A stretch of 64,000 bases of DNA from an uncultured Acidobacteriota bacterium (GTDB taxonomy: Bacteria > Acidobacteriota > UBA6911 > RPQK01 > JAPXNP01), in contig CAVZRV010000031.1 of NCBI GenBank assembly GCA_963777605.1, forward strand, positions 160,001-224,000, written 5' to 3'. Numbering within the stretch: the stretch's first letter is position 1; each line of letters opens with the position of its first letter. A program made the position numbers and the translations under genes. Shown in pieces: positions 1 to 64,000 of the stretch. The notes beneath the pieces were generated by a model. It had not been told where the DNA came from, did no database searches, and worked only from the letters and a program-made list of their open reading frames with translations.

Positions 1-217
1 ACGGACACGACATCAGAGCCCTTGTTGAGCCATCGCAGTTGGCGCCTGACGGTCGCCCGCTCGTGGTCCTTTGTTACACCAACCCCTGCAGAGGTGTTCC
101 ACTTCTTGAGAAGCGACGACAAAGCTCCACTATGTGCGCTTTGCCTCCTCGGAAGAACGAGAGGAATATCGCGATTTTTATGAGTCAGTGATGAAGAACC
201 TGGAGACGGGAGAATAG
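1..217 (+). CDS. Transketolase N-terminal (ThDP-binding) subunit, 3' part only (runs off window; one frameshift)
   Basis: Manual translation gives DGHDIRALV...RPLVVLCYT, then in a shifted frame KLHYVRF...ETGE*, with TAG at 215-217. DGHD is typical of the C-terminal part of transketolase N-subunits; next gene starts 3 nt later. Confidence 0.7.
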
Positions 218-220
218 GCG

Positions 221-1237
221 ATGGAGATCGTTTCAAGAGTTCACGCCAAGAATCTCGTGGGCTGGGCGAAGGACAAGCCGGAAGTCGTCGTTCTCGGCCG
301 ATTTGACGGGTTCCACCGAGATCGATACGTTTAAGGATACCTATCCGGACCGATTCTTCTCGATGGGAGTCGCCGAGCAGAACATGGTCAGTCTGGCAGG
401 CGGGCTCGCCCGCGAAGGGTACATCCCGTCCGTACACACCTTCGCCGTGTTCATCTACCGGCAGGCCTTGAACCAGATTGTGAGTTCGGTTGCCTATTTC
501 GAATCTCCCCGTTAAATTTTTCCAAAACTCCCTTGGCCCGGAATCACGACCCCAGGCGGTGCGACTCATCAGGCAATCGAGGATGTTGCCGTCATGCGCA
601 CAATACCAAATATGACGGGTGTCCTGAGTACTTGGGGATGCAACGGAAGTAGAAACCGTGCTCGACGCGGTCTTCGCTCTACCCGGCCCGGTATACGTGC
701 GAATGCTCCGCGGTGAGATGCCCAGGTTGTTCCCTGTCGAGGAACCACTCGTGGTGGAACCATCCGCGTATCTTGCATCAGGGCCAGGACGTAACCCTCA
801 TTACGGCCGGGATCTGCACCGAAGAGGCATTGCGCGCGATCGCCATTCTAGGTGGGAAGGGCGTCTCCATCCACCACTTGCACGTATCGACGCATAAGCC
901 ATTCACGAATCCGGTGATCCTCGAGGCGGTTTCCAAACCGCGCTACGGTGTCATAACATTGGAAAACCATTCAATCTGGGGTGGACTCGGAACGGAGGTG
1001 GCGGAGGTGATGGCGACGAACGGAGTCGGAAAACGCCTCGTTCGCGTTGGGCTCCGCGATTCGTTCGCCCACGGTGGAAGCCGGCCCTACCTGATGAGGA
1101 AATTGAAAATCGATGCCATGGCCCTTGTGCTCCATATCGAAGAGATGATTGGCATGAGGCTCGGAATTCGAGAGGAGGATCTCGAGCGGGTGCGAATCGA
1201 ACCGTTCGACAACATCGCGCGAGTGGAGGCATTGTAG
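221..1237 (+). CDS. Transketolase C-terminal subunit (pyrimidine-binding + C-terminal domain), frameshifted
   Basis: ATG at 221; ORF pieces 303-515 (DRFFSMGVAEQNMVSLAGGLAREG), 658-897 (PGPVYVRMLRG) and 713-1237 (GQDVTLITAG, VITLENHSIWGGLG, RVGLRDSF); HQAIED in between. Confidence 0.85.
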
Positions 1238-1245
1238 AGCACGCT

Positions 1246-2395
1246 ATGAACGAAAGGTTGTTTGGCAGCGAGCGTTTCACGGTTTCCTATCTCCTCACGG
1301 GCGACAACCGGCTGGCGACCAAGAGAAAGGCCAAGGACATTTGCTACGAGAAAACGGTTGAGTTTCCGAGCGACCTCATTCCAGATGGATTCATAAAAGA
1401 CCACGTGGTCGGCCGCGTGGAAGACTTTCAGCCAGCCGGTCAATCCAGATTCCGGGCCGTCATCAGCTATGCAGTTGAGACGGCGGCGGGCGACCTCGTT
1501 CAACTGCTAAATGTTATTTTCGGAAACATCAGTCTCGGGAAGGCAGGCATCAAAGTGGAACGGTTCAACTTGCCCGGCAGCCTGTTGGCCCGCTTTCGTG
1601 GGCCGCGCTACGGAGTACGTGGCCTGCGCAACCATCTCGGCATCGCCGACAGGCCCCGGGTCTGTGCTGTGCTGAAACCGATGGGCCTCTCGCCCATCGA
1701 GCTCGCGGAGCAAGCCAGTCAGTTTGCGCGGGGTGGGATCGACATTGTCAAGGATGATCACGGTCTCACCACCAAGTGTTCGCCCCATTTGAGGAGCGCG
1801 TTGCGCGCTGCGTCGAGGCTGTGGCGAAGGTCAATCAAGAACATGGAAGTCAATGCCGTCCTCGACGCACCGAATGTGACGGGGCCGAGCGATCAGGTTA
1901 CGCTTCTCGCGCGTCGGGCCAAGGCCGCCGGCGCGGGCGCCCTGCTGATTTGTCCTGGGACTTGTGGGCATCGATGCTATGCGAGTCCTTGCGCAAGATG
2001 ACTCGCTGGCTTTGCCCATAATGGCCCACCCTTCTTTCTGGGGGAAGCTTCGTCACAACACCTGAGAACGGATTGAGCCACTTCGCCCTATACGGCCAGA
2101 TCATGCGCCTCGCGGGCGCGGACATGACGATCTTCCAAACTACGGCGGCCGCTTTTCGTTCGAGATTCTAAGAGGAATGCGCCGAGATTGTTGAGGGATG
2201 TAGGTGCGGGATGGGTGACGTTGCGACCATCTTTCCGGCACCGGCTGCGGGGGTACTACGACCGATCGGGCTGCCGATCTGGTGCGAGTCTATGAGAAGG
2301 ACTTTGTCTTGATTGTCGGTCGAGGCGTGCAGCGGCGGAGTTTCGACCTCGTTGAGAATAGTCGCCATTTCCTCAGCATCCTGAATGGACTGTGA
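1246..2395 (+). CDS. RuBisCO-like protein (form IV RLP), resembling R. rubrum MTRu-1P isomerase; frameshifted
   Basis: EKTVEFP, LLNVIFGN, FRGPRYG, LKPMGL, GGIDIVKDDHG (KDDH instead of KDDE); downstream frames give FAPFEERV, AHP, RLAGAD..IF.NYGGRFS, FPAPAAG; TGA at 2393-2395. Confidence 0.85.
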
Positions 2396-2439
2396 GATCC
2401 TCTATTTCGACCATTTCGGCAAACCCTGCGACTTCGGGT

Positions 2440-2593
2440 GTAACGCCTGGAGCCTTCGGCCTCCCGCAGCTTGCGGATGGTCGGTTCCGGACTATGTGGC
2501 TTTTTTGCCATTTCCGAGTCTCGCTGGCCCCTTTCTAAAGGCCGGTTGAACAACTCAACATACAACCTGGATCAGTTTCCGGGGAGCAGACTA
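2440..2593 (-). mobile_element. IS3-family remnant (left end + first ~20 codons of OrfA)
   Basis: ATG at 2511 (minus) encodes MAKKPHSPEPTIRKLREAEG, a typical IS3 OrfA start; upstream IR-like sequence (plus strand ctggatcagtttccggggagcagacta, ~2567-2593). Confidence 0.6.
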
Positions 2594-2615
2594 GAAATGC
2601 ATAGGCTCTCCCGGA

Positions 2616-3829
2616 TCAAGGAGGATCTTGCTCGCTGACGTTCCCGGCATTCTTCTCCACGAATGACTGCCCGTGAGGCATAGGTGAAATCTGGAAAAGA
2701 TGAGCCAGCGTTTGCGCCACATCATAGAAGCCTTTGCGAATTCCAAGATCCTTTGCCGGTAGGCCGGGGCCATAGAGCAGGATGGGAACGTATTCTCTGG
2801 TGTGATCGCAACCTTCGAATGTTGGATCATTTCCATGATCGGCGGTGATAATCAGGATGTCCGATCCTCTCATGGCGGCGATCAGCTGTCCAAAAAATAG
2901 ATCGGCTTCTTCCAACGCCCGGGCGTAGCCGACTGGGTTCCTCCGGTGACCGAACAACATGTCAAAGTCGATGAGGTTAGCGAACACAAGTCCGTGGTCG
3001 AGCTGGTTCGCCAGTTCAAGTATCGCTGATTGGGCTTCACAGTTGTTGAGGACGTGTATCGACTGAGAAATGCCTCGACGCAGAAAATATCATCAATCTT
3101 GCCCACACTCACCACATGGATTCCATGTTCCTTCAGACGATCAAGAATCGTAGTCCTCGGCGGAGGAAACGGAAAGTCCCGTCGATTCTCCGTGCGTCTG
3201 AAGTTCCCCGGCCTCCCCAGGAAAGGCCGAGCAATGATACGCCCGACACGATACTCATCACAGAGTCTCCTCGCAGTGGAACACGCCTGATAAAGTTCCT
3301 CCAGAGGTATTACTCCCTCATGCGCAGCAATCTGGAAGACAGAATCGCCACTTGTGTAAACAATCCAGGAGCCTTCGCGCATTTGACGTTCGCCCAACTC
3401 CTCAATGATCGCCGTCCCACTCGCTGCACAGTTACCGATGATTCGCCGACCTGTCTCCGCCTCAAACATTGCAGTGAGTTGTTCCGGAAATGATGGAGAC
3501 TCCTTTCGAAAGACCGTGAAACCCGGTCTGAGGAGTAGACCTGCTATTTCCCAATGCCCAGTAACGGTGTTTTTTCCTCGGGAGACCTCTTCCATCGCGC
3601 CGAAAGAGGCAAGAGGCTGAACGGATGCGGAAACTCCCTGAACCGCTAGGCACTCGGGGACGGCGGCGGCGGCCCTGCCAAGCCCAAGGGTCTCGAGCGT
3701 TGGTACGCGGAGCGAACCTGCCGCCTGGGCCGTATGTGCGAGGGTATTGGCTCCTTCGTCCCCATATTCCTCAGCGTCCGCAGCAGCACCAATCCCAACA
3801 GAATCGAGTACGACCAGAAACACCCTCAC
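2616..3829 (-). CDS. deoB: Phosphopentomutase (one frameshift near 3030-3080)
   Basis: VVLDSVGIG, GKNTVTGHWEIAG, YTSGDSVFQIAAHE, RIIARPF; C-terminal ORF 2616-2987 has NLIDFDMLFGHRRN, ITADHGNDPT, DHTREYVP. Confidence 0.93.
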
Positions 3830-4085
3830 GATAGGTCACTCACACGCGTAAAGTGAACTCGGGACTCACGAATCTCTCCGAGAGAATAGTCATGAAAAAG
3901 GACAGCCGATGCGCTATTTGGCAACCGGCACCCTCTTACATCGCAGCGAGTACCAGTCTAGCATTAATAGTCTGCGGTAAGAACGTCTTTTCAACAAGAT
4001 CTTGAAAAACCGAACGATGCCCTATGCTTGAGTATAGCGTGTTGGATCACTCGCGGTCAGACATGAAGCGTCTTCGTGCAATGAG

Positions 4086-5711
4086 GTGCACCAAGATTTG
4101 GCTCGCTTGATCATTAGGCTCACTACGATGTACTTTTTGCCTCCTCCTCTCTCTTGGTATTTTCTATCTGAAGTCCACTTCAGACACGCGATGAAAGACC
4201 GCCAGGAAGAGGCAGAGGACTACTACCGAAAATGGTTGACTCGAGATGTCGTCTACATCATATCTGACGAAGAGAAAGAGGTTTTCGCTAAGCTGACAAC
4301 GGCGGAGGAGCAGGAACGCTTCATTGAGCAGTTCTGGTTTCGGCGCAACTCGGATCCCACGACCCGTGTGAATGAATACAAAGAAGAGCACTACCGTAGA
4401 ATCGCCTACGTGAACGAGTACTTTCAGAGTGGGATCCCGGGCTGGGAAACCGACCGGGGCCGGATTTACATTATCCATGGACCCCCGGATGAAGTCGAGT
4501 CGCATCCATCAGGTGGCAGCTACAAAAGACCCTATCATGAAGGTGGGGGATACACTTCGACATTTCCTTTTGAGATATGGGAGTATCGACACATCGACGG
4601 AATTGGAGACGATATTGAACTCGAGTTTGTGGATAGTAGTCAGTCTGGGGAGTTTCGGCTGGCCCTTCTTCCCGAAGAGAAAGATGCGCTGCTCAATGTC
4701 CCTGGTGCGGGTCTCACTCTTGCTGAAAGCCTCGGCTGGGCTAAGAAGTCGGACCGCCCCTATTTCTCGCCTGGAACGAATTACCCTTACCAACACCCCA
4801 GAATCCAGGACGATCCGTTTATGCGATTCGAAAGATTATTCAGGAGTTCGGGCTCCCGCGAAGATTCGATACAAGGATCTGCAGCAGCTTGTCAAGACGA
4901 ACGTTGCCTTCTCCAACCTTCCCTTCAACGTGCAGATTGATTATCTGCAGTTTGATACAGAGAAAGCTCTGGTGCCTGTCACCCTGGAATTTCAGAACCA
5001 CACGCTTACATTTGCTGCAGCCGGAAACAATGTAACGGCGAAAGCCGCCGTGTACGGCGTGGTCACCTCCATCGGCAATAGAGTTGTCTACGAATTCGAT
5101 GATGATTTTCAACTTTCGTACCCTTCAAGCATTTGGCCCAGGTCTTGAAGGGACGCTCCCTCTACCAGCGAATGATTCCTTTGGACACCGGAGGGCGCTA
5201 TAAGCTCACATTGATTGTCAAGGATCTTAATACCGGGAATATTGGAGTCTATGAAGGTGCGATCGTTACGCCTCGATACCTTGCTGGCAAGCTTGCTCTA
5301 AGCTCCCTTATTTCGGCTGCGTCCTGCGTCGAGATCGATCAGGCTTCCGCTGAGCCGGGAATGTTCGTCTTAGGAGACTTCAGGGTTTACCCGAATACAG
5401 AGAGGCTCTTCTCCCAGAATCAGACAATAGGTCTCTATTTTCAGATCTACAATGCGACCTTGGATCAAGCCTCTCAAATCCCCTCACTCTCTGTTTCTTA
5501 TCGAATTTCTCATGGGTCTGAGACAAGGTTCGAGATCTTGGACGACTCGGGAGAGTTCCTACGAATCTATCGGGGAGGTCGAGTAGCTGTGGTCAGATCC
5601 TTTGATGCATCGAGCCTTGGTTCTGGCGCCTATCGCATCGACATCAGCGTGCAGGACAAGATCTCAGGCGAGGAGAAGAGCATAGAACAGGCATTTCGGA
5701 TTGGCTCTTAG
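4086..5711 (+). CDS. GWxTD domain-containing protein (two frameshifts)
   Basis: KWLTRDVVYIISDEE, FIEQFWFRR, EEHYRRIAY, GIPGWETDRGRIYIIHGPPDE; continues in 4429-5148 and 5133-5711 (LALSSLI, FVLGDFRVYPN, GAYRIDISVQDKISG). Confidence 0.88.
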
Positions 5712-5881
5712 CTCATATGTCTCGCTATTTCCCGTTGGGAACTCGCCATCGTCTCTGCTTCCTCCGCACGGACTCCGCGATATGAGGTGGTCCCACTTGG
5801 GACTTCATCTACATTTTTGCGCATTCGGCCACCGTCTAGGGCGAGGTCCCTTGGAGAACTCCGACCACTCGGCCCATGGGT

Positions 5882-6904
5882 CTATCCCCATGGCGGCTGG
5901 CTCGTCAGCTGAATCAGCGCTTCCAGCGTCGTTTCCTTCTGGCGTTCCGAAACGGTCAGGTGCCGATGTTTACCTGTTTCGTTTTCTTGAAAGCTGGTGC
6001 GTCCTTGCTGGTCGACACTGACTATTCCCGGTCTGGAGAATCCGAAGTAGCCGCGATTTGGACGGACGGCGAACTGCGTAACCGGCATAATCCCACGTTG
6101 GTCGGTCGTAGGGCATCGGGAGATTTGTAGGCCCGATAGGCGTCTGCGATGGGATGGTTCTTCACATAGCCGAAGTCTTCTTCGATGCTGACCGCTGGAT
6201 AGGGGATCGCATGACCGATCTCAAAGCCGCTGAATACGATCTCTGTGGGCCACGTCGAGAACACCTTTTGCGGCCGAATCACGGTCGACGAAGACATTGA
6301 ATTCTGGAACCTCTTCCAAGAAATTGCCGGCCATTGCGGACAGCATGCGGACCTTCAAGCGGACCGAGATACCGGCCCCGACAGCGGGCTGATCGCGTCG
6401 GGGCTCGTTTCCAGAAGAGCCGCGAGATTCGTGCTGAAACCCACCTGGACGATGACGACCGAGCCGTCCTCCGATCCGGCCAGAAGGCGCCGCAAAAGTG
6501 TCACGGCATCTTCCGCATCTTGGTTCTCGACGAGGTCGTGTGGATAGATATACTCACCGCCCGCATCCTTCGCCAATCCTGCCTGCAGGAGTACAGAGAA
6601 CTCTTGGCGGCCCTTGCCATGGTGAACGACACCAATCGGGATGCCGCCACGTCCGTAAAAGGTATTGATGGCGTCGACAAAGGGAGCACCCATCGGGTGC
6701 TCTTTTGTCAGGAGGTCACTCCCAACAAGTGACATTCTCCGCGACTTTCAAGGGCGTGAATCACCCCAAGGGCCAAGGCATCGTCGATATCATTTCCCAT
6801 GTCGGTGTCAAAGATAAGTTGGTACTGAGCCTCCGTACAGATGAGGGCTCGTGAAGGCCATTATCGAGAATGTCTGTCGCAGCCCCACTTCGGAATCGGG
6901 TCAT
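5882..6904 (-). CDS. Nucleoside hydrolase family protein (frameshifted)
   Basis: Minus translation near 6830-6720 gives LIFDTDMGNDIDDALALGVIHALESRGEC; also VQVGFSTNLAALL, WPTEIVFSGFEIG, HPIADAY; ATG with GAAGGTG RBS at 6904. Confidence 0.8.
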
Positions 6905-7215
6905 AATTCACCTTCTGTCTTCGGCTCTGCGAGCCGGACTGTTGCGGAGCCGCATCCCCTATTGTGGAACTGAGTTCGAGAAGACGCGCCGACGCTTCTT
7001 CCCCGCGACATGCAGACTCGTCAATTTCATTTCAGATGCTTTCCGCCTTGGATGATGCGTACAGATCCCGATAGACTGAGGCCCATCTCATTCCTTCGCT
7101 CGGGCTAGGATCTGCGTATTAGAACGATTTCTCGATGCTTTGACCACTTCATATGGTAGGCAGGCCATCCGAAAAACCGCACTAATGGGCCCGGATTTTC
7201 CTGCCGCGCAGACTC

Positions 7216-8221
7216 CTAGGTTTGTCGCGAGACGATGATGAGACCAAGGCCCAATATGAAGAGGGCGAACATCAATACGATCAACCGGTTCGTGCCGCGG
7301 GGAGCCTCCCTGAATTCCTTCCACACGAACACGCCCCAGAGCGCGGCAACCATGGTTGCCCCCTGGCCCAATCCGTACGAGATGGCAAATCCCGCCTGCC
7401 CGGAGGCGATGATGCTGAACATCATGCCGATTCCCCAGATGATGCCACCTAAGACCCCGACGGCGTGGAGAGGCGCCGATCCTCCGAAGTAGTCGGCGAA
7501 AGAAACCAGGACGACCTACGAAAGGTCTCTTCATAATGATCGTATTGAAGAGCAGATTACTGCCGAAAAGTCCCAGCGAGAACATAAAGACGGCGGAGTA
7601 CGGGGTCCAGCTTTCCTGGCTCAAGGTTATTGAAGTTCAGCGACATCGAAGCTGCTACAAAACGATAGAAGAAACCAGCCAGGATCCCGCACAAAACCGC
7701 CAACACAAGCCCCTTGGAGCCACTATCCGCAGTCTCTTTGGGCAGTCTCCGGTAGGCGATTGCATCTAAAACGATGGCCGCCGTCACCAAGGCAACCCCA
7801 AAAAACAGAACTAACGGAACCCCCAGAGGAGTGGCGAGATCAGGTGATGAGGACCCCAAGAACCAGAGCCAAACCGATTCCTACCGGGAAAGCCACCGCC
7901 ATGCCGGCAATCGCAATCGAAGCCACCAGCAGGATATTGGCCGCATTGAAAATAACACCGCCGAGAGCAGCGGAGACGAGATTCAAAATATGCCCTGCGC
8001 CAAATCAACAAGAAACCCCCGCCCTCCAGCGCCGACACTTCCGAGTGTCAAAGCGAACAACGTCAAGACGCAAGGAGGACGCCGATTGCATAATCCCAGT
8101 AAAAGAGCTCGAAACGCCAGTCTCTGGCTGCCAGCTTCTGCGTATTCGCCCACGATCCCCAGCAGAGCATGGTGATCAAGCAGAACACCACAGCCCATAA
8201 GTAACTGTCCAACACAAACAT
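7216..8221 (-). CDS. Ureide-permease/GRP-like DMT sugar or nucleobase permease (frameshifted)
   Basis: MFVLDSYLWAVVFCLITMLCWGSWANTQKL..WRFELFYWDYAIG; C-terminus AGFAISYGLGQGATMVAALWGVFVWKEF; GAGGGAG RBS. Confidence 0.8.
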
Positions 8222-8378
8222 GCGCGCTCCCTCGTCTCACTGCCATCGACCGAGCGGTGCAAGCCATCCGTCCGCTGTCGCTCGACCCCTACCGTGTTCT
8301 TTTGCCGTCTCCCGCCCGCATGTCTCTTGCGGGCGGGAGTCTGAGGAGGTGTACGCAGCCCTGTGTGTCCTCGAGAGT

Positions 8379-11300
8379 CTAGAAGTTGAGTTTAAGACCA
8401 AATTGGATATATCTCGGATTTCTCGCTGACGTAATCCGGCCGAAGTTCGGATCATTCGCCGTCATGCCCAAGCCCACAAACTGAGCATGGTTGAACGCGT
8501 TGAAGAACTCCGCGCGGAACTGTAACGACATCGCTTCCTTTAGGCTGAAATACCTCTGAAGGCTGAAATCCCAATTATTGACCCCAGGTCCGATGATCGT
8601 TCCCCTCCCACCATCGCCCAGTGTCTCCGCGGGTGGAATAACGAAGTCCGTAACATCGAAGAAGGGGAATAGCGTGGGCTGCTTTCGGATATCATCTTTC
8701 AGAGCGTCACTGTTACCAGGTCCAATCCGCGTAGCAGGCTGCATGCGGCGTCCGCCAATGCGAGCCAAGTCACCTCCGATATTCCGGCGTTTTCGCCTGG
8801 CCACCCATAAACGTGGCGATTCCACTGAATTGCCAACCATTTATAATACATTCACCGGTCCAGACATGTCCCCGCCTAGCTTCATCCCGGCCGAACAGAA
8901 TCGTAAATGAAGCTCACTAACGCCGATGCCTCGAATCAAGGAAGCGGGACCTCGCAACTCCTTGATCGTCCCGGTAATATCTCGCTAAACGTATTCATCC
9001 GGGCTTCCATGTCAAGGGCCTTTCCAATGTGTAGGATGTGAATAACGCGAAACCGTTCCGAAGCGGTCTGTCAACCCAACGTTAAGACCATTGTAGTTAG
9101 ACCACCCATTGTTCATCGAAGTCAGAATGTCTCCAAAACCCGAAAACGGCCGCCTGTCCTCCATAGGGACTCCCGGCTCGGGTGGTGGCATATTCATCAT
9201 GCAAAGGCGATTCAACTTCACCCCCGTTGAACCAACATAACCCGCCTCAATGAAAACCGGCCACATTCCTCTGAACGTTTACATTGTACTGGGAAACATA
9301 CGGAGTTCGATTCCAAGGTGACGTTGTGTTGGGAGATGTGCTCCGGGATAAATTCAGGTGAAGGATACATCCCGTTCACCTGATATGTTGGTGTCGGTCG
9401 AGTATTGTTCGAGGACGCAATCTGAGTGTTGGGTGGGTTAGAAACCCCCCAAAACTGAGTTTCATTGAGACCAATCAGGTCGTAAAAAATTCCATATCCT
9501 GCTCGGATGACTGTCTTCGAAGAGGGACTATCGCAAGACCATTCGTGGTGCGAAGTTGTTGCGATCAGGTTCGAATAGGGCGCCCTGCACATCAACGTAT
9601 TTCAGCGTATTGAGGTCGAGATAGTTGAGTTTATTGTTCTCTTCCGACATCGGCTCAGATACTTGAATGTAAACCAAAATAGGCATTCAAATTCGAGGTT
9701 AGCTTCCAGTTATCTTGGCCATATAGTGAGAAATCTGTGTTCCGGAAGCTTCCGGAGCTGTCGCCGATAGACTGATTGGTGAAATCAACAGTCCCAACAT
9801 GAACTCGGGCATGGAATCTCCCGTATAGTACCCCACGAAGCTAAGAGAGGGAGCGCTAGGAAAGTCGTTGTCTATGGCGAAGCGACGAGCCTAGATCCAT
9901 GCCGAACTTAAGGCGAGGATCTCCCTTGACATAGGAGACGTTTTCGTTGACCTGGAACAGGTCGTCGACTGTCTCCTGAGTCTGGGCAGCCTTGCCCGAT
10001 TCCCGAATAGGTGAGCGGCTTGAAACCGGGAAGTGCAAAGTGGCGGCTTTGGTGGTAGGGTTCTGCACACCGAACTTGTCCAAGATCTTCCCCGTATGCT
10101 GCCTCCGGAACACTGTAGTCCAGATTGCGATTGTAGCCGAGCCGGAACTCATTAACGAAACTGGGACCAAAGAAGTGAATTACTGGAGACTGAAAGACTG
10201 GTCTCCAAGAGGCCTATTCAAACCGTATCCCTCGAAAAGCGAAGGTGAGGTCAGGGGTTCTCCACCCAAGAATACTTAGCGAACATCCGGTCCGACTCTG
10301 TAAGGTCGATATCGACCTTGGCATGGATCTCGTCACGGTCGCTAGGCTGGAGTCCCTCGCGGCCATAATTTAGACTCGGATCAAACTCGCGATTCGGCGC
10401 CGGGTAGAACGGCGCGACATTTCCCATTACAGCGTCAAATCGGTCGACGGGTATCCGATTATCCGGGAAGGGTGCTCCGGTCGTAGGATCAATAATCTCA
10501 TGGTCGAACTGGCCCGCCAGGTTTTCGGTGAGGGAACTCGCCCAGGTAGGTGTTTGCCAGTCGCGACCGATAGCCTTCATAGCTTCCGAAGAAGAAGACC
10601 TTGTCTCGAATCACCGGGCCCCCGACGGTCCCACCAAACTGATTTTGCTTATATCGTGGTTTCTCCGAACCGTCAAAGAAGTTCCTCGCGTTCAGCTTGT
10701 CATTCCGGAGGAACTCGAAGAGGGAACCGTGGAACTCGTTGGTCCCTGATTTGATGATCGTGTTCACAACCGTTGTTCCCCAACCCTGGTCGGCCGTGAA
10801 AACATTCCGTTGAACATTGAACTCCTGAATTGTGTCAATTGAGGGTCGAAATCCCGAACCACCCCAACGAGGGGAACGCGTCTCGATACCGTCCAGGAGA
10901 TAGCTGGTGTCGGTCTCCCGCAGGCCAGCGACCACCACCGACATGTCGGATCGGCTTGTCCAAGAACTCACCGGTGAGATGGCAGAGTGAATTTGCATAA
11001 CACCGGGAGACAGCTGGGCAAGCTGGATGAATTCCGTCCGTTGAGCGGCAACTCGACGATTTCTTTCGCTGTGAGAACACTGGTCATGGCAACGTCGTCC
11101 GACTGCACAACGTCGGCAGCCGCACTTACCTCAATCGCCGTGCTGACCTCGCCTATACTGAGTGGCACATTGACGGTACGCCTCGTTCCTACCAGAAGCG
11201 CAATATCGGATGCCACGAACGTCTTAAAACCTTGAAGTACGGCCGTCAGCTCATACGTTCCCGGGTCCATTCGCGGGAAAATATAGCGGCCCAAGTCATC

Positions 11301-11490
11301 ACTTAATGCCGTGCGGGCCGCATTCGTCTCCACATTCCGCAACGTCAGTTCGACGCCCGGAATAAAACTCCCCTGTTGGTAGAACCGCCCCCAAGATGTC
11401 TCCGGTGGTCGACTGAGCAGTGGCGAACCGGGGCAGCAAACAAAGAACGGTGAGAGCAACAAGCAAAAACAGAAACTGCGGCCTTCTCAT
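8379..11490 (-). CDS. TonB-dependent receptor, Acidobacteria type with carboxypeptidase-regulatory-like N-domain (heavily frameshifted)
   Basis: Signal peptide MRRPQFLFLL; GRYIFPRMDPGTYEL, ELPLNGRN, IKSGTNEFHGSLFEFLRNDKLNARNFF, QNQFGGTVGGP; C-terminus LQFRAEFFNAFNH...PRYIQFGLKLNF. Confidence 0.9.
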
Positions 11491-11749
11491 GAGAAATCCC
11501 CTCCCCTCGAACGAGACTGGCGCGAATTGTCTTATTTCACACTTATATTAGTTCGGGGTAACTGGCCAGTCAAGAACTTTTTGTGGTAACAGTACAGAAA
11601 AGTTTCCGTGGTGGTGGTGGTGCTATTCTTCCGATGGTATACTCGGCGGGATCATTGGATCCAGCTTCCGTCAATGCAGCCGGATTTTCCAGAACCGGGA
11701 GACAACGGCTGTTGGGACGGTGGCGGAACCGCACTAAGAGGGGGTTGAG

Positions 11750-12864
11750 ATGGAGACTGGAAAGGATCGGATTCTCAAAGCCTTCACTCATGTTAACCAT
11801 CGGTGGCCCCGACCAACATCGAGGGAATCTACAACCTCGAGGCGTTCTTGAAGCGATTCCAGGTTCGAAGTAAGGAGTCTGTCCGACTCCGCCTGGATGT
11901 GGACGTTTTCAGCGCTCGCCCGGTCTATTTTGGTCCAAACGCACGCATGCGTTTGGATGCCTTTGGTGCGCCTGTTGATGAAGTATATGGAACTGATGGA
12001 GTCGGCTACGGAGTGGGTAGAGACTACCCACTCCGTGAAGCTACGAGTCCCGCGGACGTGGAGAGATTTCCCTGGCCTAGTCCTGATCACTTCGACTACG
12101 AGGTTGCTTCCCGCTTACTGGCCCGCCTACCTGCCGACAAGGCCAAGCGGATTGACGGGAAGTACGGAGTCGCTAGACGGGGCAGGATCACGAGGCGGCC
12201 GCGGGAGGGGGGCCCTGGTTGCCCCTGATTTGCAATCTTTTCAATCTCTTTGGCATGGAAGATACGCTGATTAACATGGCTGTCCAGCCCAAGCTCATTG
12301 AAACGGCAATCCGCAGGACTCGAGGAGTTTACGGTTGAGTTCTTTGGAAGGCTCTGCGAGGCCACCCGAGGGCAGGCGGAAATCGCTTACTATGGGGACG
12401 ATTTCGCGACCCAGAGGGGACTGATGATATCCCCGGAGCACTGGCGGCGATTCCTGAAGCCTACTTACCGGAAGGTCTTCGAACTGCTGAAGAGCTACGG
12501 ACTGAAAGTGTGGTTCCACAGCTGTGGGCAATTCCGCCCCGTGATGAGCGACCTGATTGACATCGGCATGGACGTGTGGGAGACCGTGCAGACTCACCTC
12601 CCCGGAAATGAACCCGAGATCCTGAAACGAGAATACGGGGAGCATATCACTTTCTATGGAGGTATCAGCACGCAACGAACCTTGCCGTTTGGCACGGTTG
12701 ACGACGTGCGCAGGGAAGTCCGTGAACGCATTCGAGTGCTGGGCCGGGGCGGCGGCTACATAGTGGGGCCGGATCACGGGATCATGCCGGACGTGCCGGT
12801 CGAAAACGTGCTGGCGATGTTCGACGAAGCGAGGAAGTTCAGTTTTGACTCTCCTGCAGAGTAG
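11750..12864 (+). CDS. Uroporphyrinogen decarboxylase-like / MtaA-CmuA family protein (frameshifted)
   Basis: ATG at 11750 (METGKDRILKAF); YPLREA...FPWPSPD; YGDDFATQRGLMISPE, WFHSCG, FYGGISTQRTLPFGT, GGGYIVGPDH. Confidence 0.85.
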
Positions 12865-12965
12865 GTATGGGGCATCTTCCTGGCGCGGACATTGTCCAGT
12901 CTGCGAATTCCAGGGTCGCCGCTCACCACTAACCGTTATTCTTAATCAATTGGGGAGGGCGTGAA

Positions 12966-13985
12966 ATGATCAAAGAGTCTTCGTATCGTGGAACCACTCG
13001 CTGGGCCCTGTTCAGCCTACTGAGCTTGTCTCTCGCCGGTTCTGTTCCTGTTTCGGCGCAGGGGAAGATTCCCGTCATCCTCTCGACCGACGTGGGTAAC
13101 GAGATCGACGATCAGTGGGCGATTCTCTACACACTGTTCAGCGATGAGTTCGAGGTTCTTGGAGTCATCTCCGCCCACGCGCCATCTATTGCCCCCCCTG
13201 CGGGTCACACAGCCTATCGGATCCTCCGCGATATTGTCGAAGAGCGACTGGCTATGGATGTTCATCCCCCACTATTGGAAGGGGCGAGTTTCCCACTCGA
13301 GAGCAAGACCGCCCCTCAGCCCAGCGAAGGCGCAAGCTTCATCGTTCAGGCATCTCAGGGGTTCTCTGAGAACACTCGCCTTCGAGTATTGACAATTGGA
13401 GCGGGAACCGACGTCGCCTCGGCTCTCCTGATGGATCCGTCGCTTTCGGGCCGTATCCAAGTCTTGCTGATGGGCTTCGACGAGTGGCCCAAAGGAGGGG
13501 ACGGATTCAACATATTGAATGATGTCAAGGCAGCCCAGGTCATTTTTGAGTCGAATGTACCCATCGTTGTGGGTTGTGCGACAGTCTGCACCGAGAATCT
13601 CGGGCTGAAGTGGAACCAAGCGAAGGAGATGGTGAGTGAGCGCGGTCCCGTCGGGCGGTGGCTCTGGGACGAGTACCAAGCCTTCTATTATAGATACGTC
13701 AAACCCATGAGGATGGACGACTTTTCGAAGCCGTGGATCATTTGGGACACCATCGTTGTGGCTCATCTTCTGGGCTTTACGCAACACGCAACCTATGACC
13801 GGCCTGTGCTGAATGACGACGTCAGCTTCAGCCCCGGAGATCGGAAGAAGCAAATCACCTGGATCACCGATGTCGACGAGGAAGGTATGTGGGCGGACTT
13901 CCTCGAGAAACTGGACCGCCACCAGAGGACCTATTCGGTCGGCCCTTATCGTTTTCGGACTCGATTGACTTTTCTAATGCCTTAG
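12966..13985 (+). CDS. Secreted nucleoside hydrolase family protein
   Basis: Intact 339-aa ORF; signal peptide ending VSA; ILSTDVGNEIDDQWA, IGAGTDVASAL, FNILND, IIWD. Confidence 0.85.
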   Translation: MIKESSYRGTTRWALFSLLSLSLAGSVPVSAQGKIPVILSTDVGNEIDDQWAILYTLFSDEFEVLGVISAHAPSIAPPAGHTAYRILRDIVEERLAMDVHPPLLEGASFPLESKTAPQPSEGASFIVQASQGFSENTRLRVLTIGAGTDVASALLMDPSLSGRIQVLLMGFDEWPKGGDGFNILNDVKAAQVIFESNVPIVVGCATVCTENLGLKWNQAKEMVSERGPVGRWLWDEYQAFYYRYVKPMRMDDFSKPWIIWDTIVVAHLLGFTQHATYDRPVLNDDVSFSPGDRKKQITWITDVDEEGMWADFLEKLDRHQRTYSVGPYRFRTRLTFLMP

Positions 13986-14086
13986 GACGGGTCACCCGAC
14001 ATCAGTTGGACTCTCTCTTGTCAGGTTTGAATCCTCAAAACCCAATCTGTCTTCGATCTTAAGGGGTCGCAGAACTGGAGGAAGAA

Positions 14087-15087
14087 ATGATGCGAATGGG
14101 CGCCTTCCCACTTATCCTTGTCTCGGCAATGCTGGGAATGCTGAGCGGTCCACCGTCGGCTTCAGGCCAGCCAGCGGACCCTGAAACGAAGATTCCTGTC
14201 TTCCTCTCGACTGATGTTGGGAATGAGATGGACGACCAGTGGGCCGTTGTCTACACGCTTCTGAGCCCAGAATTCGATGTGCTCGGGGTCGCCTCAGCTT
14301 ATGCCCCTCGATCCCGGCGCCTGCTGGCTTTGTGGGATATCAGCTTTTGCTGGATATCGTGGAAAACCGCCTGGATCTGAAAACGCACCCCCCTCTCGTA
14401 GAGGGCGCCAGCCAACCTCTGCCCGACTCGACAACTCCCAGGAGAAGCCAGGCTGCTCTTTCGATCATCGAGTCATCGCGGCCATTCTCACCGCGAAACC
14501 GGTTGAATGTCATGGCCATCGGTGCGCTGACGGACGTCGCTTCCGCAATCCTGCTCGATCCGTCCATTGTGGAGCGAATTCGGGTGATCGATATGGGGTT
14601 TAACAACTGGCCGGCAGGAGGGGACCTTTACAACATCATAAACGACATTCCCTCGGCTCAAGTCGTGTTCCATTCTAACGTGCCGGTCGTTGTCGGTTGC
14701 GCCGATGTCTGTCGTGAGAGTCTTTCAGTTGACTTTGCGGAGGCCAAGACACTGATCAGCAGCAGGGGGCCGATTGGGGACTGGCTCTGGGAAGAGTTTA
14801 CCGCTCACTATTTTCGCTTCGTCAAGCCGCTCCGGGTCGACGACTTCTCCAACAAGAAGGTGATCTGGGACGTCATCGTGATCGCCTATCTGCTGAATAT
14901 GACAGATCACGTAACCCATCCTCGCCCCGCGGTCGAGGACGATGCTTCGTTTGGGCCGCTCAGACCGGACAGTGAGGTGACCTGGATTACCGATCTCGAC
15001 GAGAATCGGATGTGGGCCGACTTCCTCGCGAAGTTGGATCGTTTTCAAAAAACTCACAGAATTGGGTCCGCGGATCAAAGGGATTAG
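14087..15087 (+). CDS. Secreted nucleoside hydrolase family protein, paralogue of the upstream gene (one frameshift ~14305)
   Basis: Signal peptide; LSTDVGNEMDDQWA, IGALTDVASAI, YNIIND, VIWD; colinear with 12966-13985. Confidence 0.85.
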
Positions 15088-15147
15088 TCCGACAGAGCCG
15101 AGGTTGAGCCCAGTGATCCGGAGCCCCGAGGCCATACGGGAAAGCCG

Positions 15148-15557
15148 GTGCGTCCCCGACGTCAACTACACTTCCCTATCGCGCAGCAGGGCCTTTCGTC
15201 GAGTTTCGTCAATGTGACGGTTTGTGCCCTGCGCTTTCTCTACCGGGTGACGTTGAACTGCGACTGGAACATCAAGCGACCCGCCCCACGGACTGGTGGT
15301 TTCCGGGGCGCGGAAACGATCGGCCTGTTTCCTCGAACACGGTCCAGGGCGTGTGTCGCAAAGCCGCCCTGGCCTCGGGGCTAAGAAAGCGGGTCACCCC
15401 TCATTTCTTGCGCCATAGCTTCGCCACCCATCTCTTGGAGGGCGGAGCCGACCTTAGAAAGATCCAGCTTCTGCTCGGCCACCAGAGCCTTGCCTCAACC
15501 GTCCGCTATACCCACATGGCGCTGCAGCAAATTCCGCAGACTGCTCAGCGACAATAA
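15148..15557 (+). pseudogene. Tyrosine recombinase/integrase fragment of the type paired with IS91-family transposases
   Basis: [12 protein letters not shown] joined directly to WWFPG...[41 protein letters not shown]; middle of the protein missing. Confidence 0.8.
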
Positions 15558-15659
15558 CATTTCCCTGGGAAATGTAGTTGACGTCGGGGAGCAGACGGCG
15601 AACCCGCTGGACTCACTCCCTGAACTCGAAGGCTAATGGGGCGTCCGACTCTGGAGTTG

Positions 15660-15905
15660 GAGGGACTCGCCGAGCCGCGAGGCTTCGTTCACATTCGCTA
15701 CTATGGATTCCTGGCCAATCGCCATCGAGCAGAAAACCTCTTCGTTTACCGTCGTTTACTGGCGGAGCAACAGGTCGTCGCGGCAGGCTCAATGGCGGGG
15801 GAACCCGGCAGCGGTTTCGAGACGCCGGCCAGCCTCGATCTGTCGATGTGCCCTTTCTGTCAGCAAGGGAAACTGTTTCGCGTCGAAACCTTCTCGGCAG
15901 CGTAG
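15660..15905 (+). mobile_element. IS91-family (Y2) transposase C-terminal fragment
   Basis: PRGFVHIRYYGFLANRHR followed by CPFCQQGKL, typical of IS91-family C-termini. Confidence 0.75.
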
Positions 15906-15952
15906 CGGGCCAGACCAAGACACTTCAAGGGGATTCGAAGGAACCTCGCCGG

Positions 15953-17075
15953 TCACCTCCGGCCTGCCATCTCGGGGTACAGTTCCAGGATGCCTTCCTC
16001 AGATGCTCGGCAGATCCCGCGCTCCGTGATCAGCCCCGTCACCAGACGGGCCGGGGTCACGTCGAAGGCATAGTTGGCTGCGGGACTGGAGGCCGGGGTC
16101 ACCAGCACAGATTCGACCTTGTCTCGGACAAGCCCGTCCACCCATTTCACTTCCGACTCACTCCGCTCTTCGATCGGGATTTCTTTCACTCCATCGCGCA
16201 AGACCCAGTCGAAAGACGAGGAGGGCAGGGCGACGTAGAAGGGGATGTTGTTGTCTGCGAGCGGCCAGCGCCTTCAGGTAGGTGCCTATCTTGTTGGCTA
16301 CGTCGCCCGTATACAGGGTTCGATCCGTTCCCGTAATGACCATGTCCACCCGTCCATGCTGCATCAGGTGGCCGCCGGCATTGTCGACGATCACGGTGTG
16401 AGGGACGCCGTGTTGGCCCAGTTCCCAGGCCGTCAGGCCCGCTCCCTGATTCCGGGGTCGCGTCTCGTCGACCCAAACGTGAACCCGGATTCCGGCGTCA
16501 TGCGCCTCGTAGATCGGGGCAGTGGCGGTTCCATAGTCAACAAAGGCGAGCCATCCCGCGTTGCAGTGAGTGAGGATGTTGACGCGCTCGCCCCCCTTCT
16601 TCGAGCGGATCTCCTCAATGATCCTGAGGCCGTGTTCTCCGATTCGCCGGCAGTACTCCGAATCCTCGTCTGCAATCCTGTCGGCTGTTTGCCGCAGAGC
16701 GTGGATCATCCCATCGATGCCCAGAACCCTGTTCAGCACTCCGACCTGCCGGTTCACGGCCCACTCCAGATTCACGGCGGTCGGCCGGCTCTCCTTGAGT
16801 CTGCGGGCACTGGAGTCCATCGCCTCCAGAAACGCATCGTCCGAACACCGTGGTGAAGTCAGCCCGCCCAGGTACATTCCGTAACCTGCGGCTGCTCCGA
16901 TCAGCCCCGCCCCCCGAACATGCATCTCAGAGATTGCGACGACGACCTCATCTACGGTTCTCAGGTCTTCAATTACAAACCGATGCGGCAGGTGACGCTG
17001 ATCGATGATTTGAACAACGCTCGGGTCGTCCTTCTTCCGCCAAATTGTTCGAAAGTGCTGCCCCTCGACCTTCAA
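15953..17075 (-). CDS. mtnA: S-methyl-5-thioribose-1-phosphate isomerase, copy 1 (one frameshift ~16255)
   Basis: IIDQRHLP, MHVRGAGLIG, SRPTAVNL, ILTHCNAGWLA, DETRPRNQGA, ANKIGTY; C-terminal ORF NYAFDVTPARLVTGLITERG. Confidence 0.92.
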
Positions 17076-17249
17076 TCGTCCGTCCCCTTCCTTGGCGCTC
17101 CCTGTCGCATTAATTTCGTCTAGTGTCGCCTTGCTGAAGTAGATTACTTAATTTCCGAGCGTGAGCCATGCTGTGCGCATGCCAGGACGTGCCCCTGAAA
17201 TCGTGCTGACCGCCGAAAAACCGTTTTCGAGAAACACGGTGAAGGCGTC

Positions 17250-17480
17250 GAGCCTCGCCTTAGCAGGACGTTCTGCGACGCTATCCGGGTCGGGAGCTGC
17301 ACGTGATCGTCGACAATGGCTCGTTTCATCGCAGCTGGGAAACCAGCGACTAGGATCGCCAAAACAAGCGTCTGAATCTTCATTACAACCCGACCCATGC
17401 CAGTTGATTGAATCAGATCGAGATCTGGTTCGGGAATCTGACCCGCAAGATCGTCCACCGTGGCATCCTCTAGTCCAGAG
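17250..17480 (+). mobile_element. IS630-family transposase remnant
   Basis: Plus-strand YPGRELHVIVDNGSFH and LHY.PTHAS*LNQIEIWF (IS630 HxTPxxxSWLNxxExWF motif with a stop in place of W). Confidence 0.75.
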
Positions 17481-17539
17481 AATAGTTGGTGGCCAAATTG
17501 ATCGATTTAGTCCCGACCTACAATCCCGAGGCCCGTCCC

Positions 17540-17850
17540 TTTATGTGGACATGATCCGGTCTCAGGTATCCCTCTTCGAGCTCGCTTTCCTCGTGCCGCG
17601 CCAACTGACGAAACGCCGGAGTCCAGTTCCCCACGCAACGTTCCCGCAGATCACTTTCCGCCTGCACTTTGGAATGAACGCCCGTGATACTTACACTCCC
17701 ACTTCGTGCGCTGTAGACTGCTGTAGTTCGTCATTGAAGTCCCTTTCGTGATGCTTTGGTCGGCTCACGAAGAGACTTCTCAAATCAGATTTCCGAAAAT
17801 GTCAAACTTCGGCTGCCTCCCCGGCAGAACCGGAGGGACTCCCGATTTGG
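17540..17850 (-). mobile_element. tnpA: IS200/IS605-family TnpA (Y1) 5' remnant with end hairpin
   Basis: ATG at 17734: MTNYSSLQRTKWECKYH..FIPKCRRK...EEGYLRPDHVHI (HUH motif), then truncated; imperfect hairpin cctccccggcagaaccggaggg at ~17816-17837. Confidence 0.8.
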
Positions 17851-17851
17851 C

Positions 17852-18742
17852 CTAGATCGACTTCAACGCAGTCGCGTTCCAGATCTTCCCCTCACCTTCA
17901 ATGGCGCGCTCTATGTCCCGAAGGGCCAAGGCGACGTAGAGTGCGTCCACAATTGTGCTTTGGGCGATCCTCGAGGCGATCGTTTCCGAGCGGGTTTCAC
18001 TGGAGACACTCAACAATGTGACGTCCGCGTACTCCGTAATCGGGGACTGCGCATTCCCGGTGATGCATATTGTTTGACCCCCATTCCTTTTTGCTTCAGC
18101 CATCGTAAGGACCGGGTCACTGGAACTACCGGATTGGGAAATACCAACCACCACATCTCCCGGCCGGATGAGAGCGGCTTGCATAAGCTGCAGGTACGAA
18201 TCGGTCTCGGCGCGGCAATTAAGCCCCAGACGAAACAAGAAATTGTACATCGACTGCACGATCAGCCCCGGAGTGCCCACTCCGACCAGCAGGATCAGAC
18301 TCGACTTTGCTCCTTCAAGCATGTCGACTGCTTTCTCAAATCCCTCCAGGTCAAGAACCTCCATCGTGTCCTTAAGGGCCTGGATATTCGCCAGAAAGAC
18401 CTTGCGGGCAACGGTAGGCGGGGTGTCGTCCGCGGCCAGATCATCGTGAATGACCTGTGTCGGAGATGCCATGTCCCGCTCAACGGCAGGCTTCGAATCG
18501 GTATACCCGTGAAAACCCACCGCTCGGCAAAATCGTAGCACGGTCGTGTCGCTGACACCGCATTCGCGGGCAACCTGCGCCATGGACAAGCGGACAATCT
18601 GCTGGCTGTTCTGAAGAACCCAGGAGGCAACGTCCGACTCCGCCCGAGCTAGACCGGGAAGGTGACTGCGAATTTGGGACAGAGCTTTCAAGCTCGAGAC
18701 CGAAGGGGCCACTCCACCCGCCAATGTTGTTTCCTCTTCCAT
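17852..18742 (-). CDS. MurR/RpiR family transcriptional regulator (HTH + SIS)
   Basis: AQVARECGVSDTTVLRFCRAVGFHGY; LVGVGTPG; VVGISQSGSS; ITGNAQSPITEYAD; likely ATG at 18742. Confidence 0.9.
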   Translation of the reverse strand: MEEETTLAGGVAPSVSSLKALSQIRSHLPGLARAESDVASWVLQNSQQIVRLSMAQVARECGVSDTTVLRFCRAVGFHGYTDSKPAVERDMASPTQVIHDDLAADDTPPTVARKVFLANIQALKDTMEVLDLEGFEKAVDMLEGAKSSLILLVGVGTPGLIVQSMYNFLFRLGLNCRAETDSYLQLMQAALIRPGDVVVGISQSGSSSDPVLTMAEAKRNGGQTICITGNAQSPITEYADVTLLSVSSETRSETIASRIAQSTIVDALYVALALRDIERAIEGEGKIWNATALKSI

Positions 18743-19011
18743 GGTTCTCACTCCGTCTTCAGGACCCGGACAATGGGACTGTCTTCCAAGGCAATCCTCA
18801 ACCCACATTCCGGCCTCTGCCACACCCCAGACCTTTTCCCCGTCCAACTTTCGGGGAACCGCCCCCCCCAAAAAAATCTCAATGGCAAGCGTCAAGGTAG
18901 CAGTATACTGCCCAGATAATCAGGTGCATGTCGTGGTACCACTTTCACCCGTTCAAACTCCGAGGGCACAGCAGCCGCTCGCTCAAGCTGGGCAGCAGCG
19001 ATCCGCCGTTG

Positions 19012-20048
19012 TCAATCGAACAGTTCCGGCAAGGACTGCGAATAGGGCGGCGTCACAATGCCTCTCTCCGTGACAATTGCGGTAACCAGTTCGTGAGGAG
19101 TGACGTCGAACGCAGGACTTTGGCTCGTGTGCCTTCCGGCGCCGTCTGGATTCCGCCGCATCGCGTCACTCCTCGGTCTTCCGCTCTTCGATCGGGATCT
19201 GTTTTCCGAAGGGGTATCCATGTCGATGGTCGGTGTCGGAGCCGCCACGTAGAAAGGGACCTTAAAGTAGTGGGCGAGGATCGCCAGGCTCAGCTTACCT
19301 ACTTTGTTCGCCACGTCCCCGTTTGCCGCTACGCGATCCGTGTCCGTGATCACCGCGTCGACTTTCCCCTGAGAAAGCACCACTCCCGCCGCACTGTCGC
19401 AGATCAGTGTGACGTCAATCCCCGCCGACTGTAGCTCCAGAGTCGTAAGTCGGGCGCCCTGCAAATAGGGACGGGTCTCATCGGCGTAGACTCTCATGTT
19501 CCACCCTCTCTCCTTCGCCAGAAACATGGGAGCGGTTGCAGTTCCGTAGGCTGTCGCAAGGCTGCCCGCGTTGCAGTGAGTCAGCAGACTCACCCCGTCG
19601 CCGATCATGGTCAGGAGGTTCTGACCGAATTCCTTGCAGATCTCCGCATCCTCCTGAAAGATCCGGTTCGCCTCCGCCTCCAAGACTCTCCTCTTTTCGC
19701 AAACCGAGAGGGATTCGAGCCGGTTCACCTTCGTAAGCATTCGATCAAGGACCCAGGAGAGATTGGCTCCGGTGGGACAAGCTCAGGCGAGAAACTCGGC
19801 ATGCCCTCTCAAGGTTCGCATGAATTTGGCATGACCGATCTCTCCCAGATCCCGGACGCCGAGGCAAAGGCCATACGCGGCTGCAATCCCGATCAGCGGC
19901 GCCCCGCGCAGTTCCATGTCCCGAATCGCCCGGAACACCTCTGCTACGGAGTTCCTGGGATTGTACTGACGTGTCCGGAAAGTCGAGTTCGTTCAAGACA
20001 TAGAGTGTCCATCCCTCCACTCGATTTGTTTCAGCCCTCCTGACACAT
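19012..20048 (-). pseudogene. mtnA: Methylthioribose-1-phosphate isomerase, copy 2 (several frameshifts, eroded motifs)
   Basis: LLTHCNAGSLATAYGTA, ADETRPYLQGARLT, DRVAANGDVANKVG, PAFDVTPHELVTAIVTERG; N-terminal part ([19 protein letters not shown]) spread over frames. Confidence 0.8.
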
Positions 20049-20049
20049 G

Positions 20050-21281
20050 CTCTCCATTTCTGAGTTCTCTCTCGAACTGGAGCACCCGGGACGGATTGAT
20101 CAGGCAATCCTCCGCCCCGCAAATGCCGTCACATCCTCGATATCCGAGAATGAGTGCCGATTCATGACCAGATCTTCACCCAATTCGAGGATCAGCGTTT
20201 GGACCCTCTACGCCTTTCAAGGTCTGCGATCCATCGACATCGACATTGTGCGCGAGACCGCATGGCGGGATCATGACGATACCTGCATAGCCGATGGTGT
20301 CCACAAACAGGTTCCCATGAGGGTCTCGCGAAAGCCAACCGCCGTGGTCATGCTGTCGCGAGCGTCCTTCTCCCAATTCACTTTGAACTTCTGGTCGATT
20401 CCGGTAAGTCTCGTTGATCGTTCCCAACAAGTACTTCGATAGTCCCGATCTCTTCGGCCGGATTGTCCTTGCCGTTCCAGGAGACATAGTTGATGAGGAG
20501 ATTACCGATCAGAAGCCCGGGATCGAACGCAATTGGCCCGAAGAAGGCAAACTCGGAATCGAAGGCCTTCGTCCGGGTCTCGTCTGCGAAGATCACCCAG
20601 AGTGCAGGTCACCGTCCCAGGAATCTCTGCAGCCGTGAGAGCTTGCATTAGAATTTCGAGGCCTCCAACCGCAAACAACTCTTCTTCCAAAACACTCTTT
20701 GAGTAGCGTCTCAAGCAGTACTCACGTTGTTGCGCGGGCAATCGTAGTAGGATCGGTAAAGATCAGGTCCTCTGTGATACAATACAGCACTGGGTTAGTC
20801 AACTCCTTTACCAGTCGCTTCTTTTCTTTTGGATCTCTATGCAGGTCGGAAGTTAGAGAGCACATTGGCCATGAACGTCGAGATTTGATCCGCAAAACGT
20901 GGATATTTCTTCATTCGGATCGTGCGGCCACGCAGCACTCCTAGGCCAGACAGATCTTCCATAACAATGAGAGCCATCTCTTCGTCGATTCGATGACCTT
21001 TGGAACAAGACCCGGAGCCAATTCGTCCTGGATTTGAAGTGCCTTCCCTTCGCGAACCGCGCGACTTAGGTCCAGGGGCCACTCCTCTCCAACACATCGG
21101 ACATAGGGCAACGCCTGTTTGACGACTAGAGATTCTCCGCTCCCCGCCCTCCGGACACGGAAGACCAAGTGATGTTTCCGTCGCCGATTTCTTCAGCGGA
21201 CCACGGAGCTCCCCCTGACGCAACGTCCAGGCGCTGCACGTAGTCAGCACAACTCTTTTCGTCGAGGGTTTGATAGCTCAT
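20050..21281 (-). pseudogene. mtnK: 5-methylthioribose kinase (several frameshifts)
   Basis: MSYQTLDE...AEEIGDGN, VVKQALPYVRCVGEEWPL, ITEDLIFTDP, GDLHSG, DSEFAFFGPIAFD, TIGYAG. Confidence 0.85.
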
Positions 21282-21368
21282 CCGGAATTCTCCATAGCGT
21301 CTCAACAACTAGGTCGGTTCGGAGCAGCAGTACATCCCTGGAGCATCCTGTGAAGCAGCACCACAGCT

Positions 21369-21396
21369 AAAATAGTGCGCCAGGCACCGCCGTCAA
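21369..21396 (-). promoter_or_regulatory. Possible sigma70 promoter for mtnK-mtnA
   Basis: Minus strand TTGACG-N16-TATTTT, about 90 nt upstream of the mtnK ATG. Confidence 0.3.
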
Positions 21397-21537
21397 GCCC
21401 CGACCACCCTCGACGCAGAGCCATTCCGAGGGTGGTGGAAGTGCGGCAGGCAGAAGTGTCCACCGCTGAGGGCAACGCTTTAAGCGGCTGGGCCTGATGA
21501 CCCGAAATGTCTCACTTTCGAGCACAGCGGGGTTACG

Positions 21538-23029
21538 TCAGTATTGGCCCAAGACCCAAAACGGCTTAAATATCGTCTGGTAGTTCTCCGATGTGAGACG
21601 AGCGAAGAATTCGCCAGCATAGCGATCGGTCATTCCGGCGATGAAGTCGCAGATTACTCTGACTCTTTGACCGTCGGTGCTGGTCTGGCCAAGCTGTTCA
21701 CGCAGTCAGCCGGAGCAACTGATAGCCATGCTCATCGGCAAGGAATCGAAGATCTCCCTGACTATCTTCCCTCCCCTGAAAGCGACGATCTTCAGCCGAT
21801 TCGAGTTGATGAGAAGGACGTAAATCAAGGCTTGGGACCGGATCCGAAAGCGCTCCTCGGGCTCGACCTCGACTTTTGACGCCTTTGGACAACGATCATT
21901 GAAGATGAAACGCACCGCGCCATCTCCGACAAGGGGACTCGTCAATTGCGAACGAAAGAAGCCACTTCGCGCGCGTATTTCCGCCAGCCGATGCGCAGAG
22001 CCCAGCGCCCGAGGTCCGGCTGTCTTCCATTTTGAATCAAAGCCCAGGAAATCCTCATGAAATGCATCTAGAATGATCTGACTCACCTGGCTGGCGTCAG
22101 TTTTCCCAGTCCCTGGACGGCCCGAGTTCATCGGTGGTTCGGCGAGCGACCGCTTCCAACACCTCATCTCCGGGAAACAGTATTTCTAGGGGGAGCAACA
22201 GTTCCCCCTTTAGCGCGTCTTCCAGGTCATATGTTGAGTAGGGGATATCATCGGCAATATCCATATCTGGCATTCGAGCGTCTTCATCGCGCCTCTGCCC
22301 CACCCGACATCTTTTCGGATCCTTGACACAACAGCGGCCTCTGAAGGGTGTAACCCTTTTCCACTTTCGCTTCGCCAGCGTTTGGAGCCCCTTCATAACG
22401 AATCTCCCGATCGTACTTGAGGACCGCTGCGAGACTCCTCGCACACAGGTCAGCCCGCAAGCTGAGTGCTGTCCTTTACTGTCGTACCAGCGGGGCCTGT
22501 TCTTGCGGCGGCCACTTTGGAAAAGCTGTTTGGATGGATCGTCTAGTTTCTTTTCCAAGCGGCTCAGAAGCCGGAGTGTTTGCGCATTCCCCTCGAATCC
22601 TTCGGCTCCCCCCGTCCTCTCGATCATAATTCGGTTAAGGGCATCCTCTCCGGTATGCCCAAAGGGAGGATGTCCCAAGTCGTGAGCAAGGCCAGCAAAT
22701 TCTACGAGATCCAAGTCCAGCGGACAGCCCAGCTCTTCGAGCATCTGGAAGTTCAGTTTGACCGCGATGCTTTTGGCGATCTGAGCGACTTCGAGAGAAT
22801 GGGTCATGCGATTCCTGAAGAAGTCGGACTCGAGACCGGCAAACAGCTGGGTCTTTCCTTGAAGTCTTCTAAAGGCAGGAGCCTGGATGAGTCGAGCATA
22901 GTCTCGTCGGAATGGGGAGCGCCAACGACCTCTTGGAAGATCGCAAGCCTCATCCAGCAACGGTAGGACCCGCAGATAATCCCCACGAGAATAGAGCAGG
23001 CTATTAATTGTGTTCACGAGATGTGGCAT
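21538..23029 (-). CDS. dgt: dGTP triphosphohydrolase (HD domain), frameshifted
   Basis: [71 protein letters not shown]; C-terminus [15 protein letters not shown]...*, stop at 21538-21540. Confidence 0.88.
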
Positions 23030-23318
23030 CCGAGCAGGACTCTACCATTCGGCGAATGTTTCCAATCCTTCCGGCATCCGGAATTCTCGGCGCGACTTCA
23101 AATCGGATCGAAGGGACTCGTGGCACCGGCGGAAAGGAACTGTGCAATCTCCATCGATCCGGATTCTTTCCAGTCACTTTGAGGACTGTTTCGAAGTGAT
23201 CGTACCATCAGCGTTCGAGCCGACGCGAGTACCAATTTGTTTCCCGGCAAGGAATCAGAAAGTTCCTGTTCGCGGGAGTCAGCAGGGCGCGATCCATCGG
23301 CACGAAGCAGCCAAGTTC

Positions 23319-23480
23319 TCACTCATAACGGCCGAACTCTTCGACCAGGGGATAGAGGGGTCTCCAGGTTCGTCGGAAGTGTGCCGGGGGGCCACTGAGC
23401 AGGCAGAGCTAAGGATGTACACTCCTCCAGGCATGGCGACGGAAAGCCGTCTCCGCACATCCTCTCGGATGAGGGTGTAA
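23319..23480 (-). pseudogene. C-terminal remnant of a second URO-D/MtaA-CmuA family gene, truncated at a mini-IS6
   Basis: IREDVRRRLSVAMPGGVYILSSACSVAP then, shifted, NLETL.PLVEEFGRYE*. Confidence 0.65.
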
Positions 23481-23824
23481 GGCACTGTCAAGTTGATGGG
23501 CTCGTTGAGAAAATACAGGAATGAACTCGCTCTACAAAGGTCATCATTTTCCTGCTGAGATGATTGGTTGTGAAGATTCAGGGCCAACGGTCCTCTCTTT
23601 GGAGAGCAGTCGATCAGGATGGCGATGTTCTCGACATCCTGGTAACCAGGAGGCGAAACACGAAAGCAGCTAAGCGGTTCTTTCGTCGCCTCTTGAAGGG
23701 GGCAAGGCTCTGTTTCCAACAGGGGCTCGTTACCGACAAACTGGGCAGCTGCCGTGCCCCTCATCGAGAGTTCCTCCCGTCAGTTCCCCTTTTCTCGCCC
23801 TCAGCGAGTTAAGTTGACAGTACC
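23481..23824 (+). mobile_element. Internally deleted IS6-family element (344 bp, both IRs present)
   Basis: IRL ggcactgtcaagtt (23481-23494) and IRR aagttgacagtacc (23811-23824) match 12/14; inside MNSLYKGHHFPAE is joined to LWRAVDQDGDVLDILV...AKRFFRRLL..VTDKL. Confidence 0.85.
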
Positions 23825-24177
23825 CGCTCCACTCTTCAATGAAGGCAATGGTACAGTGAGTCGTTTCACGGCGGTCTCCTGGGGGTAGCGAGTCAGATTG
23901 AAAAGGTCGATTAGGCGACGGGTTGGGCGAGTCATCGTGGACTCTCCTCGAGTCGCGTTGTTGATGAGCCATCGTCGCAACGAGGGGGTTTTTGGGGGCC
24001 TGCAGGATCCATGTTGGTTTCTTCGGGGGATCTGTGAAGAGCGTAAATCGTTGTTAGGAAAGCGTTTGCTTGGTACAGAAATCGCTCAATGGCTGCTACT
24101 GCGCTACGCTGCCGGGCAGCAAACAATCCAATTGCCTTCGTGGAGGGCATCCAAATGAATCATCGAACGGAATCCAA

Positions 24178-26398
24178 ATGAACCATCGACGAACTCTCGC
24201 CTGGGGTTTAGCCCTGCTGTGCCTGCTTACCGCCTCCAACGCCGCTGCCGAAGACGAGCGACTGACGCTCGACTGGATATACAGCGACGAGGGCAAAACC
24301 GCGACGGCGATGCCGGAAGTCGTGTGGATCGACTCGGGCCAGGCCCTGCTCTACGATCAGCAACCCCCTAAAGCGGAACGAACGATCGAGTCCTTCGATC
24401 CTGGAGCGCGGATACGCGGGTGAAGCAGGTCGATCCGAAGAAAGCCCTCGCAAGCCTCACGGATCTGCTCGAGCCCGAAGAGCCGCTCGAGGAGCTCGGT
24501 TGGCCGGACGCCATCGACCCGAAGGGGCACTGGGGCGCCTACGTGAAGGAAGACGTCTCTTCCTACTCGATCTCGACAGCTCGGAGTTCGTCGCGGTCAG
24601 CGTCACCGACGCGGAGGAGAAGTCACCCCACTTTTCACCCGACGGCAGCCAGTTCGCCTTCGTGCGCGCCAACGATCTCTACCTCTACGACCTCGAAACC
24701 CGCAAGACCAAACGGCTGACCGAGGACGGCACCGACAGCCTCCTGAATGGCACCGTCTCGTGGGTCTACTGGGAGGAGATCTTCGGCCGGGCCGATCGGG
24801 GCTACGAGTGGGCCCCGGACTCGAAGTCGATCGCCTACCTACAGACGGATGAGTCTGCCGTCGGTCTCGCGAGTTTCGTCGATTTCGAGCCCAACCTTCC
24901 GAGAGTCATCCATCAGCGCTACCCGAAGACCGGTGAGGCCAATCCGCGCGTGCGCGCAGGCGTGCTCGATCTCGACAGTGGCAAGACGACCTGGGTTGAC
25001 CTGGGGGTCTACCCCTACGAGTATCTGGTGCGCATGAACTGGCTCGCCGATAGCACGCGGCTCGCGGTTCAGACCCTCGACCGCCCCCAGACGACTCTCG
25101 ACCTGTTCCTGGTCGATGCGGCGACGGGCAAGGTGAGTCACCTGCTCCGCGAGACCGATCCCGGCTGGGTTAATATCAACGACGACCTCCACTTCCTGGA
25201 CGACGACAGCGGCTTCTTATGGGTCTCAGAACGGACCGGCTACTCCCATCTCTATCTCTATGACATGACCGGCAAGCTGGTGCGGCAGGTGACCCAGGGA
25301 GACTGGGCACTTCGTGCCTCCGCCGCCGTCTTCTGGGCCCGCAAGGCCGTCGCTCACGTGGAAGGGGATCAAGTCTTCTTCACCGCACTCGAGGCGTCGT
25401 CGATCGAGAAGCATCTGTACCGGATCGCGCTGGACGGCACCGGGATGAAGCGCCTCTCCGCCGAGAAGGGAACCCATCGGATCCTCTTCCGGCCCGACGG
25501 CAAGTACTACCTCGACGAGCACTCCGCGAACGAGCGGCTCCCAGAGCTGGTTCTGCGCCGTGCCGACGGTGTGGCCGTCCGGACGGTGTCGACATCGCAA
25601 CAGGATCGGCTCGAGCCTTTCAATCTCCAGCCGCGCCAGTTGTTCGAGATCGAGGCCGCAGACGGCTTCCATATGCCGGCGATGATGCTCAGACCGCGCG
25701 GTTTCGACCCCACGAAGAAGTACCCGGTCGTCATCTATGTATACGGCGGCCCCTCGGCGCCGACCGTCTCAGATAGCTGGGCCGGAACGCCTCGAAACTA
25801 TGTCGAGCAGATGCTAGCCGACCGCGGATATGTCGTGCTCTACGTCGACAATCGCAGCGCAACGGCAATCAGCAAGTCACTCGAGAACCGGATCCTCGGC
25901 GACGGCTACGGCTCGGTCGAGCTAGGGGATCTGCTGGACGCCGTCACGTGGCTCAAGGCACAGCCCTACGTCGACCCGGAACGCGTCGGCATCTGGGGCT
26001 GGAGCGGCGGCGGCTCGTACACCCTGCTCGCGATGACCAGCTCGCAGGAATTCCGCGCGGGAGTCGCTGTCGCGGCAGTCACCGATTGGCGCTACTACGA
26101 CACGATCTGGGCCGAGGCCTACATGAAGCGGCCACAGGACAACCCTGAGGGCTACGAGAAAACCTCCCACGCCGAGCGGGCCAAGAATCTCCACGGCCGA
26201 CTCCTGCTGGTTCACGGCACTTACGACGACAACGTGCACCCGCAAAACGCCTGGCGTTTCACCGACGAACTCATCAAGGCCGGGATTACATTCGACATGA
26301 TGATCTACCCGATGCGCAAGCATCCGATCAAAGACGACGAGGCGCAAATACACCTGTACCGGACGATGCTCGAGTTCTGGGAGCGGAATCTGCACTGA
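24178..26398 (+). CDS. S9 family dipeptidyl peptidase IV-like exported peptidase (two frameshifts near the N-terminus)
   Basis: Signal peptide; LLNGTVSWVYWEEI, YPKTGEANP, YVYGGP, GIWGWSGGG, VHGTYDDNVHPQN, YPMRKH. Confidence 0.92.
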
Positions 26399-26780
26399 GG
26401 ACGATCTCAGCTTCGTCTGCTTCGAAAGGCTCAGGACCTTCTGGAATTGACGGTGCGGACTGGAACGTCGATGGCGGATCGGTAATCGTACACAGCAGCC
26501 GAAGAGCGGAGTCGGCCGTCCGTAGCGAATGTCATCCGAGAGCTGGCCACTGAACGTGCTGACGGCGATTTCAGAAAGCCCAAAGACGAACATCGCCTGG
26601 AAGCGCAGGTCCTGCGAGTGTTCCCTTTCTGGCCACCCCTAATCTGTTCGCCTTCAGGCCAAGATAACAATATCTTTCTCGAAATGGGTTGGGGCGCATT
26701 GTAAAGCGGCGGCTGTCAGGCAGTCGGGGTTGACTCTAACAGTGAGGGAGATTAGCGTGCAGTTCGGAGGCACGATTTTT

Positions 26781-28205
26781 ATGGGGCAGACTCGATTTGC
26801 TGTCAAGGGGATGATCCTGGTCGCATGCATGCTTGTGGCTTGCGCGGCCCTCTTCACGGGTTTCATCGGCTTTTCCACCGGCCGACCCGTCATGCAAAAG
26901 CAGACCACACCAAATTTCGTGATCATTTTTCTTGATGATTCCGGATGGGCGGATTTCAGGCCGTTCGGGAATCCAAGATACCCGACCCCCAGTGTCGATC
27001 GGCTGGCGTCGGAAGGCTCTCTATTTCGCAACTTCTACGTCCCCCAAGCGATTTGTTCCGCCTCGCGAGCCGCACTGCTGACCGGGTGCTTTCCGGGCCG
27101 AACGAAAATGTTTGGCGCGCACGGCCCCAATGCGCGAGGGGTAGACCCGAAGTTTGCCACCATCGGAGAAGTCCTGCGGCGCGCAGGGTATGCCACTGCC
27201 GTCTTCGGGAAATGGCACATCGGAGATCAACCGGAGACGCGTCCACCGGCCCGCGGCTTCGATGAATCAAGTGGACTGATGTATTCCAACGACATGTGGA
27301 AATATCATCCCGAGGATCCGGAATACTGGGGGAAATATCCGCTGCGGTACTGGGAAAACGGAAAAGTCACCATTCCGGAGGTGACTCCGAAAGATCAGAT
27401 GATGCTCACCACCTGGTACACGGAAAATGCGGTCGATTTCATCGAGCGGAACAATAACCGTCCGTTCTTCCTGTACGTGCCACACAACATGTCCCATGTT
27501 CCTCTGTTCGTGAGTAAAAAGTTCCGCGGCAAATCGGGTGTGGGCCTCTACGGGGACGTCATGATGGAGCTCGACTGGTCAGTAGGCCAAATCATGGAGG
27601 CGCTGAAAAGAAACGGCCTCGAGGGGAATACCATGGTCATCTTCTCGTCGGATAACGGGCCCTGGTCGGTGTACGGCGATCATGCCGGAACAACCCCGTT
27701 TCGGGAAGCGAAGGGCACCTCGTTTGATGGTGGTGTTCGATCAGCGACCATCATGAAATACCCGGGAGCGATTCCGGCAGGCATCGTATCTGAGTCCGCA
27801 CTCTGCTCCATCGATATCCTGCCAACGATTGCGTACCTGGCTGGCGCCGATTTGCCGGAGAATCAGATCGATGGTTTAAACGTGTGGAAGCTGATCTCGA
27901 ATCAGCCCAAGGCGCGGAACCCGCATGCCTATTACCCGCTGTCCACCGGGGAACACTTCGAAGGGATTATCTCGGGCGACGGAAAGTGGAAATTGCACCT
28001 TCCTCACTCGTACAGGCACGTGGTGCAGTACGGTGAGGACGGCTTCGCGGGTAAATACGCGCAACAAGAGCAAGAGTTGGCGCTCTATGACATGGAAGCC
28101 GATCCTTACGAACGGATGAATGTGATTGGGGATCATCCCGACATCGCCGAACAGCTCGAACGACTTGCCGAACAGCACCGGCAGGAGTTCTATGCCGGAG
28201 AATAG
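26781..28205 (+). CDS. Sulfatase (arylsulfatase A-like, S1)
   Basis: PNFVIIFLDDSG, CSASRAALLTG, GKWH, SHVP, FSSDNG, KGTSFDGGVR; GGAGG RBS before ATG 26781. Confidence 0.93.
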   Translation: MGQTRFAVKGMILVACMLVACAALFTGFIGFSTGRPVMQKQTTPNFVIIFLDDSGWADFRPFGNPRYPTPSVDRLASEGSLFRNFYVPQAICSASRAALLTGCFPGRTKMFGAHGPNARGVDPKFATIGEVLRRAGYATAVFGKWHIGDQPETRPPARGFDESSGLMYSNDMWKYHPEDPEYWGKYPLRYWENGKVTIPEVTPKDQMMLTTWYTENAVDFIERNNNRPFFLYVPHNMSHVPLFVSKKFRGKSGVGLYGDVMMELDWSVGQIMEALKRNGLEGNTMVIFSSDNGPWSVYGDHAGTTPFREAKGTSFDGGVRSATIMKYPGAIPAGIVSESALCSIDILPTIAYLAGADLPENQIDGLNVWKLISNQPKARNPHAYYPLSTGEHFEGIISGDGKWKLHLPHSYRHVVQYGEDGFAGKYAQQEQELALYDMEADPYERMNVIGDHPDIAEQLERLAEQHRQEFYAGE

Positions 28206-28427
28206 AGCCCGAAGAAGTCGTCCAAACGATAAAACGAAACCTGAAGGTTGAGTGGGTCGAAGCGCAACGCGAAGACGTGAAAGCCGGGATTTGCGCAGCA
28301 GTAAATGGCGTTCTCCGGGTGACACATGTCGGATCGCTTCCATAGGTTGAATGTTCTGAAAGCCCTGCGGTAGGGACACTGGCCTCTCACGGAGCCTGGA
28401 TTTTACGAGCAACGTCCCTGGAACCAC

Positions 28428-28700
28428 ATGCCCAGCACCGAGGACAGAAAGATCACTTTTCAGCGTTTGAAGGAAATTTACGAAGTGAGCAGATATCCGA
28501 AAGGAAGATCGGTTGACGGGAAAGAATTTGTACCTCTCGAAAATCGTCGTCCTGACTTGAGTTTCATGATCGAGCGTGAAGAATCTTTAGAGCTGGAAAA
28601 ATACCGGGAGAGGCTGGACGAGATGATTAGAGACTATGCGAAAGTAAATGACCTGGAGGATTTTGCAGGTCGGCAAAGTGAAATCGACTATGATGAATAG
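28428..28700 (+). CDS. Hypothetical acidic protein (lower GC), possibly a gene fragment
   Basis: 90-aa ORF with protein-like composition; no recognised motif. Confidence 0.4.
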   Translation: MPSTEDRKITFQRLKEIYEVSRYPKGRSVDGKEFVPLENRRPDLSFMIEREESLELEKYRERLDEMIRDYAKVNDLEDFAGRQSEIDYDE

Positions 28701-28832
28701 CTAATCGTCGTAGTTGTCGTTGGCGTGCCTCAAAGCTGGATCGCAGACCTTTCTGGCTTGCAGACTCCTAGCCCTTGCTGTACATGAGACTCTTAATACT
28801 GTCCAGCAACGTGACCGGGTGAAGGGAGGCTT

Positions 28833-29852
28833 GATGAAGAAAGGGCATGATCCCCTGAAGCTGTATGACGGGCTGTCCGGAGCGATGCCCTTTGTCTCCT
28901 CTTTTCTCGATGCCTCCGCCGTGATCCACCTCGCTGTTCTGAGCCCCGACGGCGGGATGCGGCTAGTAAACCGGACGCTTGCCGACTGCCTCAAGGCAAG
29001 TCCGGAGGAGTTGGCAGGCCAGAGTTTTCTGGATTTCTTGACCACCCCGGACGGAGAGACTTTGACCCGTCGGCTTGCGTCGCCGGACGCCTCGTGCGAC
29101 GAAGAATTCCTCTTGAATGTAATCGACACCGACCAGATTCCGCATTCTCTTCGCTTCCGGATTGCGGCCATCGAGGGCGGCTTTCTCGTGCTGGGCGAGC
29201 CCCCGCAGCTGGAATCGTGCTGCGCAAGGACTTCCATATCTTCACCACCTCAGATGTCAGGGAGGCCCAAGACCTGTTTGCCTCAGAGACGCTCTTCTCT
29301 ATGGTCATTTCCGATCAGCGGATGCCGGTGATGACCGGAGCGGAGCTTCTTGCCAGGGTGGCCGAAATCAGCCCCGATACCGCCCGCATCCTTCTCACCG
29401 GCTACGCCGATATCGAAGCCGTTATCGAGGCGGTCAACCAGGGGCAGATCATTCACTATATAACTAAACCCTGGGATGCGGACAGATTGCTTTCCCTGCT
29501 CAAACCCATCGCCGAAAGGCATGCCCTGCTGCAGGAAAACCGGAAACTTATCCGGCAGCTGGCCGAGATCAATGCACTCTCAAATGATTCTGCGGCACGG
29601 ATTGAAGACTTGGAAAAGGTACGATCAACCGTCGAGTGTGAAAACCAGACCCTGAAGGCAGCCTACAAGCAGTTGGATACATCGTTCTGGCACCTGCGCA
29701 AGATCCAGGAGGTCCTCCCCATCTGCATGGGATGCCGCAAGGTCAAGACTGCCGATGCCTCCTGGGAGGATGTGGTCAGCTTTCTGAAAAATAACTCAAT
29801 GTTTCTGAGCCATGGCTATTGTCCGGACTGTGAACAAAGATTACTGGAGTAG
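28833..29852 (+). pseudogene. PAS domain joined out of frame to a truncated receiver + coiled coil + LPICxxC...HGYCPDC tail
   Basis: PAS (LVNRTLADCL..SPEELAGQSFLDFL..FLVLGEPP); receiver (VISDQRMPVMTG, LLTGYAD, YITKPWD) lacking its first strand; LPICMGCRKVK...SHGYCPDC. Confidence 0.75.
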
Positions 29853-29894
29853 TGCCCAGGATACATCCACCGGTTGAAAAAGGAGGAGGACTCC

Positions 29895-30035
29895 ATGCCA
29901 ACAACACCTGTGAATCAGGCAAAAACCGCACCACCGAAAACTGCACCTGAAAAGGACACGGTCCTCGCAGACGCCCTGCGCCGGGAATATCTGCAGGAGA
30001 TCCTGGCAGGCAGGCGTAAAACCGCCCTGGAACTT
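29895..30035 (+). pseudogene. N-terminal stub resembling cobalamin B12-binding domain proteins
   Basis: Strong AGGAGGAGG RBS; ALRREYLQEILAGRRKTALEL, then an abrupt switch into repeat-derived sequence. Confidence 0.45.
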
Positions 30036-30121
30036 CATTTTGGAGATGAACTGGAAGAACTGGAGAAGTTGGGTGCGTCCAGTGTGAGATTGGGGCCTCG
30101 AAAGCGAATCCAGGGAAGGAT

Positions 30122-30340
30122 TGCGCGCCGAAGGCGCAAACTCATTCTGAGCCCGGGGCAACCGCCCCGGGACTCGGTTGATTGGATCGCAAAGTAGCGC
30201 TGAAAGCGCGATTCAAATACCCCCAGAGGCGTAACTTCGCCTCTCGGATTCCTTTGGGCCCGTGAATCTCGCACGTGGCCGGAGCGGGACTGAATCGCAC
30301 TTTCAGTGCTGCATTGCCGTCTCGGCTCCCATTCCCGGAT
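30122..30340. repeat. REP/REPIN-like inverted pair of a dispersed palindromic repeat
   Basis: 30122-30216 is the approximate reverse complement of 49991-50088; 30287-30338 is a near-identical direct copy of 49991-50043; internal palindromes cccggggcaaccgccccggg and gcgctgaaagcgc. Confidence 0.75.
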
Positions 30341-30651
30341 AAACCGGGCATGGAGAGCCAGCAGCCGGCGCAACTGTTCCAAAGATTCGTCTTTCTGGGA
30401 AGCCACCGACTGGGCATTGTCGAGAAACGCCCCCGAACCATGTCGAGTACGTCTATCAAATTGGCCCACCGGCAACTCCGAATGACAAAAATCACTGACA
30501 ACCCAGGGCTCTCCAGTCCATCATCCATTCCGGATTGGAGAAACTCTTCGGGCAATGAATCCTGCCCACACTCCAGATTTGTTGCGGGAGCCTCGTTCCC
30601 GCCTGAGCAACACTGAGCCAACGCTTCGGACGATGCCACTTCGGGAGTCAA

Positions 30652-31386
30652 GTGAAGAACACAGAATCCGGGTCGAATCGGCTGACCAGTAAACCCGCTG
30701 AGGTCTTGGCACGGGTGCGCCTGTTTCGGGGGCTGGGGGCCGAAGAATGTACAGAGGTCATCAGTCTTGCCCGTGTTGTCCCTATGGGAGCCAATCAGTA
30801 CTTCTTCAGTCAAGGCCAGGCGGCGACCGTCCTGTTTGTGCTGCTCGCCGGAAAGGTAAAGGTTAGTCAAATCAATGCAGAAGGTCATCAGATCGTACTT
30901 CGCTATGTAGGCGCAGGCGAGACGTTCGGCTGCGTCCCCCTCTATGGAGGCACCGAGTATCCGGCCACCGCCGAAACCGTCACTCGATGTCGAGCGCTTG
31001 GATGGGACCGCCCTGTAATGGATCGTCTCATGAAGAACTATCCGATCATCACTCTCAACGCGCTGGAACTCCTGGGTGAGGAGTTGTCCGAGCTCCGCAC
31101 CCGCTACATGGAGCTCTCCACTGAACGAGTGGAACGACGGGTTGCGCGAGCGCTGCTCCGATTGGTGAATCAAGCCGGTCGGAAGGTCGACGAAGGTGTG
31201 CTGATTGACTTCCCGCTTTCCCGTCAAGATCTTGGAGAGATCACAGGGACGACCCTCCACACGGTAAGCCGCATCGTCAGCCGCTGGGAAGAGGCGGGGA
31301 TTGTCGCCACCGGCAGGCGACGATTCGTGATCCGCCGACCGCACGGACTCGTTTCGATCGCCGAAGACCTGGAACGAAGAGAATAA
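30652..31386 (+). CDS. Crp/Fnr family regulator, NnrR-like
   Basis: cNMP-like domain (GKVKVSQ, GETFG, YPATAE), VERRVARALL, HTH LGEITGTTLHTVSR as in NnrR proteins. Confidence 0.9.
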   Translation: MKNTESGSNRLTSKPAEVLARVRLFRGLGAEECTEVISLARVVPMGANQYFFSQGQAATVLFVLLAGKVKVSQINAEGHQIVLRYVGAGETFGCVPLYGGTEYPATAETVTRCRALGWDRPVMDRLMKNYPIITLNALELLGEELSELRTRYMELSTERVERRVARALLRLVNQAGRKVDEGVLIDFPLSRQDLGEITGTTLHTVSRIVSRWEEAGIVATGRRRFVIRRPHGLVSIAEDLERRE

Positions 31387-31521
31387 CGCCCTTCTGTGAC
31401 CCCAAATGCCCGGAAATCACCGATCGCTGAGAAGGATATTTGACCGGTCAGGAGCGACCGCATGAGAGCGCAGCCTGTTGTGATCCCAAAACCCCCAACT
31501 TCCCAAGATAAATTCCTGCAG

Positions 31522-31564
31522 TTTGACCGCGCGCAAAGAACCGCGACTCAAGTTCCTCTATCGT
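31522..31564 (+). promoter_or_regulatory. Putative NnrR/FNR-type box with class II promoter
   Basis: TTTG-accgcgcg-CAAA at 31522-31537 (TTG-N8-CAA) and TATCGT at 31559-31564; this spacing places the box near -41.5. Confidence 0.55.
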
Positions 31565-31835
31565 GGCAATTGAAGTGAAGGAAACGACGAGCGAAAACAT
31601 TCCCACCTCTGCCTGGACGGTCTCCGACGTCATCGCCCGATGTCCGGAGTCGATCTCGGTCTTGAACGGTCTCCGAATGGCATGCGTGGGATGCGTCATG
31701 GGGCCGTTCGAAACTTTGGGCGAGGCGGCCGAAGCCCATGATCTCGACCCCGAAAGGCTCATGGAAAGAATTCTTGAAGCCCAGGAACTCAGGAAAATGA
31801 ATCGTGCGACGCGGAAGATCAAGCGCTCGAGATAG
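31563..31835 (+). CDS. DUF1858 domain protein (hybrid-cluster-associated redox disulfide domain)
   Basis: TVSDVIARCPES...MACVGC..FETLGEAAEAHDLDPE. Confidence 0.8.
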   Translation: MAIEVKETTSENIPTSAWTVSDVIARCPESISVLNGLRMACVGCVMGPFETLGEAAEAHDLDPERLMERILEAQELRKMNRATRKIKRSR

Positions 31836-31904
31836 ACAGATTAGAGACACGGCCCTGGAGGACCGGCGCTCGGGAAATTCTCACTCAGGAAGGAAGGATA
31901 GACG

Positions 31905-32168
31905 ATGGCTTTCGTTATCACTGAGCCCTGTATCGGAGTGAAGGACACGGCATGTGTGGATGCCTGCCCAGTGGACTGTATTCACCCTCGCGCCGACGAA
32001 GAGGAATTCCAGGCTGCAACCCAATTGTATATCGACCCCGAAGAATGTATCGACTGCGGGGCCTGCGTCCCGGAGTGTCCGGTAGAAGCCATCTTTCCCG
32101 AAGACGAAGTTCCGGAACGCTGGGCCCACTATGTGGAGATTAACCGCGACCAGTTCGCGAAGAGATGA
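31905..32168 (+). CDS. Ferredoxin (7Fe/FdxA type)
   Basis: MAFVITEPCIGVKDTACVDACPVDCIH...YIDPEECIDCGACVPECPVEAIF. Confidence 0.95.
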   Translation: MAFVITEPCIGVKDTACVDACPVDCIHPRADEEEFQAATQLYIDPEECIDCGACVPECPVEAIFPEDEVPERWAHYVEINRDQFAKR

Positions 32169-32257
32169 CTCGCAGGAGCAGTCCATGAACTGCTTCATCA
32201 CGATAGCGGATGGTCCCCTTCAAGGCCTCTGGGCCTGGCGAAGTACCGACAGGAGAA

Positions 32258-33247
32258 ATGGGAATGGACAGACGAGCGGCGTCTGGCGAAGTTTGGGCGA
32301 TAGTTTTGGCAGGGGGAGAAGGACGCAGGATGTGTCCCTTTGTCGAGAAATGGCTGGGCCATGAACGGCCGAAGCAATATTGCTCCTTTTACGGATCGAA
32401 ATCTCTTCTCGGTCACACGCTCGACAGGGCGTCGCGACTGGTGGGTGAAGATCGTGTAGTGACGGTCATCGGGAAAGGCCACGATGTCTTCCTGCGGGAA
32501 GAAATCGATCTTCCAGGGCGCGTCCTGCAACAACCGGACGGAAAAGGAACGGGTCCGGGCGTTCTGTTGCCCTTGACTTACATCCATGCCAGAGACCCAA
32601 ACGCACAAGTCATCATTCTTCCGTCGGATCATTTCATCCATCCGGAAATGGTCTTCTTTAAAAGGATCATGGAAGCGACGGAACTCCTCGACTGCGACGA
32701 GAATCGTCTCGTCATTCTGGCAGCCGTGCCTCAGGGACCAGAACCGGAGTATGGCTGGATTGAGCCGGGCGGAGAACCGGACTGCACGCACCGTTCCATC
32801 TCCATTCCCGCTCAGCAGGTTAAGAGCTTCGTGGAGAAACCGACGTCTAGCCAGGCTCGTCAGTGCTTTGATTGCGGCCATTTTTGGAGCACCATGATCG
32901 TCGTATCCCGGGCTGGAACCCTCTGGTCGATCCTGGGCCAGTTGCAGCCAGAGGCGCTGAGACAATTTGAAAAGCTGCGCCAAGGCTTTCAGGCGATTCA
33001 GAACCGGCAATTTGCCCTCGGGGCCGAGGATATCCTGTTGAAAAAGGCATATTCGAATATGTTGAACTTCGATTTCTCGAGAGACGTCCTCATGCCGTCG
33101 GTCGACAAGTGCCTTTTCGTCCCCCTGGAAGGCGTGACATGGAGCGATCTCGGACGCCCGCAGAGAGTATTGGAGGTTCTGGAACAGACAGGAAACGAGC
33201 CCAATTTTCCCCGAGACCTTGTCCGTTTCCCGGAATTGCTGGCCTAA
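32258..33247 (+). CDS. Sugar-phosphate nucleotidyltransferase (mannose-1-phosphate guanylyltransferase-like)
   Basis: AIVLAGGEGRRM, PKQYC, LPSDH, EYGWIEPG, FVEKP, WSDLG; AGGAG RBS before ATG 32258. Confidence 0.85.
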   Translation: MGMDRRAASGEVWAIVLAGGEGRRMCPFVEKWLGHERPKQYCSFYGSKSLLGHTLDRASRLVGEDRVVTVIGKGHDVFLREEIDLPGRVLQQPDGKGTGPGVLLPLTYIHARDPNAQVIILPSDHFIHPEMVFFKRIMEATELLDCDENRLVILAAVPQGPEPEYGWIEPGGEPDCTHRSISIPAQQVKSFVEKPTSSQARQCFDCGHFWSTMIVVSRAGTLWSILGQLQPEALRQFEKLRQGFQAIQNRQFALGAEDILLKKAYSNMLNFDFSRDVLMPSVDKCLFVPLEGVTWSDLGRPQRVLEVLEQTGNEPNFPRDLVRFPELLA

Positions 33248-33897
33248 GCAGTCGGCCCCGACCAAATCTTCGGCGTGGGAAAGCGTGAGAAATTTCACAC
33301 CTGGGCCATCAGCCTCACGTTAAAGGGGTCCGATCGTGTCCATCTAAGATTCCGAAAACGGAATTCAAGATCCCTGGATCGCGGCGCGCGAAACCCTACT
33401 GGCTGCCCAGCGTTTTGAGGTAGGCGACCAGTTCATTGAGTTCCTGCTCCGACATGCTCCACCGCGGCATCGCATCCTCCAGAGGGTTGCCGGCAGGATC
33501 GAGGCCCTGAGATTATGGCACGCTTCAGATAGAGCGTCGGTGTAGGGTGGATGATCGTCGTGGTGATGCTCACCGCCCTCTTCCCCGGAGTGGTGATGAT
33601 TCTAATTCTTTGGTGATTCATCCGTGCAGTCACGTCCACGCACGATTCAGACCGGCCGATCGGGGCCAGCGGGGCAATGACCCTGATCCGTTGTTGATTC
33701 CGACGATGTGCTGAGCGCTCCCCGACCCTTCCTGAATGTTTCTGGGCGAATCTGAATGAGACATTCTCGTCAGCCGTTGCAATTTTGCCTCGGTGCCACG
33801 CCCCGAATCTGGTGAGCGAGCGACCGGAGAACCGCATGTTCTTTGAGCACGGCTCGATTCGCGCAAATGGAACAGTTCTTGCCCCTAGGAGACAGTT

Positions 33898-34257
33898 ATG
33901 ATCTGGATGGGCCTGTTGATGACCGCACCGCTCTGGGGGATCGGTCTGTTTTTCTGGTTCTCGACGGCTACGGCGGTCCTCCTCTACGCGACCCTTCTAT
34001 GCGCCTCACTATTTCTGGACTGGTTGATGATGGGTGCCATGCATCTTCCGGTTCGCAGCGGAAAGAGGGGGATGCTCGGAGAATCGGCTCGGGTCCTTTC
34101 CTGGGAAGGTAACTCGGGAACGGTTCTGTGCGAGGGTGAAACTTGGAAAGCCCAATGTGTCGACAATCGACCTCTGCACGCTGACGACCCCGTCAAGGTC
34201 GAAAGAGTCTCCTCGATGAAATTGTTGGTCAGACCCTCCAAGAGATCACCGGACTGA
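33898..34257 (+). CDS. NfeD family protein (TM segment + OB-fold)
   Basis: PVRSGKRGMLG, GTVLCEGETWKA, VKVERVSSMKLLV. Confidence 0.75.
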   Translation: MIWMGLLMTAPLWGIGLFFWFSTATAVLLYATLLCASLFLDWLMMGAMHLPVRSGKRGMLGESARVLSWEGNSGTVLCEGETWKAQCVDNRPLHADDPVKVERVSSMKLLVRPSKRSPD

Positions 34258-34689
34258 CACCAACAGGCTGCTACAAAAGATTCCCAGGCAACCCTCTTTT
34301 GTGCCTACTTCGACGGAAGTGTGATTCCCGGAAAATCGCACTTCTGGTGAGACCAACTCACTCCCGCCCGAAGGAACGGCGACCCCATATACTGTTTCAC
34401 TTCCAACACGCCGGCTGCATGAGTTGCCACACCCGAAGCGAGTCGCAGGATCATCTCTTCCTTTGCGCAGGCCGGCTTCGGTGCTTCACGCAAGTCCCCG
34501 TGATGTTCGGAACGATTATTGCTGCCTCACGATATTGTGTTTCCGCTTCATGCGATCCGGTTGATGCTTGACTGACGAGAGGCTTCCCAGGAATGACCCA
34601 TGCCGAGGAAGGCGTTATCCCCTCGATGGATCGTTAACGGCTTGCTTGTCGGACGGGAGATCGCGTTGGGTCACAGAGAGGAGTAACTT

Positions 34690-35031
34690 GTGATTAGGGA
34701 TTGGATCAACGTCATATTGGGTTTCTGGATGGCCGTATCTCCATGGATCCTTGGGTTGGATAGGCTGCGCTATCCCCACGTCGTATCAAACTGCCTTTTC
34801 ACAGGGATCTTGATTGGAATTCTATCCTTAATTGCCGCTTACCGCGAAGAACTGTGGCTCAGGCTGACCGTAATCGTCCTCGCGCTTTGGCTGCTGATTG
34901 CGCCGGCGACGCTTGCGTACACCGGCGCGGAATCGATGATCTGGAATAACGTAGTCACCTCCTTCTTCGTTACCGCGTTGTCGCTGTGGCGGTTGGAGGA
35001 ACTCTGGCTTCGGGGTCACGTAAGACGCTGA
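34690..35031 (+). CDS. SPW repeat membrane protein
   Basis: DWINVILGFWMAVSPWILG; LALWLLIAP; WNNVV; GAGGAG RBS. Confidence 0.8.
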   Translation: MIRDWINVILGFWMAVSPWILGLDRLRYPHVVSNCLFTGILIGILSLIAAYREELWLRLTVIVLALWLLIAPATLAYTGAESMIWNNVVTSFFVTALSLWRLEELWLRGHVRR

Positions 35032-35090
35032 CAATACTCAGTCAAGTTGGCCGTTCAAATTGTCCACTCATCGTTAGTGGGGAGGCAGAA

Positions 35091-35525
35091 ATGGATCGCG
35101 GCCTCTCGTTGCTACTGGTGGCACTGGTTGCATTCACACTGAACCTGACCTGGGAGGTACTTCACGCTCCCTTATATGCGGGGGTACGACCGATCCGAGA
35201 GCACCTGCCGCACCTGGTCATTGCGTCGGTTGGGGACGTCCTTCTCGTGATAATCCCCGTGATAGCGTTTGGTCTCTGGTATCGACGGATCTGGTGGTTC
35301 AAAAAGCTGACCCGCCCCCGCATCGCAGCCTTCGTGGCCGTGTCAGCGATCGTGAGCGCGACGAACGAGTCAATTAATCTGCTGCTCCTCCACCGCTGGG
35401 AATACACCGCCCAAATGCCCACTCTTCCCGTTATTCCGATCGGTGTTTCGCCCCTGTTGCAACTAACCGTGACGCCTCTTCTGTCATTGCTCATCGCAAA
35501 CCTGATTCTCAGGAGTCGTCACTGA
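35091..35525 (+). CDS. Hypothetical membrane protein
   Basis: LNLTWEVLHAPLY, SVGD, RWEYTAQMP, GVSPLLQ; about four TM segments; GGGGAGG RBS. Confidence 0.7.
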   Translation: MDRGLSLLLVALVAFTLNLTWEVLHAPLYAGVRPIREHLPHLVIASVGDVLLVIIPVIAFGLWYRRIWWFKKLTRPRIAAFVAVSAIVSATNESINLLLLHRWEYTAQMPTLPVIPIGVSPLLQLTVTPLLSLLIANLILRSRH

Positions 35526-35692
35526 ATGCGATCGGCGATGTGGACCGTTTTCTTCCGATCAGGAGTTCCCTTTACGTATTTCTGCGCAGGGTCGTAAAGC
35601 TCCCTGGGTCCCAGGTCTGCGGTCGGGATGTCGATCCAACTCGGTGGAATCGGGACATGAGGGCGCATAGACTGTCAGAAAGGAGTACTGAA

Positions 35693-35953
35693 ATGGAAAT
35701 CATTCTCGCTGCAACGCGCACTTGTCATCATCGCCCGATCCTTGAGAGCGAATTCAAGAAGAATGGAGTGTCCTATCAAGTCCGATACTTCGAGGATCAC
35801 CCTGAGATGGTCGAGAGTCTGGGCTATAAGGAGTCGCCGGTTGTCATCGTTGACGGCGAGGTTCGTTTCCGGGGCATGCCTGAGATCACGGAACTTCATC
35901 GGTTTGTCGAGGAACTGAATGAGGATGAAGACAGAAGCAAACCAGTCCGATAA
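35693..35953 (+). CDS. Small glutaredoxin/thioredoxin-fold protein (CxxR variant)
   Basis: AAGGAG RBS; ATRTCHHRPIL...ESPVVIVDGEVRFRGMP. Confidence 0.7.
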   Translation: MEIILAATRTCHHRPILESEFKKNGVSYQVRYFEDHPEMVESLGYKESPVVIVDGEVRFRGMPEITELHRFVEELNEDEDRSKPVR

Positions 35954-36022
35954 CGACCCTTGAAGGTGCTTCGTGCTTCGAATGTCGTAATGGCTCTGAC
36001 GGTTCGCTCGTTGAATCCTCGT

Positions 36023-36260
36023 CTACGAATCAGCGCGGAGTTCGAACGCCGCGAGTGGCCCGTCAGGCCTGTGCTGCATGAGTTTGACCAGACTGCCTTT
36101 CAAGCTGTCGACACGAACGATTCGCAGACCGGACCGCTCGACGTTTTTCACTGTCTGGCGATTGATGTTCGCCCCCGAAAAACCCACGACGAGCGGGTTG
36201 GCCAGGTCCATCAGTCGACTATCACAGGCCTGTCGATGCGGACGTGTTCCATCCCATGGT
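36023..36260 (-). pseudogene. C-terminal remnant of a class I SAM-dependent methyltransferase
   Basis: MEHVRIDRPVI..MDLANPLVV..GANINRQTVKNVERSGL. Confidence 0.55.
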
Positions 36261-36533
36261 TTAACAGATGACTCTTTGGATCACCAATATCGCTGCGGCA
36301 TCGGCAGTGGCTAAATAACTCCGAGATAGGCCTGCCAAATCGAACGGCCGCCAAGCGGAACCATTCCCTGGAGAGCTTGCCGTTGCTGAGGAAATCAGCC
36401 GCGGATGGAATCCCCTTCCCCAAACTCAACGCACACTGGTGCGAGGAAGTGCGCGACCGATTCCTGAGTTAGCGAGCCGTCCCGTAGATCAGCCAAATCG
36501 CAATTGCGACTAACAAGAGCGCGAAATACTTCT

Positions 36534-37268
36534 TCAGTTTCGATTGGTCGGCCTTGACGGCGAAGCGCGGACCGATCTGGGAGCCGACGAACACTCCGCC
36601 GCAAGGACTGCCGTGAGCAGCCAGTCAAAATGGCCGCGCAACACGTGACCTACGAACCCGGTTAGCGCCGTCACGCGGATCATGAGTGAGGAGCTGCCGA
36701 TCGCAATAGTCATCGGCACTCCACACAGGACGACGACGGCCGGGACTTTGATTAGGCCGCCGCCGACTCCCAGCATCCCGGCCACGAATCCGGCCGCGAG
36801 CATCAGGGGAACCATAGCGAGGATGTTGATGATGTACGGCTGTGAAACCCCGGTTCGATGCCACAACCACCAGTGCTTCGCTCCGAAGTCTCTCTCTGCA
36901 ACCCTCTGCGGCGGATCGAACAGGTACCAGGCGCCCACCAGAAGCACCGCAGCGAAGCAGCCTTTGGCAAAAGCAGGAGGAATGTAGAGGGACAGGTAGC
37001 CGCCCAGGAAAGCACCGATGTTGGTGGGGGGCTCAATCAAGAGAACGAGTTTCCAGTCCACTGTCCTGGCCTTGGCGAAGACCAGCATCGATGAAAAGGA
37101 CACCACCATGATCAGAACCTGGCTGGTCGTCGCCGCGACGTAAATCGGCACGGAGAGTGCCAACAGCATCGGAACGTAGAAGGCCCCGCCACCCTGGCCG
37201 AACATGGAGAAGATGGCGGAGACGATCAAAAACATGAAGAACAGGAGAATCAGTGTTTCAACCGGCAT
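36534..37268 (-). CDS. TauE/SafE (TSUP) family membrane transporter, C-terminus apparently truncated or frameshifted
   Basis: SMFGQGGGAFYVP, GAFLGG, AGMLGVGGGLIKVP, AIGSS. Confidence 0.85.
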   Translation of the reverse strand: MPVETLILLFFMFLIVSAIFSMFGQGGGAFYVPMLLALSVPIYVAATTSQVLIMVVSFSSMLVFAKARTVDWKLVLLIEPPTNIGAFLGGYLSLYIPPAFAKGCFAAVLLVGAWYLFDPPQRVAERDFGAKHWWLWHRTGVSQPYIINILAMVPLMLAAGFVAGMLGVGGGLIKVPAVVVLCGVPMTIAIGSSSLMIRVTALTGFVGHVLRGHFDWLLTAVLAAECSSAPRSVRASPSRPTNRN

Positions 37269-37340
37269 TTCATCTGTCCTCTTGTTTTCCGGAAGGTCGG
37301 CCCAGCTGACTCAGGAATATGTCCGCCCGTGTCCCAAGAT

Positions 37341-37950
37341 TCAGTCCGGGTAGCCAGAACAAGGAATGCAGACCAGTTGACCGTCTTCGGTAACGCGCAG
37401 CTTGTTCACGAAAGTCAGCTCGCCGCAGGCGGTACAGCGCTTCGCGGCGAAACTTGCCTTCCCCTTGTGGACCTCCACCTGATGCACGGTGCCGATGTCG
37501 AGGAAGTCGTCTTCGTCCAAGGTGAGAATTCGATCGACAAGCGGATCGGCAATCTCCGGCTCGATGCTCTGCGGTGGGATTCCCGCCTTGCGCTTCTGTA
37601 CGAACGGTGAGGCAAGTGCCTTCTCAAAGAAATCCGGCTTCAGCGAGACGCGCACGGCCCGACCGCTCTGTTGATCGATCAACGTGAAGGCCATCTTGTT
37701 TACGTAGCGCTTCTCGATGTTCGATTTCCCATACGTGCATCCTGTTGCGGTCATGATTCCGTCGAGAAAGCAACCCGCCGCGTGCCCTTTTCCAGTTTCC
37801 GAGATGACGAACAGTTCCTTGTCCTGTGCCCGGGCTACCCCGAGGATCCTCATTGCCGCCAAACCGGCGCGCAGTCCCATCGGCATGGCCGGGCATTTGT
37901 GTCCGTGAAACGCCATGCCGAGTTCGAACAGTGCGTTAAGGTCATTCATA
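37341..37950 (-). CDS. FmdE family protein with C-terminal zinc finger
   Basis: [35 protein letters not shown]...CIPC; AAGGAG RBS before ATG 37950. Confidence 0.88.
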
Positions 37951-38057
37951 ATGTGGACTCCTTCTTGTGGCATTCGAAAATCCTCTCCCCGTTCGATTCC
38001 GGGAATCATTTGTTTTCCAGGTTCCGGCGGATTCGGGTCAGCGTCCGAATCGCCGAT

Positions 38058-38430
38058 TCAAGCTCGTCCGGCGGCAATCCCCGGTAGGCTTCTTCGAGAA
38101 GCTCCGGGCATGTTTTGAGAGTTGCCCAAAGTCTTCAGAGCTTCTTCGGTAGGCGAGACCACCTTTACGCGTCGGTCTCCGGAAACTGGACCTCTTGTCA
38201 CCCAGCCGTCCCGCTCCATTCGATCGACCAGTCGTACTGTGGAAGAGGCCGTAATTCCGAGTTGAGACGCCAACTCCGACCGGGTCATGGGTCCCAGTCC
38301 GAGGAGATGAGCAAGTGCCACAGACTGCACGCGGCTGGCACCCGTGCCGTTCAGCTTTCACTCCAGTGCCAACGCGAAAGCTCGGAAAGTCACGGAGCAC
38401 TGAAAGCCGATGCTGTCTCCGGGTTAAACG
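38058..38430 (-). pseudogene. MarR family regulator (frameshifted)
   Basis: SIGFQCSVTFRAF; GPMTRSELASQLGITASSTVRLVDRMERDGWVTR..DRRVKVV. Confidence 0.75.
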
Positions 38431-38613
38431 TCCTACTCAGATATGATATTGATGCGCATACTAACGAGTAAATTGCACGTCAACTGAGCCGCGCGGAGTG
38501 CCGTCAACTGCCAATCTGGCAGGGGAAAGGCTGCTCGGGGAACCAACCGAACGGATTTGGGGTTCCGCCAGTGCAAGACAGTCATCCGAAGGCTTGTGGC
38601 GATGGATCGCTCC

Positions 38614-38629
38614 ATGGTAATATTGCCAT
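38614..38629. promoter_or_regulatory. Putative ArsR operator 1, overlapping -10 TAATAT
   Basis: ATGGTAATATTGCCAT, 14/16 palindrome ending 6 nt before the arsR ATG. Confidence 0.6.
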
Positions 38630-38635
38630 CTGGAA

Positions 38636-38956
38636 ATGAAAAAGTTGCCGCAACAGTACGAAGCAAGAGCCAAAATCGCCCGCGCCCTCGCTCACCCCAC
38701 GCGCCTGCTGATCCTCGATGCATTGAGCGAACGAGATCTGTGCGTGGGCGAGATGACCGAACTCGTCGGATCGGATCAGTCGACGGTCTCGAAGCATTTG
38801 GCGATTCTCAAAGAGGCAGGCTTTCTCCGAATGGAGAAGCAGGGTGCCATGAACTACTACTCGATCCGGTGCCAGTGCCTGGACCAGTTCTTCGGCTGCA
38901 TTGAATCGGTCCTGATCCAGAACCTTCGCGAGCAGCAGGAACTGGTTCAGTTGTGA
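38636..38956 (+). CDS. arsR: ArsR/SmtB family repressor
   Basis: ARALAHPTRLLIL, LCVGEM, DQSTVSKHLAILKEAG, C-terminal CQC...C. Confidence 0.92.
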   Translation: MKKLPQQYEARAKIARALAHPTRLLILDALSERDLCVGEMTELVGSDQSTVSKHLAILKEAGFLRMEKQGAMNYYSIRCQCLDQFFGCIESVLIQNLREQQELVQL

Positions 38957-38984
38957 AGCAGGCTTCTTTTTGTTTGGACAGAAC

Positions 38985-39000
38985 ATGGCGATATGGCCAT
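38985..39000. promoter_or_regulatory. Putative ArsR operator 2
   Basis: ATGGCGATATGGCCAT: same 16-bp ATGG-N8-CCAT pattern as 38614-38629, upstream of the permease. Confidence 0.55.
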
Positions 39001-39020
39001 GGGTCGATCTGAAAGCAAAC

Positions 39021-40340
39021 ATGAGAGAATTCAAGATCTTCAGCGCGTTCGCGGGAATCTTCCTGGTCGCCTACTTCCTGCCCCTGTCGAATCCCAACAT
39101 CCAGGCCGCAATCCTGGAAGCTTTCCGGATGCTGCAGTGGTATGCCCGGAACCACACGCTGGCCTGCGTTGTGCCGGCACTCTTCATTGCAGGGGCGATC
39201 ACGACCTTCTTGTCCAAAGAGGCTGTGCTCAAGCACTTGGGACCGAAGGCACGCAAGGTGGAGGCGTACTCGGTGGCCTCCATTTCCGGAACCATTCTGG
39301 CCGTCTGTTCCTGCAGCGTACTGCCGATGTTCACCGGCATCTACCGGGTCGGGGCCGGCCTGGGACCAGCCTCAGCTTTCCTCTACTCCGGGCCTGCACT
39401 GAATATCCTGGCAATCTTTCTCACGGCCCGGGTCCTCGGGTTCCAACTCGGGCTCTGGCGTGCCATCGGAGCGATCGTTTTTGGAATCCTGCTCGGCCTG
39501 ATCATGGCCGCGCTGTTCCGCAAGGAGGAGAAGGAGCGGGAAGCAGCGACCATGCAACTCCCGGATCCGCCCCAGCCGCGACGAAAGCTCTGGCAGACAG
39601 CGCTCTACTTTGCGGCCATGATGGCGTTCCTGGTCTTTAGCGACTGGTACAACCCCGGAAACGTCACGGTTCAACTTAACGACGGAACCCAACTTCCGGG
39701 AGTGATGCTGCAGGAAACCCGCAACGATATCGTTCTCCAGCTCGAAGCAGCCGCGGCTTCCTACTCGGCCGGGGACAAGATTACGCTCCTGAAAGAAAAC
39801 GTCCAGTCCGTTCAGGAACAGGACAACTGGGTCATGGACATCTATCACGCCAAGTGGCTCCTCGCCGGCTTGATGGGCCTGGCAGTCCTGGCGATGGTCT
39901 GGCGCTGGTTCAATCGCGACGAGATCAACGAGTGGATGGCGAACACCTGGGATTTCACCAAGCTGCTGGTCCCGCTCCTGTTCGGAGGAGTGTTCATTGT
40001 TGGATTTCTGGGCCAACTGCTCCCCGACCAGCAGGTCGCGGCATGGGTGGGAGACAACGGTATCCTCTCCGTATTGGCCGCTTCCGTTGTCGGTTGTCTT
40101 TTCTACTTTGCCACGCTGACCGAGATCCCGATTCTCCAGTCACTGATCGAGCACGGCATGGCTCAAGGTCCGGCGCTGGCCTTGCTCCTCGCCGGGCCGG
40201 CCCTGTCGCTGCCGAGCATCCTGGTGATCCGTTCGGTCCTGGGAATCAAGAAGACCGCAGTATTTACCGCGCTCGTGATCGTCATGGCGACGGCTGCCGG
40301 GTTGATCTACGGGCTCCTTACAGATGGGGGATTGATATGA
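39021..40340 (+). CDS. DUF318/ArsP-type permease
   Basis: HTLACVVPALFIAG, AVCSCSVLP, FLYSGPALN, YFATLTEIPI, LLAGPALSLPS. Confidence 0.9.
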   Translation: MREFKIFSAFAGIFLVAYFLPLSNPNIQAAILEAFRMLQWYARNHTLACVVPALFIAGAITTFLSKEAVLKHLGPKARKVEAYSVASISGTILAVCSCSVLPMFTGIYRVGAGLGPASAFLYSGPALNILAIFLTARVLGFQLGLWRAIGAIVFGILLGLIMAALFRKEEKEREAATMQLPDPPQPRRKLWQTALYFAAMMAFLVFSDWYNPGNVTVQLNDGTQLPGVMLQETRNDIVLQLEAAAASYSAGDKITLLKENVQSVQEQDNWVMDIYHAKWLLAGLMGLAVLAMVWRWFNRDEINEWMANTWDFTKLLVPLLFGGVFIVGFLGQLLPDQQVAAWVGDNGILSVLAASVVGCLFYFATLTEIPILQSLIEHGMAQGPALALLLAGPALSLPSILVIRSVLGIKKTAVFTALVIVMATAAGLIYGLLTDGGLI

Positions 40341-40576
40341 AGATCGAAGTTCTGGGCCCGGGCTGCGCCAAATGCAAAACCCTGGCCGCTAATGCGGAGA
40401 ATGCAGTCGCCGAACTCGGACTCGACTGTGAGATTGAGAAAGTGACGTCGATCGACGAGATCGTGAAACGCGGAGTCCTGTTGACCCCTGCGCTGTCCAT
40501 CGACGGTAAGGTCCGGCTGGTGGGGAAGCCCTCATCGGTTGCCGAGATCAAGAACCTGCTGTCGGCCGAGGCATGA
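40337..40576 (+). CDS. Small redox-active disulfide protein (MTH895/TM0996/ArsE family)
   Basis: MKIEVLGPGCAKC...GVLLTPALSIDG; overlaps the permease stop (ATGA). Confidence 0.9.
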   Translation: MKIEVLGPGCAKCKTLAANAENAVAELGLDCEIEKVTSIDEIVKRGVLLTPALSIDGKVRLVGKPSSVAEIKNLLSAEA

Positions 40577-40627
40577 GGCCCCAGATGGAAACTCCGATAG
40601 CTTATCGGGGTTCGGAGGAAGCGATCG

Positions 40628-41446
40628 ATGTCGAAGGAGATTGGGCTCAAGAAACAGATCCAATCGAGTTACGGGAAACGGGCTCTGGAAGTCATTAATC
40701 AGGAATCCAGCTCCTGCTGCTGCGGCGACTCGAGCTGCGATCCGATCACCTCGGATCTGTACGATGCTCCCGAACAAGGCCTTGTGCCCGAGAAGGCCTT
40801 CCTGGCCTCGCTCGGATGCGGGAACCCCACGGCTCTTGCCGATCTCCAACCCGGAGAGACAGTTCTCGACCTGGGCAGTGGAGGCGGAATCGACGTCTTT
40901 CTGTCTGGGCGTCGGGTGGGACCCACCGGGAAGGCCTACGGCCTCGACATGACGGACGAGATGCTCGCATTGGCCCGGGACAACCAGAAGGCAGCCGGGG
41001 TTGACAACGTCGAGTTCCTGAAAGGCGAGATGGAAGACATTCCACTTCCGGACGGCTCCGTCGACGTGATCATCTCCAACTGCGTGATCAACCTGTCGGC
41101 CGACAAGGGCCGGGTGTTCCGGGAAGCCTTTCGCGTCCTGAGGCCCGGAGGACGAGTGACGGTCTCCGACGTCGTGGTTCGCGGCGCGATACCGGACGAG
41201 ATTAGACGAAACGTCGAGCTCTGGATCGGTTGCGTAGCGGGTGCGCTGGAGGAAACCGAGTACCGGGAGAAGCTCGAAGCCGCCGGGTTCGAGCAATTCA
41301 GCCTGGAACCGACCCGGATTTACCGGGTGGACGATGCCCGTGAGTTCCTGGCAGAACAGGGCATCGACGTCGATCCAATCGCCGATCTGATCGACGGCAA
41401 GTTCATGAGTGCCGTGGTTCGCGCCAGAAAGCCTGCCGAAGCTTGA
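40628..41446 (+). CDS. arsM: Arsenite S-adenosylmethionine methyltransferase
   Basis: [44 protein letters not shown]. Confidence 0.95.
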
Positions 41447-41474
41447 ACGGGGAATAGAAGGGGTACGTTCGATC

Positions 41475-42608
41475 GTGAACGAACAAACAACGGAACAAAT
41501 TCACCCGAAGTCTCAAGAAATGATGCCGCCCGACCACCCGAAACCGCGGGTAGTTCGCCATCTTTCTTTTCTGGACCGCTTTCTGACGCTTTGGATCTTT
41601 CTGGCCATGGCGGCCGGCGTTGCAATTGGCTACTTCGTCTCCGGCGTAGAGGGCTTCCTGGATCAATTTCGGGTCGGAACCACCAACCTTCCCATCGCCG
41701 CCGGCCTGATCCTGATGATGTATCCACCTCTGGCCAAGGTGCGCTATGAGGAACTGGGCGATGTCTTCCGCAATCGCAAGATCCTGGGCCTGTCTCTCAT
41801 CCAGAACTGGCTGATCGGTCCAGTTCTGATGTTCGTTCTGGCGGTTGTCTTCTTGCGAGGTTACCCCGAGTACATGGTGGGACTGATCCTGATCGGCCTC
41901 GCGCGCTGCATCGCGATGGTGATCGTCTGGAATGAGCTTGCGAAGGGCGACACGGAGTACTGCGCAGGACTAGTCGCCTTCAACAGTCTGTTCCAGGTGC
42001 TGTTCTACAGCGTCTACGCCTGGTTCTTCATCACCTGGCTTCCTCCCCTGCTCGGTTTGAAAGGAGTGGTGGTCGACATCACGATGAGCCAGATTGCGGA
42101 GAGCGTTTTCATCTACCTCGGCATCCCCTTCCTGGCAGGCATCCTCACTCGCTTTCTGCTGGTAAGGGCACGCGGAAAAAACTGGTATCACGAGGTCTTT
42201 ATTCCCAGAATCAGCCCTATCACCTTAATCGCGCTTCTGTTCACGATCGTGGTCATGTTCAGCCTCAAGGGCGGTCTGGTCGTGCAGATCCCGTTGGATG
42301 TCCTGCGCATCGCTGTTCCGCTGCTGATCTATTTCATCCTGATGTTCCTGGTGAGTTTCTGGCTGGGCAAGAAGGTGGGTGCAGACTACTCGAAGTCGGC
42401 AACGCTGTCGTTTACCGCCGCCAGCAACAATTTCGAACTGGCCATTGCGGTGGCTGTTTCGGTATTCGGAATCAACTCGGGGGCCGCTTTCGCAGCGGTC
42501 ATCGGCCCGCTGGTTGAAGTCCCCGTCTTGATCGGCCTCGTCAGCGTCGCGTTCTGGCTGCAGCGCCGCTGGTATAGCAATGAACTGGTTGAGCCGGAGG
42601 GCGTGTGA
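41475..42608 (+). CDS. acr3: ACR3 family arsenite efflux transporter
   Basis: [55 protein letters not shown]. Confidence 0.95.
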
Positions 42609-42678
42609 GCAGACGAGAGCGGACCCCAGGAGGACATGAAAAATGCCGCAAACCAAGTGAGGAAAGTTAGCAGAGCGT

Positions 42679-43122
42679 ATGCTGAGCAACAAGAGAATCA
42701 AGATCCTCTTCCTCTGTACAGGCAACTCCTGTCGCAGCCAGATGGCCGAAGGGTGGGCCCGGCATCTGAAAACGGACTCGATCGAGGCTTACTCCGCCGG
42801 GATCGAGACTCATGGCCTGAATCCGAACGCCGTCCGGGTGATGGCGGAAGCTGGAGTCGACATCAGCAGTCACCGATCACAGAAGGTCACTGAACTGCTC
42901 GATATTCCCTTTGACTGGGTGGTAACAGTCTGCGGCCACGCCCACGAGACCTGCCCGGTCTTTCCGGGGAAGGCGAGGATCATCCATGTCGGCTTCGACG
43001 ATCCGCCAAAGCTGGCCAGGTCAGCCAAAACGGAGGAAGAGGCACTCGGCCACTATCGCCGGGTCCGGGACGAGATCCGGGCATTCGTGGAGCGACTTCC
43101 CGGCTATCTCGAACAACAATAG
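42679..43122 (+). CDS. arsC: Arsenate reductase (thioredoxin-coupled, LMW-PTP fold)
   Basis: FLCTGNSCRSQMAEG, TVCGHAHETCP, FDDP, RRVRDEI. Confidence 0.95.
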   Translation: MLSNKRIKILFLCTGNSCRSQMAEGWARHLKTDSIEAYSAGIETHGLNPNAVRVMAEAGVDISSHRSQKVTELLDIPFDWVVTVCGHAHETCPVFPGKARIIHVGFDDPPKLARSAKTEEEALGHYRRVRDEIRAFVERLPGYLEQQ

Positions 43123-43172
43123 GATCCGGCAACCGGTTCAGCCGAAGTCGGCTGAAAAGGAAGAACCCTATC

Positions 43173-43610
43173 ATGAAAAACGCCGTCCGTGTCCTCTTTG
43201 TCCTCTTACTGATGAGCTGGGTTGCCGCATCTCCACGTGGGGAGGTTGGAGGGAGGTCTGCCGACACGCCGGCAGGTCAGATCGTCGCTTACTACTTTCA
43301 CACCACCGCCCGCTGCTCAACCTGTCTCAAGATCGAGGCGTTGGCAAAGGAAGCCATCGAGCAGACCTACGCAAGTGAACTCGAATCGGGCAGCCTGAAG
43401 TGGCAAGTGGTCAATGTCGAGACCCCGGAGAATCGCCATTACGTTCAGGATTTCAAGTTGATCACAAAGTCCCTCATCCTGGTCGATGAGGTGGATGGGA
43501 AGCCCCGGCGCTGGAAGAACCTTGACAAGATTTGGGAACTGGTCTGGAGTCCGGAAAGCTATCGAGAGTACGTTCGCTCGGAGCTGGCGCAGTTCATCAA
43601 GGGCCGCTGA
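43173..43610 (+). CDS. Exported thioredoxin-like protein, ArsF family
   Basis: Signal peptide; YYFHTTARCSTCLKIE; WKNLDKIW. Confidence 0.8.
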   Translation: MKNAVRVLFVLLLMSWVAASPRGEVGGRSADTPAGQIVAYYFHTTARCSTCLKIEALAKEAIEQTYASELESGSLKWQVVNVETPENRHYVQDFKLITKSLILVDEVDGKPRRWKNLDKIWELVWSPESYREYVRSELAQFIKGR

Positions 43611-44290
43611 TGGAATCCCTCTGGATCGGTCTGTCGACGGCCCTCTGGCTAGGGATCCTAACTTCAATCAGCCCCTGCCCGTTGGCAACCAACATCGCCG
43701 CGCTCTCCTATATTTCGAAGGATGTGACGTCGATCGGGCGGGTTTTCGCCAACGGAGTTCTGTACACCGTTGGGCGGGCAGCGGCGTACACGATGATCAG
43801 CGTGGCGATCGTCACAAGCCTCACCTCGGTCTTCGAGACGGCCCAGTTTCTTCAGTCAGAGATGAACCGAGTTCTTGGTCCTTTGCTGATTCTGGCGGGC
43901 CTCGTTATTCTTCGCATCATCCCGATTCCACAGACGAGCGGGGAGTGGACCGGCAGGATTGGGCATCGTGTTGCCGACATCCCCGGCGTCGGCCCCGTGA
44001 TGCTGGGGGCCCTGTTTGCCCTGGCCTTCTGCCCGGTCTCAGCCGGGCTCTTCTTTGGCAGCCTGATACCCTTGGCCGTGGGAGTCGGCTCGGCGCTTGT
44101 GTTGCCCAGTTGCTTCGGTCTCGGGACAGCGGTTCCCGTGCTGGCGATATCGGTCCTCCTGGCAAGCGGGGCCAAGTCCGTGGGTTCGGTGTTTGGCAAA
44201 CTGAAGCAGCTTGAAGTCTGGGCTAGAAGGCTGACCGGTGCGATCTTTATGAGTGTCGGATTCTATCTCAGTTGGTTCTATCTTCTTTGA
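43610..44290 (+). CDS. ArsG family (CcdA/DsbD-like) membrane protein
   Basis: LGILTSISPCPLATNIAA, YTVGR, ALAFCPVSAGLFFG; TGATG coupling with the upstream gene. Confidence 0.85.
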   Translation: MESLWIGLSTALWLGILTSISPCPLATNIAALSYISKDVTSIGRVFANGVLYTVGRAAAYTMISVAIVTSLTSVFETAQFLQSEMNRVLGPLLILAGLVILRIIPIPQTSGEWTGRIGHRVADIPGVGPVMLGALFALAFCPVSAGLFFGSLIPLAVGVGSALVLPSCFGLGTAVPVLAISVLLASGAKSVGSVFGKLKQLEVWARRLTGAIFMSVGFYLSWFYLL

Positions 44291-44387
44291 ATGAGCCGCA
44301 AGGCTTCCCTGCAGACGGTCAATCGCGGGCGATCGAAGCACCGGTCTCCAGGTATTCTTAACTTTGCTGTCCAAGTCGACGTCTCCA

Positions 44388-44420
44388 ATGCGGGCAGAAA
44401 TCAAAAAGCCCGCATCTTCT
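44388..44420 (+). terminator. Possible hairpin terminator after the ars operon
   Basis: atgcgggc-N12-gcccgcat, followed by a weak pyrimidine run. Confidence 0.3.
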
Positions 44421-44690
44421 CGGAATCAAACTGGTTCTTTTTGTGTCTTGACAGAGCTCACATGAAGGCACGAATTAGCCTGATCACACTGGGCGTTCTG
44501 GGGCGGCTATGCAGCCTACTTTCAAGATCCGGATGGCCATTTGCGGGAAGTCGCCTGGAATCCGCAATCGCCGATTCCAGACTGCCGCACACAGGGAGAG
44601 CTAGGGATAGGCGGCGTTTGGAGTCGGCGGAACGATAGAGTTGCCCTTCCTGTCTTGGCCGCCGGCGCCGTTTTCGCGTATTTTCATACA

Positions 44691-45980
44691 ATGATGCAAA
44701 ATCACTCATTTGACGTCACCAACCTGGCATTTTCCCGTCGCTCGCTTCTCAGAGGTATCTCGATGCTCACCGCTGCTTCGCTGGTGGAAGGAGTCAGCAG
44801 TGCAGAGCGGACCGCGCAGCGTTCACCGCTTATGGCCTATGTGGGAACCTTCAGTTCTCCGCTGCACGATGTGCTTCCAACCCAGGTGGATTTACCGCCG
44901 GGAAATGGACGGGGGATTCATCTTTTTCAGGTTGATCGCGCCACGGGAGCGCTAACGCCGGACGGAGCTTTCGAATTAGGAACAAGTCCAAGCTGCCTGG
45001 CCGTGAATGCCGCCGGGACTCGACTTTACTCAACGAATGAGACGGATCGTGTCGGCGAAGACAAGGAAGGCACGGTCAGCGCGTTCGCCATCAACCGGGG
45101 CGACGGACAGTTGACGATTCTGAACACCGTCCCAGCCGGCGGTGCCGGCCCCACCTATGCGAGCATTCATCCATCGGGAAGGTTTCTGCTGGTGGCCAAC
45201 TACTTCGGGGGCTCTGTCGCCGTCTTTCCCATCCTGCCCGACGGCCGCCTCGCTGAGGCCTCGGACGTCAAAGTGGACTCGGGAACAATAGGGCCCCGAA
45301 GGGCCCCCCACGCTCCACCCGGAAGCTTTGCCTTCAGCGGGCACGACCGGACCCATGCGCACATGGTTGCAGCGGACCCAACGGGACGCTTCGTCTTGCA
45401 CGTCGATCTGGGTCTGGATCAGATCTTTATTTGGAGATTCGACCAGGAGCGCGGCGTTTTGATCCCGAACGATCCCCACAGGATTTCACTTCCACCCGGG
45501 GATGGACCCCGGCATTTTGATTTTCACCCGAATGGGCGCTGGTTCTACTCGATCCAGGAAGAAGGGTCAACGATCGTCCTGTTTGACTATGATGCAACCA
45601 AGGGAAGCCTTTCACCGCGCCAGACGATATCCACACTGCCGCCCGGATTCGCCGGGAGCAACTTCTGCTCTGAGATCCTGGTTTCCGGGGATGGACGGTT
45701 TGTCTATGCGGGCAACCGTGTCCACGACAGCGTCGGCATCTTCTCGGTGGGTTCCGACGGAGAATTGACGTTCGTCGGAGAAGAATGGACCCGCGGCAAC
45801 TACCCGCGGAGCTTCAACTTCGGTCCCGGCGGTGGGTTCTTCTACATCTGCAACCAGCGCGACGACAATGTCACGGTCTTCCGGGTGGATCGGAATAGCG
45901 GCCGATTGGCGTTCACCGGCCACTATGCGGCGGTCGGCAACCCCTCCGCGATCGTGTTTGTTGATCTTGCGTCGGCTTAG
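44691..45980 (+). CDS. Tat-exported lactonase (6-phosphogluconolactonase-like 7-bladed propeller)
   Basis: SRRSLL Tat motif; YVGTF, LVANYFGG, HAH, GDGPRH, YAGNR, PRSF. Confidence 0.9.
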   Translation: MMQNHSFDVTNLAFSRRSLLRGISMLTAASLVEGVSSAERTAQRSPLMAYVGTFSSPLHDVLPTQVDLPPGNGRGIHLFQVDRATGALTPDGAFELGTSPSCLAVNAAGTRLYSTNETDRVGEDKEGTVSAFAINRGDGQLTILNTVPAGGAGPTYASIHPSGRFLLVANYFGGSVAVFPILPDGRLAEASDVKVDSGTIGPRRAPHAPPGSFAFSGHDRTHAHMVAADPTGRFVLHVDLGLDQIFIWRFDQERGVLIPNDPHRISLPPGDGPRHFDFHPNGRWFYSIQEEGSTIVLFDYDATKGSLSPRQTISTLPPGFAGSNFCSEILVSGDGRFVYAGNRVHDSVGIFSVGSDGELTFVGEEWTRGNYPRSFNFGPGGGFFYICNQRDDNVTVFRVDRNSGRLAFTGHYAAVGNPSAIVFVDLASA

Positions 45981-46042
45981 CAGTGGTCCAACAACGCCCT
46001 GGAGGTGCTCAATTGGACAGCAGTGTTTCACGACGATCAATC

Positions 46043-46468
46043 CTAACCATTGTCTTTGAACAAATCTTTCATTGTTTTTCCAACTGCGTCCATGTCGTGA
46101 CTGAAGTTCGTTTTGAACTCCTGCCATTTACTCTCGCCCTCGTCTTTATATTCGTCCAACGCTCTCTTCAGGTCGCGATTCTTTTGCTCCAAATCTGCCA
46201 CTTCTTTGTCGTATTTCGCGTTGGTATCGGCATTGGTTCCTTCTTCGTGGATCTTTGCTTTAAATGCTTCAATCCTTTCTTCATTGGACCTGATTTGTTC
46301 TTCAGAAACCGTCTTGAACTTTTGCCACTCTGAAACGTAATCTGCTCTTGCATTCTTCAAGTCTTGGCTGGCTGCCTCGACCTTCTGCTCTGGCGTTTGT
46401 CCACAGCTCACCAAAAACATTCCTGCAACAGCTCCCATGGCAGCGAAAATGAGTATTTTCTTTTTCAT
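46043..46468 (-). CDS. Helical lipoprotein, lower GC
   Basis: Lipobox LVSC; charged helical repeats ending KWQEFKTNFSHDMD; AAGGAG RBS. Confidence 0.8.
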   Translation of the reverse strand: MKKKILIFAAMGAVAGMFLVSCGQTPEQKVEAASQDLKNARADYVSEWQKFKTVSEEQIRSNEERIEAFKAKIHEEGTNADTNAKYDKEVADLEQKNRDLKRALDEYKDEGESKWQEFKTNFSHDMDAVGKTMKDLFKDNG

Positions 46469-46503
46469 GGTTCTCCTTCCTTAAATGGAAACGAACGCGC
46501 CCA

Positions 46504-46584
46504 CTACCGATGCCAACGGGAGTAGCCAAAGCCGCCGCCGGTCAATAACAATACCACTAATAGAACAATCAATAAGGTTGACAT
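46504..46584 (-). CDS. 26-aa membrane microprotein (DUF3309-like), below the ORF track cutoff
   Basis: GAGG RBS; MSTLLIVLLVVLLLTGGGFGYSRWHR*. Confidence 0.65.
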   Translation of the reverse strand: MSTLLIVLLVVLLLTGGGFGYSRWHR

Positions 46585-46926
46585 AACTACCTCACACTCG
46601 AAAGAGAAAGTCGGTGGAACAGCCTCCATGGATCTCCCGCCACTTTCCCATCTCCCTTCAGCTTAAACGTGGAGAAGTTCTTCGTCAGTTCATAAGTGCA
46701 CTGAAGTCTGTTCACTTATGCACACCGGCAGCTGAAGATTCGCTCGACGAAGCAAAGGCCCCGTATAGCCCGGGATGATGACGCTGGTCGCCGTAGCCAC
46801 CACCACCGCCTCTACAGCAGAGCAGTAGTCTTCGGCCTTACCTGCAAGATGTTCTTCTGAGAGTTGGCCCCCGTCATCGACATCATGCTCCGGATTCGAA
46901 GCATTGAGTGTGGACCAGAATTGATC

Positions 46927-47061
46927 ATGGGCCACCTATGCCCCTACTGCGATGGAACTGGAACTTGCCGCACCTGCTCAGGCACTGGCAAAGACGCATC
47001 CGATCAAAGCGGAGCAGTGTACGTCTCCGGCGAAAGTGGGACAGTCGGGTCTCCGAATTAA
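46927..47061 (+). CDS. Small DnaJ-type zinc-finger-like ORF, probably frameshifted or truncated
   Basis: MGHLCPYCDGTGTCRTCSGTG (two CxxCxGxG). Confidence 0.45.
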   Translation: MGHLCPYCDGTGTCRTCSGTGKDASDQSGAVYVSGESGTVGSPN

Positions 47062-47338
47062 GAGAGACTTTGTGTCTCAGCTGACCTGGCTAATTGTGCA
47101 TTGACGGTTGGAGTCTCGCGAAAGGCCGATTATTGTGGCAATCTTGAGGTGAGATGAGAATGGCTGAGGCTGGAGCAGCGAAGTTGAGGACGCCCTGTTC
47201 CGGTCCTGTCTCAGCCTTCGGTCACCGGGTGTCTGCGGAAGCCGGTCTTTCAGCCGACGTAGTCTCTGTCACGGACAGGCTATCCGGGCAACCCCCGGGC
47301 GGTTTTCACCATCAGCAGCGGAAAGAGGGAAGCGTCTT

Positions 47339-48247
47339 ATGAAACGTCGAGAGTTCCTGGAAGGCGGAGTGAGCGCAGCCTTGGTCGTGGGACAGGCAAG
47401 TACGGGAAGCAGCCTCGGCTCCAGGGGCACTGAAACGGATCCGGGCACCCTGGCCATCGCCTGTTTTCAAGGGCGGTGCGCTGAGGACTTCGATCAGAAC
47501 TTGGCCCGAGTCCTGGAGGTCATGGACCAGTGCGGAAGGGACGGGTATGACTTCCTCTGCTTTCCCGAAGCCTATCTTTCCAACTACACCGCTGAACTGT
47601 CGGTCCCGCTGACAGATTCTCGAGTGCGTGCGATGACCGAGGCTTCGGCAAAACACGACATGGTATCCGTGGTCGGGGTCTCCGAACTCGAAGGGGACCG
47701 GGTCTTCAACACGGCCCTGGTCCTGTACCGGGGTGAGGTCCTGGGCAAGTACCGGAAAAGCATGCTGACGGGCAGCGACAAGAAGGTCTATGCCAGCGAC
47801 TACTCCCTTCCGGTTTTTGAGGCGAAGGGGCTGACCTTCGGGGTGATCATCTGCCACGACTCTTCTTTCCTCGAACCGGCCCTGACAATGCGCTGCAAGG
47901 GGGCCCGGCTTCTGTTCAGCCCGCACTACAACCGCATTCCGGCCGACCGGATGGATGAACATCGAAGGAAAGTCCGAAATACCCACATCGGACTCGCCAC
48001 GCACATGCAAATGGTCGTGGTCCGATCCAACGTGGTCGGCTGGTCGGAGGAGGGGCTGGGATACGGAGACAGCACGATCTTCTCCCCCCTCGGGGAACCG
48101 GTCGCCGTCGCCCCGCTGTTCCAGGAGACGGTCATCAGCGCGAGGTTTGAGCGTTCGGATTTCGAGCGGGAAGACTGGTCTTCCCGAAAGGAGATCCCTC
48201 GAGAGGTGACCGATCAGCTCATCAAGGCAATTACAAACGGAGTCTAG
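47339..48247 (+). CDS. Tat-exported carbon-nitrogen hydrolase (nitrilase superfamily)
   Basis: MKRREFL; catalytic triad FPE, YRK, ICHD. Confidence 0.9.
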   Translation: MKRREFLEGGVSAALVVGQASTGSSLGSRGTETDPGTLAIACFQGRCAEDFDQNLARVLEVMDQCGRDGYDFLCFPEAYLSNYTAELSVPLTDSRVRAMTEASAKHDMVSVVGVSELEGDRVFNTALVLYRGEVLGKYRKSMLTGSDKKVYASDYSLPVFEAKGLTFGVIICHDSSFLEPALTMRCKGARLLFSPHYNRIPADRMDEHRRKVRNTHIGLATHMQMVVVRSNVVGWSEEGLGYGDSTIFSPLGEPVAVAPLFQETVISARFERSDFEREDWSSRKEIPREVTDQLIKAITNGV

Positions 48248-48470
48248 AATTGCCCAGGTTCCGCAATGTAGAGCTCTGCCATCTCACTCGCGAACTTCTC
48301 TGCCACTTGAGGCTAAATATCGAATGCTTTGACCTTCCTGATCTGGAATGTACTTAACAGAGCTTCAAGATTACTTCTGCCCTGAACCCGGCAGGCGACA
48401 CGAGGGCTCTCGCAGCAGCAAACGTTGATCAACCTACGATGTACTGTCTAGAAGGGGATTGTCGGAGACT

Positions 48471-49040
48471 ATGAACTCAAAGCCTCGACGTACGTTTCTT
48501 GGGAGCATTCTCGCACTGCCGCTTATTGGTGCTATCCGTGGCGGTGCCAGCGCGGAAGAGTCGGAGCGACGCGGGATCCGAGTGATGGCAGATCAAGATC
48601 GGCACGGGCATCGGCGGAAGGTGTTCGGTTCGTTGCCAGTCGATGTGAAGGTATCTGGAACGGATACGGACGGAGGTCTGCTGGTCATCGAGCAAATCGA
48701 CGAGCGGAAAGGAGGGCCTCCACGTCACATCCACTATCTGCAGGACGAGTGGTCTTACGTCGTCCGCGGGCAATACGTAGTCGAGATAGGTGGAGAGCGC
48801 CACGAAGTTCGGAGTGGTGACTCGGTTCTCGCTCCACGTGCTATTCCGCATGTATGGGCCCACGTAGGCGAAGGCACTGGTCGGATGCTGATCGGATTCC
48901 AGCCGGCCGGACAGATGGAAGCCTTCTTCGCGGAGGCCACCAAGCTTGACGGGATTCCGGCGGGGCCGGAACTGGCTCGGTTGTTTCGCGAACATGGTAG
49001 GAGGTCCTCGGACCGCCATTGGAGCTGGTGTAGGGTTCTA
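48471..49040 (+). CDS. Exported cupin (quercetinase-like), C-terminal frameshift
   Basis: PRRTFL; VKVSGTDTDG, GGPPRHIH..QDE, PRAIPH, FQPAGQMEAFF. Confidence 0.8.
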
Positions 49041-49990
49041 TGCTGCCTGACCAGTTACAGATCGATCAGGGTGGCGTCCAGACTCACCAAAGGGTTCCTG
49101 AATCGAGATGGCTTGCGTCGCTGACCGGAGCGCAACCGGACATTGCCCCGCTAAGAGTCGAAAGACCTCTTCTCCGGCCCTTGGTCCTGCCCGTTCCCGT
49201 TCCCGGTGCCACGGAGCTGAATCCGCAACATGCCTACAGACTCAAAGCAGAAGGGCCGGTGTCCGTTCAGAATGCATCGATCCACCGATCGCCCGTCGAA
49301 ATGGAGTCGATTGTGATCCAGGAGCGCTACCCGCCGAGTTCCGAAATAGAACCCTATGCCCTCAACGGTGCACTCCAATCCGTCGGCAAAAATCGCCCCA
49401 ATGACGGTGCCGCTCGCCGCAGAAAACTGGACTTTGAGGGGTATTCCCTCGGCGCCCAACGGATACATAATCCGAACTCCCCATTTGAAGAAGTGATGAA
49501 TATTGCAGACAACTCCACCCCGACTTGCCCAATCAGTCAGTAAATTACCCGGAATTGTCCCCAATGACGGGCATGTTCGTGCCGCCATCCGTCAGAATCG
49601 TCGCTCTCCGGGCTATTCTTGCTCCCGGAGAAATTCCGTGTATGTTCAATACTGCACACGGATCTGTTTAGTTTTGTACAGTGGGGCAGGATCTCCCCGG
49701 GTTGAAGCGGACACGCGTTTCTTCCCGTGGGACGCCTTCCGGTCGAAAGAGAAACCTCTTCCTCGCTTTCGCGCTGATCTTGGTTATGACCGTATACTGA
49801 CTCGAATCGAGCTTGTTGAAGAAACGGGTTGCAGCGGATGAGTTCCTGGTTCCTGGTTTCTCGTTCCTGGAGGGAGAGTAGTCCGGGCAGGCCCTGCCTG
49901 ATATGGCGGCCGGGCAGCTTGCCCGGCGGCAGTGAACATTCTCAATCCAGGATTCTTGAATTCCGGTTCGTTCTGAAACCGTCCGCCGCC

Positions 49991-50088
49991 GGGACTGAAT
50001 CGCACTTTCAGTGCTGCATTGCCGTCTTGGCTCCGATTCCCGGGGCGTTGCCGCCGGGCTGGAAATGACCCTGCGCCGTTGGCGCGCT
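49991..50088. repeat. Further copy of the REP-like dispersed repeat
   Basis: gggactgaatcgcactttcagtgctgcattgccgtct matches 30287 onward; palindromes cccggggcgttgccgccggg and gcgccgttggcgc. Confidence 0.75.
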
Positions 50089-50526
50089 CATCTGGCGATG
50101 CTTCACCAGTTTCACTCTCTGAATGGTCCGGCGCCGCCGGGGGCCCGACTGACTTGAAACTTCACTTTGAATGAACTGGAAATCCTGGATGATTTGGACG
50201 CGTCTGGAAGGGGATTCAGGCGATCGGTGGAACTCAGAAGCCGTGGCTCTCGGCTGAATCCTGGATACCCCGATTTCAGAACGCGAGCGAGTGTCAGCGA
50301 GCGCGACTCCGGACGATGGTAAGTCACCAGAAGTGCTGCCGGAGGCCGGAACCGCGGGATGGAATCAAGATCCGGGATGGGCACTGGATGAAAGTCTGGC
50401 GTCGTTAAAATGGCAAGATGAACATGACGCCCGGTTACCTTGACAGAACCTTCGCGAGAAGTGCCCGATCCAGCTCGACGAGTGCATTCGTAAGGAGCCT
50501 GGATTGAAGCAGGCCATCATTCGGGA

Positions 50527-50690
50527 TCACTGGTCGAATCTCTTCGAAATCAAGTCGCCGAAATCAGGCAGCAAATCATACTTGTCCAACCACGTCGTGT
50601 ACATAATGCCCAAACCCCCCGGCGTCGACTCGAGGGCTTCGAGCCATCCATCGACGTCCTTCAGGTCATCCGCATCTAAGAACAGTTTTG
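50527..50690 (-). pseudogene. C-terminal remnant of a glycoside-hydrolase-like TIM-barrel protein
   Basis: DADDLKDVDGWLEALESTPGGLGIMYTTWLDKYDLLPDFG; no matching N-terminus. Confidence 0.45.
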
Positions 50691-50918
50691 ACTGGACAGT
50701 GGTGTAGCGGCTTCGCCTGATCAGGTACAGCACCAGGTTGCGAACCCGAACCCTTCGGTTTGGCGGCACCGGGATGAGCTGTTTTGGACAGAGCAGCGAG
50801 CAATATCGAACTGCAAATCCGCCTGACCTCCTTCCATGATGAGTTCAGGCCCGCTCAACAGGGTGAAGCCTGCCCAGAATACAAGTCAACCAACTCTGAG
50901 AATCCGGGAGAAGGAATC

Positions 50919-51470
50919 ATGTCAAAGAAACAAGCGATGGTGGCCATCTACACCAGACATACCGAGGCCGAAAGCGCAATCAAGAAACTTCAAAGAGCCG
51001 ACTTCGACATGAAGAAACTCTCCATTGTCGGAAAAGATTTCCACTCTGAAGAACATGTCACCGGTTACTACAACACCGGAGACAGGATGAAGTACTGGGG
51101 AAAACTGGGCGCTTTTTGGGGCGGGGTTTGGGGACTGTTGCTGGGAGCCGCCTTCTTTGCCATCCCTGGGGTCGGGCCGGTCCTGGTGGCGGGACCGTTG
51201 GTTACCTGGATCGTCGGAGCCCTGGAAGGCGCGATCGTCGTGGGTGGCGTGAGCGCTCTCGGCGCGGGACTGTACAGCATCGGCATCCCAAAAGACAGCG
51301 TGCTCAAATATGAAACCGCAATTAAGGGGGACAAGTTCCTTGTCCTCGCCCATGGCACTGCCGAGGAGGTCAGCCGTGCCCAGGACATCATTCGTACCAC
51401 CCATCCTTCTGAGGTTGCCGCCCATGAGCTGAAAACCAGGGAGGAGCCGGAACCGGTCGCGAAGCCCTGA
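50919..51470 (+). CDS. General stress / DUF1269-like glycine-rich membrane protein
   Basis: DMKKLSIVGKD.HSEEHV.GYY, WGKLGAFWGG, IPGVGP, IGIPKDSVLKYE. Confidence 0.8.
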   Translation: MSKKQAMVAIYTRHTEAESAIKKLQRADFDMKKLSIVGKDFHSEEHVTGYYNTGDRMKYWGKLGAFWGGVWGLLLGAAFFAIPGVGPVLVAGPLVTWIVGALEGAIVVGGVSALGAGLYSIGIPKDSVLKYETAIKGDKFLVLAHGTAEEVSRAQDIIRTTHPSEVAAHELKTREEPEPVAKP

Positions 51471-51660
51471 ATGCTCCAGAAACTGGAAGCTGGTCAGAGG
51501 GCCCACCCTCTCTGCATGAATCAACTTGCACTTGTGTCCCGGAGAACCGCGGATAGTGACGAAAGTTCACCGAGAAGGGCTGCTGAAGATGGCGTTCCGC
51601 ACCGTGGCATGTCAATGATCGAAGAATCAAGGTCGCACCGAAGTTTGAACGGAGGAACCG

Positions 51661-54376
51661 ATGGGAAGCCAATTCCAACTAACCAGGCGAGGTAGCCTGC
51701 TGACGATTCTTATTGGCGCAGCCATCCTGGGCATCGTCATCCTTGGCAATTGTCTCCGGCTTGATCCAGAAGTGGCTGTGGATGGAACAACTCGACTACA
51801 GTTCAATCTTCTGGACACTCCTCTCCGTGAAGTGGCAGATGTTCTGCCTGGCATTTGTGGTTGTGTTCCCGTACCTGTGGATCAATCTCAATCTTGCGGC
51901 AAAGAAAGGCGCTCGCGTCCATGCGGGCAATTCGGAAGGCTCGTTCTACGTTGTCGGGAAAAACGGCGTCCGGATCTCCCCTGCGGGCCTGAAGCTGGCC
52001 ATGGCAACTGCCAGTGCAGTCGTCGCCTGTTTGTTCGCCCTCATGTTCTATGCGCAGTGGGATACTTACCTTCGCTTTCGCTATGGCGGGTCCTTTGGAC
52101 TGTCCGATCCTCTTTTCGGGGTCGACGTCGGGTTTTATCTGTTCCGCCTGCCCTTCTATGAGCTGCTGCAAAACAGCCTGACGGCGTTGTGCCTGAGCAC
52201 ATTCCTGGCTGTTCTGATCGTCTATGGGTACTTCGAAGTCTTGCAGTTCAGTCGCAACGGAGGGCTGAGGAAGGGGAACATCGGGATCCCGCACCTGTCC
52301 GCACTCCTCTTCTTCCTGATTGCGAACTGGGGCTGGGGGTTCTATTTGGATCACTTCCAGCTTCTCTACTCCAATCTGGGAGTCGTGCACGGAGCCGGCT
52401 ATACGGCGGATCATGTGACCAGGATCGCCCTGTGGGTCATGGTGGGCGCCGCGGCGGCACTGTGTGCTTTGCTCGTGCTCAATTTCTTCCGGCCCGCATT
52501 CAGAGCCGTGGTGGTTGGATGCGGAAGCTTCATTGCTTTGTACCTCATCGGGATCCTGCTGGTGCCGGCCCTTTTCCAGCGGTTCATGGTAGAGCCGAAC
52601 GAGCTGGCCCTTGAGAGCTCGTATCTCAAGAACAACATAGAATTCACTCGGCAGGCCTATAACTTGAGCGCCATCCAGGAAACATCCTATCCTGCCCTGG
52701 CGGACCTGACTCCGGAGACGATCGCCAGAAATCAGGAAACGATTCAGAATGTCCGTCTTTGGGACTGGCGACTGCTGCTTCAAACTTATCGCCAAACCCA
52801 GGAAATACGACTCTACTACCAGTTCTACAACGTCGACGTCGATCGTTACCACCTCGCGGACGGTTATCACCAGGTGATGCTGTCCGCCCGCGAACTCTCG
52901 CCAGAGCTGCCTCCGAAGGCTCGAACCTGGGTCAACCAATACCTGCAGTTTACGCACGGTTACGGCATGGTCATGAGCTTCGTGTCGGAGGTCGTCGGAG
53001 AAGGCTTTCCGCAGTACCTGATCGAGAATATTCCCCCGGAATCGGACCCCAGGCTGACGGCGAGCCAACCGGGCGTTTACTATGGCGAGGCGATGCCGGG
53101 GTATCGAATCGTCGGCACCGGAGTGAAGGAGCTCGATTACCCCAAGGGAGACCAGAATGTCTACACGAGCTACCAGGGAAAAGGAGGCGTCCCGCTGGAC
53201 CGGTATTGGAAGCGTCTTCTCTTCTCCTGGACGCAGTCCGATGTCAATATTCTGCTCACCTCCTACCTCGAGCCGGAGAGTCGCATTCAGCTCTGGAGGC
53301 GGGTTCAGGATCGCGTGTCGCAGATCGCTCCCTTCTTGCAGCTCGACAAGGATCCCTATGCCGTAATGAGCGAGGGCAGGCAGTACTGGATCCAGGATGC
53401 CTACACAACCTCCGACCGCTTTCCCTATGCCAATCCGTACACGACCGGCTTCGCACAGAACCTGAACTATATTCGGAATTCCGTGAAGGTTGTCGTGGAC
53501 ATGTACGATGGAACGGTCCTCTTCTACGTCACGGATCCCGCCGATCCGGTCCTGGAGGTCTATCGGCATGCGTTTCCTGGAGTTTTTCAGGACCTCAGCC
53601 AACTCTCGGAAGATCTGAAGCAGCACCTGCGCTACCCCGAAGATCTATTCTCGATCCAGGCAGACTTGTACAGGACCTTTCACATGACACCTCCCCAGGT
53701 TTTCTACAACCAGGAGGACTTGTGGATGCTCCCCCAGCAGAAGTACGCCGGCACGGCGCTCCCTATGGAGCCTTATTACATCCTGATGAAACTTCCCGGA
53801 AGCGACCAGCTCCAGTACCTCCTCATGATGCCGTTTTCGCCTCAAAACCGGGACAACATGGTTGCCTGGATGGCCGCCAGGTGCGACTTCCCTCGGTACG
53901 GAGAGATCCTCGTTTACCAACTCCCGAAGGATAAGCTGGTTCTGGGCCCAATGCAGATCGAGGCAATGATCGATCAGAACACCACGATCTCCGGGCAGCT
54001 GTCTCTCTGGGACCAGAAGGGGTCGAAAGTCACTCGCGGGAACCTGATCGTTATCCCGATCGAGAACTCCTTTCTGTATGTGGAGCCAGTGTACCTCACG
54101 GCCGAAGGCACGAATATTCCGCAACTCAAGCGAGTCATCGTGGTTTCGGGCGACAACGTGGTGATGGAGCCAACCCTCAACGGGGCGCTCAACGCCCTCT
54201 TCGGAACGCAGCAACCCGGGGTGGGTGCGGCGCCGCAGTCCCCCGGCCCGCGGCCTGAGTTGGGGCGAGCGAGAACGCAGCTCGAGGAGGCTCAAAAGGC
54301 TCTCCAGGAGGGAGACTGGGAGAAATTCGGCAAGGCCATGGCGGTACTCGAACGCCTGCTGACCAAGCCTGAATAG
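51661..54376 (+). CDS. UPF0182 family membrane protein (frameshift near the N-terminus)
   Basis: DPLFGVDVGFYLFRLP, VEPNELALE, NVRLWD, FTHGYG, NYIRNSVKVVVD, LRYPEDLF, GNLIVIP, YVEPVY. Confidence 0.93.
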
Positions 54377-54574
54377 AAATCGTCCCGACCGAATCATCCG
54401 TCGGCCGATTTCCAGAAAACGGCGATTTTGGCTTGTTGCCGCGGTGAGCAGTTTTGACCAGGGTCCTGTGCATTTCGGAACGGACAGCAGAATCCTCCCG
54501 GAGTACGGTGAGGCTCGGCTTGTCCTCGCAAGCTCAATGTGCGCGGCGGCGGCAAGCATCGAGAGAAGGAGGAA

Positions 54575-54751
54575 ATGGTGTCGGAAAATAAGGGAGACAA
54601 GGCCCGCTATCATCGCGACCGCAAGAAAAGACATCTGATGCGGAAGCAGGTTCGAGAACTCCGCAACGCAAGTGAAGCTGCAAAGAAAGAGGGTCCAGCG
54701 CCCGAAACGGCAGCAGGAGAAGAGTCGCCTGTGGCAGGACAGGGCAAGTGA
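54575..54751 (+). CDS. Small basic hypothetical protein
   Basis: AAGGAGG RBS; MVSENKGDKARYHRDRKKRHLMRKQVRELR. Confidence 0.55.
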   Translation: MVSENKGDKARYHRDRKKRHLMRKQVRELRNASEAAKKEGPAPETAAGEESPVAGQGK

Positions 54752-55362
54752 TACGGGGCTTTGAGCCCCTCACCGCCGCCGAACCAACCGTGTCATCACT
54801 GAACACGAGCAGGCGGTTCCCGTCCGCTCATCGAATACAAAATTGATGCTTTGATTCGATCGATTCTTGTTTTTCATATCCGCCCGGCCCCACTGGGCTG
54901 CAAAGATCGTTCCCGGATTCAGTCTTTGCAGACGAGTTGCCTGGTGCGGAAGACTGATGTAACGCATCGGCTGAACAGGCCAACCGAGTACATTTCTCAT
55001 TGATGGAGCGGAACGGAGGCATGTATAGTTCTTTGTAAATACACTAATTCTGAGGGAGAGACTTGCTTATGCTGAAGTCCTATTCATGGCTGTCTATGCA
55101 CATAGGAGCCTATGCTCACACGTCCTATGAGACCGCGACAACGCAATCAGCATTCATCCAGAAGGAGATCAAACTTTAGCGCACTGGTGAAATGTGAATA
55201 AGTGAGGTCCGGAAGCGATCAGCCCCCGCATCCTTAACAAAGTCGCCACCGACCGGCCCTCGCCGAACATTCGGTGGCTCGAGACATTCGACGGACCGGG
55301 TACCCGGAGAAGGCTTCGGGAGCCGATCCAGGAAGGCAGCCTGCCATGCGGAGAACGCCTTA

Positions 55363-58300
55363 ATGACGGCAAAGCGCACAAACAAAGCAAACGTTGCTGA
55401 AACACGGGACGGTGCCGAGACTCTCGAGGCGGCTAAGACTGCCCTTCCTCAACCACCGGGTTTCCCCATTGTCGGCATCGGCGCGTCGGCCGGCGGCCTG
55501 GCCGCCTTCGAAGACTTCTTTTCCGGGATGCCCTCCGATGCAGATCCGGGCATGGCTTTTGTGCTCGTGCAGCACCTGGCCCCGGACCACAAGAGCATTC
55601 TTACCGAGCTCGTCCAGCGCTACACCAGCATGCAGGTCTTTGAAGTCGTGGACGGGGTGACGGTACGGCCCAATTGTGCCTACATCATCCCTCCGAACCG
55701 CGACATAGCCCTTCTGAACGGAACCCTCAAACTGACAGAGCCCTCTGCTCCCCATGGCCACCGCCTGCCGATCGACTTCTTCTTTCGCTCGCTGGCCCTG
55801 GACCAGCGCGAGCGAGCGATCTGTATTGTGCTTTCGGGCACAGGAAGCGATGGCACGCTGGGTATGCGGGCCGTCAAAGGCGAGGGCGGCATGGCCATGG
55901 CGCAGACTCCCGCTTCGACCGAGTACGACGGCATGCCCCGCAGTTCCATCGCCACCGGCCTGGTGGATTATGTGCTCTCACCGGCCGAGATGCCGGCCGC
56001 CCTCATCGCCTATTCGGCTCTCGCTTTCAACGGCGGCGCGAGACCTCTCACTGTGGCCCCTTCCCAACCCGAAAATGAGCTGAATGGAATCTTCGTTTTG
56101 TTGCGTTCCCAGATAGGACACGACTTCTCCCAATACAAGCCAACCACGATCCAACGTCGAGTTGAAAGACGCATGGCCGTCCACCAGATCGGGACGATGG
56201 ACAAATATCTCCAGTTCATGCGGCAGACGCCGGCCGAGACGGAGGCGTTGTTTCGCGACCTATTGATCGGCGTGACCAACTTTTTCCGCGACCCGAAGGC
56301 TTTCGAGGCGATCGAGAAACAGGTGATTCCCGAACTCTTTGCCAGTAAGCCCGCGGGTGGCGAGATCCGTGTCTGGACGCCAGGCTGCTCCACCGGAGAG
56401 GAAGCCTATTCCCTTGCCATTCTGCTCAGTGAACACAAGGAGTCGCTGAAGCAGAGCTTCAAGGTCCAATTCTTTGCGACCGATATTGACAGCGAGGCGA
56501 TTTCCACGGCCCGTGCCGGGCTTTATCCGGACAGCATCGAAGCCGATGTTTCTCCGGAACGGCTGGCACGCTACTTCGTCCCTGAGCCCGGAAGCGACTC
56601 CTACCGAATCCGCAAATGCATCCGGGACATGATGGTCTTCTCCGAACAGGACGTGATCAAGGACCCTCCTTTTTCCAATCTCGACCTCATCAGCTGCCGC
56701 AATCTCCTGATCTATATGGACAGAGACTTGCACGAAAAGCTCATGCCCCTGTTCCACTACGCCCTGAGTTCCGGGCGGCTGTCTTTTTCTTGGCACGTCG
56801 GAGTCGATAGGAGAGTTTGAAGACCTTTTCACCACGCTCGACCGCAAGTCCAAGCTGTACCGGCGGAGAGAGGGACTGCTCAAGAGTCGGACCGCAGCCT
56901 TCCGTGGTCTTCCCCGGCGTGTGCAGTGGAAAGCCGGAGAGGTGTCCCAGGCCTCCGGCAGTGCTGCGGACGCGAGGAGGCCGCGCCTGCGAGAACTGAC
57001 CGAACAGGCACTGCTTCAGCAGCTCGCCCCGGCCGCCGCACTCGTCAACGAAGGGGGAGATATCCACTATCTTTACGGCCGTACCGGCATGTATCTGGAG
57101 CCAAACCCGGGCGAGGCCGGCATTAACAACATCCTCAAGATGGCCCGCGAGGGATTACTGTGCAAACTGACGACGGCTCTGCACCGGTGCGCTTCCGAGC
57201 AGACCATCGTGCGCTGCCCGGGATTGCTGATCAAAACCAACGGCGGCTTCACCTCGGCCAACCTGACCGTCCTGCCGGTGGCCGCCGGTCCTGGCCCGGC
57301 GCCCGACTTCCAGCTCTACCTCGTCATCCTTGAGGACGCGCCGCCCTCCTCATCCGATCAGGCGCAGCGGGGGGCCGCCTCAAGACTCGAGGAAGGGGCA
57401 GACGATGAATTCGGAGATGCCGACTCCCGCATCGCCGCACTCAAGAGGGCATTGATAGCAAAAGAGGAATACCTCGAGAGCACAAACGAAGAACTGGAAA
57501 GTTCGAATGAGGCAACTCAGAGCCACCAACGAAGAACTGCAATCCACCAACGAAGAACTGCAATCCACCAACGAAGAACTGGAGACCTCCAAGGAGGAAC
57601 TGCAGTCCATCAACGAGGAGTTGGCCACGGTCAATGCCGAGCTGAACAACAAGGTGGTCGATCTGGTGCAGACAAACAACGACATGAACAATTTACTGGC
57701 CGGCACCGGCATCGCCACTGTCTTCGTGGACCATCAACTGCGGATCCTTCGCTTCACACCCGCCGCTACCCAGATCATCAACCTGATTCTAAGCGACGTC
57801 GGGCGCCCTGTCGGCCACATCGTCTCCAACCTGACTGGCTACGACCTACTTTCTGTCGACACCCAGATTGTCATGGACACCCTGATTCCCAAAGAGGTCG
57901 AAGTGCAGACGGTGGCGGGCAAGTGGTTTACCTTGGGCATCCGACCTTATCGGACCCTGGAAAATGTGATCGAAGGCGCCGTGATCACTTTCGTTGACAT
58001 TAACAAGATGAAAGCGACTCAGGAAGCTCTCAAGGAGAGCGAATTCCGCTTTCGACAGTTCGTGGAGTCCGTGCCGCAGCTCGTGTGGGCCTGCGATTGC
58101 GACGGCTTCTCCGACTACCTGAGTCCCCAGTGGATCGAATTCACGGGCACGCCGGAGAGTGAACAGCTGGGCTCCGGGTGGCTTGACCGGATCCACCCGG
58201 AGGATCGACCCAAATTGAAAGCGGTGTGGGAGACGGTGACGACCGGGAAGAAGCTCGATCCAATTGCATACCGCATCCGCCGCCACAACGGCGATTATCA

Positions 58301-58421
58301 CTGGTTCGAAACGCGCGCAACTGCCTTGCCCGATGCAGATGGCCGGATCGTGAGGTGGTTCGGCGTTTGCGCGGAGACGACGGGCCGCCGGCCGCAAGAC
58401 CCGTCAGAGCGGGAGCAATGA
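55363..58421 (+). CDS. CheB-CheR-PAS fusion protein (frameshifts ~56785 and ~57510)
   Basis: CheB: GIGASAGG, VQHL, LSGTGSDG, MPRS; CheR: IGVTNFFRD, GCSTGEEAYS, ATDID, SCRNLLIY; STNEEL heptads; two PAS domains. Confidence 0.92.
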
Positions 58422-60211
58422 GTAAAGAACAACAAGAGGAGGGTCCCGCGATGGACCATGAGGTTGACCGAAACGAAGATCTCGATTCCTCGACAGACCA
58501 GAAAGGCGACCTGCGCAGGCGGGCCGAAGAGGTCGCCCTGGAGAGGAGCAGCGAGTCCCGGAACCGACTGGAGAACCTGTCGCCGGAAGCAGCCCGGAGA
58601 GCACTCCATGAGTTGTGGGTCCACCAGATCGAGTTGGAGATGCAGAACGAAGAGTTGCGCCGAACCCAGGAACTGCTGGATGCCTCTCGGGCACGCTACT
58701 TCGACCTCTATGACCTGGCCCCAATAGGTTATTGCACCGTCAATAGAGCAGGTGTAGTCGAGGAGGCCAACCTCACCGCCGCGAACCTGCTTGGGGTACC
58801 GAGAGGTGCGCTTGTCAATGTACCTCTGACCCGATTCATCCTCAACGAGGAACAGGACACCTACTATTTTCAATTCAAGAAGGCCTTCGAAACCGGTGAT
58901 CCCCAGGAAAGCGAACTGCGCATGCGAAAAGCTGACCGCACCCCATTCTGGGCCCACCTGGCGACCTGTGCCACGACGAATCATGACGGCGAGCCCATGT
59001 GCCGCGTCGTGATCGGCGATATCAGCGCACGCAAGCATGCCGAGGAGGAGAAGACCAAAATCGAAAGGCAGCTTCAACAGGCCCGGAAGTTGGAATCGAT
59101 CGGCCAACTGGCGGGCGGCGTCGCGCACGACTTTAACAATATGCTGGCAGTAATCCTCGGCTATGTGGAGATCGCGATCGAGCAGGTAGATGCCGACGAA
59201 CCGCTGCGATCCGACCTTCTGGAGATTCGCAAGGCGGCTCTGCGATCCGCAGACGTCACACGGCAGCTTCTGGCGTTCGCGTGCAAACAGCCCGTCATCC
59301 CGAAGGTGTTGGACCTCAACGAAGTCGTGGCCGGGATGGTGGGAATGCTGCGGAAGCTCATCGGAGAAAATATCGAGATCGAATGGCGGCCGGGAGTGAG
59401 CGTGTGGCCGGTCGAGGCTGACCAGTCTCAAATCGAACAGGCTGTGGCAAATCTGTGTATCAATGTCCGCGATGCCGTCACGGACGTCGGCAAGATCCTA
59501 CTTGAAACAGGAAACAGCGTCTTGGATGAAGCCTTCTGTGCCTCTCGAAAGTCCTGTGTCCCCGGAGAGTACGTGTGGCTCGCCGTCCGCGACAACGGCT
59601 GCGGAATGAACGCGGACACTCTGGCCCACCTTTTCGAGCCGTTCTTCACGACAAAGGAAATCGGTAAGGGTACCGGCTTGGGCCTGGCCACAGTCTACGG
59701 CGCAATCAAGCAGAACCACGGTTTCGTCGATGTCCGCAGCAAGCAGGGCGAGGGAACCACGTTCACGCTCTATCTACCTCGGTATGTGGGAGATGTGCAA
59801 CTGGCGCCCCCGAAAGCCTCTCCTAAAGCGATCCGGCCCGGCGCGGAGACCATCTTGCTGGTGGAAGATGAGCCCAGCGTTCGGAGACTGGCCGCGAAAA
59901 TGCTTGAGAGGCAGGGCTATACCGTGATGTTGGCAGCCACTCCCGACGAAGCGATCCGCCTCGTCCGGGAGCGCACCGGCGAGATCAACCTTCTCTTGAC
60001 CGATGTGGCCATGGCTGGGATGAACGGCTGGGATCTGGCCCAGGCTCTGCGCCGCATTTGTCCGTCCATCAAGCGCCTGTTCATGTCGGGTTATACCGAC
60101 GATGCCATCTCACAGCACGTCGCGACGGATGAGCAGCTGAATTTCATTCACAAGCCCTTCTCGTCACGAGAACTGATCGTCAAAGTCCGGCAGGCGTTGG
60201 ACGGCCGATAG
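58418..60211 (+). CDS. Hybrid sensor histidine kinase (PAS-HisKA-HATPase-REC)
   Basis: [63 protein letters not shown]. Confidence 0.95.
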
Positions 60212-60372
60212 GAGATCGACCAGAAGGAACGAGCCGACCTGGCCAGGGCCACTGAACTGGCAGAGGCTCGGTTAGTGAATAAGCCGCAGTTCCGGCCTTG
60301 AATCACTTCGAGCGGAAATCGGCTGGATGGACTGCAATGATAAAGATCAGCTTGACGAAACGCACAAAGAGA

Positions 60373-62236
60373 ATGTTGCTCATATCCGGCGTCCTATTGT
60401 GGCCATTCTTGTGTCCTGGATGCTCTCAATGAATGGGGGAAAGGACAGGCCGATCGGATCAACTACTCGGAACTGGTCAGCCTGTCGAAAGAAGCCAGGT
60501 TCAGGAGTACGGCTTCGACGCCCCTCATCCTCACGGACAGCGGGTTGAAGGGAAGATACGTCAAGAACGGTTCAGAGACTGAAAGAAGTTTCGAAGGGAT
60601 CATTCCCGACGGCTCCCAGAAGAGCCTGGCTGACACGCTGGTTGCTCAAGGGCTCATCGTGAAGGTTCAGACCGGGACACAGCATTCGTGGAGTTCTCTG
60701 CTTCTCACTCTCGGATTGCCGATTCTTCTCATCGCAGGCGCTATCTACTTCACGGCAGTCCGATTGATAGGCAAAAACAGTGGCAACGACCTCAGCTCAA
60801 TAGGAAAAAGCCGAGCCAAGCTGTGGATGACGTCTTCGAAAAAGGTGACATTTCGGGATGTGGCAGGAGCGGACGAAGCGAAGGAAGAATTGCAGGAAAT
60901 CGTCGAATTCCTGCAGGATCCGGCCCGGTTTCAAACACTCGGAGGGAAAATCCCAAGAGGTGTCCTGATGACGGGCCCTCCGGGTACTGGAAAAACTCTG
61001 CTGGCGAGGGCCGTGGCGGGTGAGGCCAGTGTCCCCTTTTTCAGTATCAGCGGTTCAGAGTTCGTTGAAATGTTTGTCGGCGTGGGTGCGAGCCGGGTCA
61101 GGAACCTCTTTGAAGTGGGGAAACGGCATGCCCCGTGCCTGGTTTTCATTGATGAGATTGATGCCATCGGGCGGCGGCGTGGAGCGGGGCTGGGCAGCGG
61201 CCACGATGAGAGAGAACAGGCATTGAACCAGCTGCTCTCGGAGATGGACGGTTTCGAGCCCAGCGAAGGCGTCATCGTACTCGGCGCCACAAACCGCCCT
61301 GATATTTTGGATCCAGCCCTGCTTCGCCCCGGCCGCTTTGATCGACATGTGGAGGTTGGACTGCCGGACAGCAAGGGTCGTGAAGGCATCCTGAGAGTGC
61401 ACCTGCGCAGTATCCCGATGTCCGACGATGTCGAGATTCCGCTTCTGGCACGCAGCACGCAAGGATTCTCCGGGGCTCAGTTGGAGAGCCTGGTCAATGA
61501 GGCCGCCTTGAGAGGCGCCCGCTTCAATCGGGATGCGGTGACCATGGACGACTTCCTCGAGGAGAAAGACAAGAGCATGATGGGCCGGGAGCGAAGATCC
61601 CTGGTAGTCAGTGCAAGAGAACGGACGTGCGCAGCCTATCGTGAGGCCGGGCATACCCTGGTTGCCTGGCTGCTCCCCGAGTCGGATCCAGTGCAGAAGG
61701 TCACCATCATCCCCCGGGCCAACGATATCGGCACAACGGTGCAAGTCCCCGAAGATGGCCGGTACCGACCGACAAAGCAGCATTTGGAGTCAGCGATCGC
61801 CATACTCATGGCACGAAGATGCGCCGAAGAACTCTTCCTGGGCAGCGCCACCTCAGCGGTAGCCAAGGACTTGAGCGAAGCCACCAGGTTGGCCCACAGG
61901 ATGGTCTGCGAATGGGGCATGGCCGAGGAGTTGGGCCCGATCGCTCTGGGCGGACGGGATGAAAACGTCTTCCTGGGGACAGAAATCACTCGTCGGCGCA
62001 AATACGGTGAAGTGACCTCCACCAGTATTGATCAAGCCGTCAGGAGAGTGGTGCTGCAAGGGACTAGCAAAGCGAGAACTATCCTCGAGTCTGGGCGCAG
62101 TACTGTCGTGCGGCTGGCCGATGCGCTTCAAGAATGCGGGAGCCTCGACTCGCGCCAGCTCAAGAACCTCATCGGCGCAGAAGGAGACAGCTTTCGGCCA
62201 TCGGAGGTGCAATCGGCGGGTCATTCTCATCCGTAG
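60373..62236 (+). CDS. ftsH: FtsH-family AAA+ protease with degenerate HEXXH (N-terminal frameshift)
   Basis: [46 protein letters not shown]; protease motif reads YREAGH. Confidence 0.88.
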
Positions 62237-62383
62237 GAAGGGGAAGGGTTGAAGCAGCGGAAGGGGCGGCACAAAAAGATGTCTCCGCAGGCAGTCGATC
62301 ATGGCGTTTCGACTTGGAGCCCGGTATGATTCGATCGATTCGAACAATTTCGATTTCCCATCGGATTGGAGGTAGACCCCACA

Positions 62384-64000
62384 ATGCGAGGACACCTTCC
62401 TTGTAAACCAGGCGTATTCATGCTCTGTTTGGCAGGCTTCCTGCTTACGATGGTCTCCTGTACCGGACCGGATGCCTCCGTTCCAGCGGAGACGGCAGGA
62501 AATCTTGAGGGATTGAGATCCCTCTGGACCCCGGTCGGGCTCACCGGAGGGGGGGCCATGTACATGCCAGCAGTCTCACCGCATGACCCGAACCTCATTC
62601 TGATTACCTGCGACATGAGTGGAGCCTATCGCACCACTGACGGCGGCATGACGTGGGACATGATCCATTATTCCCAGCTGATGGGATCGACCCGATGCCG
62701 GTCGGTGTTTCACCCGCAAGATCCTGACGTCATCTTCGGCGCTCACGGCTATCGAGGTGGTCTCAGGGTCAGCCGGGACCGTGGTCTGACCTGGAGTCCG
62801 CTGGGAGAAGGTCTTCCCGCGGGGCTCCTGGAACTGGCCATCGACAGTGTCAACGGGGGCTTCATGCTGGCGGGCACCCGCGAGGCAATCTACTTTTCCA
62901 CCGACGGCGGCCTGAGCTGGAAGCAGAGTGCCGGGTTCAGCGGCCGTCCGGTCGGCCTCCAAATCGCCCCGCCTGACGCCCAGGGGAAGCGGACCTGCTT
63001 TGCCGCCTCAACGGAGGCAGTCTTTGTATCCGCGAGTGACGGGGCGTCCTGGGAGAAGATCGGACAGGGACTGCCCGACAAGGTGCTGGTGGATTTCGCC
63101 GGGGGCTCCCGGGCCGGTCAAACCACCCTCTACTGCGTCACCGAGAGCGAGATCGCCGGCGGTAAGTACGTCGGCGGCGTCTACCGCTCGACGGACGGAG
63201 GACTAACCTGGAAACAGGCCATGGGGAAAGGGATTGACGTATCCGAAAGAGTGTTTACCAGAGGCGACACGCGCCGGGTGATGGTTCCCAGTTACACCTT
63301 CTTAGTGACCAACAATGTGCGACCCGAGACAGTCTACGTTGCCCAGTCCCGGCCCGGCCAGGTCTATCGCAGCGAGGACGCCGGCGAGAGCTGGGAGCCG
63401 ACCTACTTCGCCAATCCCGACGAAGAGGGGTTCAACGTGGAACCGAGTTACTCCATGGCTGAAACCGGCCGGGGAGGCAGCACGGCATCCGGCCTGGGTA
63501 TCGATCCGAATAACCCGGACCGAGTGGTGATGACCGACTGGTTCAAGTGCCAGATCACCAACGACGGAGGCAAGAGCTGGCAAACCCTCCACACGCGAAG
63601 CGCCGAACCGGAGCGCGGCCTGGCCAAGGGACAGCGGTGGATCAACAACGGCCTGGTGGTGACCACCACCTGGTTCTACTACATCGACCCCTTCGAACGG
63701 AATCGCCACTACATCGCCTATACCGACGTGAAATTTGCCCGAAGTGAAGACGCCGGCAAGACCTGGATCTCGGACTTCGCCGCCCCCCTGCGCAACACGA
63801 CCTATGAACTGGCGTTCGATCCGGAAACCCCCGGGAAGATCTGGGGCGCCTTTGCCGACATGCACGACATTCCGAACGGAAACATCATTCTCGGACGGCA
63901 CTACCGAGAACAGTCCGGTGGGGGAGTGGGAATCAGCGAGGACTTTGCCGTCAGCTGGAAAGACACGTCTGAAGGCCTCCCCCAGGAGCCAGTGACGTCC
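62384..64000 (+). CDS. BNR/Asp-box repeat beta-propeller lipoprotein (GH74/VPS10-like), runs off window
   Basis: Manual translation: GGAGG RBS, lipobox MVSC, GLTGGGAMYMPAVSPHDPN..CDMSGAYRTTDGGMTW; repeated S/T-x-D-G-G-x-T/S-W; absent from the ORF track because there is no stop before the window end. Confidence 0.85.
   Translation, partial: MRGHLPCKPGVFMLCLAGFLLTMVSCTGPDASVPAETAGNLEGLRSLWTPVGLTGGGAMYMPAVSPHDPNLILITCDMSGAYRTTDGGMTWDMIHYSQLMGSTRCRSVFHPQDPDVIFGAHGYRGGLRVSRDRGLTWSPLGEGLPAGLLELAIDSVNGGFMLAGTREAIYFSTDGGLSWKQSAGFSGRPVGLQIAPPDAQGKRTCFAASTEAVFVSASDGASWEKIGQGLPDKVLVDFAGGSRAGQTTLYCVTESEIAGGKYVGGVYRSTDGGLTWKQAMGKGIDVSERVFTRGDTRRVMVPSYTFLVTNNVRPETVYVAQSRPGQVYRSEDAGESWEPTYFANPDEEGFNVEPSYSMAETGRGGSTASGLGIDPNNPDRVVMTDWFKCQITNDGGKSWQTLHTRSAEPERGLAKGQRWINNGLVVTTTWFYYIDPFERNRHYIAYTDVKFARSEDAGKTWISDFAAPLRNTTYELAFDPETPGKIWGAFADMHDIPNGNIILGRHYREQSGGGVGISEDFAVSWKDTSEGLPQEPVTS

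Follow-up and report, generated by a model that had tools for sequence, protein, structure and literature searches.

The closest described system to the locus reported here is the MTA-isoprenoid shunt of Rhodospirillum rubrum and Rhodopseudomonas palustris, which consists of MtnP, MtnA, a DeepYkr-type RuBisCO-like protein (RLP) and the cupin MTXu-5P methylsulfurylase, enzymes described in passages of PMC10663253. In the DHAP shunt, or 5-deoxyribose salvage, a kinase (MtnK or DrdK) and an isomerase (MtnA or DrdI) are joined by a class II aldolase (Ald2 or DrdA). Its kinase and isomerase steps are shared with our locus, as are its likely substrates, methylthioribose and 5-deoxyribose (abstracts of PMC6079011 and PMC10441430). 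Type I MGCs, clusters of an MtaA-like methyltransferase with corrinoid-protein genes, have been proposed for methionine salvage in a preprint (PMC10418091), one figure legend of which names MtnK, MtnA and Ald2 in such clusters.

The window analysed here, 64,000 nucleotides of contig CAVZRV010000031.1 (C31) from an uncultured, soil-type Acidobacteriota bacterium, was annotated with Pfam profiles run on the 150 longest of 199 stop-to-stop frames and with NCBIfam models, and every gene family named in an earlier note on this DNA was found in place. The plus strand opens with the last ~240 nt of tktN (1..237), which starts ~700-900 nt upstream of the window and encodes the N-terminal, TPP-binding subunit of a transketolase-like enzyme, as identified by Transketolase_N on the copy on contig C16. 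Next on this strand are tktC (221..1234), for the C-terminal subunit with pyrimidine-binding and C domains (Pfam/NCBIfam; 60-71% identity to RLP-linked homologues), and a DeepYkr-type RLP gene of ~383 codons (1246..2395). Far downstream, on the minus strand, lie the methylthioribose kinase gene mtnK (20184..21285; a 275-aa piece scored 312 with TIGR01767, for which the cut-off is 275), two mtnA paralogues, one of the MtnK-linked type (MtnA2, 19015..20058; TIGR00512 score of 421 against 279) and one of the RpiR-linked type (MtnA1, an MtnA-family isomerase, 15971..17147; 307 against 279), and an intact gene for an RpiR/MurR-family regulator (17855..18919; HTH_6 and SIS domains by Pfam/NCBIfam). 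A URO-D family, MtaA-like methyltransferase homologue (11797..12861, plus strand; Pfam/NCBIfam) shares 54% identity with a gene that locus L014 carries between mtnK and mtnA.

This locus has MtnA, the short (~380 aa) RLP type and, in related loci, a sulfur-salvage context in common with the MTA-isoprenoid shunt, but the cupin is absent from both locus and genome, the split transketolase-like enzyme occupies its place, and entry would be through MtnK acting on the free sugar rather than through MtnP alone. Unlike in the DHAP shunt, the class II aldolase is absent from the locus, an aldolase/dehydrogenase fusion being encoded on another contig. The URO-D/MtaA-like gene in the window and the MtaB-like and corrinoid-protein genes upstream of it, near mtnK/mtnA, recall the type I MGCs, but the three genes are non-contiguous here. 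The earlier note had seen no mtnB-D, aldolase or cupin gene in the window, which was correct, and no ARD, cupin or MtnB-D route was found genome-wide. A candidate alternative route, made up of MtnP, a third MtnA and the bifunctional aldolase/dehydrogenase with an LsrF-type thiolase, is encoded elsewhere in the genome; the fusion, which adjoins the thiolase on contig C7, is a possible other sink for methylthioribulose-1-P.

To place the RLP in its wider context, we surveyed 80 RLP loci. The split transketolase-like pair lay directly upstream of the RLP on the same strand, in the order tktN-tktC-RLP, with tktC adjacent in 61 of the 80 loci and tktN in 57, and its carriers, from many phyla, include Chloroflexota, Bacillota, Planctomycetota, Spirochaetota, Acidobacteriota, Nitrospirota and one Asgard MAG. 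The earlier note had treated the RLP and split transketolase as a working set and proposed a neighbourhood survey as its check; the core was indeed conserved together in 61/80 loci and was frequently joined to mtnA (18/80 within 10 kb of the RLP) and mtnK (13/80). The cupin and the transketolase-like pair were mutually exclusive (cupin in 9 loci, pair in 61, neither in 10, both in 0; Fisher p = 4e-7 with loci treated as unrelated). On a quick, unfinished tree, cupin-linked RLPs were interleaved with transketolase-linked RLPs, and the linkage label had to change 6 times, with well-supported branches forcing at least 3 of those changes. A CysA-type sulfate-transporter ATPase cluster was present in 19/80 loci, and tblastn detected O-acetylhomoserine sulfhydrylase in 7 loci and cysteine synthase in 3, while MtaB/corrinoid homologues occurred beside the RLP in 2/80 other loci, with weak B12-binding matches. 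No description of the RLP/transketolase-like pairing was found in the literature searched; the pairing is widespread and undescribed.

The RLP is closest among solved structures to the R. palustris RLP 3qfw (E 2e-51), which we take to be a member of the RLP clade of the MTA-isoprenoid shunt, and it carries a KDDH motif where carboxylases have their metal-ligand motif. Both it and the two transketolase subunits fall below all NCBIfam equivalog cut-offs, the subunits scoring 137 and 166 bits against 488. The transketolase-like enzyme shares with the split-chain transketolase of PDB 6yak the two-subunit architecture, the TPP/Mg motif (GDG...N) and DGH, both retained in the N subunit, and the cofactor-activating Glu and THQ, retained in the C subunit. 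It differs from 6yak in a ~35-residue insert, in a second His position that is not conserved and in the replacement of the first conserved His by Tyr, a change seen across 54 RLP-linked homologues at a frequency of at least 90%.

The two sets of salvage genes flank a different group of genes. On the minus strand are the phosphopentomutase gene deoB (2619..3835, with one frameshift; NF003766, N-terminal piece, 327 bits against a cut-off of 256), a fragmented, weak nucleoside-hydrolase-family homologue (5885..6747), a fragmented DMT/GRP-type sugar permease of the ureide permease/sugar transport family (7219..8229; Pfam) and an outer-membrane receptor (8382..11567; CarboxypepD_reg and OMP_b-brl_4). 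The plus strand carries a fragmented GWxTD-domain protein (4038..5712; Pfam) and two IU_nuc_hydro-family proteins with signal peptides (Pfam), one divergent and intact (12966..13985) and one paralogous with a single frameshift (14087..15087). Of the three nucleoside hydrolases that had been proposed, these two stand as family members, and the third scored 23-24 bits, below the Pfam cut-off of 34.2. The two are only remotely similar to nucleoside hydrolases of solved structure (best E 3e-6), and their N-terminal Asp motif is unlike the canonical one. The cluster extends upstream beyond the window start, with a ribokinase gene and further hydrolase genes close by.

In relatives, permease homologues 65-70% identical lie beside ribokinase, and in one (G024) a 550-aa GWxTD homologue follows the receptor. 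The proposal that these genes harvest 5'-substituted nucleosides for the RLP pathway was not upheld: the tie is one of adjacency, receptor, permease, secreted hydrolases and deoB being found beside the RLP elsewhere in 0/80 loci, and a relative without RLP or MtnK has the same receptor-GWxTD-hydrolase-ribokinase-permease array. General nucleoside/ribose scavenging is the best reading of this module. Among 137 genomes of the class, just one carries the RLP and just one carries MtnK, and the salvage genes are therefore an acquired island beside this older locus; across the phylum sample, the RLP was detected in 7/401 genomes.

Our preferred reading, to which we give a probability of roughly 0.55, is that the region is a composite of an older scavenging module and an acquired methylthioribose salvage module, in which a transketolase-like enzyme replaces the cupin and the broken frames are noise. 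The older module, common to relatives, would comprise the receptor, the GWxTD protein, the signal-peptide hydrolase homologues, the GRP-type permease and the upstream ribokinase and hydrolases, and a horizontally acquired module for 5-methylthioribose, and probably 5-deoxyribose, would sit beside and within it. MtnK would phosphorylate the free sugar at C1, MtnA would isomerise the product to the ribulose-1-phosphate, and the DeepYkr-type RLP would convert this to 1-methylthio-xylulose-5-phosphate or 1-deoxy-xylulose-5-phosphate. The split thiamine enzyme would then stand in for the cupin methylsulfurylase, probably cleaving C2-C3 to give glyceraldehyde-3-phosphate and a two-carbon unit still bound to thiamine, a unit that could then release methanethiol. 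Formation of DXP by reductive dethiomethylation, as in the MTA-isoprenoid shunt, is unlikely here. The analysis shows the gene identities, the conserved pairing, its exclusivity with the cupin and the island status; we infer the chemistry of cleavage, every substrate and product named, and any passage of sugar to MtnK from the hydrolases in the periplasm.

It is also conceivable, if rather unlikely, that the RLP/transketolase pair acts on a sugar phosphate unrelated to S-adenosylmethionine by-products in a general pentose/nucleoside locus, with mtnK/mtnA serving a separate route. The absence of MtnA from 62/80 and of MtnK from 67/80 RLP loci within 10 kb is consistent with this, as are the surrounding deoB, ribokinase and ribose-type permease genes and the failure of the RLP to reach any NCBIfam cut-off, given that other RLP clades use unrelated acid sugars (OiaX match, 96 bits). 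However, the additional genes that do occur in linkage are, besides mtnK/mtnA, those for sulfate transport, O-acetylhomoserine sulfhydrylase and cysteine synthase. In 9 loci the same RLP orthologues are partnered by the shunt cupin, to which 19/35 longer RLP forms are fused, and among solved proteins the R. palustris RLP comes closest. The clustering of nucleoside hydrolases, ribokinase, deoB, two IF-2B-family isomerases and a RuBisCO homologue might instead suggest an archaeal pentose-bisphosphate-type nucleoside-to-carbon route, with ribose-1,5-bisphosphate isomerases and a true carboxylase. This is very improbable, since both isomerases exceed the MtnA cut-off while falling short of that for ribose-1,5-bisphosphate isomerase (124 and 194 against 314), and the ~383-aa RuBisCO homologue has KDDH and a form III score of 130 against 497.

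Another alternative is that the island is decaying, with both strain variants carrying the salvage and scavenging genes as true pseudogenes and a pathway that is non-functional here. Frameshifts or stops interrupt most of these genes in the window, where the hydrolase at 12966 and RpiR alone are whole; contig C16, a full-length alternate of C31:142164-186719 (96.8% identical), likewise has interruptions in deoB, MtnK, MtnA1, the receptor, the RLP and both parts of the transketolase; and MtnA1, with one frameshift per copy, stays broken even in a mosaic of both. Yet the two copies are interrupted at different positions. The receptor falls into ~9 pieces in the window but 2 (814 and 291 aa) on C16, the URO-D gene, which in the window has an in-frame stop (12226-12228), is intact on C16 (375 aa), as is MtnA2 (one in-frame TGA in the window; 390-aa frame on C16), tktN drops out of frame near position 120 on C31, the window copies of the transketolase C subunit and RLP have at least 3 and at least 2 frameshifts, and MtnK has at least 2 in each copy. 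The 374 gaps against 992 mismatches between contigs are a ratio typical of read error, 325 gaps being 1 bp and 192 of these having no identical neighbouring base. Pathway-gene mismatches show no codon-position bias (41/34/42), in contrast to the third-position excess in a neighbouring diverged gene (24500-26398; 51/37/84). A mosaic of C16 and C31, a test that demonstrates the existence of an open path and nothing beyond, gave a full-span open frame in 11/13 genes (antisense control, 142-338 aa); for URO-D, MtnK, the RLP and both transketolase subunits, the mosaic could be aligned with intact homologues from end to end. For the weak hydrolase, the frame was no better than its antisense control. 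Furthermore, 11/40 small contigs are alternates of large contigs, and other alternate pairs carry the same gap load. Decay is accordingly improbable: the differing break positions, the lack of codon-position bias and the open mosaic indicate that the breaks are most likely assembly noise in a strain-variable stretch, not pseudogenes, and therefore that the organism itself most likely carries intact genes.

Two further elements were observed between the hydrolase genes and the regulator gene. A tyrosine recombinase fragment (15117..15554, plus strand; Phage_integrase catalytic end by Pfam) matches a piece of contig C12 at 87% identity, and a dispersed repeat between rpiR and mtnA1 (17580..17856) has five further genome copies at 83-88% identity.

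The gene families named in the earlier note were all recovered when the 150 longest of the 199 stop-to-stop frames beginning before 22200 were scanned with Pfam and the best pieces with NCBIfam. The window (C31:160001-224000) lies in a 6.7-Mb, 53-contig assembly that is 96.7% complete, and its first part holds the pyrimidine/C-terminal subunit of a split transketolase, a RuBisCO-like protein (RLP), deoB, a GWxTD protein, a DMT/GRP-type permease, a receptor, a URO-D/MtaA-like protein (11797-12861), three IU_nuc_hydro homologues, an integrase fragment, two MtnA, an RpiR regulator and MtnK. An HD + HD_assoc (dGTPase-like) phosphohydrolase gene (21615-23041, minus strand) lies just past the mtnK start on the same strand. 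Curated NCBIfam cut-offs were passed by deoB (327 vs 256 bits), by MtnK (TIGR01767, 312 vs 275 bits on a 275-aa piece of the second copy of the region described below, the next piece adding 113 bits) and by both MtnA against the TIGR00512 cut-off of 279, with 421 bits for the MtnK-linked MtnA2 (19015-20058, read on the second copy) and 307 for the RpiR-linked MtnA1 (15971-17147). RLP, both transketolase subunits and the URO-D-like protein all score under the curated cut-offs. Positions 1-24000 contain no Rfam family at gathering score and no tRNA, and consensus scans for promoters and terminators came out near shuffle expectation.

The genes in this part of the window look broken. Up to position 24000 the longest frame with a start codon is at most 347 aa, and past 24500 many frames reach 400-900 aa. 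Most genes are divided among several frames, the receptor among about nine pieces; at least three frame changes fall in the transketolase C subunit and at least two each in RLP and MtnK, and in-frame stops interrupt the window copies of URO-D and MtnA2. A DNA search of the genome showed that contig C16, over its entire 44,647 bp, aligns with C31:142164-186719 at 96.8% identity. The alignment contains 992 mismatches and opens 374 gaps; 325 of the gaps are single-base, and 192 of these 325 do not adjoin an identical base. The C16 copy is also broken, at other places: its receptor reads as 814 + 291 aa, URO-D and MtnA2 are unbroken there at 375 and 390 aa, and a 632-aa gene at window position 24500, whole in C31, is split. 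Mismatches between the copies fall 41/34/42 on codon positions 1/2/3 of the pathway genes, compared with 51/37/84 in a truly diverged gene (24500-26398), and because they lack this codon-position bias the pathway-gene differences look like random error and not like polymorphism under selection.

To the same question we applied a mosaic test in which either copy is freely chosen at each difference, which shows only that an open path exists. An open frame then ran across the full gene in 11 of 13 genes, with lengths of 1065 aa for the receptor, 561 for GWxTD, 423 for MtnK, 406 for deoB, 403 for RLP, 375 for MtnA2, 371 for URO-D, 344 for the permease, 341 for a hydrolase, and 338 and 326 for the transketolase C and N subunits; the antisense strand, treated identically, gave 142-338 aa. 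The mosaics of RLP, both transketolase subunits, URO-D and MtnK each match an intact homologue in a single unbroken alignment. MtnA1 had no full open frame even in the mosaic, and the frame of the weak hydrolase (5885-6747) could not be told apart from its antisense control. Similar alternates occur elsewhere: 11 of the 40 contigs below 70 kb (C3, C4, C16, C18, C20, C26, C32, C33, C36, C38 and C49) are full-length versions of large-contig stretches at 90.7-98.5% identity, with many 1-bp gaps and similar gap loads, and they probably account for the 5.7% contamination estimate. A mis-binned contig was considered and dropped, as the region lies inside a 527-kb contig and is separately present on C16. 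We take the breaks to be probable artefacts of long-read metagenome assembly, caused by strain bubbles and a consensus that was poorly polished. Apparent pseudogene fields in such assemblies call for caution, since they can be consensus noise at strain bubbles.

The RLP (1246-2395) has the RuBisCO large-subunit fold in its short form of about 380 aa. PF00016 was present in all 120 homologues among the matches listed, most of them 370-390 aa long; more than 3,000 relatives are of about 380 aa, and the best non-self relative is 65% identical. Among solved structures the R. palustris RLP 3qfw lies nearest (E 2e-51); we take it to be a member of the DeepYkr-type clade (R. rubrum / R. palustris type). 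It is followed by 4nas (5e-42) and by MtnW-type enolases at 6e-40 or weaker. By these comparisons the protein appears nearest to the R. rubrum / R. palustris type, and not to MtnW, the Photo type or true RuBisCO; a true RuBisCO acting on a pentose bisphosphate was ruled out by model scores and motif. Its role as a methylthioribulose-1-P isomerase is predicted, following from family function. Among 35 longer RLP relatives (560-780 aa) from a search that scored 8000 candidates, 19 are fusions of an RLP domain with a Cupin_2 domain (P0133, P0135-P0146, P0148-P0152, P0154) and none carries transketolase domains. One cupin-less long form stems from a marine eukaryote transcriptome set.

Three routes are known to lead onward from methylthioribulose-1-P and 5-deoxyribulose-1-P, namely MtnB-D, an aldolase route, and RLP with a cupin, the MTXu-5P methylsulfurylase of the MTA-isoprenoid shunt. 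To identify the genes that accompany this RLP, we took 80 of 555 confirmed matches, fetched with a 16-sequence alignment and with up to 10 kb on each side, and queried them by tblastn with the frames of this region. The transketolase C subunit matched in 61 of the 80 loci and the N subunit in 57, always on the same strand and directly 5' of RLP. The earlier note had proposed a single pathway running from receptor, permease and hydrolases to RLP and split transketolase. Its pairing of RLP with the transketolase is borne out, and mtnA (18/80) and mtnK (13/80) recur in part, but the receptor, permease, hydrolases and deoB, like GWxTD, match in none of the 80. RpiR was found in three loci, all three with the MtnA1-type paralogue, and the URO-D-like gene in two, in one of which (L014) it is 54% identical and lies between mtnK and mtnA. 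Clustering the frames within 8 kb of RLP and scanning representatives added a CysA-type ATPase, sulfate-binding proteins and a small cupin, together with O-acetylhomoserine sulfhydrylase, cysteine synthase, class II aldolases, DeoC/LsrF-type aldolases and sugar ABC transporters.

Among these loci, cupin and transketolase-like pair are mutually exclusive. The pair alone occurs at 61 loci, the cupin alone at 9, neither at 10 (two of which have upstream DNA too short for judging) and both at none (Fisher p = 4e-7, relatedness ignored). In a quick tree of 76 RLPs, cupin-linked members are interleaved with transketolase-linked ones, even inside the Syntrophomonadaceae, and well-supported branches force at least three partner switches. 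DeoC/LsrF-type genes, present in six of the 80 loci, accompany the pair in all six. The pair would be a fourth RLP partner, with roughly three in four of the sampled RLP loci, from many phyla, carrying it. A full-text search, with subscription journals outside its coverage, found no publication joining RLP, transketolase and methylthio-sugar salvage. In a Promethearchaeota MAG (Asgard archaeal), mtnK-mtnA-tktN-tktC-RLP stand in one array (L051:4733-9866), in which tktN and tktC are the two transketolase subunits, and are 44-70% identical to the proteins of this region.

The pair differs from transketolase at the active site. Of the solved structures, the split transketolase 6yak comes closest (E 2e-32), and the scores on the NCBIfam equivalog for transketolase (EC 2.2.1.1) are 137 and 166 bits, short of the cut-off of 488. 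For motif comparison, RLP-linked subunits (54 N and 58 C) were aligned with the 643-aa transketolase of the source genome. The TPP/Mg-binding GDG...N motif, DGH, the cofactor-activating Glu of AEQNM, and THQ are retained. In transketolase, a conserved pair of His residues holds the C1 hydroxyl of the donor. At least 90% of the 54 N subunits have Tyr in the position of the first conserved His; the His of DGH is retained, the second His position is not conserved, and about 35 extra residues are inserted in the family. A donor with a methylthio group or hydrogen at C1 would suit a thiamine enzyme freed from holding a C1 hydroxyl, and we infer that the altered active site fits such a donor. If true, this would assign a function to a large family of "transketolases" mislabelled in genome annotation.

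Whether the genome offers another way onward was addressed by searching it for the alternatives. Of the MtnB-D enzymes, ARD had no match in the genome and MtnB stayed below its cut-off of 137, the best score of 93 bits falling on a generic class II aldolase. The cupin had no genome match at E <= 1e-5 (tblastn with an RLP-linked cupin as query) and none in the window; the earlier note had likewise seen no mtnB-D and no linked cupin at the locus. No class II aldolase lies beside mtnK/mtnA in the window or on C16. Three Aldolase_II genes are found elsewhere, one of them a bifunctional aldolase/dehydrogenase. Outside this region the genome encodes MtnP, a third MtnA beside tsaD, AraD, and, next to an acylating aldehyde dehydrogenase, a generic class II aldolase. 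At C7:89-93.4 kb (L115:7256-11395), beside ruvAB and purF, an operon combines an Rpe-like epimerase with an LsrF-type thiolase (483 vs 297 bits) and the bifunctional aldolase/short-chain dehydrogenase (812 vs 686 bits).

For the pathway itself, the MtnK, MtnA and RLP steps would follow established family functions, and the step after RLP is deduced from the displacement of the cupin by the transketolase-like genes and from the altered active site. We tentatively propose, with a probability of roughly 0.3, that the RLP-linked enzyme is a thiamine-dependent lyase that cleaves 1-methylthio-xylulose-5-P, and 1-deoxy-xylulose-5-P, in a phosphoketolase-like manner to glyceraldehyde-3-P and an acetyl-level fragment, with release of methanethiol. 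It would form a third, widespread downstream branch of MTA (methylthioadenosine)/5'-deoxyadenosine salvage in which the cupin was replaced on several occasions; outer-membrane nucleoside harvesting would feed the branch in this acidobacterium, and a corrinoid methyltransferase set would handle the methylthio group. Should the branch exist, a large proportion of anaerobic and soil bacteria would recycle the sulfur and carbon of SAM by-products by undescribed chemistry.

The supply end of this proposal draws on the hydrolases and the receptor. Against a PF01156 cut-off of 34.2, the hydrolase genes at 12966 and 14087 score 78 and 51 bits and that at 5885-6747 only 24. Nucleoside hydrolases carry an N-terminal DxDxxxDD calcium-binding motif; the two stronger homologues, both with clear signal peptides, have a longer N-terminal variant that ends in DD and misses the first Asp. 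Such periplasmic hydrolases could plausibly feed free methylthioribose to MtnK, judging from adjacency in one genome. The receptor matched CarboxypepD_reg and OMP_b-brl_4, with no plug family on its pieces or, at E <= 1e-5, on an intact 1086-aa homologue. The DNA upstream of the window, followed on the C16 copy, encodes a TPR protein, an MtaB-like protein, a corrinoid protein, an AraC regulator, a ribokinase, and a fourth and fifth hydrolase homologue. The MtaB-like methyltransferase, the B12-binding corrinoid protein and the AraC regulator closely precede the transketolase-RLP genes, at about 147-152 kb of C31 (as seen in L011:9368-12725). With the URO-D/MtaA-like gene they possibly form a three-part corrinoid methyltransferase set; the MtaA-like protein retains the HxC motif of 4ay7, and a later Cys is His. 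MtaA-like/corrinoid clusters have been proposed in methionine salvage (PMC10418091). As RLP neighbours, MtaB, the corrinoid protein, the AraC regulator, the upstream hydrolases and the ribokinase gave four weak matches in the 80 loci, so a general RLP-corrinoid link is unsupported.

The two halves of the locus are distributed differently among relatives. RLP and MtnK each occur in one of 137 genomes of the class, in both cases the source genome alone, and RLP in 7 of 401 genomes sampled from the phylum; class relatives of the URO-D-like protein are at most 41% identical. G024, a relative without RLP or MtnK, has the receptor, GWxTD, three hydrolases, ribokinase and permease in one array, and permease and ribokinase recur in two further genomes (G001 and G013). 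In our reading, a salvage module for methylthioribose/5-deoxyribose was acquired and lies next to a nucleoside-scavenging module that is ancestral. The acquired part would comprise mtnK-mtnA2, tktNC-RLP, probably the URO-D-like gene and perhaps rpiR-mtnA1. Two relatives without RLP and MtnK have the MtnA1-type paralogue at 65-70% identity (G004, L110:10563-11744; G029, L111:9301-10788), adjoining sulfatase, formylglycine-generating-enzyme-like and GFO/IDH/MocA oxidoreductase genes, which hints at a different substrate for this type. Between parts of the proposed acquired module lie the integrase fragment and a dispersed repeat. The repeat, an element of about 280 nt directly after rpiR (17580-17856), matches no Rfam family and no tRNA, and 17100-17950 is without repeat structure; the element has five more copies in the genome at 83-88% identity, and matches at 79-83% identity in other genera.

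The source genome also has no DXS above cut-off, the best score being 134 vs 466 bits on the 643-aa transketolase, and DXP reductoisomerase (Dxr) is present (C7:57555-57929). Of 21 relatives, 3 have a DXS that passes the cut-off, one of them the unpublished G018, which is counted here in tallies only; of 13 genomes of its own family, the source genome included, none has. The source genome, with Dxr and no DXS above cut-off, matches the question of Dxs-less MEP pathways. In PMC10663253, which also describes shunt enzymes, 181 complete genomes are reported to lack only Dxs.
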